Part shown: one piece after another, positions 1 through 64,000 of the stretch
How the letters are laid out: each line of letters starts with the position of its first letter
Position numbering within the stretch: the first letter of the stretch is position 1
Origin: Candidatus Epulonipiscioides saccharophilum
Lineage (GTDB): Bacteria > Bacillota > Clostridia > Lachnospirales > Cellulosilyticaceae
NCBI GenBank assembly: GCA_002007295.1
Contig: LNZM01000156.1
Span: forward strand, 11,730 to 75,729
Direction: 5' to 3'
Length of the DNA stretch: 64,000 bases
Made by a program: the position numbers and the translations under genes
Notes under the pieces: generated by a model
Databases searched by the model: none
Told to the model about the DNA's origin: nothing
What the model saw: the letters and a program-made list of their open reading frames with translations, nothing else

Positions 1-242
1 TAGCTTCTTCTCCATTCGAATAATATAGATAAAATATATTGAACCCTTTTTCAAAAAAATAATTTCCTATATCTCGCTTTTCTTTTTTTAGCCACACTTT
101 TACATATCCGCCCCCTGGGCATATTATAATCGATGGCCTTTTTTTGTCTTCATGTATATTACATACTACTGTAGTATTCGTCTTATTATACGGCTGAAAT
201 TCAAAAACTTTCAAAAATATCACCCTCTCTTTTCTATTAATA

Positions 243-1463
243 TTAACTTTCGAAATTTTCTTTATTTTCAAAATCCGCCAAATGTATTGAATCTATTAAA
301 TTTGAGTCTGTTGAATCTTCTGAAAATGAATGTACGTATTTCTTTAATTTTTCAAAAATTGAAAGCTTCTTCACATATTTTTCTGGATATAGCCAGCTAC
401 TCTTTAAAATCTCATCCTCTAATATGATATCAATCCGAGCAACTTGTAAATCTGTACTTACAGGTGCTTTTATTTCATCCGGTTTTGTTATGCTTAGAGT
501 AACTTTTTGCATTTCTTCTTTGGTTAATGGAATATCGATGCGCTCTTTTGATACTAGCTTTACTAATTCTTCTTTACCGTTTTTAATGGCTATGCTATCA
601 AATACTTGACCATCATCCATTAATGTGTACATTATATAATTGCTAAAAACATGCTCCATCATGTTTTTTACATCTGTATATTTACGTTCTTTACCTGCAA
701 AGCCAAAATTACCTAATGATACGCCAACTAAAGTCATTTCATTTCTAGTTGCTGATCCTACAAAACAATAGCCTGCTTTAGATGTGAATCCGGTTTTAAT
801 ACCATTGGCCCCTGCCATCCTATTTAAAAAGCCATTTTTGTTATGAAGCTCATGTTTTTTGGCTCCTTCTAATTCTGTTGTTGGTATAGTTTTTTCTGCT
901 GTATTTATTATTTCTACAAATTTCGGATTTTTTAATGCGTACGCTCCTATTATGGCCAAATCGTAGGGAGTAGAATAATGGCCGTCACTATCTAAACCAT
1001 TAGGTGTTTCAAAGTTTGTGTTTAGAGCACCTAATTCATGAGCTTTATCAGTCATCATCTCACAAAATTTTTCTACATTTCCACCAATATGTTCTGCTAT
1101 AGCTATCGCTGTGTCGTTATGTGATTGTAGCATTAAAGAATATAATAGATCACCTAAATACTGCTTTTCTCCTGTTTGAAGTTTTAAATCAACCGGCGGT
1201 GCTTTTGTCGCATTGGCAGATACTGTAACAACATCCTCTAAATTTCCTTCTTCTATCGCTAAAATGGCTGTCATTATTTTTGTAGTGCTTGCCATTGGAA
1301 GTTGTTCGTTTTCCTTTAAACCATATAATACTCGCATGCTACTTGTTTCTACAACTACGGCACCTTTTCCGCCTAGCGTACCTACTTTCGCTATTGTTGG
1401 TGAATTACTTAGGAAAATTAAAACCATCGCTATTACTGTCAATCCTATTTTCAATGTTGGCAC
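243..1463 (-). CDS. D-alanyl-D-alanine carboxypeptidase (peptidase S11, DacB/DacF-like)
   Basis: N-terminal signal/anchor; SxxK (ASTTK), SxN (SHN) and KTG motifs. Confidence 0.9.
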   Translation of the reverse strand: MPTLKIGLTVIAMVLIFLSNSPTIAKVGTLGGKGAVVVETSSMRVLYGLKENEQLPMASTTKIMTAILAIEEGNLEDVVTVSANATKAPPVDLKLQTGEKQYLGDLLYSLMLQSHNDTAIAIAEHIGGNVEKFCEMMTDKAHELGALNTNFETPNGLDSDGHYSTPYDLAIIGAYALKNPKFVEIINTAEKTIPTTELEGAKKHELHNKNGFLNRMAGANGIKTGFTSKAGYCFVGSATRNEMTLVGVSLGNFGFAGKERKYTDVKNMMEHVFSNYIMYTLMDDGQVFDSIAIKNGKEELVKLVSKERIDIPLTKEEMQKVTLSITKPDEIKAPVSTDLQVARIDIILEDEILKSSWLYPEKYVKKLSIFEKLKKYVHSFSEDSTDSNLIDSIHLADFENKENFES

Positions 1464-1602
1464 CTCTCCTAAATGATTTTACTTTTATATTTCCACCTAA
1501 TAAATTTTTTATACATGATTAACAAATTTTAAGCGCTCCCCCCCTTTTATTTTTTTCCATATTAAGTTATACTCAATGCATAATTTTGAAAGGAGTATGT
1601 TG

Positions 1603-2442
1603 ATGAAGCACATTTATTTAAACTTAAAACGTTTTGATTTACCACCAGAGTGCGGTGGAGTCAATAGAATATCCTCAATGAAAGATTGGGGGCCAACCAT
1701 TATCGAGAGTACACAAGGAGAACTCAAAAAATATCCGGATACCGAATTTGTAATGTATTTTCCAGAAGCTCATTTAATAGGAGCAAACAATGCTTTAGAT
1801 AATGATGCGAATTTAGAAATTGGCGCACAAAGTGTGTATCGAGCCGACACAGCTATTGGTGGAAATTTTGGTGCTTTTACAACAAACCGAACTGCGAATG
1901 TTGTTAAAGAAATAGGCGGATCAAGTGTAATTATAGGGCACTGCGAAGAACGTAACGACAAAATGGGTATTATCGCTGAAGCCGGAGTAACCGGGTCAGA
2001 AGCGACACAAGCGGTCAACCGAATTTTAAATGCTCAGATTAAAGAAGCTCAAAAAGCTGGCCTAAAAGTACTTTACTGTATTGGAGAAAAAGAAGAAGAG
2101 CTGGAAAATTGGGACCAAGTTCTAAAAGAGCAGCTAGAGATTGGCCTGGATGGAGTAGACAAAACTAAGGTAGTAATAGCATATGAGCCAATATGGAGTA
2201 TCGGCCCTGGAAAAACACCAGCAGACAAACCGTATATTACGAAAGTAGCCAAATTTGTAAAAGAGATAGCTGGCGAAAATATGGACGTTGTTTATGGCGG
2301 TGGTCTAAAAAGTGATAATGCAAAAATGTTAGCTAGCATTCCAGAAATAGCTGGTGGCCTAATTGCATTAACTAGATTCAGTGGAGAAATCGGTTTTTAT
2401 CCTAATGAATATTTAGAAATAATAGATTTATATTTAAATTAA
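1603..2442 (+). CDS. Divergent triosephosphate isomerase family protein
   Basis: TIM motifs NLK, GHCEER, AYEPIWSIG, YGGGLK; start moved to ATG 1603 behind the AAGGAG RBS (ORF track starts at 1576). Confidence 0.85.
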   Translation: MKHIYLNLKRFDLPPECGGVNRISSMKDWGPTIIESTQGELKKYPDTEFVMYFPEAHLIGANNALDNDANLEIGAQSVYRADTAIGGNFGAFTTNRTANVVKEIGGSSVIIGHCEERNDKMGIIAEAGVTGSEATQAVNRILNAQIKEAQKAGLKVLYCIGEKEEELENWDQVLKEQLEIGLDGVDKTKVVIAYEPIWSIGPGKTPADKPYITKVAKFVKEIAGENMDVVYGGGLKSDNAKMLASIPEIAGGLIALTRFSGEIGFYPNEYLEIIDLYLN

Positions 2443-2607
2443 AGTATGGACGTTGTTTATGACGGTGGACTAAAAAGTGATAATGCAAAAATGTTAGCTA
2501 GCATTCCAGAAATAGCTGATGGCCTAATTGCATTAACTAGATTTAGTGTTGAAATTGGATTTTACCCTAATGAATATTTAGAAATAATAGATTTATATTT
2601 AAATTAA
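2280..2607 (+). repeat. 165-bp-period tandem duplication of the TIM gene 3' end (2280-2442 / 2445-2607)
   Basis: Direct alignment: 9 substitutions over about 163 nt; both copies end in TAA. Confidence 0.97.
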
Positions 2608-2638
2608 TTAAACTAATACCAAAGGAGATTTTAAGAAT

Positions 2639-4099
2639 ATGAATGTATCATTAGAATATGGTCAAGGACTAGTTGACGTAACATTACCGGACAGTGCAGA
2701 TATTTTTATCCCGGGGGAAACAGTACTGGATCCACCTTGTATTCCGGAAGATAAATTAGTTGAAGAAACTTTAAAAGCTATCAGAAACCCATTAGGAATG
2801 GAGCCGTTAACTAAATTAGCTAATGCTGATTCTAAAGTAACGATTGTTTTTCCAGACCGAGTAAAAGGTGGAGAGCAACCAACTTCACATAGAAAAGTAT
2901 CTATAAAGTTAATATTGGAAGAACTTTATAGTGTAGGTGTAAAAAAAGAAAATATTTTATTAATCTGTTCGAATGGATTGCACCGTAAAAATACGGAACA
3001 AGAGCATCGTGGCGTTTTAGGCGATGAACTATATAATCAGTTTGCACCATACGGCCAAGTTATAAATCATGACAGTGAAGACTGGGATCACCTAGTAGAT
3101 TTAGGAACAACCGAAGCCGGAGATCCAGTAATCATGAATAAGTATGTATATGATAGCGACGTGGCGATAATGATCGGCCACACGCAAGGAAATCCGTACG
3201 GAGGATATTCTGGAGGCTATAAGCATTCGTCCACAGGCATAACACACTGGAGATCCATCGCATCACATCACGTACCAAAAGTAATGCACCGAGAAGACTT
3301 TACGCCAGTAAATTCTAAATCTTTAATGCGAAATAAATTCGATGCTATCAGCATGCACATGGAAAAATGCATGGGTAAAAAATTCTTCTGTGTAGACGCT
3401 GTACTTGATACAAAATCTCGTCAAATAGCTATATTCGCTGGTGCACCAGAAGTTATGCAACCCGAATCTTGGAAGGTAGCAGATAAGAGAACTTATGTAC
3501 CATGGGCGAAGAAAAAATATAACGTGTTAGTTTTCGGAATGCCTCAATTTTTCCATTATGGAGATGGCATGGGTACAAATCCGATAATGTTAATGCAAGC
3601 AATCTCTGCACAAATCGTAAGATTAAAAAGAGTATTAGCAGATAACTGCGTAGTAATTTGCTCTTCTATATGTAATGGATTTTTAAACGAAGATTTATGG
3701 CCATATTTAACTCCATTATATGATTTATTTCAAAGAAATGAAATGCAAACGTTACCAGATTTAAATAGATACGGAGAGTATTATGCTACAAACGAAGAAT
3801 ATATCAGACAATACAGATATACGAATGCTTTCCATCCTTTCCATGGATTCTCAATGATATCGTCAGCTCATATTGCGGAAAAAAATACAGCAGCAATCTA
3901 TTTATGTGGCGCAAAAGTTCCTGGATTTGCCAGAGGAATGGGTCTAAAAACTCGTGCTACTATCGAAGACGCATTAGCACATGCTATGAAAACAATAGTT
4001 GGGCCAGAGCCTAACATTCTTGTTTTACCAAAAACATTTAAATGCAGTGCTGTTCATCTTATGATGGAAGGCGACAACCCAAACGTAAGTTCAAAATAA
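2639..4099 (+). CDS. Lactate racemase (LarA) superfamily, nickel-pincer-dependent epimerase/racemase-like protein
   Basis: LarA-like motifs PDRVKGG, NGLHRK, HDSED, GYSGGYK; AAGGAG RBS. Confidence 0.8.
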   Translation: MNVSLEYGQGLVDVTLPDSADIFIPGETVLDPPCIPEDKLVEETLKAIRNPLGMEPLTKLANADSKVTIVFPDRVKGGEQPTSHRKVSIKLILEELYSVGVKKENILLICSNGLHRKNTEQEHRGVLGDELYNQFAPYGQVINHDSEDWDHLVDLGTTEAGDPVIMNKYVYDSDVAIMIGHTQGNPYGGYSGGYKHSSTGITHWRSIASHHVPKVMHREDFTPVNSKSLMRNKFDAISMHMEKCMGKKFFCVDAVLDTKSRQIAIFAGAPEVMQPESWKVADKRTYVPWAKKKYNVLVFGMPQFFHYGDGMGTNPIMLMQAISAQIVRLKRVLADNCVVICSSICNGFLNEDLWPYLTPLYDLFQRNEMQTLPDLNRYGEYYATNEEYIRQYRYTNAFHPFHGFSMISSAHIAEKNTAAIYLCGAKVPGFARGMGLKTRATIEDALAHAMKTIVGPEPNILVLPKTFKCSAVHLMMEGDNPNVSSK

Positions 4100-4113
4100 T
4101 AAAATAAATAATC

Positions 4114-4153
4114 CAAGCCCTTGGACTCTTGATATGAGTTCTGGGGCTTTTTT
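4114..4153 (+). terminator. Intrinsic terminator after the LarA-like gene
   Basis: AAGCCC..GACTC-loop-GAGTTC..GGGGCTTTTTT hairpin plus T tract. Confidence 0.75.
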
Positions 4154-5000
4154 GTTTTGCTTTTTGTAGCAAATTTCTCATCCTTTTCAAAAACACTTCC
4201 TTAATATATTGTTAGAATTATCTGGGAATTATTTTAATGCTGAAAAAATAATAACGGTCGAATAAGCGTTTCCAAGGCAAGACATCCATTTATGTATTGC
4301 ATATGTAGTATAAATGAAATAATAAATCTATTGAAAATAATTCGATATTGTACTAGCATAAAAAATAAGAACATAGCTGAAACATGATCGAAGACTTTCC
4401 GCCTAGCTGACTGAGAAGTTAGATTCAATCCTTTAGAGTTAAGTTAATCATACAGCAATAACATTACAATAAAATAACAGGAAACCTCAAAATTAATGTT
4501 AATTGTGTAATAATTTAAAGTCAAGCGTAAAAGTACAATAATAAAATGATATGTACATATATATAAGGCCATTGTATTTTTAACTGAATCACTTTTGAAT
4601 TCGATATTATAACCACTTAAACTGAAACTCCGTTCTTAGGTATTGACTAAAGAATATATACACTAATATAGTTTCCCTAAGACTTTCGCTATCAATAGTT
4701 CCAACGAATTAATTTAGCGATAGCATTACGCCCGTTTCAAGACACTGTCTATACAAGATTTAAAAAGAAAATAAATGGCATTTATAAATCTTTGTTCCAT
4801 CTTATTATTTGTAGGATTACCTGAAAAAATTAAATTCTTATATTTCGTGAATCGCATTTATAAATCTTTGTACCGTCTTAATGGCTCCTTTTCTCATTAT
4901 TTATGGGATTGCCTGCAAAAATTAAATTATTCTTGAAATTAAATTCTTATGTTAGAGTCAAAGTGCATATAATTAGATTAAAAACATAAGGAGGTTATGG

Positions 5001-7316
5001 ATGCAAGGATTAGTTTATGCAACCAAAAATATTTCCGGTAGTTTTATACCACTTAGTGACTCAATTCACTTTATTTCAAAATTAGAAAACAGTTTTTCAC
5101 AAGACAGATCAGACAAAGATTTACAGGATAATTATATAGAAGGATATCCAAAGATAAAGTTTTTAGAATTAGAAAGATTAGAGCCTATTAAACCTCCTGC
5201 CGATTACTTTTTTGCTGTAATCTCAGGTAGAGTGACAAATTCTTTGCATGAAAAAGCGCCCTTGTTTTACGAAGTTCCAATCGAAGCAATGTTGGCTCAG
5301 TATTTAGAAGCTGTGGCCGAAATTTTATTATACGCAATCAAAATTCAAAAAAAGCCTATTTTGTATAGTGTTTTTGATCATATCCAGTTAGGTGATAACT
5401 ACTTGTTAGATAAACTTATAAGGGACTGGATTAGTACTGTAAATGGGATTGCTATATTTTATAATAGTCATGCTAATGTATATTCTCAAATACAAAATAT
5501 TTTCAATTCAATCAATTATTCTATGGATACCAATGAATTACCAAATCACACATTTTTAAAAATCTCTTCTCTAAAAAACATTTCAGATATAAATCAATTA
5601 TATAAGCCTAAAATTCCAACAAGAACAACCGACAGCTCACTTTACGAAGACCTTTTTTATAGAATAATTCCTGACAGTGAAACAATTTATGCTACTCTCA
5701 ATCCTTTGGCCCCTACGGATCCGGAATTTTACGAGAAGTTAAATTTAACTTATATTCCGCTTCTTCACATTGGTGGACTAATTAACGGCAAGAAAAAAGA
5801 TTTTGATAACGCCAAAAATGCAATACAAGAATATATAAATTTAGAATATGATTTATCAATTTTAACTGCACCTAAAATCACACAAACAACTATAGATAAA
5901 AACTTAATAACTAAGAAACCCTCCATTGATAAAATAGACGACGGCAGTAGTGTGATAATTGGCGTTATAGACACTCAAAATATCCAAATTAATCATCCGA
6001 TGTTGATACACGATGATGGTAAATCCAAGATCGAATATATATTCGATCAGCAAACAGAAGGCGAACTTTACAACGAAGATATCAATGATCTAATCCCTCT
6101 GCAAGAGGATTTAACCAAGTTAACCGACGGTACAGCATTGATGCTTTTGGCTAATGGCTATGACAGCCAAAATTCTACAACTAATTATTTGCCGAATGTT
6201 CACTATGTAGCCGCAAAAATAAAGCCGGCATCAAAAGGGTTGCAAAACATTTTTGGTGGACAATTCAATCCGAAGGCTGTGCTGATAGAAGATATTTTAA
6301 TATGTATAACCAAGTTAATAGAGTACGCAGCAAAAGAGAAAAAACCAATAGTTCTTTGCATACAGTACGGTTCAAATATATCTAGTCATGATGGGACGAC
6401 TTACCTAGAGCGCATTTTAACACAATACGCCGGATTAAGCGGAGTATCCATAGTTAGTACGGTCGGATCCGAAGGGGATAAAAGACATCATAAGCGAAAT
6501 AATACGCACAGCGTTTCGCATGCATCAATAATGATAACTAAGCCGAATCAAAACATTGTTGCAGTAATGTGGACCATGTATCCAGGTGGCGTAAGTGCAA
6601 CGTTGCAAAACAAGTTAACTGGAGAAAAATATAGTTTAGACGATTCGGAAAGTTATGTAGTCGGCAACGGTACACTTTATGTTCAGGGCAAGCAAATTAG
6701 TGCAAATAACGGATCAGTTTATTTAATGTTTAGGTTAGAAAACTTTGATCCAGGCGAATATATAGTAATAAACGATTTAAATCATCCACAAACGGGAATA
6801 GTAGATTTCTGGCTAGCAGAAACTAATTTAAATCCTGCAAGTCACTTAAAAGACTCAGATGCACTCATAACAATTACATCTATTTCAAATATAAATGGAA
6901 CAATATGTGTAGGTGCCTATGATCCTACTACCTTGACAATAACACGAGAATCAGGAAGAGGATATACACGAGTTGGAAATATTTTACCGACATGCGTTAT
7001 TGATGCCGTAAATATATTAGCACCATTAAACGAAATGCAAAGTGTTACGCTAAACGGCCCCTCTGTTGCTTTAGGCTTAATGGCCGGAGAAGCAGCTGGT
7101 ATATATAGCATACTAATAAAAAAACAATCACCTTATTTACCAAATACACCGGTAATGTCATATTGGTTAAGTGCAAATCTAAGTCAATTAGGAACTATAT
7201 CATATCCAAACGAGCGCCAAGGATACGGTATATATACATTGCAAAACCTTAAAAATTGGTTATTAATTAATGGTATTATAAATGGGACTGAAGGGGTTGA
7301 AATGAATGTACTTTAA
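5001..7316 (+). CDS. Degenerate S8 subtilase (CspC-like pseudoprotease) with a ~300-aa N-terminal extension
   Basis: Csp-like segments GVIDTQ, YIFDQQTEG, GSEGDKRHH, CVGAYD, YPNERQGYG; catalytic His replaced (TDGTALM) and GTS changed to GPS; AAGGAGG RBS. Confidence 0.75.
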   Translation: MQGLVYATKNISGSFIPLSDSIHFISKLENSFSQDRSDKDLQDNYIEGYPKIKFLELERLEPIKPPADYFFAVISGRVTNSLHEKAPLFYEVPIEAMLAQYLEAVAEILLYAIKIQKKPILYSVFDHIQLGDNYLLDKLIRDWISTVNGIAIFYNSHANVYSQIQNIFNSINYSMDTNELPNHTFLKISSLKNISDINQLYKPKIPTRTTDSSLYEDLFYRIIPDSETIYATLNPLAPTDPEFYEKLNLTYIPLLHIGGLINGKKKDFDNAKNAIQEYINLEYDLSILTAPKITQTTIDKNLITKKPSIDKIDDGSSVIIGVIDTQNIQINHPMLIHDDGKSKIEYIFDQQTEGELYNEDINDLIPLQEDLTKLTDGTALMLLANGYDSQNSTTNYLPNVHYVAAKIKPASKGLQNIFGGQFNPKAVLIEDILICITKLIEYAAKEKKPIVLCIQYGSNISSHDGTTYLERILTQYAGLSGVSIVSTVGSEGDKRHHKRNNTHSVSHASIMITKPNQNIVAVMWTMYPGGVSATLQNKLTGEKYSLDDSESYVVGNGTLYVQGKQISANNGSVYLMFRLENFDPGEYIVINDLNHPQTGIVDFWLAETNLNPASHLKDSDALITITSISNINGTICVGAYDPTTLTITRESGRGYTRVGNILPTCVIDAVNILAPLNEMQSVTLNGPSVALGLMAGEAAGIYSILIKKQSPYLPNTPVMSYWLSANLSQLGTISYPNERQGYGIYTLQNLKNWLLINGIINGTEGVEMNVL

Positions 7317-9072
7317 TAATATTCTAAGCCCACAAATTCAATTAATGCTCGATTATCCTTATGGCCAGTTACCGCTTTCTTTTTTTAGTACGACCGGGAT
7401 GAAAGATGGAGATATATGGGACGTACTTGTGCATTATAGAGGAAATCTTAATTTGCCAAACGATGTACATAAAGTAACAATTTTAAATGACAATTATGCA
7501 ACTCTTTCGGTGCATCGCAATTTAATAAAAAAGATATCTATGATACCGGAAATAAACTATATTTCGTTACCAGAAGTAATGAATTATATTATGTACGAAG
7601 AAAAAGCGGAGGTTTGTGGTAGCCGGCTAGATACCAAAGAAAGTGGTTACAATGTTAATGGGGACGGAGTATATTTTGGATTAATAGATAGCGGTATAGA
7701 CTACACTCATCCAGATTTTATCAACGAAGATGGTAGCAGTCGAATATTATACCTTTGGGACCAAACGATAGAAGGCAAACCACCCAAAGGATTTAATCAT
7801 GGAACGGAGTATAGCAATGAAGAAATAAATAATGCATTAAAAAGTGCTAAGCCTTTCGATTTGGTTCCGTCTAAGGACGAAATAAATCATGGAACAGCCT
7901 TATGTTCGATAGCAGTGGGCAATGGGCGAGGTGATAAAAAATATAAAGGGATTGCGCCAAAAGCTTCTTTAATCATAGTAAAGGCTGGCCAAGAAGGTAG
8001 TGCCGAGATTAAGGGGAAATTTCGGGGGCCAAGAAATACAGAAATAATGATGGGCCTTAAATATTTAGTAGAAAAATCTCAAGCAGCAAATAAACCGATT
8101 AGTATTTTACTTGGTGTAGGTTTTGAACTTGGGGCACATAACGGAGCTAGTCCTTTAGCAGAGTATATAGATTATATTACTGAAAACTGGAAAGTAAACG
8201 TCACAGTTGGAGCCGGAAATCAGGCTAGCCAAGAATGTCATACAGCTGGAGTAGTAAAGTCAAATGAATCGGAAAAAATTAGTATTTTCATAGATAATGG
8301 GCAACCTTATTATATAGCAACGATTTGTAAAAATTTCATTGATAGTTTTGGAGTCCGGGTGATTACACCAAATGGAGAAAAAACCAGTTTATTAACAAGA
8401 GAAGAAATTAATAGTAATACCATAGTCGGAGATTTAATCATTTCGATCAATTTTTCGCAAGCGACACCTATAAGCCAAGGAGAGCAGATTATCATATTTA
8501 TAGATTCTATAAGTGGTTCAGAAATTTCAGATGGAAATTGGACAATAGAGTTGGTCGGATTTTTTGTCTTAGACGGAATTTACGATGCCTGGAGCAACAC
8601 GCTAGAACCATATAATAGGAAGATGAGATTTGATGCACCGGTCAAAAAAATGACGATAACAATTCCGGCGACTTCAATATCAGCAACTAGCGTGGGGGCT
8701 ACAAGTAGCAATGGACTGGATATAGCAACATTTTCGGGTCAAGGATATATGGATGGAGACTCAGTTAAGCCAGACATTTGTGCACCCGGAATCGAAGTCA
8801 GTGTCGCTTCAGCTGGCGGAGGCTATCGAAAAGTGACTGGCACGAGTGCTTCGGCCGCCTTCGTAGCTGGAGCCTATTTATTAATGTTAGAATATGGCAT
8901 GCGACAAATGAGTGATGACGACTATTTATATGGCGAAATGTTGAAAGCTTATCTTTTAAGAACGGCTAAACGACCTTTTGGAACCACTTTTCCGAATACA
9001 GAATGGGGTTATGGCGAACTGTGCATTAAATCTGCACTTCAACTATTAAGTACATTATATGATTCTTTATAG
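7306..9072 (+). CDS. S8 subtilase, Csp (CspA/CspB) germination protease family
   Basis: GLIDSGID, NHGT, GAGNQ, GTSASA triad motifs; WGYG tail; overlaps the upstream gene. Confidence 0.85.
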   Translation: MYFNNILSPQIQLMLDYPYGQLPLSFFSTTGMKDGDIWDVLVHYRGNLNLPNDVHKVTILNDNYATLSVHRNLIKKISMIPEINYISLPEVMNYIMYEEKAEVCGSRLDTKESGYNVNGDGVYFGLIDSGIDYTHPDFINEDGSSRILYLWDQTIEGKPPKGFNHGTEYSNEEINNALKSAKPFDLVPSKDEINHGTALCSIAVGNGRGDKKYKGIAPKASLIIVKAGQEGSAEIKGKFRGPRNTEIMMGLKYLVEKSQAANKPISILLGVGFELGAHNGASPLAEYIDYITENWKVNVTVGAGNQASQECHTAGVVKSNESEKISIFIDNGQPYYIATICKNFIDSFGVRVITPNGEKTSLLTREEINSNTIVGDLIISINFSQATPISQGEQIIIFIDSISGSEISDGNWTIELVGFFVLDGIYDAWSNTLEPYNRKMRFDAPVKKMTITIPATSISATSVGATSSNGLDIATFSGQGYMDGDSVKPDICAPGIEVSVASAGGGYRKVTGTSASAAFVAGAYLLMLEYGMRQMSDDDYLYGEMLKAYLLRTAKRPFGTTFPNTEWGYGELCIKSALQLLSTLYDSL

Positions 9073-9080
9073 ACTGTGCG

Positions 9081-9284
9081 GTGCACTTAGACCCATCCGG
9101 GAACGGTGGAAGTTGAAAAGGTCAAGTGCGTCGCTTCGCTCTACTCTATCCGTATAGTCCTCCTTTCTGAGGGGGAAAACCACGAAGTGGCAAGGTTGGA
9201 GTAACGCTGTCATCTTCCCAACCTCTCAGTCACTTCGTGACAGCTCTCCTAAAAGGAGAGCCTATGCGGAAGGCTTAAGTGCAC
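9081..9284. repeat. MITE/REP-like palindromic element with a 9-bp terminal inverted repeat
   Basis: GTGCACTTA (9081) / TAAGTGCAC (9276); internal core 9218-9261 nearly identical to the reverse complement of 16647-16692. Confidence 0.7.
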
Positions 9285-9325
9285 AATTTTCCTTGAAGGA
9301 TTATATCTTAGAAAGGAAGTTACAC

Positions 9326-11080
9326 ATGCAAAATAAAACTGATGCTGTATTACAAATCATGAATAAAATGCCGACTAGTCAGCAAGAACAGGCCAAACAA
9401 ACATTGGGTAATTTCGGATTTGGAACCATTGCAAACATAGACGTATTAGTTAAATACAATGGTGACATCGAAAAAGTGGCTAACGAAGTCGGCGGAACTG
9501 TTCAAATATTGTCTACCAAATTTGCTGTTATGTCTATTCCAGAAGCCGCCGGTATGAATACACTTTTAGAATTTTCTGAAATAGAATATATGGAAACGCC
9601 CAAATTATTGAGTTACAATGTTAATACTTCTTTAAGCAATAGCTGTATAACATCCGTCAAAACCAAAAGTCCGTATAATTTAAAAGGAAAAGGTGTTTTA
9701 TTAGGAATTATCGATTCCGGTATTCAATACGCTCATCCAGATTTTATAAACGAAGATGGAACTAGTCGTATTTTATATATTTGGGATCAAAGCATAGAAG
9801 GTCAACCGCCTAAAGGGTTTAAAATAGGTACAGAGTATAATAATGAGCAAATTAATCGAGCAATAAAGCAACGGACCAAATCCGAACGCTTAGCTATAGT
9901 ACCGTCTCAGGATGATATAGGCCATGGGACTCACATTGCTGGAATTGCTGGAGGCAACGGAAAAATGAGTAATGGAAAATATGAAGGGATAGCTTCTGAG
10001 GCTCAATTCTTAATTGTAAAATTGGGTAAAGGTGGATCCAACGGTGCATATATTAGAAATATAGAAATAATGTTAGCCGTCAAATACGTCATCGAAAAAG
10101 CTAGAGATTTAAAGATGCCCATTGCTATAAATATTAGTAATGGAATGAACGAAGGACCACATGACGGCCAGTCTTTAATAGAACAGTATCTAGATGAGTT
10201 CTCACAAATGTGGAAAAATAATATTGTTGTTGCAGCCGGAAACGAAGGGGCTAGCAATACACATACTTATTTAAAAATAGAGAATGGAGACAGTACTTCT
10301 TTTTCATTTCAGGTTGGAGAAAATCAAAAATCTTATGCTTTATCTGTATGGAAATCGTTTATAGATATACTAGAGTTTGAGGTTGTAACACCATCCGGAG
10401 GGAAAAGTAGAAGAATTAGGTATAAAGACGGGCCAATCCAAGCTGTTATTGATAGAACCAGAATATATGCTACCTTTTCTGGACCATCTCCACTAAATGG
10501 CGATGAAGAATTTGCCTTATATTTGGCCGAAATAAGTGATGTCGGTGTAGCAAAAGGAATTTGGACGATAAATGTTTATGGAATAGACGTAATCGATGGT
10601 AACGTTCATGCATGGGGACCAACTTTAGAAATAGGTGGAGCCGATACATACATGTTAGAACCGATAAGAAATTCGACAGTCACAACACCGGGCACAGCTC
10701 GCAATGTAATTACGGTTGGAGCCTATAACGACTTAACAAATCAAATAGCAAATTTCTCAGGTGTTGGATTTACCCGAGATGGAACTATAAAGCCTGAAAT
10801 CACAGCCCCGGGTGTTGATATTACAGGACCATCTATTACCGGAAATTATATATCGTATAGCGGAACTAGCATGGCTACGCCACATGTCACAGGTGCTGTA
10901 GCATTAATGATGGAATGGGGCATTGTACGAAAACATCAACCATTTTTGTATGGAGAATATTTAAAAACTTTTTTGCTACGTGGAGCCAAACGAGAAAATA
11001 TAGATGCTCCAAGTACTGAATGGGGTTATGGCAAACTATGTTTAAAAAGTGCGTTTGATATTTTAGTCAAAAACGGATAA
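9326..11080 (+). CDS. S8 subtilase, Csp (CspB-like) germination protease
   Basis: GIIDSGI, GHGTHIAG, AAGNEG, GTSMATPHV canonical triad; start ATG 9326 behind GAAAGGAAG. Confidence 0.9.
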   Translation: MQNKTDAVLQIMNKMPTSQQEQAKQTLGNFGFGTIANIDVLVKYNGDIEKVANEVGGTVQILSTKFAVMSIPEAAGMNTLLEFSEIEYMETPKLLSYNVNTSLSNSCITSVKTKSPYNLKGKGVLLGIIDSGIQYAHPDFINEDGTSRILYIWDQSIEGQPPKGFKIGTEYNNEQINRAIKQRTKSERLAIVPSQDDIGHGTHIAGIAGGNGKMSNGKYEGIASEAQFLIVKLGKGGSNGAYIRNIEIMLAVKYVIEKARDLKMPIAINISNGMNEGPHDGQSLIEQYLDEFSQMWKNNIVVAAGNEGASNTHTYLKIENGDSTSFSFQVGENQKSYALSVWKSFIDILEFEVVTPSGGKSRRIRYKDGPIQAVIDRTRIYATFSGPSPLNGDEEFALYLAEISDVGVAKGIWTINVYGIDVIDGNVHAWGPTLEIGGADTYMLEPIRNSTVTTPGTARNVITVGAYNDLTNQIANFSGVGFTRDGTIKPEITAPGVDITGPSITGNYISYSGTSMATPHVTGAVALMMEWGIVRKHQPFLYGEYLKTFLLRGAKRENIDAPSTEWGYGKLCLKSAFDILVKNG

Positions 11081-11099
11081 TTTAATAAATATTAATAAC

Positions 11100-11128
11100 T
11101 TTCCCTTCTTAGATGAAGGGATTTTTAT
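11100..11128 (+). terminator. Intrinsic terminator after the csp cluster
   Basis: TCCCTTC-TTAGAT-GAAGGGA followed by TTTTT. Confidence 0.8.
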
Positions 11129-11191
11129 TTCATTTTTTTATTAAAAGTTTAAAATTGGATATTATTGTTATGTAAAGTTATTAAAAATATA

Positions 11192-11220
11192 TTGTATTTT
11201 TTAGAGTTTTATTATATAAT
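11192..11220 (+). promoter_or_regulatory. SigA-type promoter for sstT
   Basis: TTGTAT-17 nt-TATAAT. Confidence 0.55.
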
Positions 11221-11263
11221 AATATTACATAAATATACAAAATATAAAAACAGGGGGGCTATT

Positions 11264-12514
11264 ATGCAAAATACGTTAAAAAAAGTTTTTAATATTATAA
11301 AAGTTACATTTGAAAAATGGCATAAATTGAGTTTGGTATTACGAATTTGTACTGGCCTTTTGTTCGGCTTAATATTCGGATTATTGCTACCATCTTTAGG
11401 ATTTATAGTATTATTCGGAAAAATATTTGTTGGCGCATTGAAAGCCGTAGCCCCGATCTTAGTATTTTTCCTAGTCATGGGTGCTTTATGTCACAAGAGT
11501 GGCAACCAGAACAATAACCTGAAAGAAGTTGTTATCTTATACTTATTCGGAACATTGATGGCCGGAATAGTCGCAGTATTCGGTAGTTTTATTTTCCCGA
11601 TACAGTTATCTTTAAATCCTGTTTTAACCTCTACCATGTCGGCACCGGGTGGAGTGGGCGAAGTTTTAGAAAATTTATTATTAAGCGTAGTATCCAATCC
11701 AGTTGCAGCCTTAATGAATGCTAACTACATTGGCATCTTAGCATGGGCCATTGTCTTCGGTATCGCCTTACGTACAGCGTCGGATACGACAAAAACAATG
11801 GTTAATAATTTTTCGGAAGCGACATCTCAGGCCGTAAAATGGATTATCGAATTAGCTCCATTTGGTATTATGGGCTTAGTATTCAATATGATAACTACAA
11901 CTGGTCTTGAAGCATTGATTGGATACGCAAAATTAATTTTATTATTAGTTGGTTGCATGGCTTTTTTTGCTCTTGTTATAAATCCGGCGATAGTGTATTT
12001 TGCAACAAGAGAAAATCCATATCCATTAGTATTTAGATGTTTAAAAGAAAGTGGAATAACAGCTTTTTTCACTCGCAGTTCTGCAGCAAACATTCCAGTT
12101 AATATGCAGTTATGCGAGGACTTAGGCTTAGACGAAGATACTTATTCTGTATCCATCCCTTTAGGCGCTACAATAAACATGGCCGGCGCAGCGATAACTA
12201 TCGCCGTGTTGACATTGGCAACAACACATACTTTGGGAATAGAAGTAGACTTATTTACTGCTATAATCTTAAGTATTTTATCAGCCGTAAGTGCATGCGG
12301 TGCGTCTGGTGTAGCTGGCGGATCTCTTTTATTAGTCCCTCTAGCTTGTAGCTTATTTGGTATTCCAAATGAAATCGCTATGGAAGTAGTTGGTGTTGGC
12401 TTTATCGTTGGTGTTATTCAAGATTCTTGCGAAACTGGATTAAATTCATCCACCGATGTACTTTATACAGCTATTGCAGAATTTTACAAAAAAAGAATAA
12501 GCAAAAATAAATAA
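11264..12514 (+). CDS. sstT: Serine/threonine transporter SstT (DAACS family)
   Basis: [51 protein letters not shown]; start ATG 11264 behind a G-rich RBS. Confidence 0.92.
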
Positions 12515-12534
12515 GATATAAAATTAGCACAGCA

Positions 12535-12566
12535 AAAACCCCTTTCATAATTGAAGGGGGCTTTTG
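12535..12566. terminator. Bidirectional terminator between the convergent sstT and valS
   Basis: AAAACCCCTTTC-ATAATT-GAAGGGGGCTTTT. Confidence 0.8.
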
Positions 12567-12570
12567 TTTG

Positions 12571-15222
12571 TTACATAGCACTTAATTTAGTTATTCTACT
12601 TGTCACTTCTATTGACAATTTGCTAAATCTTTCACGCTTAGCTTTTTCTTCTTCTATTAAAGAAGTTGGGGCCTTTTTAACAAAACCTTCATTGGAAAGT
12701 TTCTTGGTTACCCTAGCTATTTCACTTTCGTACTTATCTTTTTCTTTAGTTAATCGTTCTATTTCCTTTTTGATATCTAACAATTCACTAAGCGGAATAT
12801 ATATTACAGCACCCAACACAACTATGGATACAGCGTCACCTGGAATATTGGCCATATCTTTTTGTATTCGAACCTCTGACGCAAAGGCTAATGTTTTAAA
12901 AACTATGGCCCCATTTGTGAAAATATTCCTAATTTTTAGGTCATCCGAAACAACGTATATCGTAGCTTTTTTAGAAGGTGGCACATTCATTTCGGTGCGT
13001 AAATTTCTAACTTGTCTTACAGCGTCCTTAATAGTCTCGATCTCTTTTTCCTGAGTAGCAAAGTCTTTTTCGGCTGTAAATTTCGGCCATGTCGACATCA
13101 TTATGCTCTGCTCAGAATTTTGAATACCTAAGAAAATTTCTTCTGTTACAAACGGAATAAATGGATGAAGCATTTTTAATATATCTATCATAACCGTTTT
13201 TAAAGTGTATAACGCCGCCGACCTCGTTGGATCTTCTTTATTATATAAACGAGGCTTAACCATTTCTATATACCAATCACAAAACTCTTCCCATGCAAAA
13301 TCATGAACTTTTCCTACAGCCAATCCAAGCTCATATTTATCCAAGTTTTCATCAACAATATTAATTAAATTGTTAGCCTTAGATAGAATCCACTTATCTG
13401 TTGCAGTCAACTCTTTAGGCATTATGCTAAGATCCACTTCTTCACTATCATCTTCACAATTCATCAAAATAAATCTTGTAGCATTCCAAAGTTTATTCAA
13501 AAAGTTTCTATTCACTTCGACTCTTTCGAAGTAAAATCGCATGTCATTTCCTGGCGCATTTCCTGTTACTAGTGTTAACCTTAAAGCATCGGCTCCGTAT
13601 TTGTGTATAACATCTAATGGATCTATCCCATTTCCTAAAGACTTACTCATTTTCCTACCTTGGCTATCTCTTATTAATCCATGTATTAATACATCTTTAA
13701 ACGGAACTGCACCCATCTGCTCAAGTCCGGAAAATACCATACGTACAACCCAGAAGAAGATTATGTCATATCCAGTTACTAAAACGCTAGTCGGATAAAA
13801 ATGTTTCAGCTCTTCTGTCTGCTCCGGCCAACCTAGTGTAGAAAACGGCCATAGTGCAGAACTAAACCATGTATCCAAAGTATCTTCATCTTGAATAAAT
13901 TCTTTACAGCCACATTTACATGTTTCTGGCTTATTTTTACTAACAACAATTTCGCCACATTTTTTGCAATAGTATGCTGGTATTCTATGGCCCCACCAAA
14001 GTTGTCTAGATATGCACCAGTCTCTAATATTTTCTAACCATCTCAAATATGTTTTACCGAATCTCTCGGGTACAAAATTTAAATCTCCAGTTTCTAAAGC
14101 TTTAATTGCGGGTTCGGCTAATTCTTTCATTCTAACAAACCATTGTTCTTTAACCATAGGCTCAATTACACAGTTACATCTATCATGGATCCCAACGTTG
14201 TGAACGTGAGGTTCTATTTTGTCTAGCTGACCCATTTTATCTAATTCCTTTAAAATCTCTTCTCTAGCCTTAGATAAGGTCATACCTTCAAACTGAGCAG
14301 CATTGCTATTCATGGTTCCGTCATCGTTCATAACGCATATTTCTTTTAAATTGTGACGTTGTCCAACTTCAAAATCGTTCGGATCATGATAAGGTGTTAT
14401 TTTTACGACACCGGTTCCAAAATCCATATCAACATAATCGTCTGCGATAATCGGAATTTCTCGATTTACGAAAGGTACTAGTACTGTTTTACCTACTAAG
14501 TGAGCATATCTTTTATCTTCAGGATTCACAGCCACGGCCGTATCTCCTAACAATGTTTCTGGCCTAGTTGTAGCAAAATGAACTGATTTTTCATCACCGG
14601 ATGGATTTATAATTTTGTAGTTTAGATGATAAAAATGGCCATCTTTTTCCTCGTGAATAACTTCTGCGTCAGAAATGCTGGTTTGACAAACCGGACACCA
14701 GTTTATAATCCTAGAACCTTTATAAATATAGCCTTTATTGTATAAATTAATAAATACTTCGGCTACAGCATCCGATAAACCGTCATCCATAGTAAACCGT
14801 TCTCTGCGCCAATCACAGGATGTACCGAGCTTTCTAAGTTGCTGCGTAATTATTCCGCCGTATTCATCCTTCCATTTCCAAGCATGCTCTAAAAATTTTT
14901 CTCGGCCAAGTTCGTTTTTATCTATTCCCTCATCTTTTAACTTATTCACAATTTTGACTTCTGTCGCTATGCTCGCATGATCCGTTCCGGGCATCCATAA
15001 AATATTATATCCTTGCATCCTCTTATATCTAGTTAAAATATCTTGGATTGTGTTATCCAAAGCATGGCCCATGTGAAGCTGACCTGTAATATTTGGAGGA
15101 GGCATCATAATAGTAAAAGGCTTTTTATTTTTATCTACTTCTTCATGGAAATAACCACTATCCTCCCATTTTTTATATAATTTATCCTCTACTATAGATG
15201 GATCATAAATTTTTTCTAACAT
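12571..15222 (-). CDS. valS: Valine--tRNA ligase
   Basis: PPPNITGQLHMGH (HIGH), WCISRQLWWGH, KMSKS, C-terminal coiled coil. Confidence 0.98.
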   Translation of the reverse strand: MLEKIYDPSIVEDKLYKKWEDSGYFHEEVDKNKKPFTIMMPPPNITGQLHMGHALDNTIQDILTRYKRMQGYNILWMPGTDHASIATEVKIVNKLKDEGIDKNELGREKFLEHAWKWKDEYGGIITQQLRKLGTSCDWRRERFTMDDGLSDAVAEVFINLYNKGYIYKGSRIINWCPVCQTSISDAEVIHEEKDGHFYHLNYKIINPSGDEKSVHFATTRPETLLGDTAVAVNPEDKRYAHLVGKTVLVPFVNREIPIIADDYVDMDFGTGVVKITPYHDPNDFEVGQRHNLKEICVMNDDGTMNSNAAQFEGMTLSKAREEILKELDKMGQLDKIEPHVHNVGIHDRCNCVIEPMVKEQWFVRMKELAEPAIKALETGDLNFVPERFGKTYLRWLENIRDWCISRQLWWGHRIPAYYCKKCGEIVVSKNKPETCKCGCKEFIQDEDTLDTWFSSALWPFSTLGWPEQTEELKHFYPTSVLVTGYDIIFFWVVRMVFSGLEQMGAVPFKDVLIHGLIRDSQGRKMSKSLGNGIDPLDVIHKYGADALRLTLVTGNAPGNDMRFYFERVEVNRNFLNKLWNATRFILMNCEDDSEEVDLSIMPKELTATDKWILSKANNLINIVDENLDKYELGLAVGKVHDFAWEEFCDWYIEMVKPRLYNKEDPTRSAALYTLKTVMIDILKMLHPFIPFVTEEIFLGIQNSEQSIMMSTWPKFTAEKDFATQEKEIETIKDAVRQVRNLRTEMNVPPSKKATIYVVSDDLKIRNIFTNGAIVFKTLAFASEVRIQKDMANIPGDAVSIVVLGAVIYIPLSELLDIKKEIERLTKEKDKYESEIARVTKKLSNEGFVKKAPTSLIEEEKAKRERFSKLSIEVTSRITKLSAM

Positions 15223-15253
15223 ATTAATTTCCCTTCTAAAAAAATATTTTTAT

Positions 15254-15284
15254 AAAAAATCTCGTTCTAAGTTGCAAACGAGAT
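15254..15284 (-). terminator. Terminator-like hairpin between the AIM24-family gene and valS
   Basis: Minus strand AATCTCGTT-loop-AACGAGATT followed by TTTT. Confidence 0.65.
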
Positions 15285-15347
15285 TTGTCCGTATATATTT
15301 ATATTGGTAATCACAGTACTTTGAAATAATAATAAAATTACTGTAGT

Positions 15348-16031
15348 TTATCGATCGTTAATTGGTAAAAATGGTATAAGATTAGCAGCCATGTTTTGTA
15401 GAGTTAAAGTTTGTAGCCATATTTTTCCTGGTCCTGTTAGCTTAGTTAGGAATAAACCTTCGCCACCAAATAATATATTTTTTACCCCTTTTACTGTCTC
15501 AATTTCATAAGACACTGTTTTCTCAAAAGCTACTACATTGCCACTATCTACTAAACAAACTTCACCATTTTGCAAAGTTTTGGTTATAACACTACCAGCA
15601 CTTTCTAAAAATACTATTCCTTCTCCAAAAATTCTTTGAAGGATAAAACCTTCTCCACCAAAAAAGCCAGAACTTAATTTTTTTGTAAATGTGACTTCTA
15701 AAGATACAGAAGGTGGTGCACATAAGAAAGCATCTTTCTGAGCTATAATTTCATAACCCCTATTTAAAGTTACCGGAATTATAGTACCTGGACATTTTGC
15801 TCCAAAAGTTATTTCTGAGTTATCTCTTTTAGATATATAAGTCACCATAAATAACGATTCTCCTGCAAACATTCTTCCAATACTTTTTCCTATTCCACCT
15901 TTAAGATTAGATTCCATTTTTATATGTTCATCTAACCAAATCATTCCGCCCGATTGTGTAAATACTTCTTCGTTCTTATCTAAGGTAATAGTTACTGCTG
16001 GAAAAGAGTCTCCAAAAATTTTATAATTCAT
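15348..16031 (-). CDS. TIGR00266/AIM24 family protein
   Basis: GESLF, FFGGEGFILQ, LFGGEGLFLTKLTGPGKIWLQT motifs. Confidence 0.9.
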   Translation of the reverse strand: MNYKIFGDSFPAVTITLDKNEEVFTQSGGMIWLDEHIKMESNLKGGIGKSIGRMFAGESLFMVTYISKRDNSEITFGAKCPGTIIPVTLNRGYEIIAQKDAFLCAPPSVSLEVTFTKKLSSGFFGGEGFILQRIFGEGIVFLESAGSVITKTLQNGEVCLVDSGNVVAFEKTVSYEIETVKGVKNILFGGEGLFLTKLTGPGKIWLQTLTLQNMAANLIPFLPINDR

Positions 16032-16052
16032 AAAAATGCTCCTTTGATATAT

Positions 16053-16250
16053 TTATATTAATAAGAATAAAAATCCTACAGCTAAAATTACTAAACCTAC
16101 TAATCTCATTGATAAAATCGCACCACTAACTAGCATTAAAAATTCTGTTCTGTCTTTTTCATCTATTTTTACTCGACCAATTATAATTCGTTTAGCATAA
16201 CACAGTAACATAAGTCCTATTATAAATAATAAAAATCCAACCGGTTTCAT
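16053..16250 (-). CDS. Small two-helix membrane protein, hypothetical
   Basis: Two hydrophobic segments; GGGGGAAG-like RBS upstream; co-oriented with the next gene. Confidence 0.7.
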   Translation of the reverse strand: MKPVGFLLFIIGLMLLCYAKRIIIGRVKIDEKDRTEFLMLVSGAILSMRLVGLVILAVGFLFLLI

Positions 16251-16329
16251 AATTACTCGCTTCCCCCTTAGCTTGCAAAATATGGTCTATTTTAGCTTAA
16301 AATAGCTGTTTTGTCAAGCTTATCTTACA

Positions 16330-16815
16330 AAGCCTCTTCCCCACAATTTTGTGAAGTCGGAGGAGCGTATCGCTTCCTCGCAATTTTGTGAAGTGCCTGC
16401 AAAGTGATATTTGTTAGCCGATTGTCAACCAACTGAAATGCTATAGATATTGATCCTTGTATATTAGTGTGTTATCATCGAAAAAACGCAATAATTCTGT
16501 AAACCTATCCCAGCCAAAAATAAATGCGTATCTTCTATATTAAGGATGGGCCAGAGTGGGAGCCTGCTGTCCTGCAATTTTGTGAAAACATAGGGGCGCA
16601 ACGTAGCGAAACAGACTGAGGGGTCGGTGAAAGGCTCTCCGACCTAGCTCTCCTTTTAGGAGAGCTGTCAGCGAAGCTGACTGAGAGGTTGGGGGTATCA
16701 ACTAAACGGAAAATGGAAAGGTTCTTGAAAATTTTTATTACTTCAAGGTAAATCAACTTAGATGAGTAACTACCACTAGAAGGCACGCTTTATCCCTCCG
16801 TCAACTTCGCCAAAA
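16330..16815. repeat. Composite GC-richer palindromic repeat region (REP-like)
   Basis: CAATTTTGTGAA three times; core 16647-16692 matches 9218-9261 in reverse orientation; partial core near 16793-16811. Confidence 0.7.
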
Positions 16816-16840
16816 GATTTTTAAGTTCCCGGCTATGCCC

Positions 16841-19540
16841 CTAATCTATTTGTATTACTACTTCTTTTGTTCCGGATGGTATTATAAATTCAAACGTCCC
16901 TCTAATTCTTTGTGTGAATGCTATATTTTTGATAGAACATTTTACTATTGCTCGATGAATATCTTCTGCCATCGAAATTATTACAGCACTGTCTGTTCTT
17001 ATATTAGTTTTCTTAATCGTTATGCTACATTGTGTGAAATCTTCGCTAAATTTTGCTTCTTCTATCCATGTCTCAAATCCGGTCGTTACCGTTCCGGCCT
17101 TGTAGTAAATATTAGCCCAAATGTTTATCGGTGTCGATAATCCACCAAAGTTGTGGAACCATCCACCACGGCCCGTTGCTATGTTTAATAACTCAAAAGT
17201 GTAATACGAATCATCCACTTCCTTTTTCCACGATTCTAATGCGGTATTCGCTATTTTGTACGCAAAATCCGTTTCTCCTATATCTAGCATTGTTTTGTAG
17301 ATAAACCATTGATGCGGAAACCATACTGATCCGTTCCAATATCCATTTGGATCAAAATAACTTGCGGATAAATCTACAGAACTTATACCTACATGTGAAA
17401 ATAAACGCTCTGGTGATTTCAATCTTTCTAATATAATATTTTTTTGTTCTTCTGTACATGCACCGGCAATAATCGGATAAATTCCATCCACACTCTTATT
17501 AAAATTTTCGCCTTTTTCTGTCTTTAAAAATCCTAATGGATTACCGTTTTCATCATGATATACGTAACTAAAATATCCGGCCTCAACGTCCCAGCTATAG
17601 TTTTGTAGAGCGTCTGTGAAATTTTCTATATCGATGTTATAAATTAATACGTCCTCTGTTAAATCCATTCGTTCGGCCATCATTCGTAAAATTTTCGCAC
17701 TTCGAATAACTTGTGATGTAGAAACTACGGCGGCCATTTTTTGGGCTAATTTATTATTATGCGTGTATACTTGGGCCGGCAAATCATCCATTCCACTAGC
17801 ATTATAAAAATAATCAAATGTAGTAGTCATCCCACTTTTAAACTTGGCCGTAGTCGATCCTTCCGATTTACCTGCTAAAAAGTTATAAAAACGCTTTGCT
17901 TTATGATAATATTTTTTATAATATTCAAAATTTTGAGTGCGTTGCATCAATTCTAATAGCAAATAAATTTGTACCGGAACCGGAGTACCATGCATCAAAA
18001 ATGCATAATCTGGTACATCGCTTAAATACATATCCAAAGTGTACTCTGCTAACTTTGGATCGTACTCTAATAGGCCCAATCCTACGAAGCCAGAATCCCA
18101 AGTATACAAACAGTCCCAACGCTTTCCAGGCGTAAAGTGTTTAACATATTCTCCATACTTATAAATCGGATATACTATATTGGTTAACGTTGTAGACTGC
18201 AGTATTTCATTACTTAAAACATATTTAGAACCTTCTCTTTTATAATTAATTGGTTGATATTTATCTCTGGCCTTCAAATAAATTTGTTCTAACTTTTCTA
18301 AAAAATATGTTGTAGAATCAAATAAAATTTCCTGATTGCTAACTATAGCATATTCGACATGCCTACTATTTTCCGGAATGAATATTGAGTGAACTAGGAT
18401 ATTTTCATAGAATCCTAAGTCGCTTTTCTTTTGTTTAAATGAATCCGTGAATGTAGCTAGTACATTATCAAAAGATGGATCCGAATTTGATAATCGACTA
18501 ATGGTACAATCTTCTAGCGTCCCTGTATTCAATCTTCTGCGCCTAACTTTATTGGATATGCATTTAAAATAAAATTGGGTCGGTATGCCATCATATATAA
18601 ACTTAAATTGCTTATTTTCATCTATAGTTGTTTCTGGTACAAAATTATAAACTCCCTTAGTCAGTTGAACAGCTTGCGGATTCTGAGTTATAACAATAAA
18701 GTTAAATTCTATACCGCCTTTTGCTAGAGCTAGTAAATCTATATTGACCTTTCCTCTTTCTATATCACCAACTTTTATGCTGGCCGTTATCAATTCGGAT
18801 GAAGCAGAGAAATTCACTATTTCATAATAGTTAGCTATAGACAATTTAAAGGATGCATCGTCTTGGGTACAGGTTCTATAACCAAAAACTAAATAAGCAT
18901 CCGCAATATTATTTTCTACTATTATAGAGTAACCAACCTTATCTTCTAGCCCTTCACCGAATTTTTTAAATATAAGGCCTTCTTTTTTTGGTACTCTATC
19001 GCCTAATCCTTGGTTGCGTACAAAATTAGGATCTAAAAACTCACCCTTTTTTCTACCATCCGGTTGTAAATTATCCCACGGCCTCTTTTCTGTTTGGCTA
19101 AAGTATTCATAATCTAGGCAATGAATAAATATACTGTTATCTGCGATTTCTATATCTGTAAAAGTTTTAAATGGATACTCGATAGCATGAAAATAATTTA
19201 ACATGCAGTTTCGAGGTAATTTAGTATTGTTGACAAATTCAATTCGTATTAACATAGTTTCGTCATTTATAGCCGAAAAGGATACGTCAGCATAAAGTTC
19301 GTCTTTCCAAATTAAATCATAACGATAGCAAAAATATGTTAAATCTGCCGACGCTTCCCATGGATGATATCCAGAAGGAAAAGTTACATTTGGTACGGGT
19401 ATAGAACTATTAACTATTGTCGGATGCACCACTGTGTCAAATCTTATTCCTCGTCCATCCGCTATTATGTTCGAAACACCCATGTATTTTTTTGAGTACG
19501 GTCCCCATGCAGGTAATAAATTATCCATAACAACCTCCAT
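16841..19540 (-). CDS. Glycoside hydrolase with a C-terminal (alpha/alpha)6 GH63/MGH1-like catalytic domain
   Basis: YTWDSGF, SGMDDLP, YWNGSVWFPHQW motifs; likely start ATG 19528 behind GGAGG. Confidence 0.75.
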   Translation of the reverse strand: MEVVMDNLLPAWGPYSKKYMGVSNIIADGRGIRFDTVVHPTIVNSSIPVPNVTFPSGYHPWEASADLTYFCYRYDLIWKDELYADVSFSAINDETMLIRIEFVNNTKLPRNCMLNYFHAIEYPFKTFTDIEIADNSIFIHCLDYEYFSQTEKRPWDNLQPDGRKKGEFLDPNFVRNQGLGDRVPKKEGLIFKKFGEGLEDKVGYSIIVENNIADAYLVFGYRTCTQDDASFKLSIANYYEIVNFSASSELITASIKVGDIERGKVNIDLLALAKGGIEFNFIVITQNPQAVQLTKGVYNFVPETTIDENKQFKFIYDGIPTQFYFKCISNKVRRRRLNTGTLEDCTISRLSNSDPSFDNVLATFTDSFKQKKSDLGFYENILVHSIFIPENSRHVEYAIVSNQEILFDSTTYFLEKLEQIYLKARDKYQPINYKREGSKYVLSNEILQSTTLTNIVYPIYKYGEYVKHFTPGKRWDCLYTWDSGFVGLGLLEYDPKLAEYTLDMYLSDVPDYAFLMHGTPVPVQIYLLLELMQRTQNFEYYKKYYHKAKRFYNFLAGKSEGSTTAKFKSGMTTTFDYFYNASGMDDLPAQVYTHNNKLAQKMAAVVSTSQVIRSAKILRMMAERMDLTEDVLIYNIDIENFTDALQNYSWDVEAGYFSYVYHDENGNPLGFLKTEKGENFNKSVDGIYPIIAGACTEEQKNIILERLKSPERLFSHVGISSVDLSASYFDPNGYWNGSVWFPHQWFIYKTMLDIGETDFAYKIANTALESWKKEVDDSYYTFELLNIATGRGGWFHNFGGLSTPINIWANIYYKAGTVTTGFETWIEEAKFSEDFTQCSITIKKTNIRTDSAVIISMAEDIHRAIVKCSIKNIAFTQRIRGTFEFIIPSGTKEVVIQID

Positions 19541-19571
19541 TATACTAGAATTTTTATTTCAAAATATAAGA

Positions 19572-19596
19572 AAACTCCCTTAAAGTCAAGGGAGTC
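19572..19596. terminator. Hairpin terminator
   Basis: ACTCCCTT-AAAGTC-AAGGGAGT. Confidence 0.65.
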
Positions 19597-19709
19597 TACA
19601 CTTTTTATTCGCTATTTGCTTTTGCTATTGTAGCATTCTAAATTTTTCAAACCTAAAAGAGTGGTTTTCTACAAGTTAGTTATAACTTTATTTTTCAAGG
19701 GGAAATATT

Positions 19710-19848
19710 TTATTCGCCGTTTGCTTTTGCTATCGCTGCGTCGTAGACCGGAGCCACCGCTTCAATTGCTTCGGCTACGGTTTTTTCGTTATAATAAATT
19801 GGATTTGAAATAGCACTTGAGCTTAAACCTACTAATGCTATCAATGAC
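19710..19848 (-). pseudogene. 3'-terminal remnant resembling the end of a solute-binding protein, with its own short echo at 19605-19637
   Basis: Minus frame reads ..KTVAEAIEAVAPVYDAAIAKANGE*; the last ~33 nt recur 105 nt away. Confidence 0.4.
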
Positions 19849-19947
19849 ATAGATATAATAAGAGATACTCTTCACAATGTTAATCGATTTTTCATATTTT
19901 AGTCCTCTTTTCTTATTCAAAAATGAATTATATTTTATTAATTATCA

Positions 19948-20545
19948 AAATAATAAGTGTGATACGTCGAATTATCTTCCCGTATTATGCATTGCATGGC
20001 CGTTCTTATGTGGCGCTGAGCAATGTCTTTATAATTTTCATTCCCTGTTGTTTCTGTCGCCCAATACAGTAGCGGTAAATTCAATAAGCAGTCTATAATC
20101 AATCTGTATTCGCCCGGATTGTCCAGTTCACCTCATGCTTGAATGAAGTCACCATTTGTCTGAAATCTACTAACTAGATAATCCGCCGCCAATAACGCTG
20201 CTTTCTTTGCATTTTCATTTCCCGTTAATTTAAAGGCAGAAACGCATGATAAACTATATAGGAATCCCATATCATGATTATAGATCCTTATTTTATTAAC
20301 TATACGATTTAAAAAGCTATCTACATGAACTTCGGCCACTTCTCTAAACTCTTTATCCCCTGTTAGTTCGTAAGAAAGCCATAGTTCTCCCGTGAAAAAA
20401 CCGGTTGTCCAATCTTGATGAGATACCTATTAAAAAAAATTATTGCTAGATGTATTGCTTTGAAAATGCTCCGTAAAGTCTGGCAAATTCCTTTTGATTA
20501 TATTTGTTGCATGATTAATAGAAATTTGAAGTTCATGATCGTTAA
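19948..20545 (-). pseudogene. Unsaturated glucuronyl hydrolase (GH88) pseudogene, truncated
   Basis: Reads MAQTINS..NNFF**VSHQDWTTGFFTGELW..HDMGFLYS..IQA*GELDNPGEYRLIIDCLLNLPLLYWA..IREDNSTYHT; in-frame stops and 3' truncation. Confidence 0.85.
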
Positions 20546-20591
20546 TTTCTGGATATTTCAGTATACTATTAATAGTCTGTGCCATATTTTA

Positions 20592-20863
20592 CGCATCCTT
20601 TGTATTTAAAATTAGTTCATATGTCCAATACAAACGCTATATCCTCTGCTTCTTCTTTTAAATAACTAGGCCGGAATAACATAGGCATCGTCTGTATATA
20701 TGGCCATGTATTGATCTGCTGTGACCATTTTGGCAACTCATCACAAATTATCCTTATTTTAATCGTATTATAAAGTAATTAAAATATGAAGTCAATTTAC
20801 ATTTTTTTATTCTAAACTTATCTACATATTTAAGAGTACAAAATATTTTAAACCTTATAAGAC
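20592..20863 (-). pseudogene. Internally deleted copy of the neighbouring solute-binding protein gene and its upstream region
   Basis: 20592-20713 aligns with about 21190-21312; 20746-20863 aligns with about 22401-22519. Confidence 0.85.
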
Positions 20864-20923
20864 AAAAAAAAGACTGCACTCGAGAGTACAGTCAGTCGGA
20901 TCAAATACTAATTTATTATCTAA

Positions 20924-22375
20924 TTATTTTGCATTTAATTTATCTAGTTCGGATTGCCATAGAGGTTCTTGATTTTCTACAGATTCATTTGGTGTCATGT
21001 GACCCCATCCTATCTGGTCTACAACTAAATTCTTTTTAATATTTCCTGCAATAGATGCTGAATGATCTACTTGACCTATCCCTGGCGTTCTCAAAAGAAC
21101 CATAGTTTCGTCTACAGCACGAGAGTCTCTGTATAACGGATAAAGTGCTGTCATCCATGCTTCTTCATAATCGTATTCTGGAGCTTCGTTAGTCCAAATG
21201 TCCAATGCAAACGCTATATCCTCCGCTTCTTCTTTCGAATAACTGGCTGGAATAATATAAGCGTCGTCTGTATATATGGCCATGTATTGATCTGCTTGTG
21301 GCCCTTTTGGAAATGCTACCATTCCCCAATCATCAGTCATCTGATCTACTCCTAAAGTAGTACATTCCCATTCACTACCTAAGTACATAGCTATTTTTCC
21401 GCTATAAAATAATTGTTTATGTCCGTCCCAGTGTTCAGGAATTAGATCTAAATCAGTTTTCCAAAAATTAGATGCCCATTCAAGTGCTTCCATGCTTTCC
21501 GGGGATTTTAAATCATAAAAATAATTTCCGTTCTCATCTATATCCATGAATGTCCCACCATTTGAAAATACAGCTGCACTACCAAAATTTCCATAATGAC
21601 TGTTTATAGCATAAATATCGTTTACTCCATCGTTATCTGTGTCTTTCGTTAATAGCTCAGATAACTCTATAAATTTATCCCATGTCCACTCGCCAGATGC
21701 TTGTAAGTCATATAATAAATCCGGATCTAAACCTGCTTCTTCAAATAATCGCTTATTGAAAAATATTACACGCCCTGGTCGGCCAAATTTAGTTACTCCG
21801 TAAACGCTATCTCCAACCGTCATCGTATCGATTAATGAACTGCTCCACTTTGAATCTTCTAGGTCAATAGAATCTAATGTCGCAAGATCATATAATAGAC
21901 CACTATCTCTAGCTGCTAAAATGAAGTTAGCATGGATCCTAAAAACTTGCGCCGCTGGATCGTCTGCTAAACTAGAAGTGGATAACAATTCTAATAAAGT
22001 GCTATAAGTTCCTAAAGCTTTTTGTGCGTATGTAAAATTATGTGTATCCATCATTTCGTTACGATATTCCCATAGAGCCTCTTCTTGAGAACTTCTTTTA
22101 ACTTCTGGCTCTACCGTATCGCTCCATTCAGCCTGAATTATTTCTAATCCACCAAGATCACGGACAGGCTCCGGTTCTGGTTCTGGAACCGGTTGAGAGG
22201 TTTCTACATCCTTTTGAGCGATTTCCGTATTATTATCGGATTGAGTAGTTTCTTGTTGTTCTACATTTTCTATTTTTGTGTCTTCGACCTCGGCCGTTTC
22301 TCCACCGCAAGCTGTCAAAATACTCATGACCATTGCTGTTAAAACCAAATATTTAAATTTTTTATTCATAAACAA
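20924..22375 (-). CDS. Extracellular solute-binding lipoprotein (sugar ABC type)
   Basis: Lipobox LTAC, acidic/PE linker, IFFNKRLFEEAG, WTWDKF, WGMVAFPKGP. Confidence 0.9.
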   Translation of the reverse strand: MFMNKKFKYLVLTAMVMSILTACGGETAEVEDTKIENVEQQETTQSDNNTEIAQKDVETSQPVPEPEPEPVRDLGGLEIIQAEWSDTVEPEVKRSSQEEALWEYRNEMMDTHNFTYAQKALGTYSTLLELLSTSSLADDPAAQVFRIHANFILAARDSGLLYDLATLDSIDLEDSKWSSSLIDTMTVGDSVYGVTKFGRPGRVIFFNKRLFEEAGLDPDLLYDLQASGEWTWDKFIELSELLTKDTDNDGVNDIYAINSHYGNFGSAAVFSNGGTFMDIDENGNYFYDLKSPESMEALEWASNFWKTDLDLIPEHWDGHKQLFYSGKIAMYLGSEWECTTLGVDQMTDDWGMVAFPKGPQADQYMAIYTDDAYIIPASYSKEEAEDIAFALDIWTNEAPEYDYEEAWMTALYPLYRDSRAVDETMVLLRTPGIGQVDHSASIAGNIKKNLVVDQIGWGHMTPNESVENQEPLWQSELDKLNAK

Positions 22376-22646
22376 AATACCTCCATTAATTAATTTCTAT
22401 ATAAATTATCCTTACTTCAATCGTATTATATAATGATTAAAATATAAAGTCAATTTATATTTTTTTATTCTAAAATTATCTATATATTAAGAGTACGAGA
22501 TAATTTAAACCTTATAAGATTCAAATTATATGCTATATTTAAACCTATATGCATTGTTTATACGTCGAAATATCCCAAGTTTATAATGCATTTTTCTAAA
22601 AAATTTAAATAAGTTGATAATTTTTTTATATTTAATAACATGTCTA

Positions 22647-22675
22647 TTGAATCATTTTTCATTATGTTGTATAAT
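22647..22675 (+). promoter_or_regulatory. SigA-type promoter for the sulfatase
   Basis: TTGAAT-17 nt-TATAAT. Confidence 0.6.
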
Positions 22676-22719
22676 CATGAATAACGTAATTAAGAATAAT
22701 TTAAGGAAGGATATTGTCC

Positions 22720-24123
22720 ATGAAACAGCAAAATTATATTTTAATAATGTGTGATGATTTAGGCTACGGAGATGTTGGTTTTAATGGAAACGAAATTATA
22801 CATACGCCATATTTAGATAGGCTATCAAAAGAAGGTGCAGTATTTGAACATTTTTATTCCGGAGCACCGGTGTGTTCACCAACGAGAGGAACCTGCTTAA
22901 CCGGCCGACATCATTATCGATTCACAGTAACAACAGCCAACGCTGGATCATTACCAAAAGAAGAAATTACAATACCACAAATGTTAAAACAGCAAGGATA
23001 TACTACAGGTCATTTTGGCAAATGGCATCTAGGTACTTTATCTAAAACAATTTCGGATGGCAGACGAGGTGGCTCAAAAAATGCTACATTGTATAGTCCA
23101 CCATGGGAGCATTATATAGACGAATGTTTTTCTACAGAAGTTGCGGTTCCTTTGTACAATCCCATGGAAAATCAACATTTTACTAGTAAATATTGGTTAA
23201 GTGAAGAAAATTATGAAACCAAAAATTTAGAAGGAGATGATTCGAAAGTAATTATGGATCGTGCTATACCTTTTATAGAAAAAAATGTAGCAAATAACAA
23301 TCCCTTTTTGGCAATAATTTGGTTTCATGCACCACATGAGCCGGTTATTGCTTCGCCAGAACACCGTTCGTTATATTCGGATTATCCCGAAGTTATGCAA
23401 CATTATTTTGGATGTATCACAGCTATGGATGAACAAGTCGGAAGATTAAATTCTAAAATCAAAGCCCTTGGAATAGAAGAAAATACTTGTATATGGTTTT
23501 GTAGCGATAATGGCCCAGAAGGTGAAGGTATATCTAAAAATGGACGAGGTGCAGGTAGCACAAAAGGCCTTAGAGGACGTAAGAGAAGTCTTTTCAATGG
23601 TGGCATAAACGTTCCGGCCTGTATAAAGTGGCCAGCGTATGTTGAGCCTGGTTCTACATATTCTTTTTTGGCGAGTACTCTAGATTTTCTTCCAACTTTT
23701 TTTGCTCACAATGAAATTATAATGCCCGATAATAGACCAATAGATGGAGAAAATTTGTTGGAACATTTTCAAGGCATAACGTCCAAGCGTTTAAAACCTA
23801 TCCCATTAAGATTTGTCGGTCCGAGCAAATCACACATGGCTGGTGCACCAACATTTGGATTAATAAATGATGATTACAAAATTTTATGTAATTTCAATGA
23901 CGATCATCCTGAATCAATGATGTTTAATACTTTTACGGATAGATTAGAAGAATTCAACATAGCCGAAACTAAGCGAGATGTATTTGAAAAATATAGAGAT
24001 AATTTATGGGAAATTGCTCAAAGTTTTGAGAAAAGTCATAACGGTGCAGACTACAATATCTCGGATTATAAACCAAAATTTGATTTCATATCTAACAATT
24101 CTATATGGAACAAAATCAATTAA
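22720..24123 (+). CDS. Formylglycine-dependent sulfatase (S1)
   Basis: DDLGYGD, CSPTRG (CxPxR), LTGRH, GKWHLG, SDNG; start ATG 22720. Confidence 0.93.
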   Translation: MKQQNYILIMCDDLGYGDVGFNGNEIIHTPYLDRLSKEGAVFEHFYSGAPVCSPTRGTCLTGRHHYRFTVTTANAGSLPKEEITIPQMLKQQGYTTGHFGKWHLGTLSKTISDGRRGGSKNATLYSPPWEHYIDECFSTEVAVPLYNPMENQHFTSKYWLSEENYETKNLEGDDSKVIMDRAIPFIEKNVANNNPFLAIIWFHAPHEPVIASPEHRSLYSDYPEVMQHYFGCITAMDEQVGRLNSKIKALGIEENTCIWFCSDNGPEGEGISKNGRGAGSTKGLRGRKRSLFNGGINVPACIKWPAYVEPGSTYSFLASTLDFLPTFFAHNEIIMPDNRPIDGENLLEHFQGITSKRLKPIPLRFVGPSKSHMAGAPTFGLINDDYKILCNFNDDHPESMMFNTFTDRLEEFNIAETKRDVFEKYRDNLWEIAQSFEKSHNGADYNISDYKPKFDFISNNSIWNKIN

Positions 24124-24256
24124 AACCTCCTTTCTTGTAGGAAGCTTTTCTATATTAACTCAACTAACTTTTAGGAGGTTACGGAACAAAATCAACTAAG
24201 ACCTCCTTTTTTTAGGAGGCTTTTCTATTCAACTCAATTAAACTTTAGGAGGTTAC
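24107..24256 (+). repeat. 76-bp-period tandem duplication of the sulfatase stop, terminator and downstream RBS
   Basis: 24107-24182 versus 24183-24256; each copy has a CCTCC/T..AGGA(A/G)G hairpin and AGGAGG. Confidence 0.93.
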
Positions 24257-24260
24257 TTTT

Positions 24261-25211
24261 ATGTTAGCAAATTTTATACTTAGCCTAAATACTGTTATGC
24301 CCTTATTCATTCTTATAGCAATCGGTTATATATTACAAAGGATGCATAAACTGGATGAAAAATTTGTGAAGCAATCCAATTACATAGTTTTTAAATTAAG
24401 TTTGCCAGTAACACTTTTTAACACCATTTACAATATCAATACCCAAGAATTATTTAATCCATGGCTAATCTCGTACGCTGTTATTTCGATGATAGTTGTT
24501 GCTACTTCACTTTTTATATTTGTTCCGAAATTTATTCATGAACCTAAAACTGCGGCTTCATTCGCCCAAAGTAGTTTTAGAGGCAATTTTGTCCTATTAG
24601 GCAGTGTATTAGCTATTCAACTTTTCGGACCAGAAGGTTCTCTACCTACCATTTCATTAATTCCTATTGTTATCCCTGTCATTATGATTCTAAGTATAAT
24701 TGTTTTACGTGTTTTGAGCCAAAATCCGGAGTTAGAACCGATAAATATTAAGCAGATTATATTTGAGATTATAAGCAATCCAATTATATTGGGAATTTTT
24801 ATCGCTATAATTTTCAAAACAATTAATATTAAAATTCCCCTTATGCTTTCTATCAGCATGGATTATTTGGGTAGTTTATCTACGCCATTAGCATTGATTG
24901 CGTTAGGAGTTCAGTTACAATTTACTCATATAGCTAAATTTAAATTAGTTGCTATATGCTCCATGATAAAATTAATAGCAATTCCTTTAATTGTGCTAAT
25001 TCCTGCTTACTATCTTGGATTCAGAAACTACGAAATGGGCGCATTATTTATTCTCTTTAGCGCACCAGCCGGCATCTCGAATTACGCTTTAGCCTATAAC
25101 ATGAAATGCGATTATGAATTTACTGGCCAAATGGTTATAATTTCCACTATGTTGTCTTTGTTCACCATGATTATCGCAATTATGATATTTAAAAACCTCG
25201 AAATTTTTTAA
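24261..25211 (+). CDS. AEC family transporter
   Basis: RGNFVLLG, NPIILGI, PLALIALG, APAG; multi-TM. Confidence 0.9.
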   Translation: MLANFILSLNTVMPLFILIAIGYILQRMHKLDEKFVKQSNYIVFKLSLPVTLFNTIYNINTQELFNPWLISYAVISMIVVATSLFIFVPKFIHEPKTAASFAQSSFRGNFVLLGSVLAIQLFGPEGSLPTISLIPIVIPVIMILSIIVLRVLSQNPELEPINIKQIIFEIISNPIILGIFIAIIFKTINIKIPLMLSISMDYLGSLSTPLALIALGVQLQFTHIAKFKLVAICSMIKLIAIPLIVLIPAYYLGFRNYEMGALFILFSAPAGISNYALAYNMKCDYEFTGQMVIISTMLSLFTMIIAIMIFKNLEIF

Positions 25212-25398
25212 AATTTAAAATTCTCTCCCTATAATTGGAAATATATTTTAAAAATATGCATATAAGTAGCGATTTATTGAAATAATATAGAATACTTTCA
25301 AAAATAGGGAGTAAATTTAAAATTTAATATGGCACTACCTATCCTTTAAAATTATCAGCTTTTAACTGTTAGGCATAAAGAAATTTAGTGGAGGTTTA

Positions 25399-27114
25399 TT
25401 GTTTATGGAAATAATAATTAGTTTTTTAATGGATTTACAAGATTGGATGTTTATTACATGTATTGGCCTATTGTTTGTTGTTGCTCAAATATTGATAATC
25501 CGGCGCTATAGAAATAGCGCATTAATGCTCGGTAATTTAGCTAGCTATATAGGTATTATCGGAACTTTTGTAGGAGTATTTCAGGGTTTACAATATTTTA
25601 ATCCAATGACTGAAAATATCGCTAAGAGTTTACCCGGATTATTATCAGGTATGAAAACAGCCTTTTTAACTTCTATAGTTGGTATGATAGCTAATTTAAT
25701 CATTAAATTAATTTGCGGATTTATAAATGGTAGAAATGAGTTAAAAGCCACCATTAATCATGAAGAAGATAATTATAAATTGATGGATTTATTTGAAAAA
25801 ATGGAAAGGCATTTGGATAGACAACTAGACTTCTCTAGTGCAAATCTAAAAAATACAAACCACATGCAAGAATTAATGGAGGAGTTGCTTAAAGAACATC
25901 AAAATATAAAAGATAATATCGACCAAATATCATTAAAACCTATAACTAAAGCTATTCATGATGTAGGTGTAAATACTACTACGGCTATATCCCTTGTATT
26001 TGACGACTTTATAAAAAAACTAATGATGGACATTAACTCACATTATGACTTTGTCCAGAATGAATTAACAATATTAAATAGTAGGGTGGATCAGGTTACT
26101 GCTCATTATCCTAATGAGGCGATATCCGAATCAGTTGCGACTTTAAATGATACATTGCAAGGGTTTGTTCAAAACATATCTCAAATCAATTTAGAGTATA
26201 ACCATCCACCCCAAATTTATATAGACGATGAAAAATTAAAGTTACTCAATGATGTATTAGAAAAATTAGACTTTTCTTTTGAAAATATAAAAGGCTTAGA
26301 TGAAATGCTAGTTCGTAATAGTGATTTAATCAAAGATCTTAGCTCTAATATAACTCAAGAACTAAATAAATTATCCAATTTTGACACTAATATTGACACA
26401 ACTGTTAGCGCTTTGGAAAACTTATCAATACAAGCTAAAATTTCATTAGAAAAATTTCAAGTTTATTTAGTAGAAACAACTCACAATGTCAATCAAACCG
26501 TTTCAAATCAATCTGAATTATTGGTTTCGAACTTTTCAAATGTATTATCATCTACCAATACTTTGTCTAAAGATCTAGAAAATCAATTTTCAGATCTAGC
26601 AGAAAATAACATAAACATTATCTCAAAATCATTAGAACATATAAAAATTCATACTCTAGATATTACTTCTGAATTAGTTAGGGAAGGTATCCTAACTACC
26701 CAAACTCTTAAAGAAGCACTAGTTGAACATCAAAAACATATGGTTAATGAATTAGGTGAGGCAGTGGACGACTGGAGTGAAGAAATTTTCGAAACATTTA
26801 GTCTTCAAACAAAGCAATTAAATACGCATAACTCTAATGTAAAGCGAGTTATAGAATCTTCTAATTTAGTATTTTCTAATGTTTTAGGTCGAATGGATAT
26901 GGAACTAAAAAATTCTGTAGAAAATCTTATGATTAATCTCAATACTAGTATAAAAAATATGATTATACCAACTATCAATAAATATAACAAAAATAAAAAT
27001 TATACTGATCCTTTTAATTATCCAAGTTCAGACGAACTAACTAATTATTCTATAATGACTGAAGAGCAAACAGATTATAGGTTAGATCAAAAAAGTAAAA
27101 GTGAAAATAATTAA
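25399..27114 (+). CDS. ZorA-like MotA/TolQ/ExbB proton-channel protein with a long helical tail
   Basis: Three N-terminal TM helices with IGIIGTFVGV..GL and LLSGMKTAFLTSIVG; ~450-aa helical tail. Confidence 0.8.
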   Translation: MFMEIIISFLMDLQDWMFITCIGLLFVVAQILIIRRYRNSALMLGNLASYIGIIGTFVGVFQGLQYFNPMTENIAKSLPGLLSGMKTAFLTSIVGMIANLIIKLICGFINGRNELKATINHEEDNYKLMDLFEKMERHLDRQLDFSSANLKNTNHMQELMEELLKEHQNIKDNIDQISLKPITKAIHDVGVNTTTAISLVFDDFIKKLMMDINSHYDFVQNELTILNSRVDQVTAHYPNEAISESVATLNDTLQGFVQNISQINLEYNHPPQIYIDDEKLKLLNDVLEKLDFSFENIKGLDEMLVRNSDLIKDLSSNITQELNKLSNFDTNIDTTVSALENLSIQAKISLEKFQVYLVETTHNVNQTVSNQSELLVSNFSNVLSSTNTLSKDLENQFSDLAENNINIISKSLEHIKIHTLDITSELVREGILTTQTLKEALVEHQKHMVNELGEAVDDWSEEIFETFSLQTKQLNTHNSNVKRVIESSNLVFSNVLGRMDMELKNSVENLMINLNTSIKNMIIPTINKYNKNKNYTDPFNYPSSDELTNYSIMTEEQTDYRLDQKSKSENN

Positions 27115-27127
27115 TTAGGAGGAGATT

Positions 27128-27835
27128 ATGAATATTTTAAATTCAACTAAAAATACAATAAATGATCCTACATCTATCGACTCAGCTATTTACGATTTAA
27201 TGGCTGGTCTAATGATAGTTTTTGTTTTAATTTCGATAGGGTTTATGGTACAAGTTCAAGAAGAAACACAAAAAGTACAAGAAATAAATAATCAATACCA
27301 AGAGCAATCCGAACTAATCAATTCATACGATATAGTAAAATCGGATATAAACGACGATCTAATCAATGCTTTTGGTGATGATTTAGATTTATTAAATATG
27401 GAAATCACGCCGGAAAATACTATAAGATTCAATTCACCAGAAGTATTATTTAGTAATGGTCAATCCGAAATAAGTGATGATTTTAAATTTATTTTGGACA
27501 AGTTTTTTCCTATATATCTAGATTTAATTTACAGCAATTATAAGGATTCTATAAAAGAGATAAGAATAGAAGGTCATACATCTACAGAATGGTCACAGGA
27601 TGTTAGCCCCAATGTAGCATACTTTAATAATATGCGCTTATCTCAAGATCGGACTAGATCAGTTCTTGAATATGTAATGAATTTACCATCCTCTGAGCCT
27701 TATAGAGATTGGTTAGTTGCAAACATGACAGCTAACGGACTTTCATCTAGTCATCCTATCATAAATCCGCTTACAGGAAAAGAAGACAGCGCCAGATCTC
27801 GTCGTGTTGAATTTAAAATTGTCACTCTTATGTAA
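27128..27835 (+). CDS. ZorB-like MotB/OmpA family protein
   Basis: TM helix with Asp (IYDLMAGLM), VLFSNGQS, IEGHTSTEW, AYFNNMRLSQDRTRSV, SRRVEFKI. Confidence 0.88.
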   Translation: MNILNSTKNTINDPTSIDSAIYDLMAGLMIVFVLISIGFMVQVQEETQKVQEINNQYQEQSELINSYDIVKSDINDDLINAFGDDLDLLNMEITPENTIRFNSPEVLFSNGQSEISDDFKFILDKFFPIYLDLIYSNYKDSIKEIRIEGHTSTEWSQDVSPNVAYFNNMRLSQDRTRSVLEYVMNLPSSEPYRDWLVANMTANGLSSSHPIINPLTGKEDSARSRRVEFKIVTLM

Positions 27836-27848
27836 AAATTTAATTAAG

Positions 27849-27872
27849 TGGAGGGGTAACCCTCCATTTTTT
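27849..27872. terminator. Terminator between zorB-like gene and the convergent ADH
   Basis: TGGAGGG-GTAA-CCCTCCA followed by TTTTTT. Confidence 0.85.
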
Positions 27873-28968
27873 ATAATATACTTTTAACATATATATCAAA
27901 TATCATATTCAAATCCACTTCTTCTGGATGATTAGCCAATTTAAGTTTATTCGCAAAAGTTATCTCTACATATTTTTGCAACTGTTCTTTAGAACATTTC
28001 ACTTTATATTCTTCTAACAATGGCTCTATTATATCACCTAGTTGATCAATACTAGATACGCCTAAATATTTTAATATTTGTTTTACTCGTTCTTGATTTT
28101 CTGGTTTTTTAAAAGACTTTAAATAAGCACGGTATAATATAGCGTTGGAAGCGCCATGTGGCATATTTTCATAATACGTTAAGCTATATCCGCATGTATG
28201 GGGCAAAGATGTTCCGGTTTGAGCTATTGCTATTCCGCCATAAGTGGATGCTAACAATAATTTTTCACGTACGTCTTTACATATATCAGCATTTGTTAAT
28301 GCTTCTAGACATTTAGATAATAGTTCTAGCCCCGTTTTAACGTACATCTCACTAATAATATTGGATTTGGTATTTAAATAACTTTCTACTAAGTGGCTTA
28401 ACGCATCTAAGGCCGTATACCTAGTAATTCCAAGAGGCATGTCCATCATATATTTTACATCTAAAAATGCTATTTCCGGAAAGACTTTATGTCCATAATT
28501 AATTTTAGTACCTCGTTTATGATCCGTAAAAATAGCATACTGAGTTACTTCGCTTCCTGTGCCCGCTGTTGTTGGAATCGCTATCACTGGTATAGCATCT
28601 AATTTTGGGCCACCTATTAAATGCTGAGCATCTATTTCTGGATGCTTTATCATAATTGCAATCCCTTTTGCTGCATCCAATGGCGATCCTCCACCAATTC
28701 CTATTACAAAATCTATATCTATAGCCATCTTTTTGGCCTTTTCTAATGTTTCCAAAGAGGGATTTTCTTCTACTTCATCGAATAATTCATGTTTTATCCC
28801 TTCTTTATCTAACGCACTTGTTATATCCTTATAGGCCCCATTTTTTTTTGCCGAAGATTTTCCTGTTACAATTAAAGCCTTATTACCTTTTTTTAGCAAA
28901 GTGCTGTTTTTATTTATACATTCGTCTCCTGAAATGATTGTCGTTGGCATTTCAAATATAAATTCCAT
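27871..28968 (-). CDS. Iron-containing alcohol dehydrogenase family protein
   Basis: GIGGGSPLDAAKG, IPTTAGTGSE, DALSHLVESY, PHG; true start ATG 28968 (MEFIFEMPT) behind GGAGG. Confidence 0.93.
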   Translation of the reverse strand: MEFIFEMPTTIISGDECINKNSTLLKKGNKALIVTGKSSAKKNGAYKDITSALDKEGIKHELFDEVEENPSLETLEKAKKMAIDIDFVIGIGGGSPLDAAKGIAIMIKHPEIDAQHLIGGPKLDAIPVIAIPTTAGTGSEVTQYAIFTDHKRGTKINYGHKVFPEIAFLDVKYMMDMPLGITRYTALDALSHLVESYLNTKSNIISEMYVKTGLELLSKCLEALTNADICKDVREKLLLASTYGGIAIAQTGTSLPHTCGYSLTYYENMPHGASNAILYRAYLKSFKKPENQERVKQILKYLGVSSIDQLGDIIEPLLEEYKVKCSKEQLQKYVEITFANKLKLANHPEEVDLNMIFDIYVKSIL

Positions 28969-29097
28969 TCTATGGTTTTCCTCCAATACTTGTAGTTGGC
29001 ATTTCAAATATAAATTTCATTTTATGGATTTCCTCTAATAATTGTAGTTGACCTTTCAAATATAAATTTTATTTTATGGGTTTCCTACAATAATTTA
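28943..29097 (-). repeat. Three 52-bp tandem copies of the ADH RBS/start region
   Basis: Units start at 28943, 28995 and 29047 and decay outward. Confidence 0.92.
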
Positions 29098-29172
29098 TAT
29101 AATAATATGCCAATTATAAATCAAACTTATCTAATTATTCTAGCCTATTTAAAAATTTTTTTCAAAAAGTAC

Positions 29173-29201
29173 TTGACAGTTTTGCAATTATAGGATAAGC
29201 T
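29173..29201 (+). promoter_or_regulatory. SigA promoter for tRNA-Arg(CCU)
   Basis: TTGACA-17 nt-TAAGCT. Confidence 0.75.
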
Positions 29202-29213
29202 TTACAGACAAAT

Positions 29214-29286
29214 GCATCTGTAGCTCAGAGGATAGAGCGTCGGTTTCCTAAACCGTGCGTCGGATGTTCGAATCATCTCAGGTGCA
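29214..29286 (+). tRNA. tRNA-Arg(CCU), CCA not encoded
   Basis: Cloverleaf GCATCTG/CAGGTGC, anticodon loop TTCCTAA, TTCGAAT T-loop. Confidence 0.95.
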
Positions 29287-29291
29287 TTATT

Positions 29292-32204
29292 TTATTCTTC
29301 GGATTCTTTTATTACGTCCAAAATTTTATTCATATCCGTTACATATGCTAACCCATTAAACCTCGGCCCATTTTCAAAAGAAAAAATACTTCTCGCTGCT
29401 ACCCCATCATCTCCTAATAACCTACTATAAGGATTGATTTTTATTGTCGTTTTTTTAGACTGCTTTTCATATTTCGCATAATGGTGTAACATTAAAGCAG
29501 TTACTAAACTATCCTTTAATGCTCCATTCTCTACTAATCCCTTCAAAATTATATTGTTAATATCTTCATTTTTATAAATATTAGTAATGGTTGAGTATGA
29601 CATTACTTTTCTATATATTTTCCCTTTTTCAGATCGGCCTCCTACTATTTGCCCCGAATATATATTAAAAACTCCAGATAATTTTTTATTTTCGTTTTTG
29701 ATGTGTTGATCTATTTCTTGTGTATCCTTCATATGAAGAGCTGTTTCCAAAAAACCACTGCTATGATCAATAACTCTAAACTGTTCAAAATAAAGTGGAT
29801 ACATTCTTAAGTCGCTGTGAAGTTTAAAAACCTTCTCTAAAACATCTTCGTTCATAAAAAACATATTTTCAACTTTTTTTGTTAAGTTAACTTTACTTGT
29901 AAATGGTTTCTGTGCTATATAAATAATATCTTTATATCCTAAATCATACAGTTCATCAATAGTTTTTGTTACAATATCAGGTTTATAAAATACGTCTGTT
30001 CCGTCATAATAATCTTGAAAAGTTTTAAAAGTATCGTAAATTATACAATTATCGCTTATTTTTGTTAATAATACTACTTCTCCTAAAAGTACTTTGGTTC
30101 CACGTTCTCTATCCGCAAAGCTACTATCTGTTTGTCTACTAGTTACTATAATAATAGCTGTCTGATCCAATATACTTGTAGTATCAAATATAAAATTCTT
30201 TGGAACATTAGCATACATAGATGACAAAGCGTTGTTATAAACAAAGTCTCCACTATTATCAATATTAAAACCTTGTGAGGCTGCGTGATATTCGTTATTT
30301 AATCCATGCTCAAATATTTTTACTACATTTCTTACATGACTCCCTACTTCTTCTGGAAAAATATTACGATGTATTCTCATTAAATTGATGTATATGAGCT
30401 TGTTCCGTTCTGTCTTAGGTAAGCATTTACATAATATTGTATTCAATAAGGTTAAATAAGATATTTGGTAAATTCGATCATTTACCATTTTAGGATTAAT
30501 TGTATAAGGAATTTTAATATTAAAATAACCTTGTAAATTTTTTTCAATTATCGTTAAACTATTTCTATCTTCATAATTTGTTTGGCTAGGATAAAAAATT
30601 ATCGGTAATATATTTAAGCTTAGCTTATTATAATCGATTGTTAGTTGATCAATATCCGAAGTTTCATACATAGCTTTACTTTTGATATTAATTTTAATTG
30701 GTAATTTTAATAATATCTGTGCTACATTTTCATTTATGGTTAATTGATCTAAATTTTTTTCATGTATAACACTTATATTTTGCAAATACTCTGTAAAATG
30801 CTTTACTGGTCGTAAAAAACTATGTGAATCTAGATTTGGAGCCAGAACATTTTTAAATAAAAATAATTCTCGATCAAAATCTTTGTCTTGAATCGCCATA
30901 TCTGTTAATCTATATCGAACTACACTTAAAAATATATTTTCAATTGACTGAATATTTCTATCACCGGATCCAGTGCCATTAGCATTAAAATAATGGTCAA
31001 AGACTTTTATTATTTGATCAAATCTCTTTAATTCCAGTAATCTTTTAAGTCCTAAATCGTCATCTCTTTCCCAAGTTAAAACCGGGTCATAATTGGGATT
31101 TTCTAATTCAAATAGTAAAAATGAAAATAAAAATATCTTTCTAATTGCTTTGTCAAATTTCGACTCACGTAAATCTTCTTCTAAACTATCCAAATGATAT
31201 CTGTAAGATGCCTTTTGATCTTCGGCTTGTACATTACCATTAAGTTTCATACTCAAGACTCTTTTAAAAGTTTGCGTTTTGTCTGTTTTGTCTTTTGATA
31301 AAATACCATCAACTTTTCCGATAAAAGGCATCATATCAAAAATATTACTTTGGGAAAATATATTGCTTATATTTTTTTCAAATGTTCCGATAACAATTGT
31401 TTTATCTTGTTCTCTTTTAAACGAAAGTTTAGCTAAATATTGTTCTACAAGACTAAATCTGGTTATATAACATTTAGTTAAAATATAGTCTCTAGAGTTT
31501 TTATTTTTATAGTTTAATAACAAATAATACATATACATAATAGAAATAGATCTACTAATACAGGCTAAAGACTTATTTTCTAACATATCTATTAGCCCTT
31601 CTAATCCACCCTGTAAGTTTAAAGCTTTGGTTATTTGAATATCTTGATCATCTTCATCTAGTTCTTCCTTAATAAGCTCGATTACACTATCTACTAAAAA
31701 TTTAGCGTCATTTTCTGTATTAATCTCAATTTCTACATAATCCATTCTTAAGCGTTCCATTTGGTTAGGTTGATTTGGGTTAAAAGAAATACGCCTTTTA
31801 TTAACAGTATGACTATTAAAGTTATAATCCATGCCGAAATTTATTTTTTCGTTAGGTCTTGACTTTAAAGAATAAATGTCAGTCAGCAAATTCGAGTCTA
31901 TTTCTGGACAATTAAGTTTTTCGCTTATCATTTTTATATACTCTGCAAAAGTAGCATAATCTTTATGTTCTAACGTCGCAAAATCGGGTGCTTTATACAT
32001 ATCAATCTCCAAAGTGTTAAGAGCAGAAGATCGTTTAAAGTGATTAGCAATACTTTCACAAATATCGGAAAGATTAGATATTTTTAAATTTGTGCTTGTT
32101 TGTTTAATTTGGAGCTTATCTATGGCTGAGTTTAAAAGTTTAGTTAAAACAGGTATGTAGTTTACCTTGGATAAGAAATCCATATTATCTCGTAATATAT
32201 TCAT
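29292..32204 (-). CDS. 970-aa uncharacterised protein; C-terminal half resembles an inactive MID-PIWI module
   Basis: Long uninterrupted ORF with an AGGA-containing RBS; fold call is inferred from motif order only. Confidence 0.85.
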   Translation of the reverse strand: MNILRDNMDFLSKVNYIPVLTKLLNSAIDKLQIKQTSTNLKISNLSDICESIANHFKRSSALNTLEIDMYKAPDFATLEHKDYATFAEYIKMISEKLNCPEIDSNLLTDIYSLKSRPNEKINFGMDYNFNSHTVNKRRISFNPNQPNQMERLRMDYVEIEINTENDAKFLVDSVIELIKEELDEDDQDIQITKALNLQGGLEGLIDMLENKSLACISRSISIMYMYYLLLNYKNKNSRDYILTKCYITRFSLVEQYLAKLSFKREQDKTIVIGTFEKNISNIFSQSNIFDMMPFIGKVDGILSKDKTDKTQTFKRVLSMKLNGNVQAEDQKASYRYHLDSLEEDLRESKFDKAIRKIFLFSFLLFELENPNYDPVLTWERDDDLGLKRLLELKRFDQIIKVFDHYFNANGTGSGDRNIQSIENIFLSVVRYRLTDMAIQDKDFDRELFLFKNVLAPNLDSHSFLRPVKHFTEYLQNISVIHEKNLDQLTINENVAQILLKLPIKINIKSKAMYETSDIDQLTIDYNKLSLNILPIIFYPSQTNYEDRNSLTIIEKNLQGYFNIKIPYTINPKMVNDRIYQISYLTLLNTILCKCLPKTERNKLIYINLMRIHRNIFPEEVGSHVRNVVKIFEHGLNNEYHAASQGFNIDNSGDFVYNNALSSMYANVPKNFIFDTTSILDQTAIIIVTSRQTDSSFADRERGTKVLLGEVVLLTKISDNCIIYDTFKTFQDYYDGTDVFYKPDIVTKTIDELYDLGYKDIIYIAQKPFTSKVNLTKKVENMFFMNEDVLEKVFKLHSDLRMYPLYFEQFRVIDHSSGFLETALHMKDTQEIDQHIKNENKKLSGVFNIYSGQIVGGRSEKGKIYRKVMSYSTITNIYKNEDINNIILKGLVENGALKDSLVTALMLHHYAKYEKQSKKTTIKINPYSRLLGDDGVAARSIFSFENGPRFNGLAYVTDMNKILDVIKESEE

Positions 32205-32473
32205 AGTTCAGTTTAATCCTCTTTTAGTTTTTCAGTATTAATTATACAACGAGGATATAGATTGTTATATCCTCGTTTAAAATTTTAATTGTGTAAAATT
32301 CTTTAGATATTGGTGTTACGCCTCTGTCAGCGATGTCGAAGCGTAATCAAATACATTATTGACACAAAATTAGAATTTTAATCATTTCTCGAAAAATTTT
32401 TTTTATTGCTTCTGCTGAAAGCTTTCTGGTTCATCCATTAGGTAGCATTAAGATATCATAATTTTATGCTATT

Positions 32474-32548
32474 TTATCTTCTAAGGATTTTCTCCATTGA
32501 CTTTCCTTTAGCAAGTTCATCAACAAGTTTATCTAAATATCGCATTTC
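32474..32548 (-). pseudogene. DUF2200-like C-terminal fragment
   Basis: EMRYLDKLVDELAKGKSMEKILRR* with no intact upstream frame. Confidence 0.7.
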
Positions 32549-32700
32549 TTTTTACAACAAATTTCACTTCTTTATTGCTTCTGTATAAATATTTCCGGCC
32601 CTTTTCTTTATTCCAACAATTTAGTATTTTATAACATTTTTCATTTTAATATGTTATAATGGACAAGCAAAGTACGAATTATAAATTATATAGGCATACG

Positions 32701-32819
32701 TATAAAATGAAAAATTCTATCGCCTACGAAAAATCACGTTATAAATTTAGACGTAAATAAAAATTATAAAATGAAAAATGCTACTACATACGAAAAATCA
32801 CGTTATAAACTTAAACGTA
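32701..32819. repeat. Intergenic 64-bp-period tandem duplication
   Basis: 32701-32755 versus 32765-32819, ungapped, shared TACGAAAAATCACGTTATAAA. Confidence 0.85.
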
Positions 32820-33034
32820 CGAAAAGTAATAAAGTTATAATATAAAAAATCCAATTTGACTCAACCTATTTTATCTCTATAGAATGAATCATCAGTTTTT
32901 AAGAATTTGGATATAATTTCAAAACAAATTTCATTTTTTTATTGGAACTAGATTAGACCTTGATATTTTGTTGTCTTTTAATTAAAATATTTTATGCAAC
33001 TAGAAGTGTTTTTTAGTCTGAAATAAAAATACAA

Positions 33035-33877
33035 TTGAGGAAAGAAGTTGATAAATTGTTAAAAAAAACGCTTAAAAAAGTCAAAGAGGTTTGTCCATTA
33101 ATTCACAACATTACAAACTATGTAACAGTTAATGATTGCGCAAATATTTTACTAGCTTGCGGTGCCTCACCTATCATGGCTGATGACATAGCAGAAGTGG
33201 AAGAAATTACTAGCATTTGCGGAGGTTTAACTATTAACATTGGAACATTAAATGAAAGAACTATAGAGTCCATGATATTAGCTGGCCGAAAAAGCAATTT
33301 ACTAAATCATTCTGTAGTCTTAGATCCGGTTGGAGTAGGAGCATCTAAATTTCGAACAAACACGGTAGAAAAATTATTGAAAGAAATTCAATTTACAGCA
33401 ATCCATGGAAATGTTTCTGAATTAAAGGCTTTAGCCATTGGATCTTCTAGTACCACCGGCGTGGATGCAAATATTAATGATAAAATCACCCAATCCAACA
33501 TTCAAGAAGTAGTACAACTGGCAAAAAATTTTTCTAAAGAATCCCAAGCTATCATTATTGTTACAGGAGCAATCGACATTGTATGCGATGCTAATCAAGC
33601 ATATATTATTAAAAACGGTCATCCAATGATGAGTAAAGTTTCCGGAACAGGTTGCATGTTATCAACCATGATCACAGCCTATTTAACAGCAAATCCAGAT
33701 GACAAACTTTTAGCAAGCGCAACCGCTGTTATCTTAATGGGATTGGCTGGCGAATTAGCCTTTAATAGATTATCAGAATATGAAGGAAACCTGACTTATA
33801 GGGATTTAATAATAGATGAAATCTACAATATGGATGGTAATATTTTAGAGCAAAAAGCTAAATATAAAATATGCTAA
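33035..33877 (+). CDS. thiM: Hydroxyethylthiazole kinase
   Basis: PLIHNITNYVTVNDCAN, VLDPVGVG, GTGCMLS; start may be TTG 33056. Confidence 0.95.
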   Translation: MRKEVDKLLKKTLKKVKEVCPLIHNITNYVTVNDCANILLACGASPIMADDIAEVEEITSICGGLTINIGTLNERTIESMILAGRKSNLLNHSVVLDPVGVGASKFRTNTVEKLLKEIQFTAIHGNVSELKALAIGSSSTTGVDANINDKITQSNIQEVVQLAKNFSKESQAIIIVTGAIDIVCDANQAYIIKNGHPMMSKVSGTGCMLSTMITAYLTANPDDKLLASATAVILMGLAGELAFNRLSEYEGNLTYRDLIIDEIYNMDGNILEQKAKYKIC

Positions 33878-34268
33878 GAATATAAAATAAATCTGACTTC
33901 CTAGAGACTTAATAATAGATTACATTTACAATATGGATGGTAATATTTTGGAGCAAAGAGCTAAATATGAAATATGCTAAGAATATAAAATAAATCTGAT
34001 TTCCTAGAGATTTAATAATAGATGAAATTTACAATATGGATGATAATATTTTGGAGCAAAAAGCTAAATATGAACTATGCTAAAAATATAAAATGAATCT
34101 GACTTCCTAGAGACTCCATAATAGATGACATTTATAATATGAATGGTACTATTTTGGAGTAAAGAGCTAAATATGAAATGTGCTAATAATATAAAAATAA
34201 TAGATGAAATTTAAAATATAAATGGTACTGTTTTGAAGAAAGGAGCTAAATATGAAATGTGCTAATAA
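33791..34268 (+). repeat. About five tandem ~103-bp copies of the thiM 3' end / thiE start junction
   Basis: Units at 33791, 33893, 33996, 34099 and a partial unit at about 34196. Confidence 0.95.
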
Positions 34269-35679
34269 AATGATGAGATTATACGCCGTTACCGATAGAG
34301 CTTGGGCATCATCCGAAAATCCCTTAATTAGACAAGTAGAACAAGCGTTAGAAGGCGGGATCACATGTTTACAGCTACGAGAAAAAAATTATTCTAATCT
34401 TGACAAAAAGGATATCATTATCATACAAGATTTATGTTCCAAATATAATGTACCATTTATAATAAACGACAGTTTATCCATTATGCTAGAATACCAAGCA
34501 GCCGGTATCCACATTGGACAAAACGATTTACCCGCATCAGAAGTTCGTAGCATAATAGGCTCTAACAAAATTTTAGGAGTAACTGTTCATTCCGTAGACC
34601 AGGCCAAAAAAGCCGAAGAAGATGGTGCCGACTATCTTGGGGTTGGCGCAATCTTTTCGACTACTACAAAATCAGACGTTAATTTAATTCCAGAAGAAGT
34701 CATCCAGCAAATAACTTCTATCGTAAACATTCCGGTCGTCGCTATAGGTGGTATCACTCTCGAAAATATTTATAAATTGAAACCTCTAAATATAGATGGT
34801 GTCGCCATTGTCTCAGCTATATTTTCAAGCAACAACATTAAAAATACATGCCAAAAATTATTGAAAAAATCCGAAAAAATTGCCAGAAAACCAACGGTAC
34901 TAACCATAGCTGGATCGGATTGCAGTGGTGGGGCTGGTATTCAGGCCGACCTTAAAACATTCGCAGCAAATAAGGTTTACGGAATGAGTATTATTACCGC
35001 CTTAACAGCGCAAAACACAACTGGCGTTTACGGAATATTTGATATAACACCCGAGTTTATAGGCCAACAATTCGATAGCGTTTTTACAGATATTTACCCC
35101 AATGCTATAAAAATCGGCATGGTCTCAAACGTTGAAACTATAAATATGATAGTCTCTAAAATTAATCAATATAAACCCAAAAATTTAGTCATAGACCCTG
35201 TTATGGTTTCCACTAGTGGCCATAAATTATTATCCGATGGAGCTGAAACAGAATTAATAGAAAAACTTTTACCATGTGCTACTGTGATAACACCAAATAT
35301 TCCAGAAAGTGAAATATTGTGGAATAAATCTATCAATACAAAAGACGACATGATGGAGGCTGCCGAATATATCGCCAACAAAATCGGTACAGCTGTCCTA
35401 GTTAAAGGCGGTCACCTAATAAATGATGCCATGGATTTCCTTTTTTCAAACGGCATCGGTACTTGGTACACATCCGAAAAAATAAATACTGAAAATACTC
35501 ATGGTACCGGATGTACTCTCTCATCAGCCATCGCTGCTAACCTAGCTAAAGGTTATAGCTTAGAAAAAAGTATAACTCGTGCTAAATTATACTTGGTCGG
35601 CGCTTTAAAAGCTGATTTAAATCTTGGCCGAGGTAGTGGCCCTCTCGATCATGTTTATAATGTTAACGAAATTAAATAA
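34252..35679 (+). CDS. thiDE: Bifunctional ThiE-ThiD (thiamine-phosphate synthase / HMP-P kinase) fusion
   Basis: N-half LYAVTDR, LQLREK, IHIGQND, VAIGGI; C-half AGSDCSGGAGIQAD, DPVMVSTSG, THGTGCTLS. Confidence 0.93.
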   Translation: MKCANKMMRLYAVTDRAWASSENPLIRQVEQALEGGITCLQLREKNYSNLDKKDIIIIQDLCSKYNVPFIINDSLSIMLEYQAAGIHIGQNDLPASEVRSIIGSNKILGVTVHSVDQAKKAEEDGADYLGVGAIFSTTTKSDVNLIPEEVIQQITSIVNIPVVAIGGITLENIYKLKPLNIDGVAIVSAIFSSNNIKNTCQKLLKKSEKIARKPTVLTIAGSDCSGGAGIQADLKTFAANKVYGMSIITALTAQNTTGVYGIFDITPEFIGQQFDSVFTDIYPNAIKIGMVSNVETINMIVSKINQYKPKNLVIDPVMVSTSGHKLLSDGAETELIEKLLPCATVITPNIPESEILWNKSINTKDDMMEAAEYIANKIGTAVLVKGGHLINDAMDFLFSNGIGTWYTSEKINTENTHGTGCTLSSAIAANLAKGYSLEKSITRAKLYLVGALKADLNLGRGSGPLDHVYNVNEIK

Positions 35680-35719
35680 TGTATGAGGCTATCGCTCCGT
35701 AGATTCCATCACAGTAGAA

Positions 35720-35845
35720 ATAATATCTAAGTTGTTGACCTGATCCCCGCCGTGGCTCTCCGCCCAGCCTCTCCTTCTAGGAGAGGTATCAGATTTAGCT
35801 GACTGAGGGGTTCTTATGGAGTTGTCGCCCCGTAATTATCTTTTG
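35720..35845. repeat. REP-like palindromic element
   Basis: CCTCTCCTTCTAGGAGAGG hairpin; 35797-35834 matches 57791-57828 in reverse orientation with 1 mismatch in 38 nt. Confidence 0.8.
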
Positions 35846-35993
35846 TCGCAGCCTATATTCAATTTGTCATAATGATCGAGACTAATAAATTGTGTTCAAT
35901 TCATAATACATATGGTGGAATCAATTGCCTGGTATGCGATTTCTAAATTCGCAGTATAATATAAGTTATAATCCAATTAAGGAGGATTCTCTT

Positions 35994-37445
35994 ATGGAAC
36001 TGAAAATATTTGAATATACAACTAAAGCTTTAGAAAAGTTAGACGATTTGAAAATTGATTTAGAAATTGCTAGCAAAGAACTTGAACATTACTTTGCAAA
36101 CATTGTAAAAAATGAATGCACAGGTTATATAAATATCAGCTCCCGAGTTAAGTCTAGTGACAGTTTAAAGGAAAAAATCTTACGACATGATTTTTACAAT
36201 AAATATAGAACTATAGCTATTCTTTACGAAAATTTAGCAGATTTGATTGGTATTAGACTTGAATGTCGCTTTATCGAAGACGAGAAAGAAATTTACAGAT
36301 TATTAAAACGCTTTTTTATAAATGAACATGAAAGTTCTAACGGATATTTTTACAAACCCGGTCACAATGGCATTATTTTAGAATTAAAAAGTGTTCAGCC
36401 AAAAGATCAAAAAAACGGTTTAAAAATGTATAGAATAGATGGTAAATATTTATACAACGACCAAATCATTAATTTTGAAGTTCAAATTAAATCACTTGTT
36501 AATATTTTTTGGAGCGAGATTGAACATAACGTTATTTATAAAAACTATAACTATATGATAGCAGACAAATTCTACAAGGATATTTTATATTCTATTAAAA
36601 ACAGTCTTACAACTATTGATGGACAACTGTTACTAATATCTAATCATTTTAATCAGGGTAAGACTTTTAATCAAGATACTCGCCAAAACCAGTTAGAGCA
36701 GCTACTTTCCAAATCCATCTATGATTTATTTGCTGAACGCATGAAAAATGATATTGGATTGATTGTTGACTTTAGAAAATCCTGTGATACACTTGTAAAA
36801 TATGTTTTACGAGACATCAACATGAAAGCAGAAGAAACTTATAGGAATATATTGATGCAAGTCCTAAATCGACTAAGTGTAATAGATAATAACGAAATAA
36901 CATTTAATACAGAAATTCTTTTTGAGAGAAAAATAAATTTTCAGAAAGATAAATTCAAAATGCTCATCGGATCTCATATACAGAAAGTTCTTAATGAAGA
37001 ATTTCAGTGGAATCTTTTTTTCCGAATTTTATTTTATATAGAGCCTAGTGATAATGCGGGAGATTTCGAAAATTTCATTGAATATTATAAAATGAGATTA
37101 TATGATGAACTTTTTGTCCATTTTGATGCTCATTACATCGTAGAGGAATTACTTATTTCGTTTGCGCATACATTTATTCAGATTAACTCTATCCGGTTAC
37201 TATATGATGACACTATTGAAAAGATTAAAAATATTCTATGGAAAACTATTTCGGAAATCCAGGCTCAAAAAATAGATTCTCGCCAGCAATGGGATGGACA
37301 AAAATCCATTTTACTCAAACTTTTATCCTACAGAATATTGGATCTTTTTAATGTAGATATTCCGGCAGCCGACATTCTTAAATTTATGTATGAGTTAGAA
37401 ACTATAAAAATGAATTTACCGAAAAGTCTAATCAAATATATCTAA
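35994..37445 (+). CDS. RelA/SpoT-like nucleotidyltransferase domain protein with a long C-terminal region
   Basis: SRVKSSDSLKEK, DLIGIR, FEVQIKS..FWSEIEH; start ATG 35994 behind AAGGAGG. Confidence 0.8.
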   Translation: MELKIFEYTTKALEKLDDLKIDLEIASKELEHYFANIVKNECTGYINISSRVKSSDSLKEKILRHDFYNKYRTIAILYENLADLIGIRLECRFIEDEKEIYRLLKRFFINEHESSNGYFYKPGHNGIILELKSVQPKDQKNGLKMYRIDGKYLYNDQIINFEVQIKSLVNIFWSEIEHNVIYKNYNYMIADKFYKDILYSIKNSLTTIDGQLLLISNHFNQGKTFNQDTRQNQLEQLLSKSIYDLFAERMKNDIGLIVDFRKSCDTLVKYVLRDINMKAEETYRNILMQVLNRLSVIDNNEITFNTEILFERKINFQKDKFKMLIGSHIQKVLNEEFQWNLFFRILFYIEPSDNAGDFENFIEYYKMRLYDELFVHFDAHYIVEELLISFAHTFIQINSIRLLYDDTIEKIKNILWKTISEIQAQKIDSRQQWDGQKSILLKLLSYRILDLFNVDIPAADILKFMYELETIKMNLPKSLIKYI

Positions 37446-37499
37446 AAAAAATAGAGGGATAACATTTTATCTCTCTAATCGTTTTTTATTTAAGACTGC

Positions 37500-38570
37500 T
37501 CATCTATTAATTGTTTCTTTTGGTTTTTTCCTAGTATGATTGGGTATAGTATGCATTTTGTTATTATAATAAAATAAGATGCCCATAATCATGAACACAG
37601 CTAAGACAAATCTTATATCGCTGAGCATCACGCCCATGGCGGACAAACCGAAGATCCCACTAACACCATATAGAGTAACAACAGCTTGCTTTTGGCTATA
37701 TCCTTTATCCATTAATCTATGATGTAGATGCCCTCTGTCTGGTGACATTATCGGACGACCACTAAGTATTCTCCTTATGATAGCAAATGACGTATCAAAT
37801 ATTGGTAATCCGAGAACCAATATAGCTACGCATACAGTACCTATGGTGTAACTTTTTAATAATCCTAATATAGAAATAAGAGATAACATGTAGCCTAAAA
37901 AAGTTGATCCTGTATCGCCCATAAATATTGATGCTGGACTGAAGTTATATGGTAAAAACCCTAAGCATGATGCTGACAATATCACAGTTAAAATTACGGC
38001 CGTTGGGTGTCCACTATGAATTGATAAGATCATCAAGCACATCGATGCTATCGACGACACTCCGGCTGCCAGGCCATCCAACCCATCTATTAAATTTACA
38101 GCATTGGTAATTCCTACGATCCAGAATATTGTAACAGGTATCGACAGCCATTCTAAATTTAATAAATCATTAAAAGGTACTGATACAAATTGTATTCTTA
38201 TCCCAAAATAAACGGCTACCGTTGCTGCTAATATTTGTACTAATAATTTTATACTAGATTTTATCTCGTATATATCATCCAAAATTCCTAATATAGAAAT
38301 AATCAAACCACCTATTAATATTCCTATTGTATGTTTATCTTCTAAAAAATTCATATCTGGATCTAGCAAAATAAAAATTAATGTTATTGTAAACCCTAAT
38401 ACTATTGCTATACCACCTAATCGTGGAATCGGTACTTTATGCGTATCTCTATTTCTTGGATATGCTACAGCACCAAACTTTATGGCTATCTTTTTTGCTA
38501 TAGGTGTGCATATTAATGAAATACTAAAAGCCATAATAAATGCGGCTATATATAAGCCTATTTTATCCAT
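37500..38570 (-). CDS. tagO: Undecaprenyl-phosphate GlcNAc-1-phosphate transferase (TagO/WecA, GT4-MraY family)
   Basis: PRLGGIA, GILDD, NAVNLIDGLDGLA, FMGDTGS, DRGHLHHRL. Confidence 0.9.
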   Translation of the reverse strand: MDKIGLYIAAFIMAFSISLICTPIAKKIAIKFGAVAYPRNRDTHKVPIPRLGGIAIVLGFTITLIFILLDPDMNFLEDKHTIGILIGGLIISILGILDDIYEIKSSIKLLVQILAATVAVYFGIRIQFVSVPFNDLLNLEWLSIPVTIFWIVGITNAVNLIDGLDGLAAGVSSIASMCLMILSIHSGHPTAVILTVILSASCLGFLPYNFSPASIFMGDTGSTFLGYMLSLISILGLLKSYTIGTVCVAILVLGLPIFDTSFAIIRRILSGRPIMSPDRGHLHHRLMDKGYSQKQAVVTLYGVSGIFGLSAMGVMLSDIRFVLAVFMIMGILFYYNNKMHTIPNHTRKKPKETINR

Positions 38571-38783
38571 TCTTGTCCATCTCCTTATTATTTAAATACT
38601 TATCAGTTATCTTTATTTAATATGCTCTCTATGGTTAGACATATGTTATTGTTTCGTATAAATATTAATTTTGATAATAATTGGCCAAATTGTCTGAATA
38701 ATCTCTTTAAACAAATATATATAATTTCAGTTGTCTTTAATTAATATGCTCTCTATTTTTAAAAATATGCTAGATTTTAGTGC

Positions 38784-39247
38784 TCGGCTACTTCCAAATT
38801 GTTCCACGCAGATGTTAGCTTTCTCCAAATTGTTCTACACAAATATTAGTTTTCTCTAAATTATTTTACGCAAATATTAGCTGACTATAAATTGTTTTAC
38901 GCCAATATTAGCTGACTATAAATTGTTTTACGCAATATTAGATTTCTACAAGTTGTTCTACACAGATGTTAGCTGGCTACAAATTGTTCTACACAGATGT
39001 TAGCTAGCTACAAATTGTTCTACACAAATGTTAGCTGTCTACAAATTGTTCTACACAAATATTAGCTTTCTCCAAATTGTTCTACACAGATGTTAGCTGT
39101 CTACAAATTGTTCTACACAGATGTTAGCTGGCTACAAATTATTCTACACAAATATTAGCTGGCTACAAATTATTCTACACAGATGTTAACTGGCTACAAA
39201 TTGTTCTACACAAATATTAGCTTTCTCCAAATTGTTCTACACATATG
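38784..39247 (-). repeat. Array of about 15 x 31-bp units copying the last 31 nt of the dCMP deaminase gene
   Basis: Units start at 38815, 38846, 38877, 38908, 38938, 38969, 39000, 39031, 39062, 39093, 39124, 39155, 39186 and 39217 (the coding copy), plus a degenerate unit near 38784. Confidence 0.97.
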
Positions 39248-39663
39248 CTAGCTTCTTCTAGTAATTCTAAAGCTAAACTATCCGGATAATCTCCTTGATA
39301 TATAATCTTGGTTATACCCGAATTTATCAGTACTTTTACGCACATACTACATGGTTGTGTAGTTACATATAGGGTTGAATCACGTACAGATATCCCATTT
39401 TTAGCGGCCTGAGTTATAGCGTTCTGCTCAGCATGCAATGCTCGGCATAATTCATGTCTTTCTCCTGAAGGAATATTTAATGCTAATCTTAAACATCCTA
39501 TATCTATGCAATGTCTGCAATTAGTTGGTGCTCCATTATATCCTGTTGATAATATTTGTTTGTCTTTTACTAAAACGGCTCCTACTCGCCGTCTTAAGCA
39601 CGTTGATCTAGTTTTCACTAAATTGGCAATATCCATAAAATATTGATTCCATGACGGTCTCAT
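39217..39663 (-). CDS. dCMP deaminase (ComEB-like)
   Basis: [27 protein letters not shown] zinc motifs. Confidence 0.93.
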
Positions 39664-39792
39664 AAAATCTCCTTACTTTTTTTAGTAAAAAGCAGTAGTA
39701 AAAATATCTTACCACTGCTCTTGTAATTATTTTTTCGACTTTAACTTTAATTTGCTTTAAACTACTTGTTTTAATTACTCACTTACTTAAAG

Positions 39793-40452
<660 letters not shown>

Positions 40453-40455
40453 TTA

Positions 40456-40890
40456 TTAATCCATTTCTTCTATTTGTGAAATTCGCCTTATGTGTCGTGG
40501 ATCATTCGAAAATTCTGTATCTAAGAATTCATTCACTATTTCTATAGCTAAACCTGGTCCTATAATTCTACCGCCCATTGCTAATATATTCGCATCGTTA
40601 TGTTCTCTAGTGGCCTTAGCACTAAATAAATCATGGCACAGTGCACAGCGAATTCCTTTGATCTTATTAGCTGTTATAGATATTCCTATACCTGTACCGC
40701 AAATAAGTATTCCTTTCGTCGCTTCTTTACTTAAAATCTTTTTTGCTACTTGCTTTGCATACTCCGGATAATCCGTTGATTCTAAGCTATTACAACCTAA
40801 ATCTATACAGTCTATACCTTTTGATTTTAGATGTTGTATAATTTCTTGCTTTAGAGTAAATCCTCCATGGTCTGAAGCTATCGCTATCAC
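40456..40890 (-). CDS. rpiB: Ribose-5-phosphate isomerase B
   Basis: ASDHGG, CGTGIG, REHNDANIL, RHIRRI; GTG start behind GGAGG. Confidence 0.96.
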   Translation of the reverse strand: MIAIASDHGGFTLKQEIIQHLKSKGIDCIDLGCNSLESTDYPEYAKQVAKKILSKEATKGILICGTGIGISITANKIKGIRCALCHDLFSAKATREHNDANILAMGGRIIGPGLAIEIVNEFLDTEFSNDPRHIRRISQIEEMD

Positions 40891-41014
40891 TGTCTGTCCT
40901 CCAATATAATTATTTGATTGTTAGGTGCATAATTTCTTATTTTAGAGTAAATGCTCCATGGTCTGAAGCTATCACTATCACTTTTTATCCTCTAATCTAA
41001 TTATCTGATTGTTA
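40838..41014 (-). repeat. 91-bp-period duplication of the tsaC stop / rpiB start junction
   Basis: 40838-40923 versus 40929-41014. Confidence 0.93.
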
Positions 41015-42009
41015 CATGCTTTTAATAGTCTATTCATAATACTTTCGGCTAAACCTATGTCATGTAAGTAGATTGTATATACTTTTTCTAATTTTAAATC
41101 GTCTAATTGCCTTAATTTTTCAAATAAGTTACTTGCTATATCTTCTAGTAATTGTAAACTCCCTAAGCTTAAAGAAGGAATGTTTTCAAAAAAATCTAGC
41201 ATTTCATCTACTACTAAGACACCAATTTTTCTATTTTCGAGCATATCCTCTTTTATTAGCTCATGCATTCTGTTTATAACCTTTTGTGTCGAGTCCGCAT
41301 CTACTATAATTAAATTGGCGTTTGGAGCATAATGCTTATATTTCATTCCTGGAGCAATTGGGAAATGATTTTTTGGAGCATATACTGTTTTTTTTAATGT
41401 ATCTTCTAACATTTTTAAAGTAATAAATCCTGGTCTAAGTAGTTTTATCCTTTTATCAGACACATCGATTATAGTGGATTCTATACCGATTTTTGAATTT
41501 CCGCCATCAATAATGCAATCCACTTTTCCGGATAAATCTTCTATGACTCTATTGATATTGGTAGGGCTAGGTTTACCCGAGGTATTAGCACTTGGAGCCG
41601 CTAAGGGTAGCCCAGATATTTTAATCAGTTCCAACATTATAGGATTTGCAGGAAACCTTATTGCTACAGTATCTAAGTTGGCCCGAGTTTTATTAGGTAT
41701 AATATCCTTTTTAGCTTTAAAAATCAAGGTTAGCGGACCTGGCCAAAAAGTATTTATAAGCTTGTTAGCGTCATCTGGTATTTCTAGGACTAAATCCCTT
41801 AACATGTCTAGCGATGCTATATGAACTATCAACGGATTATCGGATGGCCTACCTTTAGCCCAAAAGATAGATTCTACCGCTTTTTCGTTTAAAGCATTAG
41901 CACATAGGCCGTAAACTGTTTCTGTTGGAGAAACAACAAGCCCTCCATTTTCTAATATCCTTGCTGCTATTTCTAGCTTATCACTTTTATTCAAAATTAA
42001 AGTATTCAT
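40978..42009 (-). CDS. tsaC: L-threonylcarbamoyladenylate synthase (Sua5/YwlC type)
   Basis: PTETVYGL, KGRPSDNPLIVH, AAPSANTSG, APGMKYKHYAP. Confidence 0.95.
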   Translation of the reverse strand: MNTLILNKSDKLEIAARILENGGLVVSPTETVYGLCANALNEKAVESIFWAKGRPSDNPLIVHIASLDMLRDLVLEIPDDANKLINTFWPGPLTLIFKAKKDIIPNKTRANLDTVAIRFPANPIMLELIKISGLPLAAPSANTSGKPSPTNINRVIEDLSGKVDCIIDGGNSKIGIESTIIDVSDKRIKLLRPGFITLKMLEDTLKKTVYAPKNHFPIAPGMKYKHYAPNANLIIVDADSTQKVINRMHELIKEDMLENRKIGVLVVDEMLDFFENIPSLSLGSLQLLEDIASNLFEKLRQLDDLKLEKVYTIYLHDIGLAESIMNRLLKACNNQIIRLEDKK

Positions 42010-42083
42010 ATCAACTCCTGATTTAGAGAATTTACAAAAGTTATTATAACATCGTTACCTAGAAAATACCATCTTTATATTTT

Positions 42084-43376
42084 TTAAGATTGATAAAACG
42101 CCTTAAAAGCTTTGATCGTACTAAGAAAATCTTCTGTAGCCATAAGTTCTCTGGCAGAATGCATACTTAAAATCGGCGTGCCAATATCTATGCTTCTTAT
42201 CCCTAATTGGGTAGACATTATTGGCCCAATTGTTGAGCCTCCCCTTAAATCTGAATGATTTACAAAGGTTTGATGCGGTATTTGGGCCTTTTCACATATT
42301 TGTTTAAACACTGCTGCGCTATTAGCCTTGGTTGTATAACTACAGTTTGCACTTATTTTTATCGCCGGTCCATTACCTGGTAAAACCTTGTTTGTAGGAT
42401 CTGACTTTTCAGGATAATTTGGATGATATAAATGTGCTACATCAGCCGAAATTATAAAGGATTCATCTAGGGCAGATAAAAATTCAATCCGACTTTTCTT
42501 TAAGGCTATCGCTATCGATTCTAGTGTAAATATGAAATTAGGTGAATCTGCACCGCCTACACTGTTACTACCTACCTCTTCATTATCATAACAAACTAAA
42601 ACATTCGCTCCACTTTCTGGATCACTCTCTATAAATGCTATTAGCGCACTATAGGTCATTGATAAGTTATCTAATCTTGAGCTTGAAATAAATTTTTTAT
42701 CTAATCCTATTACACATCCTTCTTCACATGGATATAAAAATAAATCTACTTCCAATATATCTTTGATTTCTATTTGCAATCTTTTGGCTATAAACTCTAA
42801 CAATATATCTTTATTTATTTTTTCATTAGTATAGCTTATTATTGGCAAAGCATGTTTTTGAGGACTCAATTTTACACCGTTACCATTGTTTACTTCTCTA
42901 TTTTGATGTATGGCCAAACTAGGTATAACCATAATCGGTTCTTTTGGATCTATTAATAAATTTATTGGATTTAGGATATCTTTACTTTTTACGCATACTC
43001 TACCCGAAATAGAAAGTGGCCGATCAAACCATGTACTGATTATGGGACCACCATAGACTTCTGTATTTAATTCTATATAATTACCACTAGTTATAACCGG
43101 ATTAAATTTAATCCTAAATCCCGGTGTATCCAGATGTGTACCTATAATTTTATATTTTAAAGGTCCCCAACCTAATTTAAAAGCAAACACTGCTGAATCA
43201 TTAATAATTTTATAATATCGGCCACCTTCTGTTATTTTATGTTTCATTACAGAGTTAGTTAGTTCTATAAATCCATTTTCGTCTAAAATATTTTGTATAT
43301 TTTTTGATGCTAAAAACATTGATGAACCTTTATTTATAAAATCAAAAAGTTCATTTATATAATTTGCCATAGGCAT
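42084..43376 (-). CDS. M18 family aminopeptidase
   Basis: HLDTPG, RLDNL, DNEEVGS, ADVAH..HPNY, LSMHSARE. Confidence 0.93.
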   Translation of the reverse strand: MPMANYINELFDFINKGSSMFLASKNIQNILDENGFIELTNSVMKHKITEGGRYYKIINDSAVFAFKLGWGPLKYKIIGTHLDTPGFRIKFNPVITSGNYIELNTEVYGGPIISTWFDRPLSISGRVCVKSKDILNPINLLIDPKEPIMVIPSLAIHQNREVNNGNGVKLSPQKHALPIISYTNEKINKDILLEFIAKRLQIEIKDILEVDLFLYPCEEGCVIGLDKKFISSSRLDNLSMTYSALIAFIESDPESGANVLVCYDNEEVGSNSVGGADSPNFIFTLESIAIALKKSRIEFLSALDESFIISADVAHLYHPNYPEKSDPTNKVLPGNGPAIKISANCSYTTKANSAAVFKQICEKAQIPHQTFVNHSDLRGGSTIGPIMSTQLGIRSIDIGTPILSMHSARELMATEDFLSTIKAFKAFYQS

Positions 43377-43633
43377 ACCTCTTCTCTTTTTGCTAGTGTT
43401 TCCTATGGATAAGATTTTGATGCATAGTTCACAAACAAAATCGTTTATAAATATATTAATCTATATTATATAACTCATCCAAAAAAAGTATTTTTGATCT
43501 AAATATGTATTTTTATTATAAATTTCAAATTATTGACATACTATATAAATAAAAGCTCTCCTTAAAGAAATTCGGAGAGCCTACATCTATTGTTTATTAT
43601 ATTATTTGTTTATGTTATTGTTTATTCTATTAT

Positions 43634-43766
43634 TTATGCTATTAAAGTATTTTGAGATTGATCCACGAACTTTACTATTTTAACATCTTTAATACAAAGT
43701 CGATCATCTATGCAGTTAAACCACTTTGTGGTTGATCCATCAACGTTGCTCTTTTAGCATCTCTAG
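43634..43766 (-). repeat. Old, diverged echo of the antiporter 3' end (43634-43692 versus 43708-43766)
   Basis: Ungapped alignment, 43/59 identical, stop codon aligned with stop codon. Confidence 0.7.
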
Positions 43767-44925
43767 CATATAAAATTTTTAAAATAATAGGTGTAGCGAT
43801 AGATGAAATTACGACTAACATTATAACAGCTGAAAATAAGACCGGATCCATAAGACCTGCGTTCAAACCTTTTTGGGCTACTATTAAAGCAACTTCACCA
43901 CGAGCCATCATGCCTACACCAATTTTTAAAGCTTCTTGGTTGTTAAAGCCCATTACTTTTGCACCATAACCACATCCAATTATCTTAGATAATAAAGCTA
44001 TTAATACAAAGGCTACAGTAAATAAGATAACAGGTAGGGTAAATCCATTAATTTCTGTCTTTAAGCCTATACCAGTAAAGAAAATAGGACTAAACAACAT
44101 ATAAGAATTTATATCTATCTTGCCGATAATATATTCAGAAGAAGATAAATTATATAGCACTATACCAGCCACGTAAGCACCAGTGATATCTGCAATTCCG
44201 AAATAATGTTCTGCGATATAAGCAAATAATAAACACACAGCAAAACCATAAATCGGTAATCGTCTTCTATGTGGATCATGGTGGTCTATTACTGTAAACA
44301 CATAATGAACAATTGCGCCTAAAATTATGGACACCACAAAAAATGCTATCGTATTTCCAATTACAACTAGACCACTACTATTAGGATTTTTAAATCCTAT
44401 CACGAACGTAAGTAAAATAATACCAATAACATCGTCAATTATGGCCGCACTCAATATAGCCGTACCGACTTTACCTTTGAGTTTACCCATTTCTCTCAAT
44501 GTTTCTACTGTTATGCTAACTGATGTAGCAGTGATAATAACTCCAATAAATACAGCTTGCAAGAATCCGTCGCTACCTATAGGTGCGAACCCACCACTAT
44601 AGGCTGAATAAAGTAAATATCCGCCACTTAAAGGAACTATCACTCCTAACGCTGCTATGCAAAGTGAGGCTAATCCTGTATTCTTTAGCTCCTTTAAATC
44701 TGTTTCTAAACCGGCTGTAAACATTAACATGATAACACCAAGTTCACCCATTTGTAATAAGAACTCAGTTTCTTTTACCCAACCTAATACATTAGGACCA
44801 ATTATTAATCCGGCAACCAAAATGCCCACTACTTGTGGTAAGTGAAGCCTCCTAAATAATAGACCAAATATTTTAGCTACTAATAAAATAATTGCCAAGT
44901 CTAAGAAAAATCCATAATCTAACAT
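43708..44925 (-). CDS. Cation:proton antiporter (CPA2/NapA-like)
   Basis: LMFTAGLETD, TATSVSIT, ILSAAIIDD, GMMARGEVALI. Confidence 0.92.
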   Translation of the reverse strand: MLDYGFFLDLAIILLVAKIFGLLFRRLHLPQVVGILVAGLIIGPNVLGWVKETEFLLQMGELGVIMLMFTAGLETDLKELKNTGLASLCIAALGVIVPLSGGYLLYSAYSGGFAPIGSDGFLQAVFIGVIITATSVSITVETLREMGKLKGKVGTAILSAAIIDDVIGIILLTFVIGFKNPNSSGLVVIGNTIAFFVVSIILGAIVHYVFTVIDHHDPHRRRLPIYGFAVCLLFAYIAEHYFGIADITGAYVAGIVLYNLSSSEYIIGKIDINSYMLFSPIFFTGIGLKTEINGFTLPVILFTVAFVLIALLSKIIGCGYGAKVMGFNNQEALKIGVGMMARGEVALIVAQKGLNAGLMDPVLFSAVIMLVVISSIATPIILKILYARDAKRATLMDQPQSGLTA

Positions 44926-45481
44926 GCGTTTGTCATCTCCTATTATTATAAGATATATTTATTATATATGTATATTATATATCTATTAATTAAATATTGC
45001 AATAGCTTGTTCAATTTAAATTCAATAGCAACATATATAAACATATATATAATATTTATATTTTCATTTATAGTTTTTATATTTTTTCGTAAAACTATCT
45101 ATATGATGCTGACTAGCTCGCCCACTTATTTTAATCTAGCATATAATTTCTATCTTATTTTATAAAAGTTTATTTAAAATATTTTACAGGATATTTATTC
45201 CAATTAATAATAAACTTTTATCAATATATTGTTGACAACTTTTTCTGCACGTATTAATATTATATATTCATACAGATAAAAATGTCCAACAACTAAAAAA
45301 CTTTATTTCTATTTAAATTAGTACTCTATTTTTTCGACATATATTATAATGTTAAAGACTATTACATTTATGTACTATACATTTAATTATAAGTTATTTT
45401 CTGCACTTGTTTGCATAATTTTTAATTCTTAAGTATAATATTTATTATTAGTACAAATTTTTAAAGGAGGAAAATTAAAAA

Positions 45482-46450
45482 ATGAGATTAGTTGTTGCTT
45501 CACACAATCATGTCGGAAAAAAATTGGCCTATCCAATCCGGACCAATCGAGGATTATTATTTATGCCACATGGTAAAGAATTAACAGAAATTTTAATTAG
45601 TAGAATTCAAAATTTAGGTGTCACTTATATTTATGTTGAAGAAAAATTTTCAGAGGAAGTTATTATGGAGTTATCCTTTGAAGAGTTAATTAAAGAAGAT
45701 ATTATTAAACATTTAACCAGTTTGTATATTAACATTCAAAAAACTCAAATAGTAGACGAACGTTTAGTTCATTTTCTTGTCCAATTAATATTAAACAATA
45801 TAAATTTGAGCGAAAATGCTGTTTTTTATCGTGAACCGACAGACAACGAATATGATAAGCTAGCTCTTCATTCATTAGAAGTAGCTTTTTATTGTATCAA
45901 TATAGCTAAACATAGACGTATGCGGATTCAAGAATTAGAAAAAATCATAGCTAGTGCATTACTACATGATATAGGTAAACTACTAGATGATACTAGAGGA
46001 TCTCATGAAGAACGAGCGGTTAATATACTCAGAAGAAATCCCAATATAGCGCCATTAGTGTATGTTCCAATATTGCACTTACATGAAAAAATCGACGGAA
46101 CTGGTAAATTTAAAGTACCCAAAGATAAACTACACGTTCATTCACAAATTCTTCACCTTACAAATAATTATAGCAATCATATTGAAAAATTCTCAGATAT
46201 AAATCAGAGGGTAGAAATGATGAATATGGAAGCTGGTACTAGATATGATCTAAAAGTTTTTAAAAATGCCATGGAAGTTTTATATTGTTATCCAAACGGT
46301 TTAATGGTTACCCTTACAAATGCTACACAAGGACTTGTTTGTAAACAAAACATTGGATTTCCATCTCGACCAGTTATAGTACGCTTAGATGGACATGTTA
46401 TTGACCTCATGAAAGAACCAACAATTTTTATTAAGGAGATAATAAGTTAA
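45482..46450 (+). CDS. HD-GYP-like domain protein
   Basis: HSLEVA, LLHDIGK, HLHEKIDGTG, YPNGLMV C-terminal motif. Confidence 0.8.
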   Translation: MRLVVASHNHVGKKLAYPIRTNRGLLFMPHGKELTEILISRIQNLGVTYIYVEEKFSEEVIMELSFEELIKEDIIKHLTSLYINIQKTQIVDERLVHFLVQLILNNINLSENAVFYREPTDNEYDKLALHSLEVAFYCINIAKHRRMRIQELEKIIASALLHDIGKLLDDTRGSHEERAVNILRRNPNIAPLVYVPILHLHEKIDGTGKFKVPKDKLHVHSQILHLTNNYSNHIEKFSDINQRVEMMNMEAGTRYDLKVFKNAMEVLYCYPNGLMVTLTNATQGLVCKQNIGFPSRPVIVRLDGHVIDLMKEPTIFIKEIIS

Positions 46451-46452
46451 TT

Positions 46453-46953
46453 ATGTATTATTCACAAATTAGAAAATACGATACTTCAAATGGAGTAGGG
46501 ATACGAACTACTCTATTTGTATCAGGATGTACACGCTCATGCGATGGATGTTTTAACGAAGAATATAAAAATTTTAAAAACGGACTATTATGGGATGAAA
46601 ACACAGAAAATAATTTTTTAGAAATAATCGCTTCCAATATTATACACGGCGTTTCTATTTTAGGTGGCGAGCCTTTTGATCAAATCCAAGATGATACGTT
46701 ATTAAAGTTTATAAAACGAATAAAATCCGAGGTAAATAAAAATATTTGGATTTATTCTGGATATACTTTTGAGGAAATCATATCACATCCCAAACGTCGA
46801 TCCATCCTAGAAAACTGCGATGTTCTAGTTGATGGCCCATTTGACAAACGTTTAAAAGATATAAGATTATACTTTCGCGGTAGTAGCAATCAAAGAATTA
46901 TAGACATACAAAATAGTTTAAAACATAGCCATATTGCTTTGTTTGATATCTAA
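46453..46953 (+). CDS. nrdG: Anaerobic ribonucleotide reductase activating protein
   Basis: NGVGIRTTLFVSGC, CxxxCxxC, LGGEPF, RGSSNQRII. Confidence 0.95.
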   Translation: MYYSQIRKYDTSNGVGIRTTLFVSGCTRSCDGCFNEEYKNFKNGLLWDENTENNFLEIIASNIIHGVSILGGEPFDQIQDDTLLKFIKRIKSEVNKNIWIYSGYTFEEIISHPKRRSILENCDVLVDGPFDKRLKDIRLYFRGSSNQRIIDIQNSLKHSHIALFDI

Positions 46954-46970
46954 TATTTAAAAGGAGAGTT

Positions 46971-47897
46971 ATGAAGGGTAAAATAATTAAAGGTATTGCA
47001 GGGTTCTTTTATGTTGAACCAAGTGAATCTAATAATAAATTAAATGATAAGCCTAATAATAAACAAATTTATGAATGTAAAGCTCGGGGGAAATTTAGAA
47101 ATTCTAAACAAACTCCATTAATTGGAGATCTTGTCGAAATAAGTACCACATATTATGAAGGTAGCGAAAAAGGCGATTTCTTACAAGGCACTATAGACGA
47201 AATTTTACCACGCAAAAACCAACTTTTTCGTCCCTCTGTTGCTAACGTAGATCAGGGTATCATTGTATTTTCATTATCGTATCCGACAATCCATTTAGAT
47301 CTCTTAGACAGATTTTTGATTATGATGGCTGCCGCCGAAATAGATGCCATAATAGTCTTAAATAAATTAGATGAAGCGATAAATGATCAGTATAAAGAAA
47401 TAGTAGAAGGTTATAGACTTACCGGATATAACGTTTTATGCACATCGGCCAAAGACGGCCACATAAATGAAGTAAAAAACATTTTAAAAGATAAAACTTC
47501 ATTTTTTGCTGGCCCTTCTGGCGTTGGCAAATCTACTTTATTAAATACTATTTGCCCTAATTTTCATTTAGAAACAGGTAAAATGAGTGAAAAAATTAAA
47601 AGAGGGAAGCATACTACTAGACATACAGAATTGTTAAATTTAACATTTGGAGGATATGTATTAGATACACCTGGCTTTACATCATTAAAATTTGAAGATA
47701 TAGATATCAATTCACTCAAAAATTATTTTATAGAATTTGCCCAATATGAAGGGCAGTGTAAATTTAATGGTTGTACGCATACACATGAACCCAACTGCGC
47801 TGTCAAAAATGCAGTTAATTCTGGCCAAATATATAAGGCCAGATATGACAGCTATGTCAATTACTTTAAAGAATTGCAAAATATTAAGAAATGGTAG
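46971..47897 (+). CDS. rsgA: Ribosome small subunit-dependent GTPase A
   Basis: NKLD, GPSGVGKST, GKHTT, DTPG, CKFNGCTHTHEPNCAV. Confidence 0.97.
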   Translation: MKGKIIKGIAGFFYVEPSESNNKLNDKPNNKQIYECKARGKFRNSKQTPLIGDLVEISTTYYEGSEKGDFLQGTIDEILPRKNQLFRPSVANVDQGIIVFSLSYPTIHLDLLDRFLIMMAAAEIDAIIVLNKLDEAINDQYKEIVEGYRLTGYNVLCTSAKDGHINEVKNILKDKTSFFAGPSGVGKSTLLNTICPNFHLETGKMSEKIKRGKHTTRHTELLNLTFGGYVLDTPGFTSLKFEDIDINSLKNYFIEFAQYEGQCKFNGCTHTHEPNCAVKNAVNSGQIYKARYDSYVNYFKELQNIKKW

Positions 47898-47906
47898 GTA
47901 TGCAAT

Positions 47907-48551
47907 ATGGTACACTTAGCTCCATCAATATTATCAGCAAACTTTTTAAACTTAGGAGCAGATCTAGATGAAATGGAAAATGCCGACATAAAATATATAC
48001 ATGTAGACATAATGGATGGACATTTTGTTCCAAATATTAGTTTTGGTTCACCAGTCATAAAATCTATTGCCCCGCATATAAAAGGAAATATAGATGTTCA
48101 TTTGATGGTAACTAATCCTGAAGATTATATAGATCAGTATGTTAAATTAGGGGCCAAGATTATTACAGTCCATTATGAAGTCTGTACCCACTTAAATAGA
48201 ATAATTTCTATGATCAAAAAAAATGGTATTCTCGCTGGTATTGCAATCAATCCGGCTACTCCCGTTAATCTTTTAGTAGATATAATAGACAGCATCGATC
48301 TTGTTTTGGTAATGAGTGTAGACCCTGGGTTTGGCGGTCAAGAATTTATTACCCATGCTTTAACCAAAATAGAACAGGTCAGAGAATTATCCTCTACTAT
48401 TTTAATAGAAGTAGATGGTGGTATCAATCTTCATAATGTAAAACAGGTTATAAACTCTGGTGCTAATTTAATTGTTGCTGGATCTAGCGTATTTGAAAAT
48501 GGTAAAATTAATGATAATGTTAAAAATTTTTATAAAATATTTGAGGAGTAA
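47907..48551 (+). CDS. rpe: Ribulose-phosphate 3-epimerase
   Basis: APSILSA, HVDIMDGHFVPN, MSVDPGFGGQ, VDGGI. Confidence 0.97.
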   Translation: MVHLAPSILSANFLNLGADLDEMENADIKYIHVDIMDGHFVPNISFGSPVIKSIAPHIKGNIDVHLMVTNPEDYIDQYVKLGAKIITVHYEVCTHLNRIISMIKKNGILAGIAINPATPVNLLVDIIDSIDLVLVMSVDPGFGGQEFITHALTKIEQVRELSSTILIEVDGGINLHNVKQVINSGANLIVAGSSVFENGKINDNVKNFYKIFEE

Positions 48552-48555
48552 ATAA

Positions 48556-49182
48556 ATGAAAGTTGCAATTTTGGTTAATGGATATTATGGCAATTATGAT
48601 TTTTGTAATGATTTAAGTAATTATGATATGATTATTTGCGCAGATAATGGATTATATCATGCGGATCATCTTGGCATTAAGCCGGATTATATCATAGGAG
48701 ATTTCGATAGCGTAGATGAAGAATTGCTCAAAAGCTATGATTGTGTTGAGAAAAAAATTTTAAGTAAGCAAAAAAATGAAACTGACACAGAATCAGCCGT
48801 AGAATACGCAATTGACTTAGGAGCTAAAGAAATTACAATATACGGAGGAATCGGCAGTAGATTCGATCATTCGTTTGCTAATGTGTCCCTTTTGGCAAGA
48901 TTAATTACTCTTGGAATAAAATCAAGTATAAAAAATTCACACAATACAATTTATTTAGTAGACAATAAAATGGAAATAAATGCACCTAAAGATACTTTGG
49001 TAAGTCTCTTACCTCTTAGTTCAAAAGTTACAGGTGTGAATACAACCGGATTATATTATGCATTAAATGATGGAAAATTTGAAATGGGCAAGCCGTATGG
49101 CATAAGTAATGTAATGACCAAAGATTCGGCTACAATCTCAGTTAAAACTGGAAAACTGCTTGTCATACTAGCAATGGATTAA
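48556..49182 (+). CDS. thiN: Thiamine diphosphokinase
   Basis: ADNG, GDFDS, KNETD, GSRFDH, GISN; rsgA-rpe-thiN synteny. Confidence 0.92.
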   Translation: MKVAILVNGYYGNYDFCNDLSNYDMIICADNGLYHADHLGIKPDYIIGDFDSVDEELLKSYDCVEKKILSKQKNETDTESAVEYAIDLGAKEITIYGGIGSRFDHSFANVSLLARLITLGIKSSIKNSHNTIYLVDNKMEINAPKDTLVSLLPLSSKVTGVNTTGLYYALNDGKFEMGKPYGISNVMTKDSATISVKTGKLLVILAMD

Positions 49183-49281
49183 AAAAATAATTACCAAATT
49201 TTATAAACTCTGCAACAAATACACAAATGTTGCATATTATAGAAATATCAACGAGAAAATATATTTTAAGGTGGTGAGATT

Positions 49282-49365
49282 ATGGTCATTAAAGTTATTA
49301 CTCCTCCAAAATACATGCGCAAAATACTAGCTAAAATGTTTCGTGTAAACACCAAAAAATCCTAA
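49282..49365 (+). CDS. spoVM: Stage V sporulation protein SpoVM (27 aa, absent from the ORF track)
   Basis: MVIKVITPPKYMRKILAKMFRVNTKKS; Pro9 and amphipathic helix; AAGGTGG RBS; directly after thiN as in B. subtilis. Confidence 0.8.
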   Translation: MVIKVITPPKYMRKILAKMFRVNTKKS

Positions 49366-49467
49366 AAAAATATATGTCGCTCTGCGCTAGTAGGGCGTTT
49401 TTTTGTATAATTTTTAAATTATAGTACAAACTATACATAATTATTTTTTATACAAAGGAGATTCAAA

Positions 49468-50475
49468 ATGGAAAATATTATTATAACATCTCAAGATCCA
49501 ACCAGTTACATTAAAGAACCGTCCAAATATAAAAATAATAGCGGTCAAGATTTGTTTGGCTATCCACTTTCTCAAATGAGCCAAGCTTTTTTATATTACA
49601 ATTATTACCTAAATTCTGGCGAAATTAATAAGGCTATTCTAATTTTTGAACATATAAAATTAGGTATAGAAATCGAAGAACTTTGTAGCATGGCCAAAAA
49701 ATATTATATAAAAATAGCCAAAGCTCTCGACTTAACCAATAATGATATAGATGACCTAACTTGGCATTTATACTCTTTATATTTAAATAAACCCATTACT
49801 GAAATTAAACAATTGGTCCATAATATTCAGTCCTCTCAACAAGAAAGATGGAATCTATTAGTCCCTGATCAGGATAATATCACAGTCGATCAATTAAATG
49901 CTTATTATGATGGAGAAGAATTTCCAAGCGAAATTATTAATATCACCAGTGGCCTTCCTTTAGCATACCGAACTCTACCAGCTTTAATACAAAAACAATT
50001 TGGATTTAAGCGTGTCTTTGATTTCGGCGGTAATATTGGTATATCTTTAAGTGTTCTTGCCAATAACGATCCAACATCCAAGTATACTCTTATAGAATTA
50101 AATACTCAAGCCATGCATTTTGCAAAATGGAGAAACAATCTTATTGGCTTAACTAATATAGATTATATTAATAGTAATACCCTAAATAAAGATACGTTAA
50201 AAGGACAATTTGATTTTGGAATTTGCACTGAAGTATTAGAGCATTTATATGACGTTGAGGCCATTTTAGAAATTATATCTAATCTATTAGAACCAGGTGG
50301 AGTATTATTCTTAACAGCTTCTTTCGGCTATTACCCACACCCTGGTCATTTGAAGAAAAATGTAAAATATGCTGGTCATGAAGATCTTCTGCTGAGTAAG
50401 TTTGGATTTACGCCAATTAAGTTAAACCTGCCTATACCACTACTTAATAGCTTTCATATTTATAGAAAATTATAA
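49468..50475 (+). CDS. Class I SAM-dependent methyltransferase domain protein
   Basis: VFDFGGNIG motif I, ICTEVLEH, LEPGGVL; AAGGAG RBS. Confidence 0.85.
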   Translation: MENIIITSQDPTSYIKEPSKYKNNSGQDLFGYPLSQMSQAFLYYNYYLNSGEINKAILIFEHIKLGIEIEELCSMAKKYYIKIAKALDLTNNDIDDLTWHLYSLYLNKPITEIKQLVHNIQSSQQERWNLLVPDQDNITVDQLNAYYDGEEFPSEIINITSGLPLAYRTLPALIQKQFGFKRVFDFGGNIGISLSVLANNDPTSKYTLIELNTQAMHFAKWRNNLIGLTNIDYINSNTLNKDTLKGQFDFGICTEVLEHLYDVEAILEIISNLLEPGGVLFLTASFGYYPHPGHLKKNVKYAGHEDLLLSKFGFTPIKLNLPIPLLNSFHIYRKL

Positions 50476-50502
50476 TTTTTTTAATAAATTATTATTTTTG
50501 TG

Positions 50503-50531
50503 TAGACAAAACTTAAGTAATAGTTTATAAT
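50503..50531 (+). promoter_or_regulatory. SigA-type promoter for the YeiH-family gene
   Basis: TAGACA-17 nt-TATAAT. Confidence 0.6.
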
Positions 50532-50572
50532 TGTTCTTTGTAATTATATAATTAATTCATGGAGGTACAATT

Positions 50573-51601
50573 ATGACAACTTATTTAGAAAAAGTCAAAT
50601 CTTTATTGCCCGGCTTTTTAGCAGCTTTTATTATTGCTATGCTAGCCAAATTTTTGGAAGAAGCAATGCCCATTCACCTTATTGGTGCATCAGTTCTTGC
50701 TATTTTTATTGGAATGATTTTAAATTCTATTTATAAACCAGCCATATTAAATAGTGGACTCAAATTTACGTCTAAGAAAATTTTAAAAATTGCTATTATT
50801 TTGTTAGGTGCTTCTCTAAGCATACAAACTATTTTAGAAGTTGGAAAATTATCCTTAATCGTAATGTGTGCAACACTCTTAACATGCTTTGGTGGTGGAT
50901 ATTTTGTTGGAAAAGCACTCGGTTTAAACTGGAAATTATCCAACCTTATTTCTGCTGGAACTGGTATTTGTGGTGGATCTGCTATCGCTGCTATAGCACC
51001 GGTCATCGATGCGGAAGACACCGATATTGCTTACGCGATGTCCGCAACCTTTTTATTCGATATGGCAATGATAATATTATTTCCATTTATGGGTCATGCA
51101 CTCGGCCTAAGCGATATGGCCTATGGCTTATGGGCCGGGACCGCTGTTAACGATACTTCTAGCGTTGTGGCTGCTGGCTATGCTTATAGCGAAGCAGCGG
51201 GCGACTTTGCTACTATGGTTAAGTTAACAAGAACGTTATCAATTATTCCAACTGTTTTAGTTTTTGCATACATAAATGCGAAGCTCAAGCAAAAGGCTAC
51301 TAACAACGAATCAATAACTACTAAAAAAATAAATTTCAACAGTTTATTTCCATATTTTATTGTAGGATTTTTACTTCTTTCTGCTATAAACAGTTTAGGA
51401 TGGATACCTGTATCTCTTTCTGAAACTTTAAAAGAATTGAGTAAATTTTTAATGGTAATGGCCCTAGGAGCCATTGGATATAATACTAGCTTCAAAGAAA
51501 TGAAAAAATCCGGAATTTCGCCTATGATACATGGTTTTATAATTTCTGCGCTAGTTGTTATCGTGGCCATCGGAGTCGAATATTTAATGGGTATGGTCTA
51601 A
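50573..51601 (+). CDS. YeiH family (UPF0324) putative sulfate exporter
   Basis: LGASL, GTGICGGSAIAA, GTAVNDTSSVVA, VKLTR. Confidence 0.92.
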   Translation: MTTYLEKVKSLLPGFLAAFIIAMLAKFLEEAMPIHLIGASVLAIFIGMILNSIYKPAILNSGLKFTSKKILKIAIILLGASLSIQTILEVGKLSLIVMCATLLTCFGGGYFVGKALGLNWKLSNLISAGTGICGGSAIAAIAPVIDAEDTDIAYAMSATFLFDMAMIILFPFMGHALGLSDMAYGLWAGTAVNDTSSVVAAGYAYSEAAGDFATMVKLTRTLSIIPTVLVFAYINAKLKQKATNNESITTKKINFNSLFPYFIVGFLLLSAINSLGWIPVSLSETLKELSKFLMVMALGAIGYNTSFKEMKKSGISPMIHGFIISALVVIVAIGVEYLMGMV

Positions 51602-52240
51602 AATATTTATACCTCCACTAATCAATATAATAAAAGTGGAGGCTTTTTTTATGTGGCTAATCGAATATTTAATGGATGTGCTTTAAAATATTTATACCTC
51701 CACTAATCAATATAATAAAAGTAGAGACTTTTTTATGTAGCTAATCGAATATTTAATTGGTATGCTCCAAAATATTTATACTTCCGCTAATCTGAAAGTG
51801 GAGACTTTTTTTATGTGGCTAATCGAATATTTAATGGGTATGCTCCAAAATATTTATACCTCCACTAATCAATATAATAAAAGTGGATGCTTTTTTTATA
51901 TGGCTAATCGAATATTTAATAGATGTGCTCCAAAATATTTATACCTCAACTAATCAATATAATAAAAGTGGAGACTTTTTTTATGTGGCTACTCGAATAT
52001 TTAATGGGTATGCTCCAAAATATTTATACCTCCACTAATCAATATAATAAAAGTGGAGGCTTTTTTTATGTGGCTAATCGAATATTTAATAGATGTGCTC
52101 CAAAATATTTATACCTTCACTAATCTAAAAGTGAAGACTTTTTTTATGTGGCTAATCGAATATTTAATGGATATGCTTTAAAATCTTTCTATCTCCACTA
52201 ATCAATATAATAAAAGTGGAGACTTTTGTTATGTTGCTAA
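51576..52240 (+). repeat. Eight tandem 78-85-bp copies of the yeiH stop region plus terminator
   Basis: Units at 51576, 51661, 51745, 51823, 51908, 51993, 52078, 52156; each has a CTCCACT..AGTGGAG-type hairpin and T tract. Confidence 0.97.
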
Positions 52241-53899
52241 TTATATAACTAAAAAACTATTTTGAAAATCTAACTTGCCAAAACCTTCTACATTACTTGG
52301 ATAAGTTATTCCCGGACTTCTGCTACCTCCACGAGCCAAAATTTCTTTTGCTACTCTCGTATTAATAGTCGGCATATTTGCTTCTACTATACTCCACTCC
52401 AACAAAAGTGCGCACGCACCAGCTGTTATGGCGGCCCCCACACTTGTCCCTGTATATGTAGACTGAACATCGTTAATCATTGGCCCACTAACAGCTATAC
52501 TCGGTGCTATTATATCCGGCTTGGTTATATTATGTCTCGTAGGCCCTCTACCCGATGCTGCGTATAAACTCTTATCTATCTCGTCATATCCTCCTACAAC
52601 TATAGAATAAATTCCAGTAGCTGGTACACAAACTGTTGTTTCTAAATTCGGTTCGGAAAACCTTGTATTGGCTTCTACAAATCCTGTCCTTGGAATCCAC
52701 ATATCAAAAGTCCCATCTATTATATAATCTCCATAAATATCTATATGCCAAATTCCTGGAATTGGATCTTTTAAGGATATCCTTATAGATTCTCCGCCCG
52801 TATTTGATTCCGGATACTTATATTCTACCGTTACCTTACTCTTTTGCAAACTAAAAGTAAATTCTTCTCTCTTATACGGTTTTAATGGGACTCTTTCTAC
52901 TACTTGCCCAATTGGCGTTCTAATTCCTACACTCATCTTATCAACATTTCGTGTCCATAATGATAAATCAAAACCATTTTCATCCTTAGCCACGTTTATT
53001 TCTACACCACGTTTTTCGCCTTCAGTGACCGTATTTTTATAATGATGCCCTGAGTTGCCCTCGTTCCCAGCAGCTACAACTACGATTATTCCGGGTACTA
53101 AAGTTAATGATTGTATATACCTTTCTATTATATTTGTACCATCGTGGCCTCCAAAATTATTTCCTACTGTTATACATATAACCAGTGGCTTTTCTAATTC
53201 CGTCGCTTTCTTGACTAAATAACTTATTGCTGTCAATATTGACCCATCGCTATATGCTGTAATAGATTCCTTTACATAAAAAATATCCTTTAAACTTTGT
53301 GGCGCTGGTCTCAGCTTTACTATAACTAAATCACTGTCCGGTGCTGCACCAATATATCCGGTATCGCCTATTCTATCACTTCCCGCAGCTAATCCGGCTA
53401 TGTAGGTTCCATGGCCCACATCATCTTTTGTAGCTATCACACTTAACGGATCATCTGCTTTTAACGCTTTATTTAATTCTTCTCTAGAAAATTCGGCTCC
53501 AAATCCAAAGTCAAACGGTGCCTTACCCTCTAAGGTTTGATCCCAAATGCTTAAAATTCTCGTAGTTCCATCCTCATATTTGAACACATCATTCGTATAA
53601 TCTATTCCAGTATCTAAAAATCCTATTAAAACTCCATTCCCTCTTAACTGTCCATATGGATAATTGTGAAAAATTAAAATACCCGCTTCTTGTAATGACT
53701 CCTCGGAATTTAATCCGTATAAATAAGAATTTTGAATATATGCTGACTTTTTTGTTAATAGATCCAAATCCGATTGTCCATCTACAGGAACTTCGACTAT
53801 ATATATTGCATTGTCAATGTGCCTAAAAATTAATTTTGGATATTTTTTGCGAAGTTCTTCTAAATTTTTAAAGTCTTCTATTATATATTCACTGAACAA
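52241..53899 (-). CDS. S8 subtilase, Csp family
   Basis: GFLDTGID, GHGT, AAGNEG, GTSVGAA triad; GFG tail. Confidence 0.88.
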   Translation of the reverse strand: MFSEYIIEDFKNLEELRKKYPKLIFRHIDNAIYIVEVPVDGQSDLDLLTKKSAYIQNSYLYGLNSEESLQEAGILIFHNYPYGQLRGNGVLIGFLDTGIDYTNDVFKYEDGTTRILSIWDQTLEGKAPFDFGFGAEFSREELNKALKADDPLSVIATKDDVGHGTYIAGLAAGSDRIGDTGYIGAAPDSDLVIVKLRPAPQSLKDIFYVKESITAYSDGSILTAISYLVKKATELEKPLVICITVGNNFGGHDGTNIIERYIQSLTLVPGIIVVVAAGNEGNSGHHYKNTVTEGEKRGVEINVAKDENGFDLSLWTRNVDKMSVGIRTPIGQVVERVPLKPYKREEFTFSLQKSKVTVEYKYPESNTGGESIRISLKDPIPGIWHIDIYGDYIIDGTFDMWIPRTGFVEANTRFSEPNLETTVCVPATGIYSIVVGGYDEIDKSLYAASGRGPTRHNITKPDIIAPSIAVSGPMINDVQSTYTGTSVGAAITAGACALLLEWSIVEANMPTINTRVAKEILARGGSRSPGITYPSNVEGFGKLDFQNSFLVI

Positions 53900-54050
53900 A
53901 TTATCGCCACCTTTTCTACGTTTATATCAATTTTATGATTTTTTAGATTGTTTTAGACTCCAAACACATGCCTTTAATTTTGTTGTTTACAAATATTCGG
54001 TATTAGTTTAGAATAAAATCAAATACTAATACCCAGAAAGGAAATACTTA

Positions 54051-55730
54051 ATGAAAAAATTTGCTAAATATCTACTAATTATATGCTTACTAAATTATTC
54101 TACTTATCAATCTTTCGGCATAGATAACCTTATTTTAAATAATACAGAAATACTAATAGAAGCAGAAAATGCTCCTCTTATAACCGCCGAAGGATACATA
54201 TTATTACCCATTGCTGAAATCGGTTCTTTACTCAATATTTCGGTTACAAAAAATTTATCTGGCCTAACAGCAAATGGACAGAATATCAATACGAAAGAGC
54301 CAATCACTATAAATGTTGATATATACACAGGAAACGTTACCAATACTGATGATTCGATCCTTTTAGAAAAGGCCTGCGTTATTTATAACAGCCGTGTGTA
54401 TGCTCCACTGAATTTATTTACAGAAATATTTGGATATGAAACAGAATATATCGACGAAACAATATACATTCAAAGTACTCCATTAAATCTGGACAAGCTA
54501 AAAACAACCACAGATTTAGCTACCGAATTAACGGAGACCGACCTAGAAACTACTTTAAGTAATCAAGATTCAGCTACAGAATTATCAGCGACCGACCTAG
54601 AAACTACTTTAAGCAATCAAGATTCAACTGCAGAATTAACGGCGACCAACCTAGAAACTGCTTTAAGTAATCAAAATTCAGCTACAGAATTAACGGCGAT
54701 CGACCTAGAAACTACTTTAAGCAATCCAGATTCAACTGCAAAATTAGCGGCGACCAACCTAGAAACTGCTTTAAGTAATCAAGATTCAGCTACCGAATTA
54801 TCAGCGAACAACCTAGAAACTACTTCAAACAATCACAATTCCGCTACAGAATTAACGACGACCAACCTAGAAACTGCTTTAAGTAATCAAGATTCAGCTA
54901 CCGAATTATCAGCGACCAACCTAGAAACTACTTCAAACAATCACAATTCCGCTACAGAATTAACGGCGCCCGATCTAGAAACTACTTTAAGCAATCAAGA
55001 TTCAACTGTAGAATTAACTGCGCCCGATCTAGAAACTACTTTAAACAATCAAGATTTAGATACTGAATTAACAGCGACCGACTTAAAAACTACTTTAAGC
55101 AAGCAAGGTCCAGTTACAGAATTAAAGTTGGCCAACCTAAAAGCTACTTTAAGCGCAGATTTTATCCAGAAATATTCAACTACAGAATTAAAGACTGCCA
55201 ATCTAGAAACTACTTTAAGCAATCAAGATTCAGCTCCAGAATTAACGGCGCCTGATCTAGAAATTACTTTAAGCAATCAAGATTCAGTTGCAGAATTAAC
55301 AGAGGACGAGCTAAAAACTACTTTAAGCATTCCTAATCAATCCATTACTTCGATCATAGCAGAAACTTTTTTATTGGTTAATCAATATCGTATTGCCTTT
55401 GGCATTGAGCCTTTATTATTAAATCCTGAATTAACGTCTTTAGCACAACTTAGATCGGATGATATGTATAATTTCAATTATTATTCGTACGATAGTCCAA
55501 CCTACGGTATGCCTTTAGAAATGCTAGATACATATGATATCTCTTACAATATAGCTGGGATCAATATCGCTAAAGGTCAAACCTCATCCACTGAAGTTAT
55601 GACAGCTTGGATGAGTAGTTCCGGCCATAGCCAAAATATTCTATCTAGTTCCTATACGGAAATTGGTATCGGTTACAATCCAATCGGAAAATGTTGGACT
55701 CAAATATTCTTAAAGCCACAAATTCAATAA
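54051..55730 (+). CDS. Secreted protein: copper-amine-oxidase-N-like domain, 15 x 18-aa repeats, C-terminal CAP/SCP domain
   Basis: Signal peptide; YILLPI/VYAPL segments; repeat ATELTATDLETTLSNQDS; LVNQYR..SPTYG..WMSSSGHSQNIL. Confidence 0.85.
   Translation: MKKFAKYLLIICLLNYSTYQSFGIDNLILNNTEILIEAENAPLITAEGYILLPIAEIGSLLNISVTKNLSGLTANGQNINTKEPITINVDIYTGNVTNTDDSILLEKACVIYNSRVYAPLNLFTEIFGYETEYIDETIYIQSTPLNLDKLKTTTDLATELTETDLETTLSNQDSATELSATDLETTLSNQDSTAELTATNLETALSNQNSATELTAIDLETTLSNPDSTAKLAATNLETALSNQDSATELSANNLETTSNNHNSATELTTTNLETALSNQDSATELSATNLETTSNNHNSATELTAPDLETTLSNQDSTVELTAPDLETTLNNQDLDTELTATDLKTTLSKQGPVTELKLANLKATLSADFIQKYSTTELKTANLETTLSNQDSAPELTAPDLEITLSNQDSVAELTEDELKTTLSIPNQSITSIIAETFLLVNQYRIAFGIEPLLLNPELTSLAQLRSDDMYNFNYYSYDSPTYGMPLEMLDTYDISYNIAGINIAKGQTSSTEVMTAWMSSSGHSQNILSSSYTEIGIGYNPIGKCWTQIFLKPQIQ
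54519..55328 (+). repeat. In-frame 54-bp coding tandem repeat, about 15 copies
   Basis: 18-aa Thr/Ser/acidic unit counted in the translation. Confidence 0.93.
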
Positions 55731-55753
55731 CAGAATATCCGGATAAATTAACA

Positions 55754-55782
55754 TTGCATTTTCATTAGAAATCCATTATAAT
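55754..55782 (+). promoter_or_regulatory. SigA-type promoter for the TIGR03905 gene
   Basis: TTGCAT-17 nt-TATAAT. Confidence 0.65.
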
Positions 55783-55823
55783 ATTAAGCATAATTTTAAA
55801 ATTAGAAAGAAGAGGTGTACTTT

Positions 55824-56069
55824 ATGAATACTTTTAAAACATCCGGTGTTTGTGCACAAGAAATAAAGTTCGATATAAAAGATAATAAAATCCAGGAAAT
55901 AGAATTTGTAAAAGGTTGTCCAGGAAACACTATGGGCCTTGCTCACTTACTTATCGGCATGACCGTAGATGATGCTATAGCTCGACTTAAGGGCATAGAT
56001 TGCCGTGGCCGTGGAACTTCTTGTCCCGATCAATTGGCTATAGCATTAGAACAATTAGCAACAAAATAA
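55824..56069 (+). CDS. TIGR03905 family TSCPD-domain protein
   Basis: GVCAQEI, FVKGCPGN, LKGIDC..RGTSCPDQLA; start ATG 55824 behind GAGGTG. Confidence 0.9.
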   Translation: MNTFKTSGVCAQEIKFDIKDNKIQEIEFVKGCPGNTMGLAHLLIGMTVDDAIARLKGIDCRGRGTSCPDQLAIALEQLATK

Positions 56070-56127
56070 TTTTAGGCCATGAAATATCTTGTCCCGATCA
56101 ATTGACTATAGAACTAGAATAATTAGT
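56019..56127 (+). repeat. Echo of the TIGR03905 3' end, offset 68 nt
   Basis: TCTTGTCCCGATCAATTG.. at 56019 and 56087. Confidence 0.88.
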
Positions 56128-56166
56128 ATTGATATTACGTCTAAAGGCGTGGGGAGTGTCCAATAA

Positions 56167-56196
56167 AAATACCCGCTCAAAAATATGAGCGGGTGA
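56167..56196. terminator. Hairpin terminator
   Basis: ACCCGCTCA-AAAATA-TGAGCGGGT. Confidence 0.7.
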
Positions 56197-56217
56197 TTTG
56201 ATAGTTTCCACATCTAA

Positions 56218-56261
56218 CTCCTTCCGTCAGCTTCGCTACCACCTCCCTCAAAGAGGGAGAC
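56218..56261. repeat. REP-like element (degenerate family member)
   Basis: CCGTCAGCTTCGCT..CTCCCTCAAAGAGGGAG, same two-hairpin layout as 9218-9261. Confidence 0.65.
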
Positions 56262-56354
56262 AATGTTCTGTAAATTGAGAGATACTGAGGATGGAATTAA
56301 ATTTAGCCTGATATTTTTAATTTGAAAAAAATCCTCAAAAGATGATTTAGAATG

Positions 56355-56490
56355 AAAACTTCCCTTAAACAACGAACACCTGCCCTTGTACTAGAAGGGG
56401 TTACCAGGTATTTGCTGTTTCATCTTTTCTAATATCTCTTATTTAGAGTATAACCAACAAAAAGAGATCTAACCATCTTGTGGAAAAATT
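56355..56490 (-). ncRNA. Candidate 6S RNA
   Basis: Minus strand folds by eye as a long interrupted hairpin (TTGTTGGTT/AACAGCAA inner stem, CCCTT/AAGGG hairpin in the 3' bubble, GGTGTTCGTTG near the 3' end); boundaries approximate. Confidence 0.45.
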
Positions 56491-56602
56491 TTATGCTGTT
56501 ATATTTACAAAAAGACATTTATGATAGACTTTAATTAGTCTACTTTTTTTTTGTCCTTTTATATACTATATTATAAATTATTTTAAAGAAGAGGGAACCT
56601 TT

Positions 56603-57778
56603 ATGAAAATCATAATACAAAAATTTGGCGGAACATCTGTGGCTACTGAACAGTCACGCTTATGTGTAATAGCAAAAATATTAAATGCAATCAAATCCGA
56701 CTTTACTCCAATAGTTGTTGTATCAGCCATGGGTCGGTTGGGATCACCTTATGCTACCGATACTTTATTAAATTTCGTAGAAGAAGCTGCCGGAAAAATG
56801 ACTCTTCATGAAACTGATATGCTATTATCTTGCGGCGAATTAATTTCCGCCGTAACTATTGCTACCATGTTAAACAATCAAGGTATCCAATCTCAAGCCT
56901 TTACCGGCGGTCAAGCTGGCATAATAACCGATAACAATCATACAGAAGCTGAACTACTGCGCACAAAACCCAAAAAACTTTTGGAAGCATTAGACAATGG
57001 TATCATTCCAATAGTAGCCGGATTTCAGGGAATCACCATTAATGGTGAAATTACAACTTTGGGCCGAGGCGGTAGTGATACCTCAGCATCAATAATTGGC
57101 GTTAGCGTTCAAGCAGAACGAATTGAAATTTACACTGACGTTGACGGCATCATGACAGCTGACCCAAGAGTATGCAGTAGAGTACACAAAGTAAATAAAT
57201 TAAGTTACAATGAAGTCTTTCAAATGGCTGACTCTGGGGCCAAAGTAATCCATCCCAGAGCTGTTGAATATGCCATGCGCTCGGACATACCATTAATCAT
57301 AAAAAATACATTTTCAGACGACGAAGGTAGCGCAATCATGCGAAGCACTTTTAATTTCATTCACAAAATGGTTACTGCTATAGTCCATCGCTTAGATAGA
57401 GTCCAATACAGTTTAGAACATTCTTCTGTCCGATTATTAGCGGCCATAGCAAACAAAAACATAAGCATAGATTTAATAAATATATTTCCGAATAGGATAT
57501 TGTTTACAATAGACAGTAAAAATCAAATAAAATTAGAAGAGTTACTAAAAGAAGAAAATTGCCAATTTAGCAAAATCGACAACTGTGCTAAAGTAACCGT
57601 AGTGGGCGAATCCATAACCGGTGTCCCTGGAATCATGGCTCGAATAGCTACAACATTGGCCAAGCAAGATATAAGAATACTTCAAACAGCCGATTCTCTT
57701 ACAACTATTAGTTGTTTAATTAAGGAAGAGGAGCTTCCTCGGGCCATTAATTCTCTTCATGAAGAATTCGATTTATAA
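56603..57778 (+). CDS. dapG: Aspartate kinase (DapG-type)
   Basis: QKFGGTSV, VVSAMGR, TLGRGGSD, YTDVDGIMTADPR; ACT tail; dapG..tepA-ylzJ synteny. Confidence 0.9.
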   Translation: MKIIIQKFGGTSVATEQSRLCVIAKILNAIKSDFTPIVVVSAMGRLGSPYATDTLLNFVEEAAGKMTLHETDMLLSCGELISAVTIATMLNNQGIQSQAFTGGQAGIITDNNHTEAELLRTKPKKLLEALDNGIIPIVAGFQGITINGEITTLGRGGSDTSASIIGVSVQAERIEIYTDVDGIMTADPRVCSRVHKVNKLSYNEVFQMADSGAKVIHPRAVEYAMRSDIPLIIKNTFSDDEGSAIMRSTFNFIHKMVTAIVHRLDRVQYSLEHSSVRLLAAIANKNISIDLINIFPNRILFTIDSKNQIKLEELLKEENCQFSKIDNCAKVTVVGESITGVPGIMARIATTLAKQDIRILQTADSLTTISCLIKEEELPRAINSLHEEFDL

Positions 57779-57952
57779 GCCACAAGATGATACGGGACGA
57801 CAACTCCATAAGAACCCCTCAGTCAGCTCCATTGACCAACCACTTAGATATAAATTATCTTCATGAAGCATTCGATTTTTAAGATAATATCTGAAAACTT
57901 ATGTTTTAATTAAGGAAGATTAACTTCCTCGAGCCATTAATCGATTTATAAA
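57713..57952 (+). repeat. Two partial echoes of the dapG 3' end, with a REP-like fragment (57780-57852) between the gene and the echoes
   Basis: TCTTCATGAAG.ATTCGATTT recurs near 57857; TTAATTAAGGAAGA..CTTCCTCG.GCCATTAA recurs near 57905. Confidence 0.85.
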
Positions 57953-58018
57953 ATAATGGCTGAAAATTTATATATTTTTTTGAAATAAAGCTCTTTTTTA
58001 TGCAAATTCATTCCTGAT

Positions 58019-58048
58019 GTATGAATTGTTATGTTTTTCTGCATACTA
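58019..58048 (+). promoter_or_regulatory. SigG-like forespore promoter upstream of tepA
   Basis: GTATG-18 nt-CATACTA, matching the GnATR-N18-CATnnTA consensus. Confidence 0.55.
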
Positions 58049-58076
58049 ATTAAAATAGATAAAAAGGAGATTGCAC

Positions 58077-58781
58077 ATGCTTATGGATGAAAAACAGCCT
58101 TTTAATAGTACACAAGAACCTAATCAACAACAAAAAAATCAATCTAATCCACATCCAAATCAGCAAGGAGCAGCACCGCAAAAAAGTCAAATACAATGTA
58201 TCACTATTATTGGCCAAATCGAAGGCCACCAAACTATGCCTCCTCAAAACAAAACTACTAAATACGAACATCTGATTCCTCAGTTTTTCGGCTTCCTAGA
58301 AAATCCGGATGTCAAAGGTCTTCTTATTGTTTTAAACACAGTCGGCGGTGACGTTGAAGCCGGCCTCGCCATTGCAGAATTAGTAGCTAGCTTCGGTAAG
58401 CCTGTTGTGTCTTTAGTACTCGGAGGAGCACATTCTATCGGTGTCCCTATTGCTGTAGCAAGTAATTATTCTTTCATCACCCCTAGCGCTACAATGACTC
58501 TTCATCCTGTTAGAATGAACGGTACAGTGTTAGGTGTTGTCCAAACTTATGAATACTTCGATCAAATGCAAGAAAGGATAGTAGAATTCGTAGCTGCTAA
58601 TTCCGAAGTTACATCTAACAGGTTTAGGCAACTTATGCTAGATGTAGGCAAAGTTGCTAAGGACATGGGTACCATATTAGTCGGCCGAGAAGCTGTAGAT
58701 GAAAAAATAATTAATGAAGTCGGCGGATTAACTGAAGCCGTTGCTAAACTTAAAAGCCTAATCGCCGAAACTAATAGTTAA
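58077..58781 (+). CDS. tepA: ClpP-like protease TepA (spore outgrowth family)
   Basis: IIGQIEGH, TTKYEHLIPQ, LNTVGGDVEAGLA, GGAHSIGVP, HPVRMNG; start ATG 58077. Confidence 0.9.
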   Translation: MLMDEKQPFNSTQEPNQQQKNQSNPHPNQQGAAPQKSQIQCITIIGQIEGHQTMPPQNKTTKYEHLIPQFFGFLENPDVKGLLIVLNTVGGDVEAGLAIAELVASFGKPVVSLVLGGAHSIGVPIAVASNYSFITPSATMTLHPVRMNGTVLGVVQTYEYFDQMQERIVEFVAANSEVTSNRFRQLMLDVGKVAKDMGTILVGREAVDEKIINEVGGLTEAVAKLKSLIAETNS

Positions 58782-58830
58782 TAATGAAGTCGACGGATTA
58801 AATAAAGCCGTTTGCAAACTTAAAAGCTTA
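58712..58830 (+). repeat. 70-bp-period echo of the tepA 3' end
   Basis: TAATGAAGTCG.CGGATTAA..AAACTTAAAAGC at 58712 and 58782. Confidence 0.9.
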
Positions 58831-58856
58831 GTTAATATTGAAGGAGGTTATTTCAT

Positions 58857-59057
58857 ATGCATTACAGTATTTTGCCCATTATTTACCCGGAAGAATCTCC
58901 AGAATATGTGGAACTTCAGTATAATGGTTGCAACGTTTTAGCCCGTGTCTCAGATGAGGGCTATATCCTAGAAAGGCTTCACAGCTATGATTATATGGAT
59001 TTCATGAATAGTGATTTCGCACCCGGAACGTTGTTAAACAGTACTTTAATTGATTAG
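58857..59057 (+). CDS. ylzJ: YlzJ-like protein
   Basis: MHYSILP, LERLHSYDYMDFMN..PG; directly after tepA; AAGGAGG RBS. Confidence 0.85.
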   Translation: MHYSILPIIYPEESPEYVELQYNGCNVLARVSDEGYILERLHSYDYMDFMNSDFAPGTLLNSTLID

Positions 59058-59270
59058 GCCCATTCCTTCCACTATATCGTGGAGGGAATATTTTTTAGAA
59101 ATTTTTCATTATATGACGGCTATATCCTAGCAAGGCTTCTTAGCTATGATTATATGGATTTCCTGAATCGTGATTTTACACCCGCAACGTTGTTAAACAG
59201 CACTTTAATTGATTAGGTCCATTCCTTCCACTATGCCATGGAGAGAATATTTTTAAAAAAATTTTCATTA
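58959..59270 (+). repeat. 159-bp-period duplication of the ylzJ 3' half plus terminator
   Basis: 58959-59111 versus 59118-59270, ungapped over the coding part. Confidence 0.95.
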
Positions 59271-59275
59271 GCTTC

Positions 59276-59304
59276 TTGACAGCTTTAAAAATTAATGGTA
59301 CAAT
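59276..59304 (+). promoter_or_regulatory. SigA promoter for tRNA-Leu and rnpB
   Basis: TTGACA-17 nt-TACAAT with extended -10 TG. Confidence 0.8.
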
Positions 59305-59340
59305 CTTCTTCAAATAAGTTTATTCGTGATAAATTTATTT

Positions 59341-59424
59341 GCGACCGTGGCGGAATTGGTATACGCGCAAGACTAAGGATCTTGTGGTCTTCAGGCCGTG
59401 GGGGTTCGAGTCCCCCCGATCGCA
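59341..59424 (+). tRNA. tRNA-Leu(AAG), class II with variable arm, CCA not encoded
   Basis: Anticodon stem CAAGA/TCTTG, loop CT-AAG-GA; T arm GGGGG-TTCGAGT-CCCCC; one C.A mismatch in the acceptor stem. Confidence 0.92.
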
Positions 59425-59427
59425 TTT

Positions 59428-59766
59428 ATAAGTAAATCAGATGGTCGCAGGTATATTTTTTTAATATACGTGAGGAACGTCCGGGCTCTATAGAGCAAAG
59501 GTGCTGGATAACACCCAGTCGAGGCGACTCGAAGGAAAGTGCAACAGAAATAGACCACCCATTTTTTTGGGAACGGATGGAAAGGCGAGGTAAAAGCTCA
59601 CCGTTTTTTAGGCGACTAAAAAAGCCATGTAAACCCCACCTAGAGCAAGACCAAAATAAGACTTAGGTTGCTCGCTAGTCTTGAGTAGGTCGCTAAAATT
59701 TTTAGGCAACTACTAATTTAGATAGATGACTGTCAAATACTGAACCCGGCGTATAGATTTGGTTAT
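59428..59766 (+). ncRNA. rnpB: RNase P RNA (type A-like)
   Basis: GAGGAACGTCCGGGCTC, GGAAAGTGCAACAGAAA, GGTAAACC-like and ACTGAACCCGGCGTA motifs; P1 and P2 pairings traced. Confidence 0.95.
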
Positions 59767-59914
59767 AAATTTCACCCTCTTATATATTTGGGTGATTTTT
59801 TTTGCCCCATTTTAACTTAGATAGATGACTATCAAATGCTAAACCCAGCATATAGATTTGATTATAAATTTTACCCTCTTAAATATATTTGAGTGATTTT
59901 TTTTGCCCTATTTT
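59718..59914 (+). repeat. 99-bp-period echo of the rnpB 3' end plus terminator
   Basis: 59718-59813 versus 59817-59914. Confidence 0.93.
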
Positions 59915-59987
59915 TAAGGTAAATATTGTTAATTCTTAAAAATTGTTATATCATTATCCTTATATAATTTATTAAGGAGGTTTTTGC

Positions 59988-60194
59988 ATGAAAATAGGTT
60001 TAGGCATGTTAGAGGCTATGTGGAATATTTCTATCGATGATAACTTAGAATCCAATCAAAATCAAACAGCTCTAAGTAACACAGACAATACTCACGTTTC
60101 TACTAATCAAAATGTTGAATTGTCTGAAATTGCTCCGATAGATGACGATCCGAATGTTTCGCTATTAGACGATACCATCCCAGATAGTTTGTAA
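59988..60194 (+). CDS. Small acidic hypothetical protein
   Basis: AAGGAGG RBS with good spacing; 68 aa; no recognised motif. Confidence 0.6.
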   Translation: MKIGLGMLEAMWNISIDDNLESNQNQTALSNTDNTHVSTNQNVELSEIAPIDDDPNVSLLDDTIPDSL

Positions 60195-60432
60195 AATCAC
60201 AAGTTTATAAGAGTACTATTAACATCCCATTAGGCTTAATATTACTCTTATAAAAATATTGTCCAGATATTTTATAATTATAACGGAAAATATTGTTAAC
60301 AATATTACCAAAACTATACACTGCATTTTGCAAAAAAATGTTAAAATTTATATCGTTATTTTGTTATAACATATTGCATTTAGATTAATTTTAATATATA
60401 ATATATTGTACAATTATATTAGGAGGTTTAAT

Positions 60433-62667
60433 ATGCATACAAAATTTGGTAAATTAGGATTAGGTTTACTATTACTTAGTCTTGGCGCATCTGTCCAAGC
60501 GGCAGAAATTGGTTACGATGGTGATCATATTTTAAACAAAGATGCTAAAAGAGGATTTGCACCTCATGAAAACTATAATTTAGTCTATGAAGATGATTTT
60601 AACGGAACTGCTGTAAACGAATCAGAATGGACACTACGAACGGGATCAAGACTCGGCGGTAACAATTATAGAGAAAATACAACAGTGTCTGATGGATTAC
60701 TCCATGTAGAAATTGGATACGAAGATCGAGTAGGTGATACAGCAACTTTAACCGGCGGTGGAGTAATTTCAAAAAAACTTTTCGGCTATGGTTATTATGA
60801 AGCTAAAGGTCAATTATTTGGTGCAACCGGCGGAATGCATTCTTCATTTTGGGTTATGGGCCGAGGGGGTGGAGATAACGTTACCGTACCAGCCAACAAT
60901 GTAATTATAGAAATAGATTTTTATGAAATCGACTCTGGTACACCTGAAGAGATAAATACAAATGTTCACTATTATATAGGCAATCACTGGACCGAAGGTG
61001 GCTTTAAAGATGGTAAAACTCCAGATTACGGCAAAATCGACACTTCTGCTCGTGAATTCGTAATGGGCGTAGAATGGTTACCAAACAAAATCAACTGGTA
61101 TCTAGACGGCAAACTTTTTAGAACCGTAGAAAATCCTGATCATTATGGTCCACAAAACATGTGGCTTACCGGTCTTGGTAGCAATTATTTCAAAGAAGAA
61201 ATTTTACTAGATAAACTTCCTGGTGAAAGTAATTGGGACTATTTTAGATTTTACAACGTTGATTTACTAGGCGTAAACATGGTTGTAAATCCAAGCTTCG
61301 AGTATAATACACAAGAAGACTTTTTACCGGAATATACTAGAAGTACTAAATCTCCAGTTGGTTGGTATACTAAAGGTAATAGCAAAAACACGGCTACCAA
61401 TGTAATTTTAACAGATGAAAGTTATGACGGAAATGCATTATTAAGACATGGCTCAGCAATGTTTGATTACGACGTAACAACGTATCTACATATTCCATTT
61501 TTACCAAATGAAACTTATACTTTTTCAGCCATGGTTAGAAACTCTTCTGGCGGTAATCATACAGTAACTATTTCGGGCGAAGGAATGGAAATTTCCGAAT
61601 TAGAAATTCCAAAAACAGATCCTGGCGTTTGGGAAAAAGTAACGATTGAAAATATTAAAGTAGAAAAAGGTGAGGCCATTATATCCTTTATATCAGATGC
61701 AACAAAATCGCAGTATCTAGATATTGACGACGTTTCTTTTGTTCAAACTACTGGAAAAGATCCGCACACATCTTTAGATCTATATCCTACTGCTGTAGCG
61801 CAAATACCAATGCATTTCGGAGACATTGTATCTGGTTATCAACATGCAAACAGCGGATATAAAGAATTCGGCACATTTGGAAATAGTAGTCTTAAAGGCT
61901 ATTTAGACAAATCTTCTCGTTGGGCAGCTACTCTTGAAGGAAACTATGCTACATGGTCACCTCAATTAACCAAATCCGGACTATACGAAATAGAATTCTT
62001 TAATGTTATGCATGAAAATAGAACCGACCAAGCTACTATAGAAGTTCACCATGTAGACGGCGTAGAAAAAATTGCATTAAATCAAAAAGCTGTTTCGGGA
62101 TTTGTTAATTTAGGTTCATTCAATTTAGATGAAAACAGCTATGTAAAAATGTATGGCGTACCAGACACCGGCAACATGTCCTTCGATTCTGTCGTATTTA
62201 AACAGGATGGCAGCGACGAAATCAAAGAAGTTTTAAAAGACGGTATCGCCGTTAGACTGGATTCCAACATCGCATTAATAGATACTGCTAAAACAAAAAT
62301 AAATAATGCTAATCCAAACGCAGTCTTAAAAGTAATAAACGAAACCGCCTATATACCTATTCAATTCATATACGAACAATTCGGTGCTGCCAATGCTTCT
62401 ATCAAAGATAATGTTATGTCAATATTCTATATGGATCACATGATCGAGTTTACCGAAGGATCCAATATCATGAACGTAGCAACAAAAGATATTTCTATGT
62501 CCGATAAATGTTTCGTAGAAAATGGAGTTTGGTATGCTCCCGCCGTCGACGTTATAGAAGCATTTAAGATTTATGGCTACAATGTAAATAATGAATATTA
62601 TTTATTCTCCAATAAACCTGTTCCAGAAATTAAGAATGCTGCTAATCTACTAGAAATTCTGTTTTAA
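60433..62667 (+). CDS. Secreted modular GH16 glycoside hydrolase with CBM-like modules and a C-terminal copper-amine-oxidase-N-like domain
   Basis: Signal peptide after ATG 60433 (AGGAGG RBS); EDDFNG, YGYYEA, EIDFYE catalytic motif, NPSFE CBM-like start, YIPIQF/WYAPA tail. Confidence 0.85.
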   Translation: MHTKFGKLGLGLLLLSLGASVQAAEIGYDGDHILNKDAKRGFAPHENYNLVYEDDFNGTAVNESEWTLRTGSRLGGNNYRENTTVSDGLLHVEIGYEDRVGDTATLTGGGVISKKLFGYGYYEAKGQLFGATGGMHSSFWVMGRGGGDNVTVPANNVIIEIDFYEIDSGTPEEINTNVHYYIGNHWTEGGFKDGKTPDYGKIDTSAREFVMGVEWLPNKINWYLDGKLFRTVENPDHYGPQNMWLTGLGSNYFKEEILLDKLPGESNWDYFRFYNVDLLGVNMVVNPSFEYNTQEDFLPEYTRSTKSPVGWYTKGNSKNTATNVILTDESYDGNALLRHGSAMFDYDVTTYLHIPFLPNETYTFSAMVRNSSGGNHTVTISGEGMEISELEIPKTDPGVWEKVTIENIKVEKGEAIISFISDATKSQYLDIDDVSFVQTTGKDPHTSLDLYPTAVAQIPMHFGDIVSGYQHANSGYKEFGTFGNSSLKGYLDKSSRWAATLEGNYATWSPQLTKSGLYEIEFFNVMHENRTDQATIEVHHVDGVEKIALNQKAVSGFVNLGSFNLDENSYVKMYGVPDTGNMSFDSVVFKQDGSDEIKEVLKDGIAVRLDSNIALIDTAKTKINNANPNAVLKVINETAYIPIQFIYEQFGAANASIKDNVMSIFYMDHMIEFTEGSNIMNVATKDISMSDKCFVENGVWYAPAVDVIEAFKIYGYNVNNEYYLFSNKPVPEIKNAANLLEILF

Positions 62668-62802
62668 TCCGATTGGCTAATATCCGAATGTAGCTTGATT
62701 TTTCAGCATTTAGTTAGCAATTGAAAATTTTTTAATTTTTTTCTATTTCTATGTATAAATTCTATTTTTTTGGGTAATACTACTTGTATATCATGTTACA
62801 GT

Positions 62803-62876
62803 GCATGCATAGCTCAGCTGGATAGAGCACTTGACTTCGGATCAAGGTGTCGTGGGTTCGAATCCTACTGCGTGCG
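62803..62876 (+). tRNA. tRNA-Arg(UCG), CCA not encoded
   Basis: GCATGCA/TGCGTGC acceptor, CTTGA/TCAAG stem, loop CT-TCG-GA. Confidence 0.95.
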
Positions 62877-62918
62877 CTCTACATAGTAATTTTAAAAAAT
62901 AAGGTGGTACACAAAAGA

Positions 62919-63641
62919 ATGAGATTACAAAAATATTTAGCTACAGCCGGATTAGCCTCTAGACGAAAATGTGAAGAGTTTATTTTAGCCGGCCTAGTTA
63001 AAATTAATGGTGTTGTTGTTACCGAACTTGGATCCAAAGTTAATGACTGCGACGTAGTAAAATTTCAGGATAAAGTTATAAAAATTTCTAGCAATACTAA
63101 AAAGCTTTATTATATGCTAAACAAACCCAGAGGTTATATTACTACATCCAAAGATGAAAATGGTCGAAAAACTGTTATAGACCTAATCCCCAAAATCAAT
63201 AATCAACGAGTTTATCCTGTTGGTCGACTTGATGCTAATAGCACAGGATTACTCCTCCTGACTAATGATGGAGACTTCGCCTATCAATTGACCCATCCCA
63301 AACATACAATTACTAAAACTTATATTGTTATAGTAGATGGCCACGTATCCAATTCTCAAATTAGTTCCTTAAGAACGGGTATTAAAATTGATAACTATAT
63401 CACTAAACCAGCTAAAGTAACTAAAATTTTAGCCCATAATAATCGCACTACATTAGAAATAATAATCAGTGAAGGCAAAAATCGGCAAATCAGAAAAATG
63501 TGTGATGCTATCGGCCATCCGGTTATATCTCTTAAGAGAATAGCCATTGGAAGTGTCTTTCTTAATGACCTCAAAGTAGGTAAAATTCGTGAATTACGTC
63601 ACGATGAAATAGCACATTTTGTTAAATCTACTCATCTTTAA
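62919..63641 (+). CDS. rluB: 23S rRNA pseudouridine synthase (RluB/RsuA family)
   Basis: MRLQKYLA..SRRKCEE S4 domain, NKPRG, VGRLD, EGKNRQIRKM; start moved to ATG 62919 because the longer ORF overlaps the tRNA. Confidence 0.9.
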   Translation: MRLQKYLATAGLASRRKCEEFILAGLVKINGVVVTELGSKVNDCDVVKFQDKVIKISSNTKKLYYMLNKPRGYITTSKDENGRKTVIDLIPKINNQRVYPVGRLDANSTGLLLLTNDGDFAYQLTHPKHTITKTYIVIVDGHVSNSQISSLRTGIKIDNYITKPAKVTKILAHNNRTTLEIIISEGKNRQIRKMCDAIGHPVISLKRIAIGSVFLNDLKVGKIRELRHDEIAHFVKSTHL

Positions 63642-63662
63642 GCAAATTTATGCATTTAGGGC

Positions 63663-63691
63663 TTGAAATTTACTTTTCTTTCTGTTAAACT
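63663..63691 (+). promoter_or_regulatory. SigA promoter for rpmB
   Basis: TTGAAA-17 nt-TAAACT with extended -10 TG. Confidence 0.65.
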
Positions 63692-63730
63692 AGGGTGAAA
63701 TTTGCAAATGAGAAAGTAGAGGTGTTTAAA

Positions 63731-63916
63731 ATGGCAAAATGCGAAATCTGTTCAAAAGATGTTCATTTCGGAATAAAAGTAAGCCATTCTCATAGAAGAG
63801 CTAATAAAATGTGGAAAGCGAATATCAAAAAAGTTAAAGTTAATAAAAACGGAACAACAAAAACGATGCACGTTTGTACTCGTTGCTTACGTTCTAATTT
63901 AGTAACTCGTGCTTAA
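63731..63916 (+). CDS. rpmB: 50S ribosomal protein L28 (zinc-ribbon type)
   Basis: MAKCEICSK..VSHSHRR..WKANI..VCTRCLRS; start ATG 63731 behind GAGGTG. Confidence 0.97.
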   Translation: MAKCEICSKDVHFGIKVSHSHRRANKMWKANIKKVKVNKNGTTKTMHVCTRCLRSNLVTRA

Positions 63917-63941
63917 CACTTAAGCTCTATATTAAAAAGCA

Positions 63942-63980
63942 AAAAAATCTTTCCTTATAAAGTCTAGGGAAGGTTTTTTT
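63942..63980 (+). terminator. Intrinsic terminator after rpmB
   Basis: AAAAAATCTTTCCTTA..TAGGGAAGGTTTTTTT. Confidence 0.8.
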
Positions 63981-64000
63981 ATGCCATTTTAGTGGCTACT

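Follow-up and report, generated by a model that had tools for sequence, protein, structure and literature searches.

Short tandem duplications at gene ends in a 64-kb region from the Epulopiscium clade

Duplications in the window

The window, that is, the whole 64-kb stretch of DNA analyzed here, was placed in the Epulopiscium clade and shows synteny with Ca. E. viviparus. The clade consists of giant fish-gut bacteria with many genome copies per cell, and the assignment bears out the suggestion, made in a preliminary description of the sequence, that the host is highly polyploid. Along the window, from a gene for a TIM-barrel-like protein to the RNase P RNA gene rnpB, gene ends are accompanied by short direct duplications (Table 1). 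TRF, a repeat finder, and self-BLASTN were concordant on these local direct duplications, and a symmetric scan of gene termini against their own flanks contributed a weaker echo at the antiporter gene. Self-alignment gives 17 to 18 head-to-tail duplications; 17 events correspond to 2.66 per 10 kb in this window, about 30 times the density of ~0.08 per 10 kb at control loci from Clostridia (80 loci, ~1.45 Mb), many of which are as AT rich as the window. The duplications exceed chance expectation, and the gene-end echo observation is confirmed as real.

Table 1. Local direct duplications in the window and matching RNA contigs (X1 to X4)
Feature	Position	Strand	Repeat	Unit, junction, and setting	RNA
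E1, 3' echo of TIM-barrel-like gene (1576..2442)	2276..2607	+	165 nt x2, 94% identity	Last 54 codons and stop; junction at stop codon, microhomology AA; echo in frame	X1 2413-2499, 0 mismatches
E2, intergenic duplication	4774..4931	.	Imperfect direct, offset 76-92 nt, 71-85% identity	Stop-rich noncoding DNA upstream of ORF 5001..7316	
E3, relic of whole-gene tandem copy of solute-binding-protein (SBP) gene (20924..22375)	20612..20862	-	By self-BLASTN	Copy of upstream region (22403-22519) fused to copy of codons 361-396 (21189-21313); ~1.1 kb deleted between the parts	
E4, 3' echo of sulfatase gene (22714..24123)	24104..24256	+	76 nt x2	Last 5 codons and stop, hairpin, RBS of next gene; unit ends 5 nt ahead of that gene's ATG (24261)	X2 24113-24659; X3 23800-24204
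E5, 5' echo of iron alcohol dehydrogenase gene (ADH)	28927..29095	-	52 nt x3	RBS and first 12 codons; middle copy is a 16-codon mini-ORF; true ATG at 28968	X1 28819-29083; X4 28609-29034 (6%-divergent strain)
E6, intergenic duplication	32701..32850	+	64 nt x2	Small basic ORF in each copy; in 830-nt gap upstream of thiM	
E7, 3' echo of thiM (33035..33877) and 5' echo of thiE/thiD	33775..34271	+	103 nt x4 and one 79-nt copy	Last 34 codons and stop of thiM, including RBS, start, and first 6 codons of overlapping thiE/thiD gene; real thiE start in last copy (34252)	X1 34087-35825 (part of array)
E8, intergenic duplication upstream of wecA/mraY-like gene (37500..38570)	38590..38772	-	125-nt offset	Takes in distal end of comEB array; later, nested event	X2 38116-38844
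E9, 3' array of dCMP deaminase gene comEB (39217..39663)	38795..39260	-	31 nt x15	Begins within last 10 codons; junction in stop codon, microhomology GCTA	
E10, 3' echo of tsaC and 5' echo of rpiB	40835..41016	-	91 nt x2	Spans overlapping tsaC stop/rpiB start (GTGA); upstream copy, real tsaC end and 14-codon rpiB 5' fragment; downstream copy, tsaC 3' fragment and real rpiB start	X1 40233-41500, 1 mismatch
E18, 3' echo of Na+/H+ exchanger (antiporter) gene (43708..44925)	43635..43774	-	~76 nt x2, ~76% identity	Gene 43774->43709 aligned with echo 43698->43635; junction 9 nt past stop	X1 43582-44796; X4 43575-43885
E11, 3' array of yeiH (50573..51601)	51576..52241	+	85/78 nt x8	Last 8 codons and stop, intrinsic terminator, 10 nt past T-run; array ends at stop codon of convergent cspC-like gene	Depth drops to zero within array
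E12, in-frame array in YkwD-family gene (54051..55730)	54502..55333	+	54 nt (18 codons) x15	Intragenic	
E13, 3' echo of TIGR03905/TSCPD gene (55815..56069)	56007..56142	+	68 nt x2	Junction 5 nt past stop	X1 55971-56499, 1 mismatch
E14, two degenerate 3' echoes of dapG (56603..57778)	57715..57951	+	Unit ~104 nt	Last ~70 nt; unit includes ~25 nt past stop; broken by dispersed hairpin element; one echo with 17-nt deletion	
E15, end duplication of tepA (58071..58781)	58703..58842	+	70 nt x2	Copy 2 provides new stop; echo holds ancestral tepA end, running on into ylzJ RBS	X1 57975-59027
E16, 3' echo of ylzJ (58857..59057)	58954..59271	+	159 nt x2	Last 33 codons and stop, terminator, 16 nt further	
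E17, 3' echo of rnpB (59429..59769)	59714..59914	+	99 nt x2	Last ~55 nt, terminator, 9 nt past T-run	Depth stops at ~59730-59800

The typical echo is a decaying copy of a gene's 3'-terminal portion and lies directly past that gene. Echo units range from 31 to 165 nt, and copy number across the duplications from 2 to 15, with two copies only in most cases. Copies of gene-end echoes are 76 to 94% identical, the lowest value of all (~71%) belonging to the intergenic pair E2. Three duplications are purely intergenic, and the sole intragenic one is the in-frame array of the YkwD-family gene. All 14 tandem duplications named in the preliminary description are present, and its statement that the units share no sequence and hence do not form a mobile repeat family was upheld by TRF and self-BLASTN: the units have no common motif, each being derived from its own neighboring gene. 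Not all of the 14 are short 3' echoes, however. The SBP remnant is the relic of a whole-gene copy; the thiM and tsaC echoes are simultaneously 5' echoes of the next gene, since stop and start overlap; and the tepA junction lies just ahead of the ancestral stop, so that the C-terminus is altered. Likewise, the view that the process recurred over a long time holds only in part, most copies being 80 to 90% identical and a single pair differing by 6% or less.

As an independent check, Logan contigs from four public metatranscriptomes were compared with the junctions, which they matched with 0 to 2 mismatches except for the sulfatase contigs (up to 9). They cover the TIM, sulfatase, ADH, tsaC/rpiB, antiporter, TIGR03905, and tepA duplications and, in part, the thiM, comEB, and YkwD arrays. 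Independent confirmation is wanting for stretches that lie past terminators and are untranscribed, namely, the yeiH array interior and the second copy of each of the ylzJ and rnpB echoes.

Sister strains and relatives

Comparison with sister genomes, proposed in the preliminary description, showed that echoes are gained and lost among strains. The ylzJ echo is missing from sister strain L081, and two duplications occur in sister strains alone: a 284-nt 3' echo of an AEC transporter gene, an out-of-sample case with its junction 2 nt past the stop, and an in-frame 87-nt duplication in an M18 peptidase gene. The tsaC/rpiB duplication is shared with strain L086, the dapG echoes are more complete in L081, and a 7-nt unit-type variant of the yeiH array was seen in other strains. 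The comEB array of L086 has at least two units with the terminal unit swapped, and its ComEB C-terminus reads VAN* versus GES* in the window. Between the window and L081, echoes are 73 to 81% identical with numerous indels, compared with 93 to 95% for coding DNA and functional spacers and 81 to 87% for third codon positions; the echoes thus decay no more slowly than synonymous sites. Echo mismatches are AT biased without adenine specificity (echo base A in 34%, T in 29%, C in 20%, and G in 16%). The echoes evolve neutrally, the redundant copy being functionless and decaying.

No gene-end echoes were found in ~90 kb of Ca. E. viviparus, E. gigas, and E. fishelsonii, orthologous ends included. 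The syntenic 20.5 kb of Ca. E. viviparus (type B) contains none of the echoes of the window, and its ylzJ and rnpB ends are single copy. Spacers differ in the same regions: that between the TIGR03905 gene and dapG measures 533 nt here versus 7 to 146 nt in relatives; that between dapG and tepA measures 292 nt versus ~70 to 100 nt in nearer relatives (E. gigas L001 and L011) and up to ~265 nt in more distant loci; and the tepA-ylzJ gap is 75 nt versus 15 nt in Ca. E. viviparus. The YkwD array is missing from orthologues, which have 281 to 284 amino acids versus 559 here. Judged from these outgroup sequences, compact, echo-free gene ends are the ancestral state. Since echoes are missing at orthologous ends of three relatives, the trait is lineage specific, and polyploidy alone, with which the preliminary description had linked unequal exchange among many chromosome copies as a possible cause, is insufficient, these relatives being polyploid too.

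Excess at 3' ends and origin of the echoes

Of 46 3' ends in the window, 12 have a 3' echo, whereas 5' echoes are present at 3 of 47 5' ends (Fisher p = 0.012). The thiM/thiE and tsaC/rpiB duplications count as 3' and 5' echoes alike; for the remaining events, the ratio of 3'-only to 5'-only cases is 10:1 (p = 0.004 if a symmetric null is assumed). A symmetric null, which the preliminary description took to follow from selection, need not be what selection predicts, since asymmetry could come from loss of the RBS, translated 5' echoes, and tolerated C-terminal changes. In a placement simulation, ~22% of random positions were tolerated, and with rules for the RBS and the C-terminal tail the expected ratio of 3'-only to 5'-only events was ~65:35 to 70:30. 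If the expected 3' share is 65 to 75%, the observed 10:1 has a p value of 0.06 to 0.20 (0.06 to 0.11 at 65:35 to 70:30). A selective asymmetry between the two ends is plausible, and the special mechanism at which the 3' bias had seemed to hint is therefore not required, although the excess itself is real in this window.

Based on 64 kb of this organism, we consider it probable (roughly 0.6) that the echoes are slippage-type short tandem duplications filtered by selection. We infer that such duplications probably come from replication slippage, template switching, or unequal exchange between chromosome copies and that they arise or persist far more often in one Epulopiscium-related lineage, by a raised duplication rate or weak purging, with selection then sorting them. 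A tandem duplication should leave a gene intact unless it both begins and ends within that gene. Survivors should therefore be located at gene boundaries, entirely within spacers, or, if in frame, in a tolerant linker; gene-boundary, spacer-only, and in-frame intragenic duplications are all present. A 3' echo, having neither RBS nor start codon, would be silent. A 5' echo, in contrast, carries both and would therefore be translated and interfere with the true start, which would make it more harmful. A junction within the RBS would kill the downstream gene, and the last few codons would be replaceable, as in tepA. The 3' excess is thus probably due largely to silent 3' echoes, lethality of RBS junctions, and tolerance of altered last codons. 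Signs of selection include the absence of out-of-frame events within genes, the ADH mini-ORF, which stops 1 nt ahead of the true ATG, and the tepA and comEB termini, which are altered with the domain kept. The short microhomology at the clean junctions of the TIM and comEB duplications also counts for a slippage-type event. Frequent tandem duplication filtered by selection was the null model of the preliminary description, and it fits the in-frame intragenic array, the neutral echoes, and the compact outgroups. Counted against it are the significance of the 3' excess under a strictly symmetric filter (p = 0.004 to 0.012), the clustering of junctions at stops or past terminators, for which no selective reason has been named, the echo-free polyploid relatives, and a scarcity of intergenic-only events (3 of 15 to 16 versus ~45 to 50% simulated). 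The last may reflect quicker decay of two unconstrained copies together with formerly shorter spacers.

The clustering of junctions is an argument for a termination-linked mutational hotspot, in which breakpoints would be favored at the stop codon or just past the terminator, one route being that the untranslated 3' segment carries R-loops or stalled complexes, which would block replication forks and make them restart by template switching; the 3' bias would then be mutational and not selective. Six of 11 junctions lie within -3 to +9 nt of stop codons, others lie just past terminators, and the offsets are bimodal (0, 0, 0, -2, +5, and +9 versus +43, +55, +56, and +59, with one at +25; Poisson-binomial P = 0.003 to 0.014, post hoc). 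The 10:1 ratio and the AEC echo of the sister strains, with its junction at +2, point the same way. We nevertheless regard this explanation as unlikely: the pattern was spotted post hoc in 11 to 12 events, no hairpin adjoins the stop-codon junctions, five duplications (E2, E5, E6, E8, and E12) arose away from 3' ends, and relatives that share these gene ends and terminators are echo-free. Moreover, the adjacent, same-strand genes tepA and ylzJ show both junction modes, and replication direction therefore does not sort them.

It is improbable that the arrays are retained for a function such as insulation of convergent genes by repeated terminators, binding of chromosome-organizing proteins, or a reservoir of C-terminus variation. 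The yeiH array does place eight terminators between convergent genes, with RNA ending at its outer units, the ComEB C-terminus differs among strains through the swap of an array unit, and such roles have been speculated upon for blocks of imperfect direct repeats, mutually unrelated, that were reported in type B (PMC10756260). Yet echo divergence between strains equals or exceeds that of synonymous sites, deletions accumulate in the echoes, inner array units are untranscribed, no motif is common to the units, presence varies among close strains, and most cases comprise two copies only.

An RNA-templated origin, by which 3' parts of transcripts would be reverse transcribed and integrated beside their source, with diversity-generating retroelements (DGRs) as a special case, is very improbable, and this suggestion of the preliminary description is unsupported. 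Most echoes do copy the 3' end of a gene that is transcribed, the noncoding rnpB among them, and a gene end with a diverged copy nearby recalls the variable-repeat/template-repeat pair of a DGR. However, terminator-containing units run 9 to 16 nt past the T-run, beyond the transcript end, half of the junctions are at stop codons within operons and not at transcript ends, neither a 5' echo nor head-to-tail arrays reaching 15 copies would be expected, mismatches lack adenine specificity, and the targets are housekeeping genes. A search for reverse transcriptases, also raised earlier, found no such domain among the ORFs of the window.

The duplications are no artefact of assembly or consensus building from a repeat-rich, multistrain, polyploid sample, the least credible alternative: although independent read support is lacking for the untranscribed inside of E11 and for the likewise untranscribed second copy of both E16 and E17, and although L081 lacks E16, the copies differ by 6 to 24% and therefore cannot be collapsed or expanded reads, as had been argued from the outset, at least 11 junctions are spanned by independent short-read contigs from four runs, and the separate contigs of L081 and L086 also agree with the duplications.

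Likeness to known systems

Tandem duplication-random loss is known from multicopy organelle genomes, e.g., vertebrate mitochondrial DNA, and is usually explained by slipped-strand mispairing. As in the window, the duplications are head to tail, span gene boundaries, and occur in a many-copy genome; one copy stays functional, the other decays to a pseudogene or spacer, and length variants are polymorphic. The window differs in its much shorter units (31 to 165 nt), which copy only part of a gene, in its many independent loci on a bacterial chromosome with unchanged gene order, and in its marked preponderance of 3' events, the junctions of which lie at stop codons or terminators.

Within the clade, Ca. 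Epulopiscium viviparus (type B) has blocks of imperfect direct tandem repeats, mutually unrelated, that are intergenic or inside repeat-protein genes, have units of typically 18 or 21 bp, and were proposed to bind proteins organizing the many chromosome copies (PMC10756260). Two arrays of the window resemble these blocks, the in-frame YkwD array with its 54-nt (18-codon) unit and the comEB array with its 31-nt unit; unlike the echoes, the blocks were not described as copies of an adjacent gene end (PMC10756260).

The variable-repeat/template-repeat pairs of DGRs likewise place a copy of a gene 3' end, with point substitutions, close downstream. In the window, however, there is no nearby reverse transcriptase, substitutions are not adenine specific, the copies abut head to tail, up to 15 of them, and the affected loci comprise one RNA gene and more than 12 housekeeping genes with no relation to one another. 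REP, MITE, or Correia-like elements share the 3' intergenic location, often with hairpins, but the echoes are local duplications of the neighboring gene and not copies of a mobile sequence. The window does hold one dispersed repeat family of this kind, with members at positions 9217, 16633, 35754, and 57781.

Local duplications at gene ends

Seventeen local direct duplications, all offset by ≤700 nt, were identified in the whole window, with agreement between TRF, a repeat finder and self-BLASTN, and a symmetric comparison of gene termini and flanking DNA added an 18th, the echo (decayed copy of a gene end beside its gene) of the antiporter gene. According to TRF, the units are 31 to 165 nt long and occur in 2 to 15 copies, with most loci having 2 copies only. 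Copies are arranged head to tail at a constant period, each unit aligning to the neighboring gene end; three events are wholly intergenic. Gene-end copies are 76 to 94% identical, and the weakest pair is an intergenic one (E2, ~71%). As determined by self-BLASTN for both data sets, the density is 2.66 events per 10 kb in the window versus ~0.08 per 10 kb in 80 Clostridia dapG neighborhoods (~1.45 Mb in total), many of which are equally AT-rich. The data on this lineage comprise the 64 kb plus short sister-strain contigs.

The window sequence is present in four public gut metatranscriptomes, and RNA contigs cross the junctions at the TIM, ADH, tsaC/rpiB, antiporter, TIGR03905, and tepA loci with 0 to 2 mismatches and the sulfatase junction with up to 9, while parts of the thiM, comEB, and YkwD arrays are also covered. 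This confirmation applies to transcribed copies, and the untranscribed ones past terminators (the second copies at ylzJ and rnpB and the inner part of the yeiH array) fall outside it. An assembly artifact was rejected because of these independent contigs, and assembly stutter is impossible because the copies are 6 to 24% different. RNA "skip" joints seen for the SBP gene and the dispersed element described below probably reflect paralogues and multicopy sequence rather than duplications.

Gene calls with NCBIfam and Pfam, together with Rfam and ARAGORN for RNAs, bear out the gene names used in the preliminary description. One of its gene-end echoes, the "SBP remnant," is actually what is left of a tandem copy of the whole gene that has undergone an internal deletion. 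Clean 3′ echoes, defined as units containing a stop codon or RNA 3′ end, are listed in the table. The thiM and tsaC events double as 5′ echoes, of thiE and rpiB, respectively, since the stop/start pairs overlap, and ADH has a pure 5′ echo consisting of the RBS and 12 codons in three copies. At tepA, E. gigas and a fuller sister-strain echo show that the junction directly precedes the ancestral stop; the protein end has changed from …AEA-stop to …AETNS-stop, and the ancestral end is now within the echo. The YkwD-family gene carries an in-frame array of 54 nt (18 codons) in 15 copies, and its orthologues are half as long and lack the array, as is the case in E. viviparus and E. gigas. No out-of-frame internal duplication was found in the window or the sister-strain contigs; the YkwD array and an 87-nt sister-strain case are both in frame. 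Short matches at the junctions, in DNA that is AT-rich and 6 to 20% diverged, may represent microhomology: AA (2 nt) at the TIM-like gene, GCTA (4 nt) at comEB, and possibly 7 to 9 nt at tsaC/rpiB.

Upstream of thiM, a 64-nt tandem pair forms two small basic open reading frames, MKNSIAYEKSRYKFRRK and MKNATTYEKSRYKLKRTKSNKVII (each followed by a stop), within 830 nt that have no long open reading frame. Rfam at gathering scores returned rnpB and three tRNAs only and nothing credible within the expanded spacers; even at an E value of ≤1, it returned no TPP riboswitch upstream of thiM-thiED (32205-33034) and no lysine riboswitch upstream of dapG (56070-56602).

Features of the window and of related contigs (window positions unless a contig is named)
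Feature	Position	Unit	Class	Junction or content
TIM-like gene		165 nt	clean 3′ echo	junction at stop
Sulfatase		76 nt	clean 3′ echo	past hairpin and RBS of following gene, up to 5 nt before that gene's ATG
comEB		31 nt x15	clean 3′ echo	junction in stop codon; GCTA
Antiporter		~76 nt	clean 3′ echo	junction +9
yeiH		85 nt x8	clean 3′ echo	terminator in unit
TIGR03905		68 nt	clean 3′ echo	junction +5
dapG		~104 nt	clean 3′ echo class	degenerate
ylzJ		159 nt	clean 3′ echo	terminator in unit
rnpB		99 nt	clean 3′ echo of RNA gene	terminator in unit
Tandem pair upstream of thiM	32701-32850	64 nt		
comEB terminal unit, window	39217-39260			GES-stop
comEB terminal unit, sister strain	L086 1690-1741			VAN-stop
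AEC variant, corresponding site	24930-25213			
M18 variant, corresponding site	42102-42179			
Haplotype pairs	39832-40262; 50921-51508; 41485-41794			
scpA and scpB, Ca. E. viviparus	L082 4232-5531			
Corresponding window interval	51601-52241			
Tandem duplication, E. gigas	L002 1161-1604			
CRISPR-like array	L003 8641-8877			
(CA)n tracts	L003 13065-13733			
Dispersed element	9217-9270 (+)			
Dispersed element	16633-16700 (-)			
Dispersed element	35754-35845 (-)			
Dispersed element	57781-57828 (+)			partial
Dispersed element	~56225-56270 (+)			diverged
Insertion before dapG	56143-56520			
Minus-strand terminator in insertion	56194-56171			
Match to abundant RNA	4649-4748			
Csp-like subtilase trio	5001-11080			
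cspC-like gene	52241-53899			

Ancestral state and decay

The closest homologues of dapG, TepA, and ComEB are those of Ca. Epulonipiscioides gigas, Epulopiscium MAGs, and Ca. Epulonipiscium viviparus, and between the HD gene and rpmB, the genes are ordered as in the complete Ca. E. viviparus chromosome; the host is therefore related to the giant, extremely polyploid surgeonfish symbionts. No relative was recovered when metagenome contigs were scanned with the ThiE/ThiD protein, and the window proteins that were looked up had no exact match on record. The window has ~33% G+C and is at most 84% coding, and the type B genome is more compact (38% G+C and 92% coding). The ends of TIGR03905, dapG, and tepA are single copy and compact in Ca. 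E. viviparus, E. gigas, and other relatives, and those of ylzJ, rnpB, and yeiH are also single copy in Ca. E. viviparus; the TIM, sulfatase, ADH, thiM, tsaC/rpiB, and antiporter loci and the comEB array lie outside this outgroup comparison. The TIGR03905-dapG spacer measures 7 to 146 nt in relatives versus 533 nt in the window, where its far end still has a discernible conserved terminator and dapG promoter. Similarly, the dapG-tepA spacer is ~70 to 100 nt in E. gigas and L011 and 75 to 265 nt at more distant loci versus 292 nt in the window, and the tepA-ylzJ spacer is 15 nt in Ca. E. viviparus, with the genes overlapping in E. gigas, versus 75 nt in the window.

No gene-end echoes were found in ~90 kb of other Epulopiscium-clade DNA, where few repeats occur (one coding repeat, a small CRISPR array, one (CA)n tract, and one 220-bp duplication). 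The phenomenon is therefore specific to the lineage of the window, and polyploidy per se does not produce it.

It is of note that two E. gigas single-cell contigs (L001 and L002) are identical over 21 kb save for the 220-bp duplication, a perfect tandem copy that shifts the frame of a gene in L002 and that is either an amplification or assembly artifact or a gene-breaking copy on some chromosomes of one polyploid cell. The small CRISPR-like array, in Epulopiscium sp. Nele67-Bin005 (L003), has a 31-nt repeat, GTTTCAATCCTTATTATATTGGATTATTAAC, with a period of 66 downstream of an open reading frame; the same contig has (CA)n tracts near its end that resemble fish DNA. In the Ca. E. viviparus chromosome, yeiH and the convergent cspC-like gene flank scpA and scpB. 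The latter two are absent from this place in the window and from all 64 kb, and the 85-nt terminator array is found there instead.

Contigs L081 and L086 represent strains that are 6 to 8% divergent from the window. The tepA, dapG, tsaC/rpiB, and comEB echoes are common to the window and these sister strains, and the 159-nt ylzJ echo is missing in L081, with three-way site patterns (13, 6, and 5) compatible with a duplication that predates the strain split or closely follows it. Conversely, sister-strain contigs from two of the four metatranscriptome runs have a 284-nt 3′ echo of an AEC transporter gene (junction at stop +2; filler of 5 nt), of which there is no trace in the window, and others have the in-frame 87-nt duplication mentioned above, located in an M18 aminopeptidase gene and ending 6 codons before the stop. 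The terminal comEB unit also varies by strain; this change of the C terminus matches a swap of 31-nt unit variants, and the array thus supplies variation to the end of the protein. Between strains, the dapG and tepA echoes (the ones compared) are 73 to 81% identical with many indels, third codon positions are 81 to 87% identical, and coding DNA and functional or promoter spacers are 93 to 95% identical. Echo substitutions are AT biased. In light of this divergence, the indels, and the gains and losses, the echoes are unconstrained relics that come and go over time.

Only one pair in the window differs by ≤6% (P of ~0.02 versus a uniform age distribution), and this scarcity of young pairs may reflect an episodic burst or the assembly being a consensus. 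Two haplotypes 6 to 9% apart occur within the same metatranscriptomes, sometimes at nearly equal depths (40.1 versus 41.1 and 23.7 versus 23.6); these could be coresident strains or divergent chromosome copies.

Selection, junction position, and mechanism

Echoes are present at 12 of 46 3′ ends versus 3 of 47 5′ ends in the window (Fisher P = 0.012), and with the two shared events removed, the numbers are 10 3′ only versus 1 5′ only (P = 0.004). The preliminary description proposed a high duplication rate filtered by selection as its null model and expected similar survival at starts and stops. Random placements were simulated on an echo-collapsed gene map, and ~22% were tolerated. A strictly symmetric filter indeed gave about equal expected numbers of 3′-only and 5′-only events; with an intact RBS required and the last 10 to 15 codons free to change, ~65 to 70% were expected to be 3′ only, and the P value of the 10:1 ratio is then 0.06 to 0.11. 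An additional asymmetry lies outside the simulation, since a 5′ echo carries an RBS and start codon and would be translated across the true start. The mini-ORF of the sole surviving pure 5′ echo, at ADH, stops 1 nt before the true start, ending at its ATG. Selection is therefore an adequate explanation for the 3′ bias, sufficient although not proven, and what it leaves unaccounted for is the position of the junctions at stops and terminators. The events are most readily read as relics of local tandem duplication, by slippage or unequal exchange, that passed a selective filter.

Six of the 11 3′ junctions fall within -3 to +9 nt of the stop codon. Four more lie at +43 to +59 nt, three of them 9 to 16 nt beyond a terminator T-run and the sulfatase junction just before the next start codon, and the remaining one is at ~+25. 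This clustering (P = 0.003 to 0.014) was seen post hoc and in small numbers; the out-of-sample AEC echo belongs to the stop-codon class. The clustering still provides the chief support for a termination-linked mutational component, which is possible but, in our judgment, unlikely. To the fuller proposal, that duplications in this lineage are made preferentially at the ends of translation and transcription (the stop codon and terminator base), unmasked by a lineage-specific loss or change, we assign a rough probability of only 0.18. Under this proposal, gene 3′ ends would be true mutational hotspots beyond being merely safe places, the duplication sites could be R-loop edges on untranslated 3′ RNA, and the unmasking would involve a repair, RNase H, Rho, or fork restart function lost or changed in an extremely polyploid cell. 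Stalling at a hairpin base does not explain the stop-codon junctions, as there are no hairpins at those sites, and replication direction does not sort the two junction modes, as adjacent genes on the same strand differ.

Retention of the arrays for a function is unlikely: in the yeiH array, the outer terminators stop both convergent transcripts, but the inner units are silent and the echoes decay neutrally. An RNA-templated origin, raised in the preliminary description, is also unlikely because units overrun the T-run, many junctions are inside operons, and arrays reach 15 copies; a scan of window ORFs with Pfam and NCBIfam found no reverse transcriptase domain. The same lack speaks against a diversity-generating retroelement, which is excluded by a mismatch spectrum that is not confined to adenine (of 187 echo mismatches, the echo base is A in 34%, T in 29%, C in 20%, and G in 16%, and 98 are transitions). 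A mobile or dispersed repeat family (REP or MITE) was rejected, as units at different loci share no common sequence and had no mutual match by self-BLASTN of the window; so were a CRISPR array, as the entire unit repeats with no unique spacers and the true small array in L003 looks different, and target site duplication, as copies abut directly with no foreign segment between them, the exception being dapG, where a dispersed hairpin element separates the gene end from its first echo.

The closest known analogue is found in multicopy organelle genomes, where tandem duplication is followed by decay of the redundant copy. Type B Epulopiscium has unrelated blocks of 18- to 21-bp imperfect repeats (PMC10756260). 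In contrast, the units here are 31 to 165 nt long and mostly in 2 copies and do not match that class; only the YkwD (54 nt, 18 codons) and comEB (31 nt, 15 copies) arrays come near. A full-text literature search turned up no account of gene-end echoes, whether for Epulopiscium or for other bacteria.

If duplication filtered by selection is the correct reading, the window serves as a natural record, and an unusually clear one, of the small duplications that a bacterial genome tolerates, in which one giant polyploid gut symbiont lineage accumulates echoes while polyploid relatives remain compact, and it bears on the role of ploidy, drift, and repair in shaping bacterial genome architecture. If clustering at stops and terminators is confirmed genome-wide, it would suggest that the ends of gene expression and DNA duplication are linked; the literature search found no description of such a link in bacteria, and to our knowledge, there is none. 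In practice, the echoes inflate spacers, create false small ORFs, repeat terminators, and alter C termini (tepA and comEB), and they will confuse annotation and short-read assembly.

Dispersed element and other sequences

A GC-rich dispersed element with two hairpins and the core CTCAGTCAGCTTCGCTGACAGCTCTCCTAAAAGGAGAGC always lies just downstream of a gene, one copy separating the dapG stop from the first dapG echo. The element must be multicopy in the genome, since its metatranscriptome contigs have very high depth and many different flanks. The TIGR03905 echo is followed by an insertion of ~380 nt that none of the relatives has and that precedes the conserved terminator and promoter of dapG; the insertion holds a strong minus-strand terminator and the diverged copy of the element and may be a small RNA gene or a mobile-element remnant. 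Elsewhere, 100 nt in decayed noncoding DNA match an RNA with a word depth of up to ~27,000, which is extremely abundant in all four metatranscriptomes, has different flanks on both sides, and has no Rfam match. Finally, three tandem Csp-like subtilase paralogues, 24 to 39% identical, form with the cspC-like gene an old gene-scale tandem family that is separate from the short echoes.

What the first reader, a model, noticed from the sequence alone, without database searches (positions are those of the whole stretch)
25399..27835. Orphan ZorA/ZorB-like motor in a Firmicute, with no Zorya effector gene
Seen: a two-gene operon of a MotA-like protein with a ~450-aa helical tail and a MotB/OmpA-like protein, closed by a strong terminator and flanked by metabolic genes. 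Established: Zorya anti-phage systems use a ZorA/ZorB ion-driven motor plus effectors (ZorC/D, ZorE or type III partners) and are mostly studied in diderm bacteria. The IEGHTSTEW..AYFNNMRLSQDR signature and long tail fit ZorAB better than flagellar MotAB. Inference: this is a system with trans-encoded effectors, a new effector-less variant, or a remnant. Both ORFs are intact.
Basis: partly seen in the sequence, partly recalled or inferred. Interest (0 to 1): 0.72.

Follow-up and report, generated by a model that had tools for sequence, protein, structure and literature searches.

The report
Zorya motor kept without its nuclease
A giant gut bacterium of the Epulopiscium group keeps, expresses and conserves the two membrane-motor genes of a type II Zorya anti-phage system although the nuclease gene that the motor needs in E. 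coli was lost long ago, so the motor must now work through something else.

Summary
ZorA (25405-27114, 569 aa) and ZorB (27128-27835, 235 aa) form one operon closed by a terminator, in a housekeeping region of an Epulopiscium-group Lachnospiraceae chromosome.

HMMs place the pair with type II Zorya, not with flagellar stators. ZorB scores 2e-75 against ZorB2. The ZorA membrane core matches ZorA2, but its tail is very divergent.

No ZorC, D, E, F or G gene, and no ZorE remnant, exists in the 64-kb window or at the relatives' loci. In 64 of 78 surveyed ZorB2 loci, ZorE abuts ZorB. Every Epulopiscium-group copy lacks it. Romboutsia shows a second loss, caught midway with a 112-aa ZorE stub.

The pair is not decaying. 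dN/dS is 0.06 for ZorB and 0.20 for the ZorA tail tip. The ion-site Asp and the peptidoglycan-binding residues are kept. One metatranscriptome contig spans both genes.

ZorA lost the type II tail motifs but has clade-specific conserved blocks.

The 970-aa neighbour is not supported as a partner. A trans-encoded effector is not excluded.

Verdict: a new, selected, ZorE-less variant of a known system, with unknown output.

The parts
25390..25394 (+). Ribosome-binding site (GGAGG) of zorA
   Evidence: It lies 10 nt upstream of the ATG at 25405. The intergenic region 25212-25389 holds several sigma-70-like hexamer pairs. None is better than chance, so no promoter is assigned.
25405..27114 (+). zorA-like gene (569 aa; the ORF list starts it at TTG 25399). 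It encodes a three-helix MotA/ExbB-type membrane core (about residues 1-111) and a helical cytoplasmic tail of about 460 aa.
   Evidence: - PADLOC ZorA2 models score 1e-19 to 1e-20, and ZorA1 models are weaker.
- Pfam MotA_ExbB is above its cut-off.
- PDB 8VVI chain F (type II ZorA) matches residues 22-109 at 1e-7.
- T54, T89 and S90 are invariant.
- The chain is helical to residue ~529.
- The tail tip has dN/dS 0.20.
- An RNA contig covers 25573-27792.
27128..27835 (+). zorB-like gene (235 aa). It encodes an N-terminal TM helix with the ion-site Asp23, a helical stalk, and an OmpA-like peptidoglycan-binding domain.
   Evidence: - PADLOC ZorB2 scores 2.1e-75.
- NCBIfam ZorB2 scores 203 bits, below the 400-bit equivalog cut-off.
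- PDB 8VVI chain A scores 2.4e-35.
- D23, H150, S152 and R225 align with the experimentally essential D24, H141, S143 and R215 (PMC11890865).
- dN/dS is 0.058.
27846..27869 (.). Intrinsic-terminator-like hairpin shared by the convergent zorB and Fe-ADH genes
   Evidence: It has a 10-bp stem with 5 G-C pairs, a loop of 4, and a T-run. No RNA contig bridges zorB and Fe-ADH.

Best explanation
This is a working ZorA-ZorB module that descends from a type II Zorya system and lost its ZorE nickase long ago, before the sampled Epulopiscium lineages diverged.

Shown:
- The two genes are intact, co-transcribed and under purifying selection.
- ZorB keeps the ion-coupling Asp and the peptidoglycan-binding residues.
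- ZorA keeps the Thr/Ser residues of the ion path and a long helical tail.
- ZorA has lost the type II tail motifs, but has its own clade-conserved blocks and a remodelled C-terminal tip.

Inferred by homology with solved ZorAB complexes:
- Five ZorA subunits surround two ZorB subunits in the membrane.
- ZorB anchors to the wall.
- H+ or Na+ flow past Asp23 turns ZorA and its tail bundle.

Inferred without direct evidence:
- The tail no longer recruits ZorE.
- Instead it passes the envelope-disturbance signal to another partner that is not encoded next to it.
- I think that signal is most likely still phage attack or wall damage.
- Loss of a host-DNA-nicking effector may have been favoured in a bacterium whose thick wall lies close to the membrane, where ZorB could engage the wall too readily.
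For: - **Family placement:**. The E. coli plasmid hits are annotated zorA2.
- **ZorE is the rule elsewhere:** it was detected next to ZorB in 64 of 78 informative ZorB2 loci, and spot-checked copies (L012, L018, L030) are confirmed as ZorE2 by PADLOC. Two Clostridium species are among them.
- **All Epulopiscium-group copies lack ZorE and any remnant:** this covers the window, E. viviparus, E. gigas and Nele67, which form one clade in the ZorB tree.
- **Independent loss in Romboutsia:** it has a 112-aa internally deleted ZorE stub.
- **Vertical inheritance:** synteny is conserved with E. viviparus, and E. gigas shares a PfkB orthologue nearby.
- **Selection:** against a 94.5%-identical relative, ZorB has Sd 27, Nd 7, omega 0.058, P=3e-13. 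The last 148 aa of ZorA have Sd 16, Nd 15, omega 0.20, P=5e-5.
- **Functional residues kept:**, read against the mutagenesis in PMC11890865 and PMC11946911.
- **Expression:** one 2.2-kb metatranscriptome contig at depth 36 spans zorA and zorB, while Mem_trans and the 970-aa gene have depth 0.
- **Tail remodelling with clade-conserved blocks:**
- **E. gigas copy lies 2.8 kb from a BREX system:**
Against: - In E. coli, type II ZorAB gives no protection without ZorE (PMC11890865), so a defence role needs a partner for which I have no candidate.
- The window locus is housekeeping chromosome, not a defence island.
- ZorB evolves at about the same rate as its housekeeping neighbours (66% identity against 69-82% for most neighbours), and the pair looks core-like in the clade. 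Both are unusual for defence genes.
- The window's ZorA has even lost the QFGENF...WQENYK motif that E. viviparus and E. gigas keep, so its tail may be less constrained than theirs.
- The middle of the window's ZorA tail could not be tested for selection.
- The 5:2 assembly and rotation were not tested here.
- The tree is neighbour-joining without support values.
Confidence: 0.55

Rival explanations
1. The motor has been domesticated for a non-defence job. The ZorAB complex would serve as a wall-anchored ion-driven sensor or motor for envelope upkeep in these giant, sodium-motive-force-dependent cells, with no role against phages.
For: - The pair is present in every sampled Epulopiscium lineage.
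- It is syntenic between the window and E. viviparus and sits in a housekeeping region.
- ZorB diverges at the genome-typical rate.
- Its RNA depth equals or exceeds that of its neighbours, with no known infection.
- The nuclease effector is fully gone.
Against: - ZorA is the fastest-evolving gene of the neighbourhood, at 34.5% identity against about 70-80% for most neighbours. That pattern is more typical of conflict genes.
- The E. gigas copy sits beside BREX.
- No cellular partner or phenotype is known.
- The E. viviparus genome paper does not mention the pair (PMC10756260).
Confidence: 0.25
2. It is a canonical type II Zorya system whose ZorE, or another known Zorya effector, is encoded elsewhere in the genome.
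For: - The whole genome could not be searched.
- ZorAB alone is inactive in E. coli (PMC11890865), so some effector is expected.
Against: - In every ZorE-positive locus surveyed, ZorE abuts or overlaps ZorB.
- A ZorE-subclade scan of 185,579 species genomes found only two Clostridium species among Firmicutes, and no Epulopiscium or Romboutsia record. The scan is pattern-limited, so this is weak evidence.
- The canonical ZorA2 C-terminal tip and tail motif, the parts expected to meet the effector, are gone.
Confidence: 0.08
3. The 970-aa neighbour (29292-32204, minus strand) is the new effector of the pair.
For: - It lies within 1.5 kb of ZorB in the window and near the pair in E. viviparus.
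- It has no known family and evolves fast, at 43% identity.
- In another Epulopiscium-group assembly, its relative is followed at 2 bp by a large AAA/helicase protein, which looks defence-like.
Against: - It is on the opposite strand, separated from the pair by Fe-ADH and a tRNA-Arg gene.
- It is absent from the held sequence around the pair in E. gigas (10 kb upstream, 4 kb downstream) and Nele67 (8 kb upstream; the contig ends about 400 bp after ZorB).
- Its RNA depth is zero where ZorAB has depth 36.
- The helicase partner is not in the window.
Confidence: 0.05
4. It is a decaying remnant of a type II Zorya system after ZorE loss.
For: - The ZorA2 HMM score falls stepwise: 1001 bits for E. 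coli-type, 277 for Clostridium with ZorE, 182 for Romboutsia, 111-114 for E. viviparus and E. gigas, and 69 for the window.
- Type II tail motifs are lost.
- In one Romboutsia locus ZorA is truncated.
Against: - dN/dS is 0.058 for ZorB and 0.20 for the ZorA tip.
- Full-length ORFs survive in at least four deeply diverged lineages of an AT-rich genome.
- All tested functional residues are kept.
- The operon is transcribed.
Confidence: 0.04
5. It is a flagellar or generic MotAB/ExbBD-type stator.
For: Pfam sees only MotA_ExbB and OmpA. Epulopiscium is heavily flagellated (PMC10756260).
Against: - ZorB2 scores 203 bits against 22-28 bits for MotB/MotS models.
- ZorA has three TM helices and no large cytoplasmic loop between the TM helices like the one where MotA carries its torque-generating domain (established knowledge of MotA), and it carries a 460-aa tail.
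- There are no flagellar genes nearby.
- E. viviparus is reported to have a single separate stator set.
Confidence: 0.02

Closest known systems
Type II Zorya (ZorA2-ZorB2-ZorE), e.g. E. coli ATCC 8739 and Sulfuricurvum kujiense (PDB 8VVI)
   Same: - ZorB is 42-49% identical to diderm ZorB2.
- It has the same ion-site Asp and PG-binding His/Ser/Arg.
- The ZorA membrane core is the same.
- The gene order is the same, and ZorA has a long helical tail.
   Different: - There is no ZorE.
- The ZorA tail has lost the QFGENF...WQENYK motif and the C-terminal ISxxFxxDY tip.
- ZorB lacks the C-terminal helix that holds R230, and its stalk is about 10 residues longer.
- The host is a monoderm.
- The locus is chromosomal, syntenic and core-like, not island-borne.
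Clostridium aestuarii and Clostridium sp. ZS2-4 type II Zorya (L012, L013)
   Same: These are monoderm Firmicute hosts in the sister branch of the ZorB tree, with the same lengthened ZorB stalk.
   Different: They keep a full 279-281-aa ZorE directly after ZorB, with no called gap, and their ZorA keeps the type II tail motifs.
Romboutsia ZorAB pairs (L003, L007, L010, L011)
   Same: These are monoderm Firmicutes with a ZorAB pair in ordinary chromosomal context. ZorE is lost or reduced.
   Different: - The loss is recent and independent.
- A 112-aa ZorE stub (N-terminal piece plus HNH end, with the last His changed to Tyr) survives in some genomes.
- ZorA still keeps the canonical C-terminal tip.
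Type I Zorya (ZorABCD, E. coli; PDB 8QYD)
   Same: It shares the 5:2 motor logic, the PG-binding ZorB and the long ZorA tail needed for signalling (PMC11946911).
   Different: - ZorA1 and ZorB1 models score much lower.
- There is no ZorC or ZorD.
- Type I ZorA is larger and has extra periplasmic elaboration.
Flagellar stators MotAB / MotPS / PomAB
   Same: They share distant homology of the channel core and an OmpA-like anchor on the B subunit.
   Different: - HMM scores are far lower.
- ZorA has no torque-generating cytoplasmic domain.
- It has a 460-aa tail.
- The context is not flagellar.

Membership tests
Type II Zorya (ZorA2-ZorB2-ZorE) | ZorB with an N-terminal TM helix carrying the ion-coupling Asp (D24 in E. 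coli ZorB II) | tested here: met
   Window D23 aligns with D24 and is invariant in 14 of 14 aligned ZorBs.
Type II Zorya (ZorA2-ZorB2-ZorE) | ZorB OmpA-like domain with the PG-binding residues shown essential (H141, S143, R215, R230) | tested here: met
   H150, S152 and R225 are conserved, and the N-x2-L-S-x2-R motif is present (N168, L171, S172, R175). R230 and its C-terminal helix are absent in the window, E. viviparus and E. gigas. R230 is not conserved in other ZorB2 either.
Type II Zorya (ZorA2-ZorB2-ZorE) | ZorB recognised by ZorB2-specific profiles | tested here: inconclusive
   PADLOC ZorB2 PDLC00641 is the best hit at 2.1e-75 over the full length. NCBIfam ZorB2 scores 203 bits, the best hit by far but below the 400-bit equivalog cut-off.
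Type II Zorya (ZorA2-ZorB2-ZorE) | ZorA with a MotA/ExbB-type core and a Thr/Ser ring around the Asp | tested here: met
   G50, G53, T54, A86, F87, T89, S90 and G93 are invariant. PDB 8VVI chain F matches residues 22-109 at 1e-7.
Type II Zorya (ZorA2-ZorB2-ZorE) | Long helical cytoplasmic ZorA tail | tested here: met
   The chain is helical from about residue 113 to 529 in the AF2 model. Confidence is low to moderate (mean pLDDT 54.6), reaching 63-74 for residues 440-510.
Type II Zorya (ZorA2-ZorB2-ZorE) | Type II-specific ZorA tail sequence (recognised full-length by ZorA2 profiles; QFGENF...WQENYK motif; C-terminal ISxxFxxDY tip) | tested here: not met
   ZorA2 profiles score only 69 bits at best, mostly on the N-terminal 230 residues. 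NCBIfam scores 50 bits against a 700-bit cut-off. Both motifs are absent in the window.
Type II Zorya (ZorA2-ZorB2-ZorE) | ZorE HNH nickase encoded directly after ZorB | tested here: not met
   No PADLOC ZorE hit in 38 window ORFs. No ZorE HMM hit in six frames of the 64-kb window. The 35-bp gap after ZorB holds only a terminator.
Type II Zorya (ZorA2-ZorB2-ZorE) | ZorA5B2 assembly and ion-driven rotation | not testable with these tools
   Only monomer prediction was available. This needs multimer modelling or cryo-EM.
Type II Zorya (ZorA2-ZorB2-ZorE) | Protection against phage | not testable with these tools
   This needs an experiment. In E. coli the ZorAB II pair alone is inactive (PMC11890865).
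Type I / type III Zorya | ZorC+ZorD or ZorF+ZorG next to ZorAB | tested here: not met
   No PADLOC hit to any of them in the window. ZorA1/B1 and ZorA3/B3 models score far below the type II models.
Flagellar stator MotAB/MotPS | Best profile match to MotA/MotB families | tested here: not met
   MotB PRK06667 scores 27.8 bits (cut-off 300) and MotS 22.3 bits (cut-off 264), against 203 bits for ZorB2.
Flagellar stator MotAB/MotPS | MotA with four TM helices and a large cytoplasmic torque-generating domain between TM2 and TM3; flagellar or chemotaxis gene context | tested here: not met
   There are three helices in the first 111 residues with loops of 3-7 residues, then the tail. The neighbours are a transporter, a sulfatase and Fe-ADH.
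ExbBD / TolQR | B subunit without an OmpA-like PG-binding domain; TonB/TolA partner nearby | tested here: not met
   The B subunit has an OmpA domain. No TonB or TolA family appears among the 25 most-matched Pfam families listed for the window ORFs, and the host is a monoderm.

The most novel reading that the evidence does not exclude
A Zorya ZorAB motor has been kept for a very long time in a monoderm lineage as a stand-alone machine. Either its remodelled tail tip docks an unlinked, still unknown effector, or the wall-anchored rotary sensor has been taken over for a cellular function unrelated to nucleases. The repeated loss of ZorE in monoderm Firmicutes (Epulopiscium group and Romboutsia) would then reflect a general incompatibility between a host-DNA-nicking effector and a motor that touches a thick wall constantly.
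Probability: 0.35. Interest if true: 0.78.

Novelty: new variant of a known kind. Interest (0 to 1): 0.6.

Why it matters
Both structural studies of Zorya conclude that ZorAB is only the sensor and transmitter, that it is useless without its nuclease partners, and that Zorya is under-represented in single-membrane bacteria.

This lineage is a natural experiment on that view. The motor has been held under purifying selection, and is transcribed in the gut, although its only known output is gone. Two comparison points sit beside it in the tree: Clostridium with intact ZorE, and Romboutsia with a decaying ZorE.

That makes three open questions testable:
- What can the ZorA tail signal to besides ZorC/D/E?
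- How does ZorB sense the wall in a monoderm?
- Why is Zorya rare there?

If instead the pair works with a trans-encoded ZorE, the finding shrinks to an unusual split operon.

Tried and rejected
- **Fold of the 970-aa neighbour:** the single-sequence AF2 model had mean pLDDT 32 and was unusable, so no fold search was run on it. The protein has only two database hits, so no alignment could be built.
- **Foldseek of the ZorA model against PDB:** no match reached E<=0.001. ZorA chains rank first, but the best E-value is 0.04, so I count this as inconclusive.
- **ZorE scan with a broad 8-sequence alignment:** I repeated it with 4 sequences. That scan is pattern-limited, so it is weak negative evidence.
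- **ZorB genome scan:** Their loci came from exact-protein look-ups instead.
- **Context of the Nuni2H ZorB (P0012):** not on record.
- **Island hypothesis for the 970-aa gene:** I found no att-like repeat of the adjacent tRNA-Arg.
- **Riboswitch or leader RNA upstream of zorA:** no Rfam match in 22000-38000 other than the tRNA.
- **Mobile carriage:** no Firmicute phage or plasmid carries a relative.
- **Alternative effector in the ZorE position of diderm ZorE-less loci:** only unrelated genes were found there (cytochrome b561, hexapeptide transferase, methyltransferase, DUF2018).
- **dN/dS between two E. viviparus strains:** there were too few substitutions to be decisive (ZorA 9, ZorB 3).
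Full report
**1. The observation**

The window holds two co-directional ORFs 13 bp apart, at 25399-27114 and 27128-27835. The ribosome-binding site GGAGG (25390-25394) is 10 nt from the ATG at 25405 and only 4 nt from the TTG at 25399. So ZorA most likely starts at 25405 and is 569 aa long, as in the database copy.

Pfam sees MotA_ExbB in ZorA residues 43-113 and OmpA in ZorB, both just above their cut-offs. A hairpin with a T-run at 27846-27869 fills the 35-bp gap before the convergent Fe-alcohol dehydrogenase gene. Upstream lie a sulfatase and a Mem_trans transporter.

The 64-kb window is ordinary chromosome. It encodes valyl-tRNA synthetase, thiamine genes, Csp-type subtilases and pentose-phosphate enzymes.

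The nearest relatives of both proteins come from Candidatus Epulonipiscium viviparus, Ca. Epulonipiscioides gigas and other Epulopiscium MAGs. These are Lachnospiraceae, Bacillota.

**2. Family placement**

ZorB placement is clear:
- It matches PADLOC ZorB2 over its full length at 2.1e-75. The best ZorB1 model reaches 1e-48.
- In NCBIfam the best family is ZorB2 at 203 bits. That is far above MotB (28 bits) and MotS (22 bits), though below the 400-bit equivalog cut-off.
- Its only PDB relative by sequence is chain A of 8VVI, the type II ZorAB complex of Sulfuricurvum kujiense, at 2.4e-35.

ZorA placement is weaker:
- It matches six ZorA2 models at 1e-13 to 1e-20, mostly through its first ~230 residues.
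- It matches 8VVI chain F at 1e-7 over residues 22-109.
- Annotated E. coli plasmid hits are called zorA2.

An AF2 model built on eight sequences has low overall confidence (pLDDT 54.6). The membrane core scores 71-77. The model shows three helices in the first 111 residues, then almost uninterrupted helix to residue 529. Foldseek ranks ZorA structures first but without significance.

That condition is not met.

**3. Is the motor core intact?**

I aligned ZorB with an Escherichia ZorB2 of the same length as the one mutated by Mariano et al. (PMC11890865).
- Window D23 falls on the essential D24.
- H150, S152 and R225 fall on the PG-binding H141, S143 and R215.
- The OmpA-type N-x2-L-S-x2-R motif is present and invariant.
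- The ZorA residues G50, G53, T54, A86, F87, T89, S90 and G93 are invariant across the aligned relatives. They include the Thr/Ser positions that would face the Asp.

There are two differences from diderm ZorB2:
- The window, E. viviparus and E. gigas lack the last helix of about 11 residues, which holds R230 in E. coli. That residue is not conserved elsewhere either.
- The distance from the Asp to the PG-binding His is 127 residues in the window and 124 at the median in monoderm Firmicutes. The median in 61 other loci is 117. This comparison is descriptive only, because the sequences are not independent.

**4. Where is ZorE?**

None of 38 window ORFs of at least 120 aa hits any PADLOC ZorC, D, E, F or G model.

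I surveyed 80 genome loci that encode ZorB relatives and called their genes. In 64 of 78 informative loci, a gene matching my ZorE profile lies next to ZorB, usually 270-390 aa and abutting or overlapping it. PADLOC confirms it as ZorE2 in the cases checked: L012 at 9e-71, L018 at 9e-177 and L030 at 2e-114. Two monoderm Clostridium species have it.

A ZorE HMM built from 55 of these sequences, run on all six frames, finds nothing in the window, E. viviparus, E. gigas, Nele67 or four Romboutsia loci. Its only hit is a 112-aa ORF 9 bp after ZorB in other Romboutsia genomes. That ORF matches profile positions 1-28 and 181-256, so it is an internally deleted ZorE. The last His of its C-x2-C-H element is changed to Tyr.

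Seven of about 66 diderm loci also lack ZorE within 10 kb, and the genes in its place look unrelated.

**5. History of the loss**

In a neighbour-joining ZorB tree, the Epulopiscium-group sequences form one clade, (Nele67,(E. gigas,(E. viviparus, window))), and none has ZorE. The sister group contains ZorE-positive Fusobacteria, Lutibacter and Clostridium, plus Romboutsia with the stub or nothing. The tree has no support values.

The window and E. viviparus share the locus: sulfatase, Mem_trans, ZorA, ZorB, Fe-ADH and the ~960-aa protein, with local rearrangements. E. gigas has a PfkB orthologue (65% identical) beside ZorA that lies 8.5 kb from ZorB in E. viviparus.

So the pair was most likely inherited vertically, and ZorE was lost before these lineages split. 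Romboutsia is a second, more recent loss.

An exhaustive phmmer search of 1.84 billion representatives finds only three proteins at E<=1e-30: E. viviparus, E. gigas and a fragment of a near-identical strain. The next hit is at 1e-15. This ZorA subfamily is therefore confined to the Epulopiscium A/B group in public data.

**6. Remnant or working genes?**

A 1218-bp contig from another sample is 94.5% identical in DNA to the window and covers ZorB and the last 148 codons of ZorA. By the Nei-Gojobori method:

| Gene region | Syn. changes | Non-syn. changes | dS | dN | omega | P of so few non-syn. changes under neutrality |
|---|---|---|---|---|---|---|
| ZorB | 27 | 7 | 0.216 | 0.0126 | 0.058 | 3e-13 |
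| ZorA tail tip (148 aa) | 16 | 15 | 0.215 | 0.043 | 0.20 | 5e-5 |

Two E. viviparus strains give omega 0.31 for ZorA and 0.13 for ZorB, but from only 9 and 3 substitutions.

Full-length ZorA ORFs of 520-611 aa persist in four deeply diverged lineages of an AT-rich genome, where a random 569-codon frame would be open with probability about 1e-21 (my calculation from the composition).

In gut metatranscriptomes, one 2,246-nt contig at depth 36 runs from 25573 to 27792, across the ZorA-ZorB junction. In the same run Mem_trans and the 970-aa gene have depth 0, the sulfatase 6.5, Fe-ADH 21-25 and thiM 27. Contig depth is a poor measure of expression, but the uneven pattern argues against DNA carry-over.

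It fails on both counts.

**7. What changed in ZorA?**

Amino-acid identity between the window and E. viviparus:

| Gene | Identity |
|---|---|
| ValRS | 82% |
| Sulfatase | 79% |
| Fe-ADH | 74% |
| GH | 69% |
| Mem_trans | 69% |
| ZorB | 66% |
| SBP | 47% |
| 970-aa protein | 43% |
| ZorA | 34.5% |

Within ZorA, residues 1-120 are 62% identical and the tail is 26-35% identical.

ZorA2 HMM scores fall in step with the state of ZorE:

| Source | Best ZorA2 score (bits) |
|---|---|
| E. coli-type | 1001 |
| Clostridium with ZorE | 277 |
| Romboutsia | 182 |
| E. viviparus / E. gigas | 111-114 |
| Window | 69 |

The canonical C-terminal tip (…ISxxFxxDYxxL…) is kept from E. coli to Romboutsia and Nele67. 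In the window, E. viviparus and E. gigas it is replaced by an unstructured linker and an acidic NYSI-type end.

The tail motif QFGENF…WQENYK survives in E. viviparus, E. gigas and Nele67 but not in the window.

The three A/B-group proteins share strongly conserved blocks of their own, for example HQKxMxxELGEAVxDWSxEI…QTKQ at about 445-485. That is also the best-modelled part of the tail. I read this as remodelling of the effector-facing end, not random decay.

**8. Mechanism**

Shown here: an intact, selected, transcribed ZorA-ZorB pair with all tested motor and wall-binding residues, and no ZorE.

Inferred by homology with the cryo-EM structures (PMC11946911, PMC11890865): a ZorA5B2 complex forms, ZorB anchors to peptidoglycan, and ion flow past Asp23 turns ZorA and its tail bundle.

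Inferred without direct support: the tail passes the signal to a partner other than ZorE.

In E. coli, ZorAB II alone protects against neither T7 nor phAvM, and ZorE nicks host as well as phage DNA (PMC11890865). Hu et al. propose that ZorB reaches the wall only when infection brings wall and membrane together, and they note that Zorya is under-represented in monoderms.

A plausible reason for repeated ZorE loss in monoderm Firmicutes is that ZorB meets the thick wall too easily, which would make a DNA-nicking output costly. This is my hypothesis and is untested.

I lean towards a surviving role in sensing envelope breach or phage attack. ZorA evolves fastest of all neighbouring genes, and the E. 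gigas copy lies 2.8 kb from BrxC-PglZ-BrxL. The housekeeping context, the core-like distribution and the genome-typical rate of ZorB keep a non-defence domestication as a serious rival.

**9. The 970-aa neighbour**

It has no Pfam, NCBIfam or PADLOC family and only two database hits. It is separated from ZorB by Fe-ADH and a tRNA-Arg(CCT) gene on the other strand. It is absent from the sequence held around the pair in E. gigas and Nele67, where Nele67 has only about 400 bp downstream of ZorB. It has zero RNA depth where ZorAB has 36.

In another Epulopiscium-group assembly, its relative is followed at 2 bp by a protein of more than 1131 aa with AAA_22 and Helicase_C domains. No such helicase is in the window.

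It may be a defence-type gene in its own right, but nothing ties it to ZorAB.

**10. Novelty and score**

I found no paper describing ZorE-less ZorAB lineages in monoderms or Zorya in Epulopiscium. The E. viviparus genome paper mentions only one flagellar stator set.

The finding is a new variant of a known kind. The components are known, but a selected stand-alone ZorAB with a remodelled tail contradicts the current view that the motor is useless alone.

The main caveats are:
- The rest of the genome could not be searched.
- The central tail was not tested for selection.
- The tree has no support values.
- Nothing was assayed.

Interest is 0.6.

Noticed in passing
L009 (E. viviparus CP117982) 6983-7067 and 10646-10730; L001: An 85-nt, 98%-complementary inverted repeat flanks the 3.6-kb Mem_trans-ZorA-ZorB block. 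A 99%-identical strain assembled from SRR9425185 has the block in the opposite orientation. So the segment inverts within the species, or within its polyploid genome copies. The window has no such repeat, and its Mem_trans has the other orientation relative to ZorA.
   Followed up: partly
L007/L008/L011 8745-9083 (Romboutsia): A 112-aa ORF lies 9 bp after ZorB. It is an internally deleted ZorE: profile positions 1-28 are joined to 181-256, and the last His of the C-x2-C-H element is replaced by Tyr. Other Romboutsia loci have lost it entirely, and in L004 ZorA is cut to 164 aa next to conjugation genes.
   Followed up: yes
window 29292-32204 (-) and L093 6064-12316: This 970-aa protein has no known family and only two database hits. 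In another Epulopiscium-group assembly its relative is followed at 2 bp by a protein of more than 1131 aa with AAA_22 and Helicase_C domains, and it sits beside a 1959-aa LRR/Ig-like surface protein. It may be an undescribed defence-type module.
   Followed up: partly
window 29213-29287 (+): A tRNA-Arg (anticodon CCT) gene lies between the Fe-ADH start and the stop of the 970-aa gene. No att-like direct repeat was found up to 36 kb.
   Followed up: partly
window 33799-34271: A tandem repeat with a period of 103 nt and about 5 copies lies here. Each copy re-copies the 3' end of the thiM-like ORF (…IIDEIYNMDGNILEQKAKYKIC*) plus spacer, just upstream of the thiE/thiD fusion ORF. One RNA contig shows a 'goes back 382' joint at 33887>33506, as expected of a repeat.
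   Followed up: no
window 35925-37445 (+): This 506-aa protein has an N-terminal RelA_SpoT alarmone-synthetase domain (3e-14) and a C-terminal region of about 300 aa with no family. It has no PADLOC hit. The layout recalls fused small-alarmone-synthetase toxins, but this was not tested.
   Followed up: no
L002 1-7149 (E. gigas): A BREX system (BrxC 4e-213, PglZ 2e-90, BrxL 5e-218) ends 2.8 kb upstream of the E. gigas ZorA. A nucleoside hydrolase and a PfkB kinase lie in between.
   Followed up: partly
window 27128-27835 and ZorB of L002, L003, L007, L009-L013, L090: Monoderm Firmicute ZorBs have a longer helical stalk between the ion-site Asp and the PG-binding His: median 124 residues (window 127) against 117 in other phyla. 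This holds whether or not ZorE is present. It may be an adaptation to the monoderm envelope.
   Followed up: partly
L083 9811 onward: In one alphaproteobacterial MAG, ZorB and ZorE are read as a single 559-aa frame. This is a fusion or a sequencing frameshift.
   Followed up: no
L007/L008 3185-5022: An AAA_15/AAA_21 ATPase gene followed by a DUF3226 gene lies 1.5 kb upstream of the Romboutsia ZorA. It looks like a defence-type pair.
   Followed up: no

Follow-up and report, generated by a model that had tools for sequence, protein, structure and literature searches.

The window analyzed here, a 64-kb stretch of DNA from an Epulopiscium-clade gut symbiont, carries on its forward strand thiM (hydroxyethylthiazole kinase; 33056 to 33877), a tandem array, and a thiE-thiD fusion gene (thiamine-phosphate synthase plus phosphomethylpyrimidine kinase; 34252 to 35679, 475 amino acids). 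The longest thiM open reading frame runs from a TTG at 33035 (280 amino acids); the likely start is the TTG at 33056 (273 amino acids), which is backed by homologues of 272 to 273 amino acids and by the P0002 start, equivalent to 33056. ThiM matches the Pfam family HK (E = 9e-69), and ThiE-ThiD matches TMP-TENI (E = 2e-58; residues 10 to 190) and Phos_pyr_kin (E = 2e-92; residues 223 to 465). An exact-protein look-up with the window's ThiM and ThiE-ThiD returned no match, and a protein search with the C-terminal 125 amino acids of ThiM returned distant matches only, with no partial proteins from sister strains.

RNA contigs from four runs all start at 33008/33009, with zero depth upstream, and a consensus scan places a promoter-like TTGATA-17-TAAAAT (10/12 matches) at 32960 to 32988 on the forward strand; this is probably the promoter of the thiM operon. 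The array is cotranscribed with both genes, since a single RNA contig covers thiM, the array, and thiE. A scan for terminator-like sites in the array found none, and promoter-like matches in it were not above those in shuffled sequences (26 versus 22 ± 5). No RNA structure was detected in the spacer between the genes (z = +0.74 versus shuffled controls; 33860 to 34275), nor did an Rfam scan of it match any family. A search for a TPP riboswitch/THI-box leader between 32100 and 34400 gave no match at the gathering threshold or at an E value of ≤10, and a TPP riboswitch is present in 16 of 16 relatives scanned. By these scans, the thi operon appears to have lost its riboswitch relative to its relatives and to have had its regulation rewired.

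The array consists of five head-to-tail units of constant period at 33776 to 34265, four of them full length (102 or 103 nt) and a fifth that lacks 24 nt. All are copies of the final 34 codons of thiM, stop codon included. The start given in the first-pass annotation, 33791, is corrected to 33776; the thiM sequence GAATATGAAGGAAACCTGACTT is the aligned counterpart of GAATATAAAATAAATCTGACTT in the spare copies. The ~103-bp unit described in that annotation holds for units 2 to 4, which have one additional base, but the original unit is 102 nt, exactly 34 codons, and unit 5 is 79 nt. Tandem Repeats Finder (TRF) called the array at 33775 to 34196 (period 103, 4.1 copies, 88% matches, score 634), with a second call at 34118 to 34268 (period 79). 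A BLAST search of the window with one unit gave exactly five in-register matches, spanning 33776 to 34265, and none elsewhere in the 64 kb. As in variable-number tandem repeats (VNTRs, or minisatellites), the unit derives from flanking unique sequence, namely the live 3′ end of thiM. Units differ from one another by 7 to 21%, and the spare units mismatch unit 1 at 12 to 21% of positions when aligned over 102 nt. Among units, the per-site frequency of change at G/C sites is ~2.8 times that at A/T sites, a bias under which a Shine-Dalgarno (SD) sequence could erode neutrally.

All five units end in a variant of GAGCAAAGAGCTAAATATGAAATGTGCTAA, as had been claimed. Unit 1 (33776 to 33877, 102 nt) is the live thiM 3′ end, ending ...AAAAAGCTAAATATAAAATATGCTAA, with the stop TAA at 33875 to 33877. 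The annotation was right that the ATG overlapping this stop has decayed to ATA (33864); the SD has decayed as well (AAAAAGC), with a duplex energy of -0.7 kcal/mol. The next three units are spare copies of 103 nt, each with a mini-ORF that lacks an SD: unit 2 (33878 to 33980) has an ATG at 33967 and encodes MKYAKNIK* (33967 to 33993), unit 3 (33981 to 34083) encodes MNYAKNIK* (34070 to 34096), and unit 4 (34084 to 34186) encodes MKCANNIKIIDEI* (34173 to 34214). Unit 4 is mosaic, similar to units 2 and 3 in its 5′ part and to unit 5 in its 3′ part. Unit 5 (34187 to 34265, 79 nt) lacks the 24 nt TAAATCTGACTTCCTAGAGACTTA and ends in GAAAGGAGCTAAATATG. It bears, as the annotation described, the live thiE start signals: SD AAAGGAG (34239 to 34245) and ATG (34252). 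Read in the thiM frame, it still gives ...KGAKYEMC*. Only unit 5 has a working SD (duplex energy, -11.9 kcal/mol versus -0.7 to -2.1 kcal/mol for units 1 to 4). The spacer from the thiM stop (33877) to the thiE ATG (34252) is 374 nt, in line with the ~375 nt proposed.

The expectation that the two genes had once overlapped was confirmed among orthologues. Of 76 orthologous junctions, 43 share one geometry, in which thiE starts exactly 14 nt ahead of where the thiM stop ends, and approximately 19 others have overlaps of 4 to 17 nt; the Catonella locus, for example, reads GGGAGCAAGATATGAAATGTGCTAA. In the window the downstream start neither overlaps nor abuts the upstream reading frame; it does so in the 43 orthologues (at -14) and in a sister-strain allele. 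The array is present in none of the outgroup junctions compared. This distribution indicates that thiM and thiE overlapped ancestrally, and the ancestral pair was presumably translationally coupled.

The overlap left a mark on the ThiM protein. The two residues of the ThiM tail most conserved across Clostridia are a glutamate at position -3 (43 of 43 orthologues) and a glycine at position -7 (35 of 43), and their codons overlie the thiE start codon and SD. Both residues are lysine in the live ThiM tail of the window, and both are retained in untranslated unit 5. They were promptly lost from the protein after duplication but kept in the copy that serves thiE, a natural experiment showing that their conservation is for the thiE start codon and SD, not for ThiM function. 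The claim of one retained function in the first copy and one in the last was thus upheld: signals for the other gene are gone from each. In unit 1 the losses are the SD, the ATG, and the two conserved residues; unit 5 kept a strong SD and the ATG, and in the thiM frame acquired the 24-nt deletion and an in-frame stop. Any tandem duplication of the whole junction automatically leaves both genes intact; information comes only from the complementary decay that followed.

Copy number of the array varies among strains, with alleles of one unit, three units, and possibly two units in addition to the five of the window; these sister-strain alleles, which are RNA-derived de Bruijn metatranscriptome contigs, bear out the claim of serial duplication. 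The three-unit array lies in one sister-strain contig (L081; 44x depth) that has private changes and encodes a ThiM 96% identical to that of the window; its units resemble units 1, 3, and 5. The possible two-unit form could be an assembler collapse (27 letters are shared at the joint). In the single-unit allele, a 560-nt X2 contig, thiM is joined in frame to its one unit, which reads ...DILEKGAKYEMC*, with words absent from the window units; the frame is argued from 41 + 1 = 42 nt plus the listed substitutions. Its thiM body is ~10% diverged, the 42 nt preceding the unit core have no alignment to the window, and every position also matches the orthologue consensus. Co-occurring strains with one, three, and five units form an allelic series for the cost and benefit of translational coupling.

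The first-pass annotation had further proposed that the middle units drift stepwise from one end form to the other and that the sequence of events can be read from the array. Units farther apart along the array are indeed more diverged (Mantel r = 0.75; 6 of 120 unit orderings perform as well, against a minimum possible of 2), but the pattern looks more like two clusters (units 1 to 3 and units 4 to 5) than a smooth gradient. The array is not readable as an order of events, because its inner units are mosaic (unit 4, with the three-unit allele resembling units 1, 3, and 5) and units have been both gained and lost.

Nor is the array a singular event or a special device; duplications of this kind recur across the window. 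All eight noncoding arrays in the window contain a local gene terminus, and the SDs of their spare copies have decayed. On the minus strand, a 91-nt unit (1.9 copies; 40838 to 41014) duplicates the junction of sua5 and rpiB, with GTGA in both copies; the sua5 stop is in the distal copy (40978) and the rpiB start is in the proximal copy (GTG at 40890, with GGAGG). An X1 contig reproduces this array with one mismatch. An ancestral sua5/rpiB overlap is suggested by the two internal copies only; a search of orthologues found no overlap, and the closest relatives have spacers of 24 to 25 nt. Also on the minus strand, the SD and start of an Fe-ADH gene are triplicated (52 nt, 3.1 copies; 28933 to 29095), reading GGAGG...ATG in the proximal copy, AGAGG...ATG in the middle copy, and GTAGG...ATA in the distal copy. 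On the plus strand, the last 165 nt of a TIM-family gene (1576 to 2442) are duplicated 3′ of its stop (2276 to 2607); the last 26 nt of a PF03601 gene, together with a hairpin-and-T-run terminator, occur eight times (85-nt period; 51576 to 52241); the last ~104 nt of a small ORF (58857 to 59057) and a terminator-like hairpin are duplicated (159 nt, two copies; 58954 to 59270); and so are the last 56 nt of the RNase P RNA (59429 to 59769) and its terminator (99 nt, two copies; 59714 to 59914), with G-to-A changes in the second copy. A 31-nt array (14.8 copies; 38795 to 39253) touches the 3′ end of a deaminase gene (39217 to 39663, minus strand), and ~11 of its units are skipped in an X4 contig. 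Other arrays in the window are polymorphic too, with both gain and loss of units seen in this genome. The nine window arrays have no sequence similarity to one another, each having private units. Array density is 14 per 100 kb in the window versus 0.68 per 100 kb in 3.5 Mb of control loci from related Clostridia, an approximately 20-fold enrichment that may be inflated, as the controls are mostly short-read metagenome-assembled genomes in which repeats are possibly underrepresented. The enrichment is based on one 64-kb window; three control loci from the Epulopiscium clade, totaling 44 kb, hold one array.

We consider it probable that the thiM-thiE array is a near-neutral, copy-number-variable local tandem duplication (a minisatellite) of the final 102 nt of thiM. 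The ancestor had the 14-nt overlap, so that the final segment of thiM also carried the thiE SD and ATG. Slippage or unequal recombination could then have copied this segment head to tail. With the whole junction duplicated, thiM ends in the first copy and thiE starts in the last; both genes are complete, and the duplication is therefore tolerated. Each live copy would afterward have been released from the constraint of the other gene, such that unit 1 could lose the SD and ATG and alter the ThiM tail, and unit 5, keeping the SD and ATG, could lose 24 nt and gain a stop in the thiM frame. Units 2 to 4, with their SD-less mini-ORFs and no special RNA structure, would be transcribed filler. Spacing of ~20 nt nearly abolishes coupling by termination-reinitiation (PMC10666635), and across 374 nt the coupling of ThiM and ThiE-ThiD has probably been lost; thiE-thiD would now be translated from its own strong SD. 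The array may have originated because short tandem duplications arise unusually often in this symbiont or are unusually well tolerated by it, with surviving arrays straddling gene ends because selection would remove those within genes.

An alternative is that the array was selected, either to free ThiE-ThiD translation or to set the ThiM:ThiE-ThiD ratio as a tuning knob in the style of a contingency locus. The coexistence of strains with one, three, and five units would fit, as would the strong SD in the last unit only, three upstream mini-ORFs that could modulate initiation, and the apparent loss of the riboswitch. However, similar arrays sit at unrelated ends, such as the 3′ end of the RNase P RNA and ordinary gene 3′ ends, at which there is no coupling to affect; the spare units have diverged with AT-biased changes, as in unconstrained DNA; and the spacer is unstructured, with no excess of promoter-like sites. 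We regard selection for such a role as unlikely, although the evidence does not separate neutral drift from selection for decoupling. Less likely still is an array older than the split of the strains, ancestral to the local clade and repeatedly lost. The single-copy allele looks as though unit 1 had supplied its 5′ part and unit 5 its 3′ part. Unequal crossover between the first and last units would be expected to yield this very sequence, and the allele could in principle have arisen that way, as a secondary collapse; other arrays have deleted units. Yet the match of this allele to the orthologue consensus, the divergence of its thiM body and unalignable 42 nt, and the array-free outgroups mean that parsimony favors a single-copy ancestor.

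Five units are counted from the window assembly, with no independent contig across all of them, and a single junction could have been over-expanded or misjoined. We give this very little credence: units that differ by 7 to 21% are not copies of the same reads, independent X1 RNA contigs match 33791 to 33951 (units 1 and 2) and 34087 to 35000 (units 4 and 5 plus thiE) with 0 and 2 mismatches, respectively, leaving a gap at 33952 to 34086, and the three-unit array lies within a single well-covered contig. Least probable of all is insertion of a dispersed element or CRISPR-like array between the genes. A weak Rfam match to CRISPR-DR51 (33837 to 33870; E = 8.6) scored 19.8 bits against a gathering threshold of 45, and the entire 103-nt period repeats, so there are no unique spacers; hence, we rejected a CRISPR array. 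A family similar to mycobacterial interspersed repetitive units (MIRU) or REP was also rejected, since the unit is homologous to the flanking thiM end, has no copy elsewhere in the 64 kb, and shares no sequence with the other arrays.

Beyond the thiM-thiE array itself, we offer as a tentative and rather doubtful generalization that the Epulopiscium clade has a lineage-specific, high-rate process of 30- to 170-nt tandem duplication, filtered by selection, that "decompresses" gene ends and leaves arrays that are hypervariable among coresident strains and alter expression. Such a process may be tied to extreme polyploidy and frequent recombination between genome copies. If it exists, it would separate overlapping genes and multiply terminators, SDs, and RNA 3′ ends, and the one-, three-, and five-unit series at thiM-thiE would measure what a gene overlap is worth. 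If genome-wide, duplication of termini would set the genome evolution of giant, highly polyploid gut symbionts apart and would be a practical caution for the annotation and short-read assembly of such genomes.

A literature search found no described bacterial overlap resolved by tandem duplication within the literature searched, and the closest parallels are partial. Duplication-degeneration-complementation, or escape from adaptive conflict, reportedly formulated by Force et al. in 1999, likewise takes a two-function element to two copies, each losing one function and freed from the constraint of the other; that complementary loss in retained copies is found here, but the duplicated element is a 102-nt junction, not a gene, and the functions belong to two genes. 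Overlapping phage genes are said to have been engineered apart in the same manner ("refactoring" or "decompression" of T7.1 and phiX174), with shared sequence duplicated to give each gene a private copy; that was deliberate design, whereas the thiM-thiE array is a natural event with several spare copies. The ancestral thiM-thiE junction, as seen in orthologues and in a sister strain, resembles overlapping pairs coupled by termination-reinitiation (PMC10666635, PMC6728339) in being on the same strand with the SD inside the upstream gene, although such pairs commonly overlap by 1 or 4 nt rather than 14 nt, and in the window the overlap has been replaced by the spacer.

Among natural repeats, VNTR3239 (ETR-F) of the Mycobacterium tuberculosis complex lies between rnc and fpg1, where a junction of 1 to 20 bp in relatives has grown to 279 to 358 bp (PMC2734929). 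As at thiM-thiE, a tight same-strand junction is expanded by polymorphic repeats extending up to the downstream gene's start codon, with a copy number that depends on the isolate. In contrast, the VNTR3239 repeats begin 40 bp past the stop of rnc, with no description of them as duplicates of the upstream gene's end, and ancestral overlap and complementary decay of SD, start, and stop are shown for thiM-thiE and not there (PMC2734929). MIRU (Supply et al. 1997, as cited in PMC2734929) are 40- to 100-bp units, often in tandem and intergenic within operons, and are proposed to influence differential translation within polycistronic mRNAs; as outlined in that source, they are one dispersed family of 41 loci, whereas the unit of each window array is private to it and copied from the neighboring gene end. 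Nearest in lineage are the blocks of imperfect direct repeats in Ca. Epulopiscium viviparus (type B), of the same clade, which are likewise scattered, are in many cases intergenic, and share no units between blocks (PMC10756260). Repeat units there usually measure 18 or 21 bp, and the description does not identify them as duplicated gene termini (PMC10756260), whereas periods in the window are 31 to 165 nt, and, unlike those blocks as described, the window units hold the stops, starts, SDs, and terminators of their neighbors.

Inspection of the sequence revealed a head-to-tail repeat within positions 33500-34500, between thiM and thiE. Tandem Repeats Finder (TRF) reported 4.1 copies of a 103-nt period at 33775-34196, with 88% matches and a score of 634, and a second, overlapping row of 79-nt period at 34118-34268. 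In register, four units of the array are complete, and the fifth is short by 24 nt (TAAATCTGACTTCCTAGAGACTTA). The register is set by GAATATGAAGGAAACCTGACTT in thiM, which aligns with GAATATAAAATAAATCTGACTT in the spare units; hence, the duplicated segment, 33776-33877, corresponds precisely to the final 34 codons of thiM, stop included, and the array begins at 33776 instead of 33791, where the first-pass annotation had placed its start. The spare units have one extra base each (CCT for AT), the right breakpoint is immediately 3′ of the thiM TAA, and the breakpoints showed no informative microhomology. A BLAST-type similarity search of the 64 kb found no other copy of the unit in the window. 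The thiM gene (Pfam HK, E = 9e-69) probably starts at TTG 33056, giving 273 aa as in homologues, and not at the first TTG, 33035. The 3′ flank of the array is a thiE-thiD fusion (Pfam TMP-TENI and Phos_pyr_kin) that starts at ATG 34252. As the annotation had described, unit 1 holds the live thiM stop and has ATA where the other units have ATG, unit 5 carries GAAAGGAG and the live thiE ATG, and the spacer, estimated at ~375 nt, measures 374 nt.

To compare junctions, we located the thiM stop and thiE start in 80 loci with ThiM relatives from species-representative genomes; the best relatives (Clostridia, Catonella, and Oscillospiraceae MAGs) are only 62-63% identical. Where thiE follows thiM, an in-frame ATG, TTG, or GTG for thiE lies precisely 14 nt ahead of the end of the thiM stop in 43 of 76 loci; candidate overlaps of 4, 8, 11, or 17 nt occur in ~19 others. 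In Catonella, the junction is GGGAGCAAGATATGAAATGTGCTAAGG, nearly identical to unit 5. The first-pass annotation had proposed an ancestrally overlapping junction and had named nonoverlapping orthologues as evidence against it; orthologues do overlap, and the proposal stands. These comparisons indicate that the thiM-thiE junction is ancestrally overlapping.

As a measure of Shine-Dalgarno (SD) strength, we took the duplex energy of the 16S rRNA tail with positions -14 to -4 upstream of the start. The energy was -11.9 kcal/mol for unit 5 and -0.7, -2.1, -0.7, and -2.1 kcal/mol for units 1 to 4, respectively. In units 2 to 4, the ATG persists with no SD and opens mini-ORFs that are 8, 8, and 13 codons long. 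In the ThiM tails of the 43 orthologues that overlap by 14 nt, position -3 is E in all 43, position -5 is K in 37, and position -7 is G in 35; at the DNA level, these positions are the thiE start codon (NTG-A) and SD (GGNG). The live ThiM tail in the window, NILEQKAKYKIC before the stop, has K at both -3 and -7, and untranslated unit 5, read in the thiM frame, is still TVLKKGAKYEMC before the stop. Hence, the most conserved residues of orthologue ThiM tails were kept for the sake of thiE. The Pfam HK model stops at residue 266 of 280, in agreement with a ThiM tail lacking its own function. SD energies, ATA/ATG, and tail residues are thus complementary, bearing out the claim that the first and last copies each kept one function. 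After duplication of the junction, each copy shed the other gene's constraint.

The sequence is present in four gut metatranscriptome runs (X1 to X4), all from one 2017 study. RNA contigs of all four runs start at 33008/33009, with zero depth upstream, and a promoter-like site (TTGATA-17-TAAAAT) precedes this position, which is likely the mRNA 5′ end. The array is transcribed together with thiM and thiE. Sister-strain alleles, read from de Bruijn contigs, differ in unit number. One contig (L081; 1,550 nt, 44x depth) contains thiM, a three-unit array, and thiE, and its ThiM (P0002) is 96% identical to that of the window. Its unit 1 is identical to window unit 1, its middle unit is nearest unit 3 (2 mismatches), and its last unit has the 24-nt deletion of unit 5, an A>C change of its own, and one more T between SD and ATG. 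A more divergent strain (~10% different in thiM) contributed a 560-nt contig with a single-copy allele. This contig aligns to 33766, continues for 41 unaligned letters, and aligns again from 34196, a single base ahead of the unit 5 core, for a net loss of 388 nt, the entire extra array. The 41 + 1 = 42 nt stand for 33767-33808, so the thiM frame is kept. Substitutions make its unit end in GGTGATATTTTAGAGAAAGGAGCTAAATATGAAATGTGCTAA, with a thiM-frame reading of DILEKGAKYEMC before the stop; this is one overlapping junction like those of the orthologues. Since words of this contig are absent from every window unit, an assembler simply jumping from one window-like unit to another would not have produced it. 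An X4 contig omits 309 nt (3 x 103) and may represent a two-unit allele or, because 27 letters are common to both sides of the joint, an assembler collapse. This series of one, possibly two, three, and five units, as seen in de Bruijn contigs, supports serial gain or loss, in line with the serial duplication first suggested. No independent contig crosses all five window units; X1 has a gap at 33952-34086. Separately, an X1 contig of 421 nt leaves the 3′ end of thiM through ATAATAAAT and goes back 382 into the thiM body (window 33506-33887); a larger duplication in a minor strain could account for it, as could a circular path in the graph or a chimera. X1 also has a loose end after a unit with GAATATAAAAAAAATAAAACAACCAAGACA.

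Aligned units differ from unit 1 by 13 (unit 2), 12 (unit 3), 21 (unit 4), and 16 (unit 5; 78 sites compared) mismatches. The remaining pairs differ by 7 (2-3), 10 (2-4), 12 (2-5), 15 (3-4), 13 (3-5), and 8 (4-5). Divergence tracks how far apart two units lie (Mantel r = 0.75; 6 of 120 orderings are as good), so the expected positional gradient exists, at borderline strength with only five units. The further claim that the array records the order of events did not hold. Unit 4 is a mosaic, with 5′ states common to units 2 and 3 and 3′ states common to unit 5; the three-unit allele resembles units 1, 3, and 5; and neighboring arrays have extra as well as missing units in sister strains. Therefore, unequal exchange reshuffles the units.

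Slippage or unequal recombination would have generated the array. Translational coupling of thiM and thiE has presumably been lost, because a spacing of ~20 nt nearly abolishes termination-reinitiation (Huber et al., PMC10666635). Erosion of SDs in the spare copies would need no selection, since G/C sites in the units change ~2.8x as often per site as A/T sites. An adaptive role for the array in tuning expression is improbable in our estimation. The spacer has no Rfam family at the gathering threshold or E of ≤10 and folds no better than shuffled sequence (z = +0.74), and the array has no terminator-like site and no excess of promoter-like matches. Upstream, no TPP riboswitch was found in 32205-33055 at the gathering threshold or E of ≤10, and the ~830 nt before thiM contain no ORF or Rfam match; all 16 orthologous loci scanned have a TPP riboswitch 1.2-2 kb upstream of thiM. 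We infer that the thiM/thiE array is near-neutral.

Across the 64-kb window, TRF (period of ≥30, score of ≥200) found nine arrays, or 14 per 100 kb, versus 0.68 per 100 kb in controls (24 arrays in 3.5 Mb of Clostridia and Lachnospirales loci, same criteria; Poisson P of 1.6e-7 against the first control set). One is a coding repeat of 15 in-frame 54-nt (18-aa) copies at 54512-55329, in a secreted-type protein with Cu_amine_oxidN1 and CAP domains (54051-55730). The other eight each include a local gene terminus, and a similarity search found no sequence common to different arrays. The last 165 nt of a TIM-family gene are duplicated at 2276-2607. The SD and start of an Fe-ADH gene occur three times at 28933-29095 (minus strand), decaying stepwise from GGAGG..ATG (proximal) through AGAGG..ATG to GTAGG..ATA (distal); the true start is probably the gene-proximal ATG at about 28965-28967, not the listed TTG at 29007. 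A 31-nt unit repeated 14.8 (~15) times at 38795-39253 overlaps the 3′ end of a cytidine/dCMP deaminase gene by 36 nt; it lies between that gene and a glycosyltransferase-4 gene, and an X4 contig omits ~11 units. At the sua5/rpiB junction (40838-41014, 91 nt x 1.9), both copies have GTGA, the sua5 stop overlapping the rpiB start; the sua5 stop is in the distal copy (AGAGG) and the rpiB start in the proximal copy (GGAGG). Orthologues have no such overlap, the two closest having spacers of 24-25 nt, so this apparent second case of un-overlapping is read from the two window copies only. X3 and X4 contigs suggest additional copies of this junction in sister strains. At 51576-52241, where two genes converge, an 85-nt unit made of the final 26 nt of a PF03601 gene plus terminator occurs eight times; each unit has a CCTCCAC...GTGGAGG hairpin and T-run, so that eight intrinsic-terminator-like sites are stacked. 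A 66-aa ORF (58857..59057), presumably YlzJ-like and following a ClpP/TepA-like gene, has its last ~104 nt present twice with a terminator-like hairpin (58954-59270). Finally, the last 56 nt of the RNase P RNA (59429-59769) plus terminator are duplicated directly downstream (59714-59914), and the second copy has G>A changes that would weaken base pairing.

Survivorship could set array position: a 30- to 170-nt duplication inside a gene would disrupt that gene, and one holding a whole terminus would leave one intact copy of every signal. The main interpretation of the first-pass annotation is supported, and the thiM/thiE event is most readily taken as one clear instance of a frequent and probably near-neutral class of gene-terminus duplication in this lineage.

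The closest relative, Ca. Epulonipiscioides gigas, has one array in an 11-kb control locus (5916-6145, 121 nt x 1.9), in which the start of a minus-strand gene (5292..5933) is duplicated along with its upstream region, with GAGGAA in the proximal copy and TAGGAA in the distal copy, the pattern seen in the window. Two further clade loci (33 kb) have no arrays. ValS is nearest Ca. Niameybacter, Sporanaerobium, and Ca. Cellulosilyticum (69-71%), and Sua5 is nearest Ca. Epulonipiscioides gigas (Epulopiscium A2 single-cell genome; 67%), followed by Epulopiscium sp. (51%). Other genes in the window specify Csp germination proteases, a sulfatase, and a GH16 enzyme; gene content and relatives fit an alga-degrading, spore- or offspring-forming Epulopiscium-clade gut symbiont. 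At 7306-11080, two neighboring subtilases of the Csp type have a CspB prodomain (spore-germination proteases), and a third S8 protease lies at 52241-53899. ORFs 29292-32204 (970 aa, minus) and 5001-7316 (771 aa, plus) have no Pfam domain at E of ≤0.001.

The thiM/thiE array is a neat natural experiment on overlap constraint, and the arrays together point to unusual mutational behavior in an Epulopiscium-clade genome. The concept of duplication-degeneration-complementation is here applied to a gene junction. Overlapping phage genes have been separated by engineered "refactoring," of which this array is a natural counterpart. In the literature searched, we found no case of a bacterial gene overlap resolved by tandem duplication. 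MIRUs are one dispersed family, unlike the window arrays. In Epulopiscium type B, imperfect direct repeats are scattered in blocks, each block having its own 18- or 21-bp unit (Sannino et al., PMC10756260); these repeats are related to the window arrays but not the same. The closest described case is the rnc-fpg1 junction of the M. tuberculosis complex, a polymorphic VNTR (ETR-F/VNTR3239) of 279-358 bp where other mycobacteria have 1-20 bp (PMC2734929).
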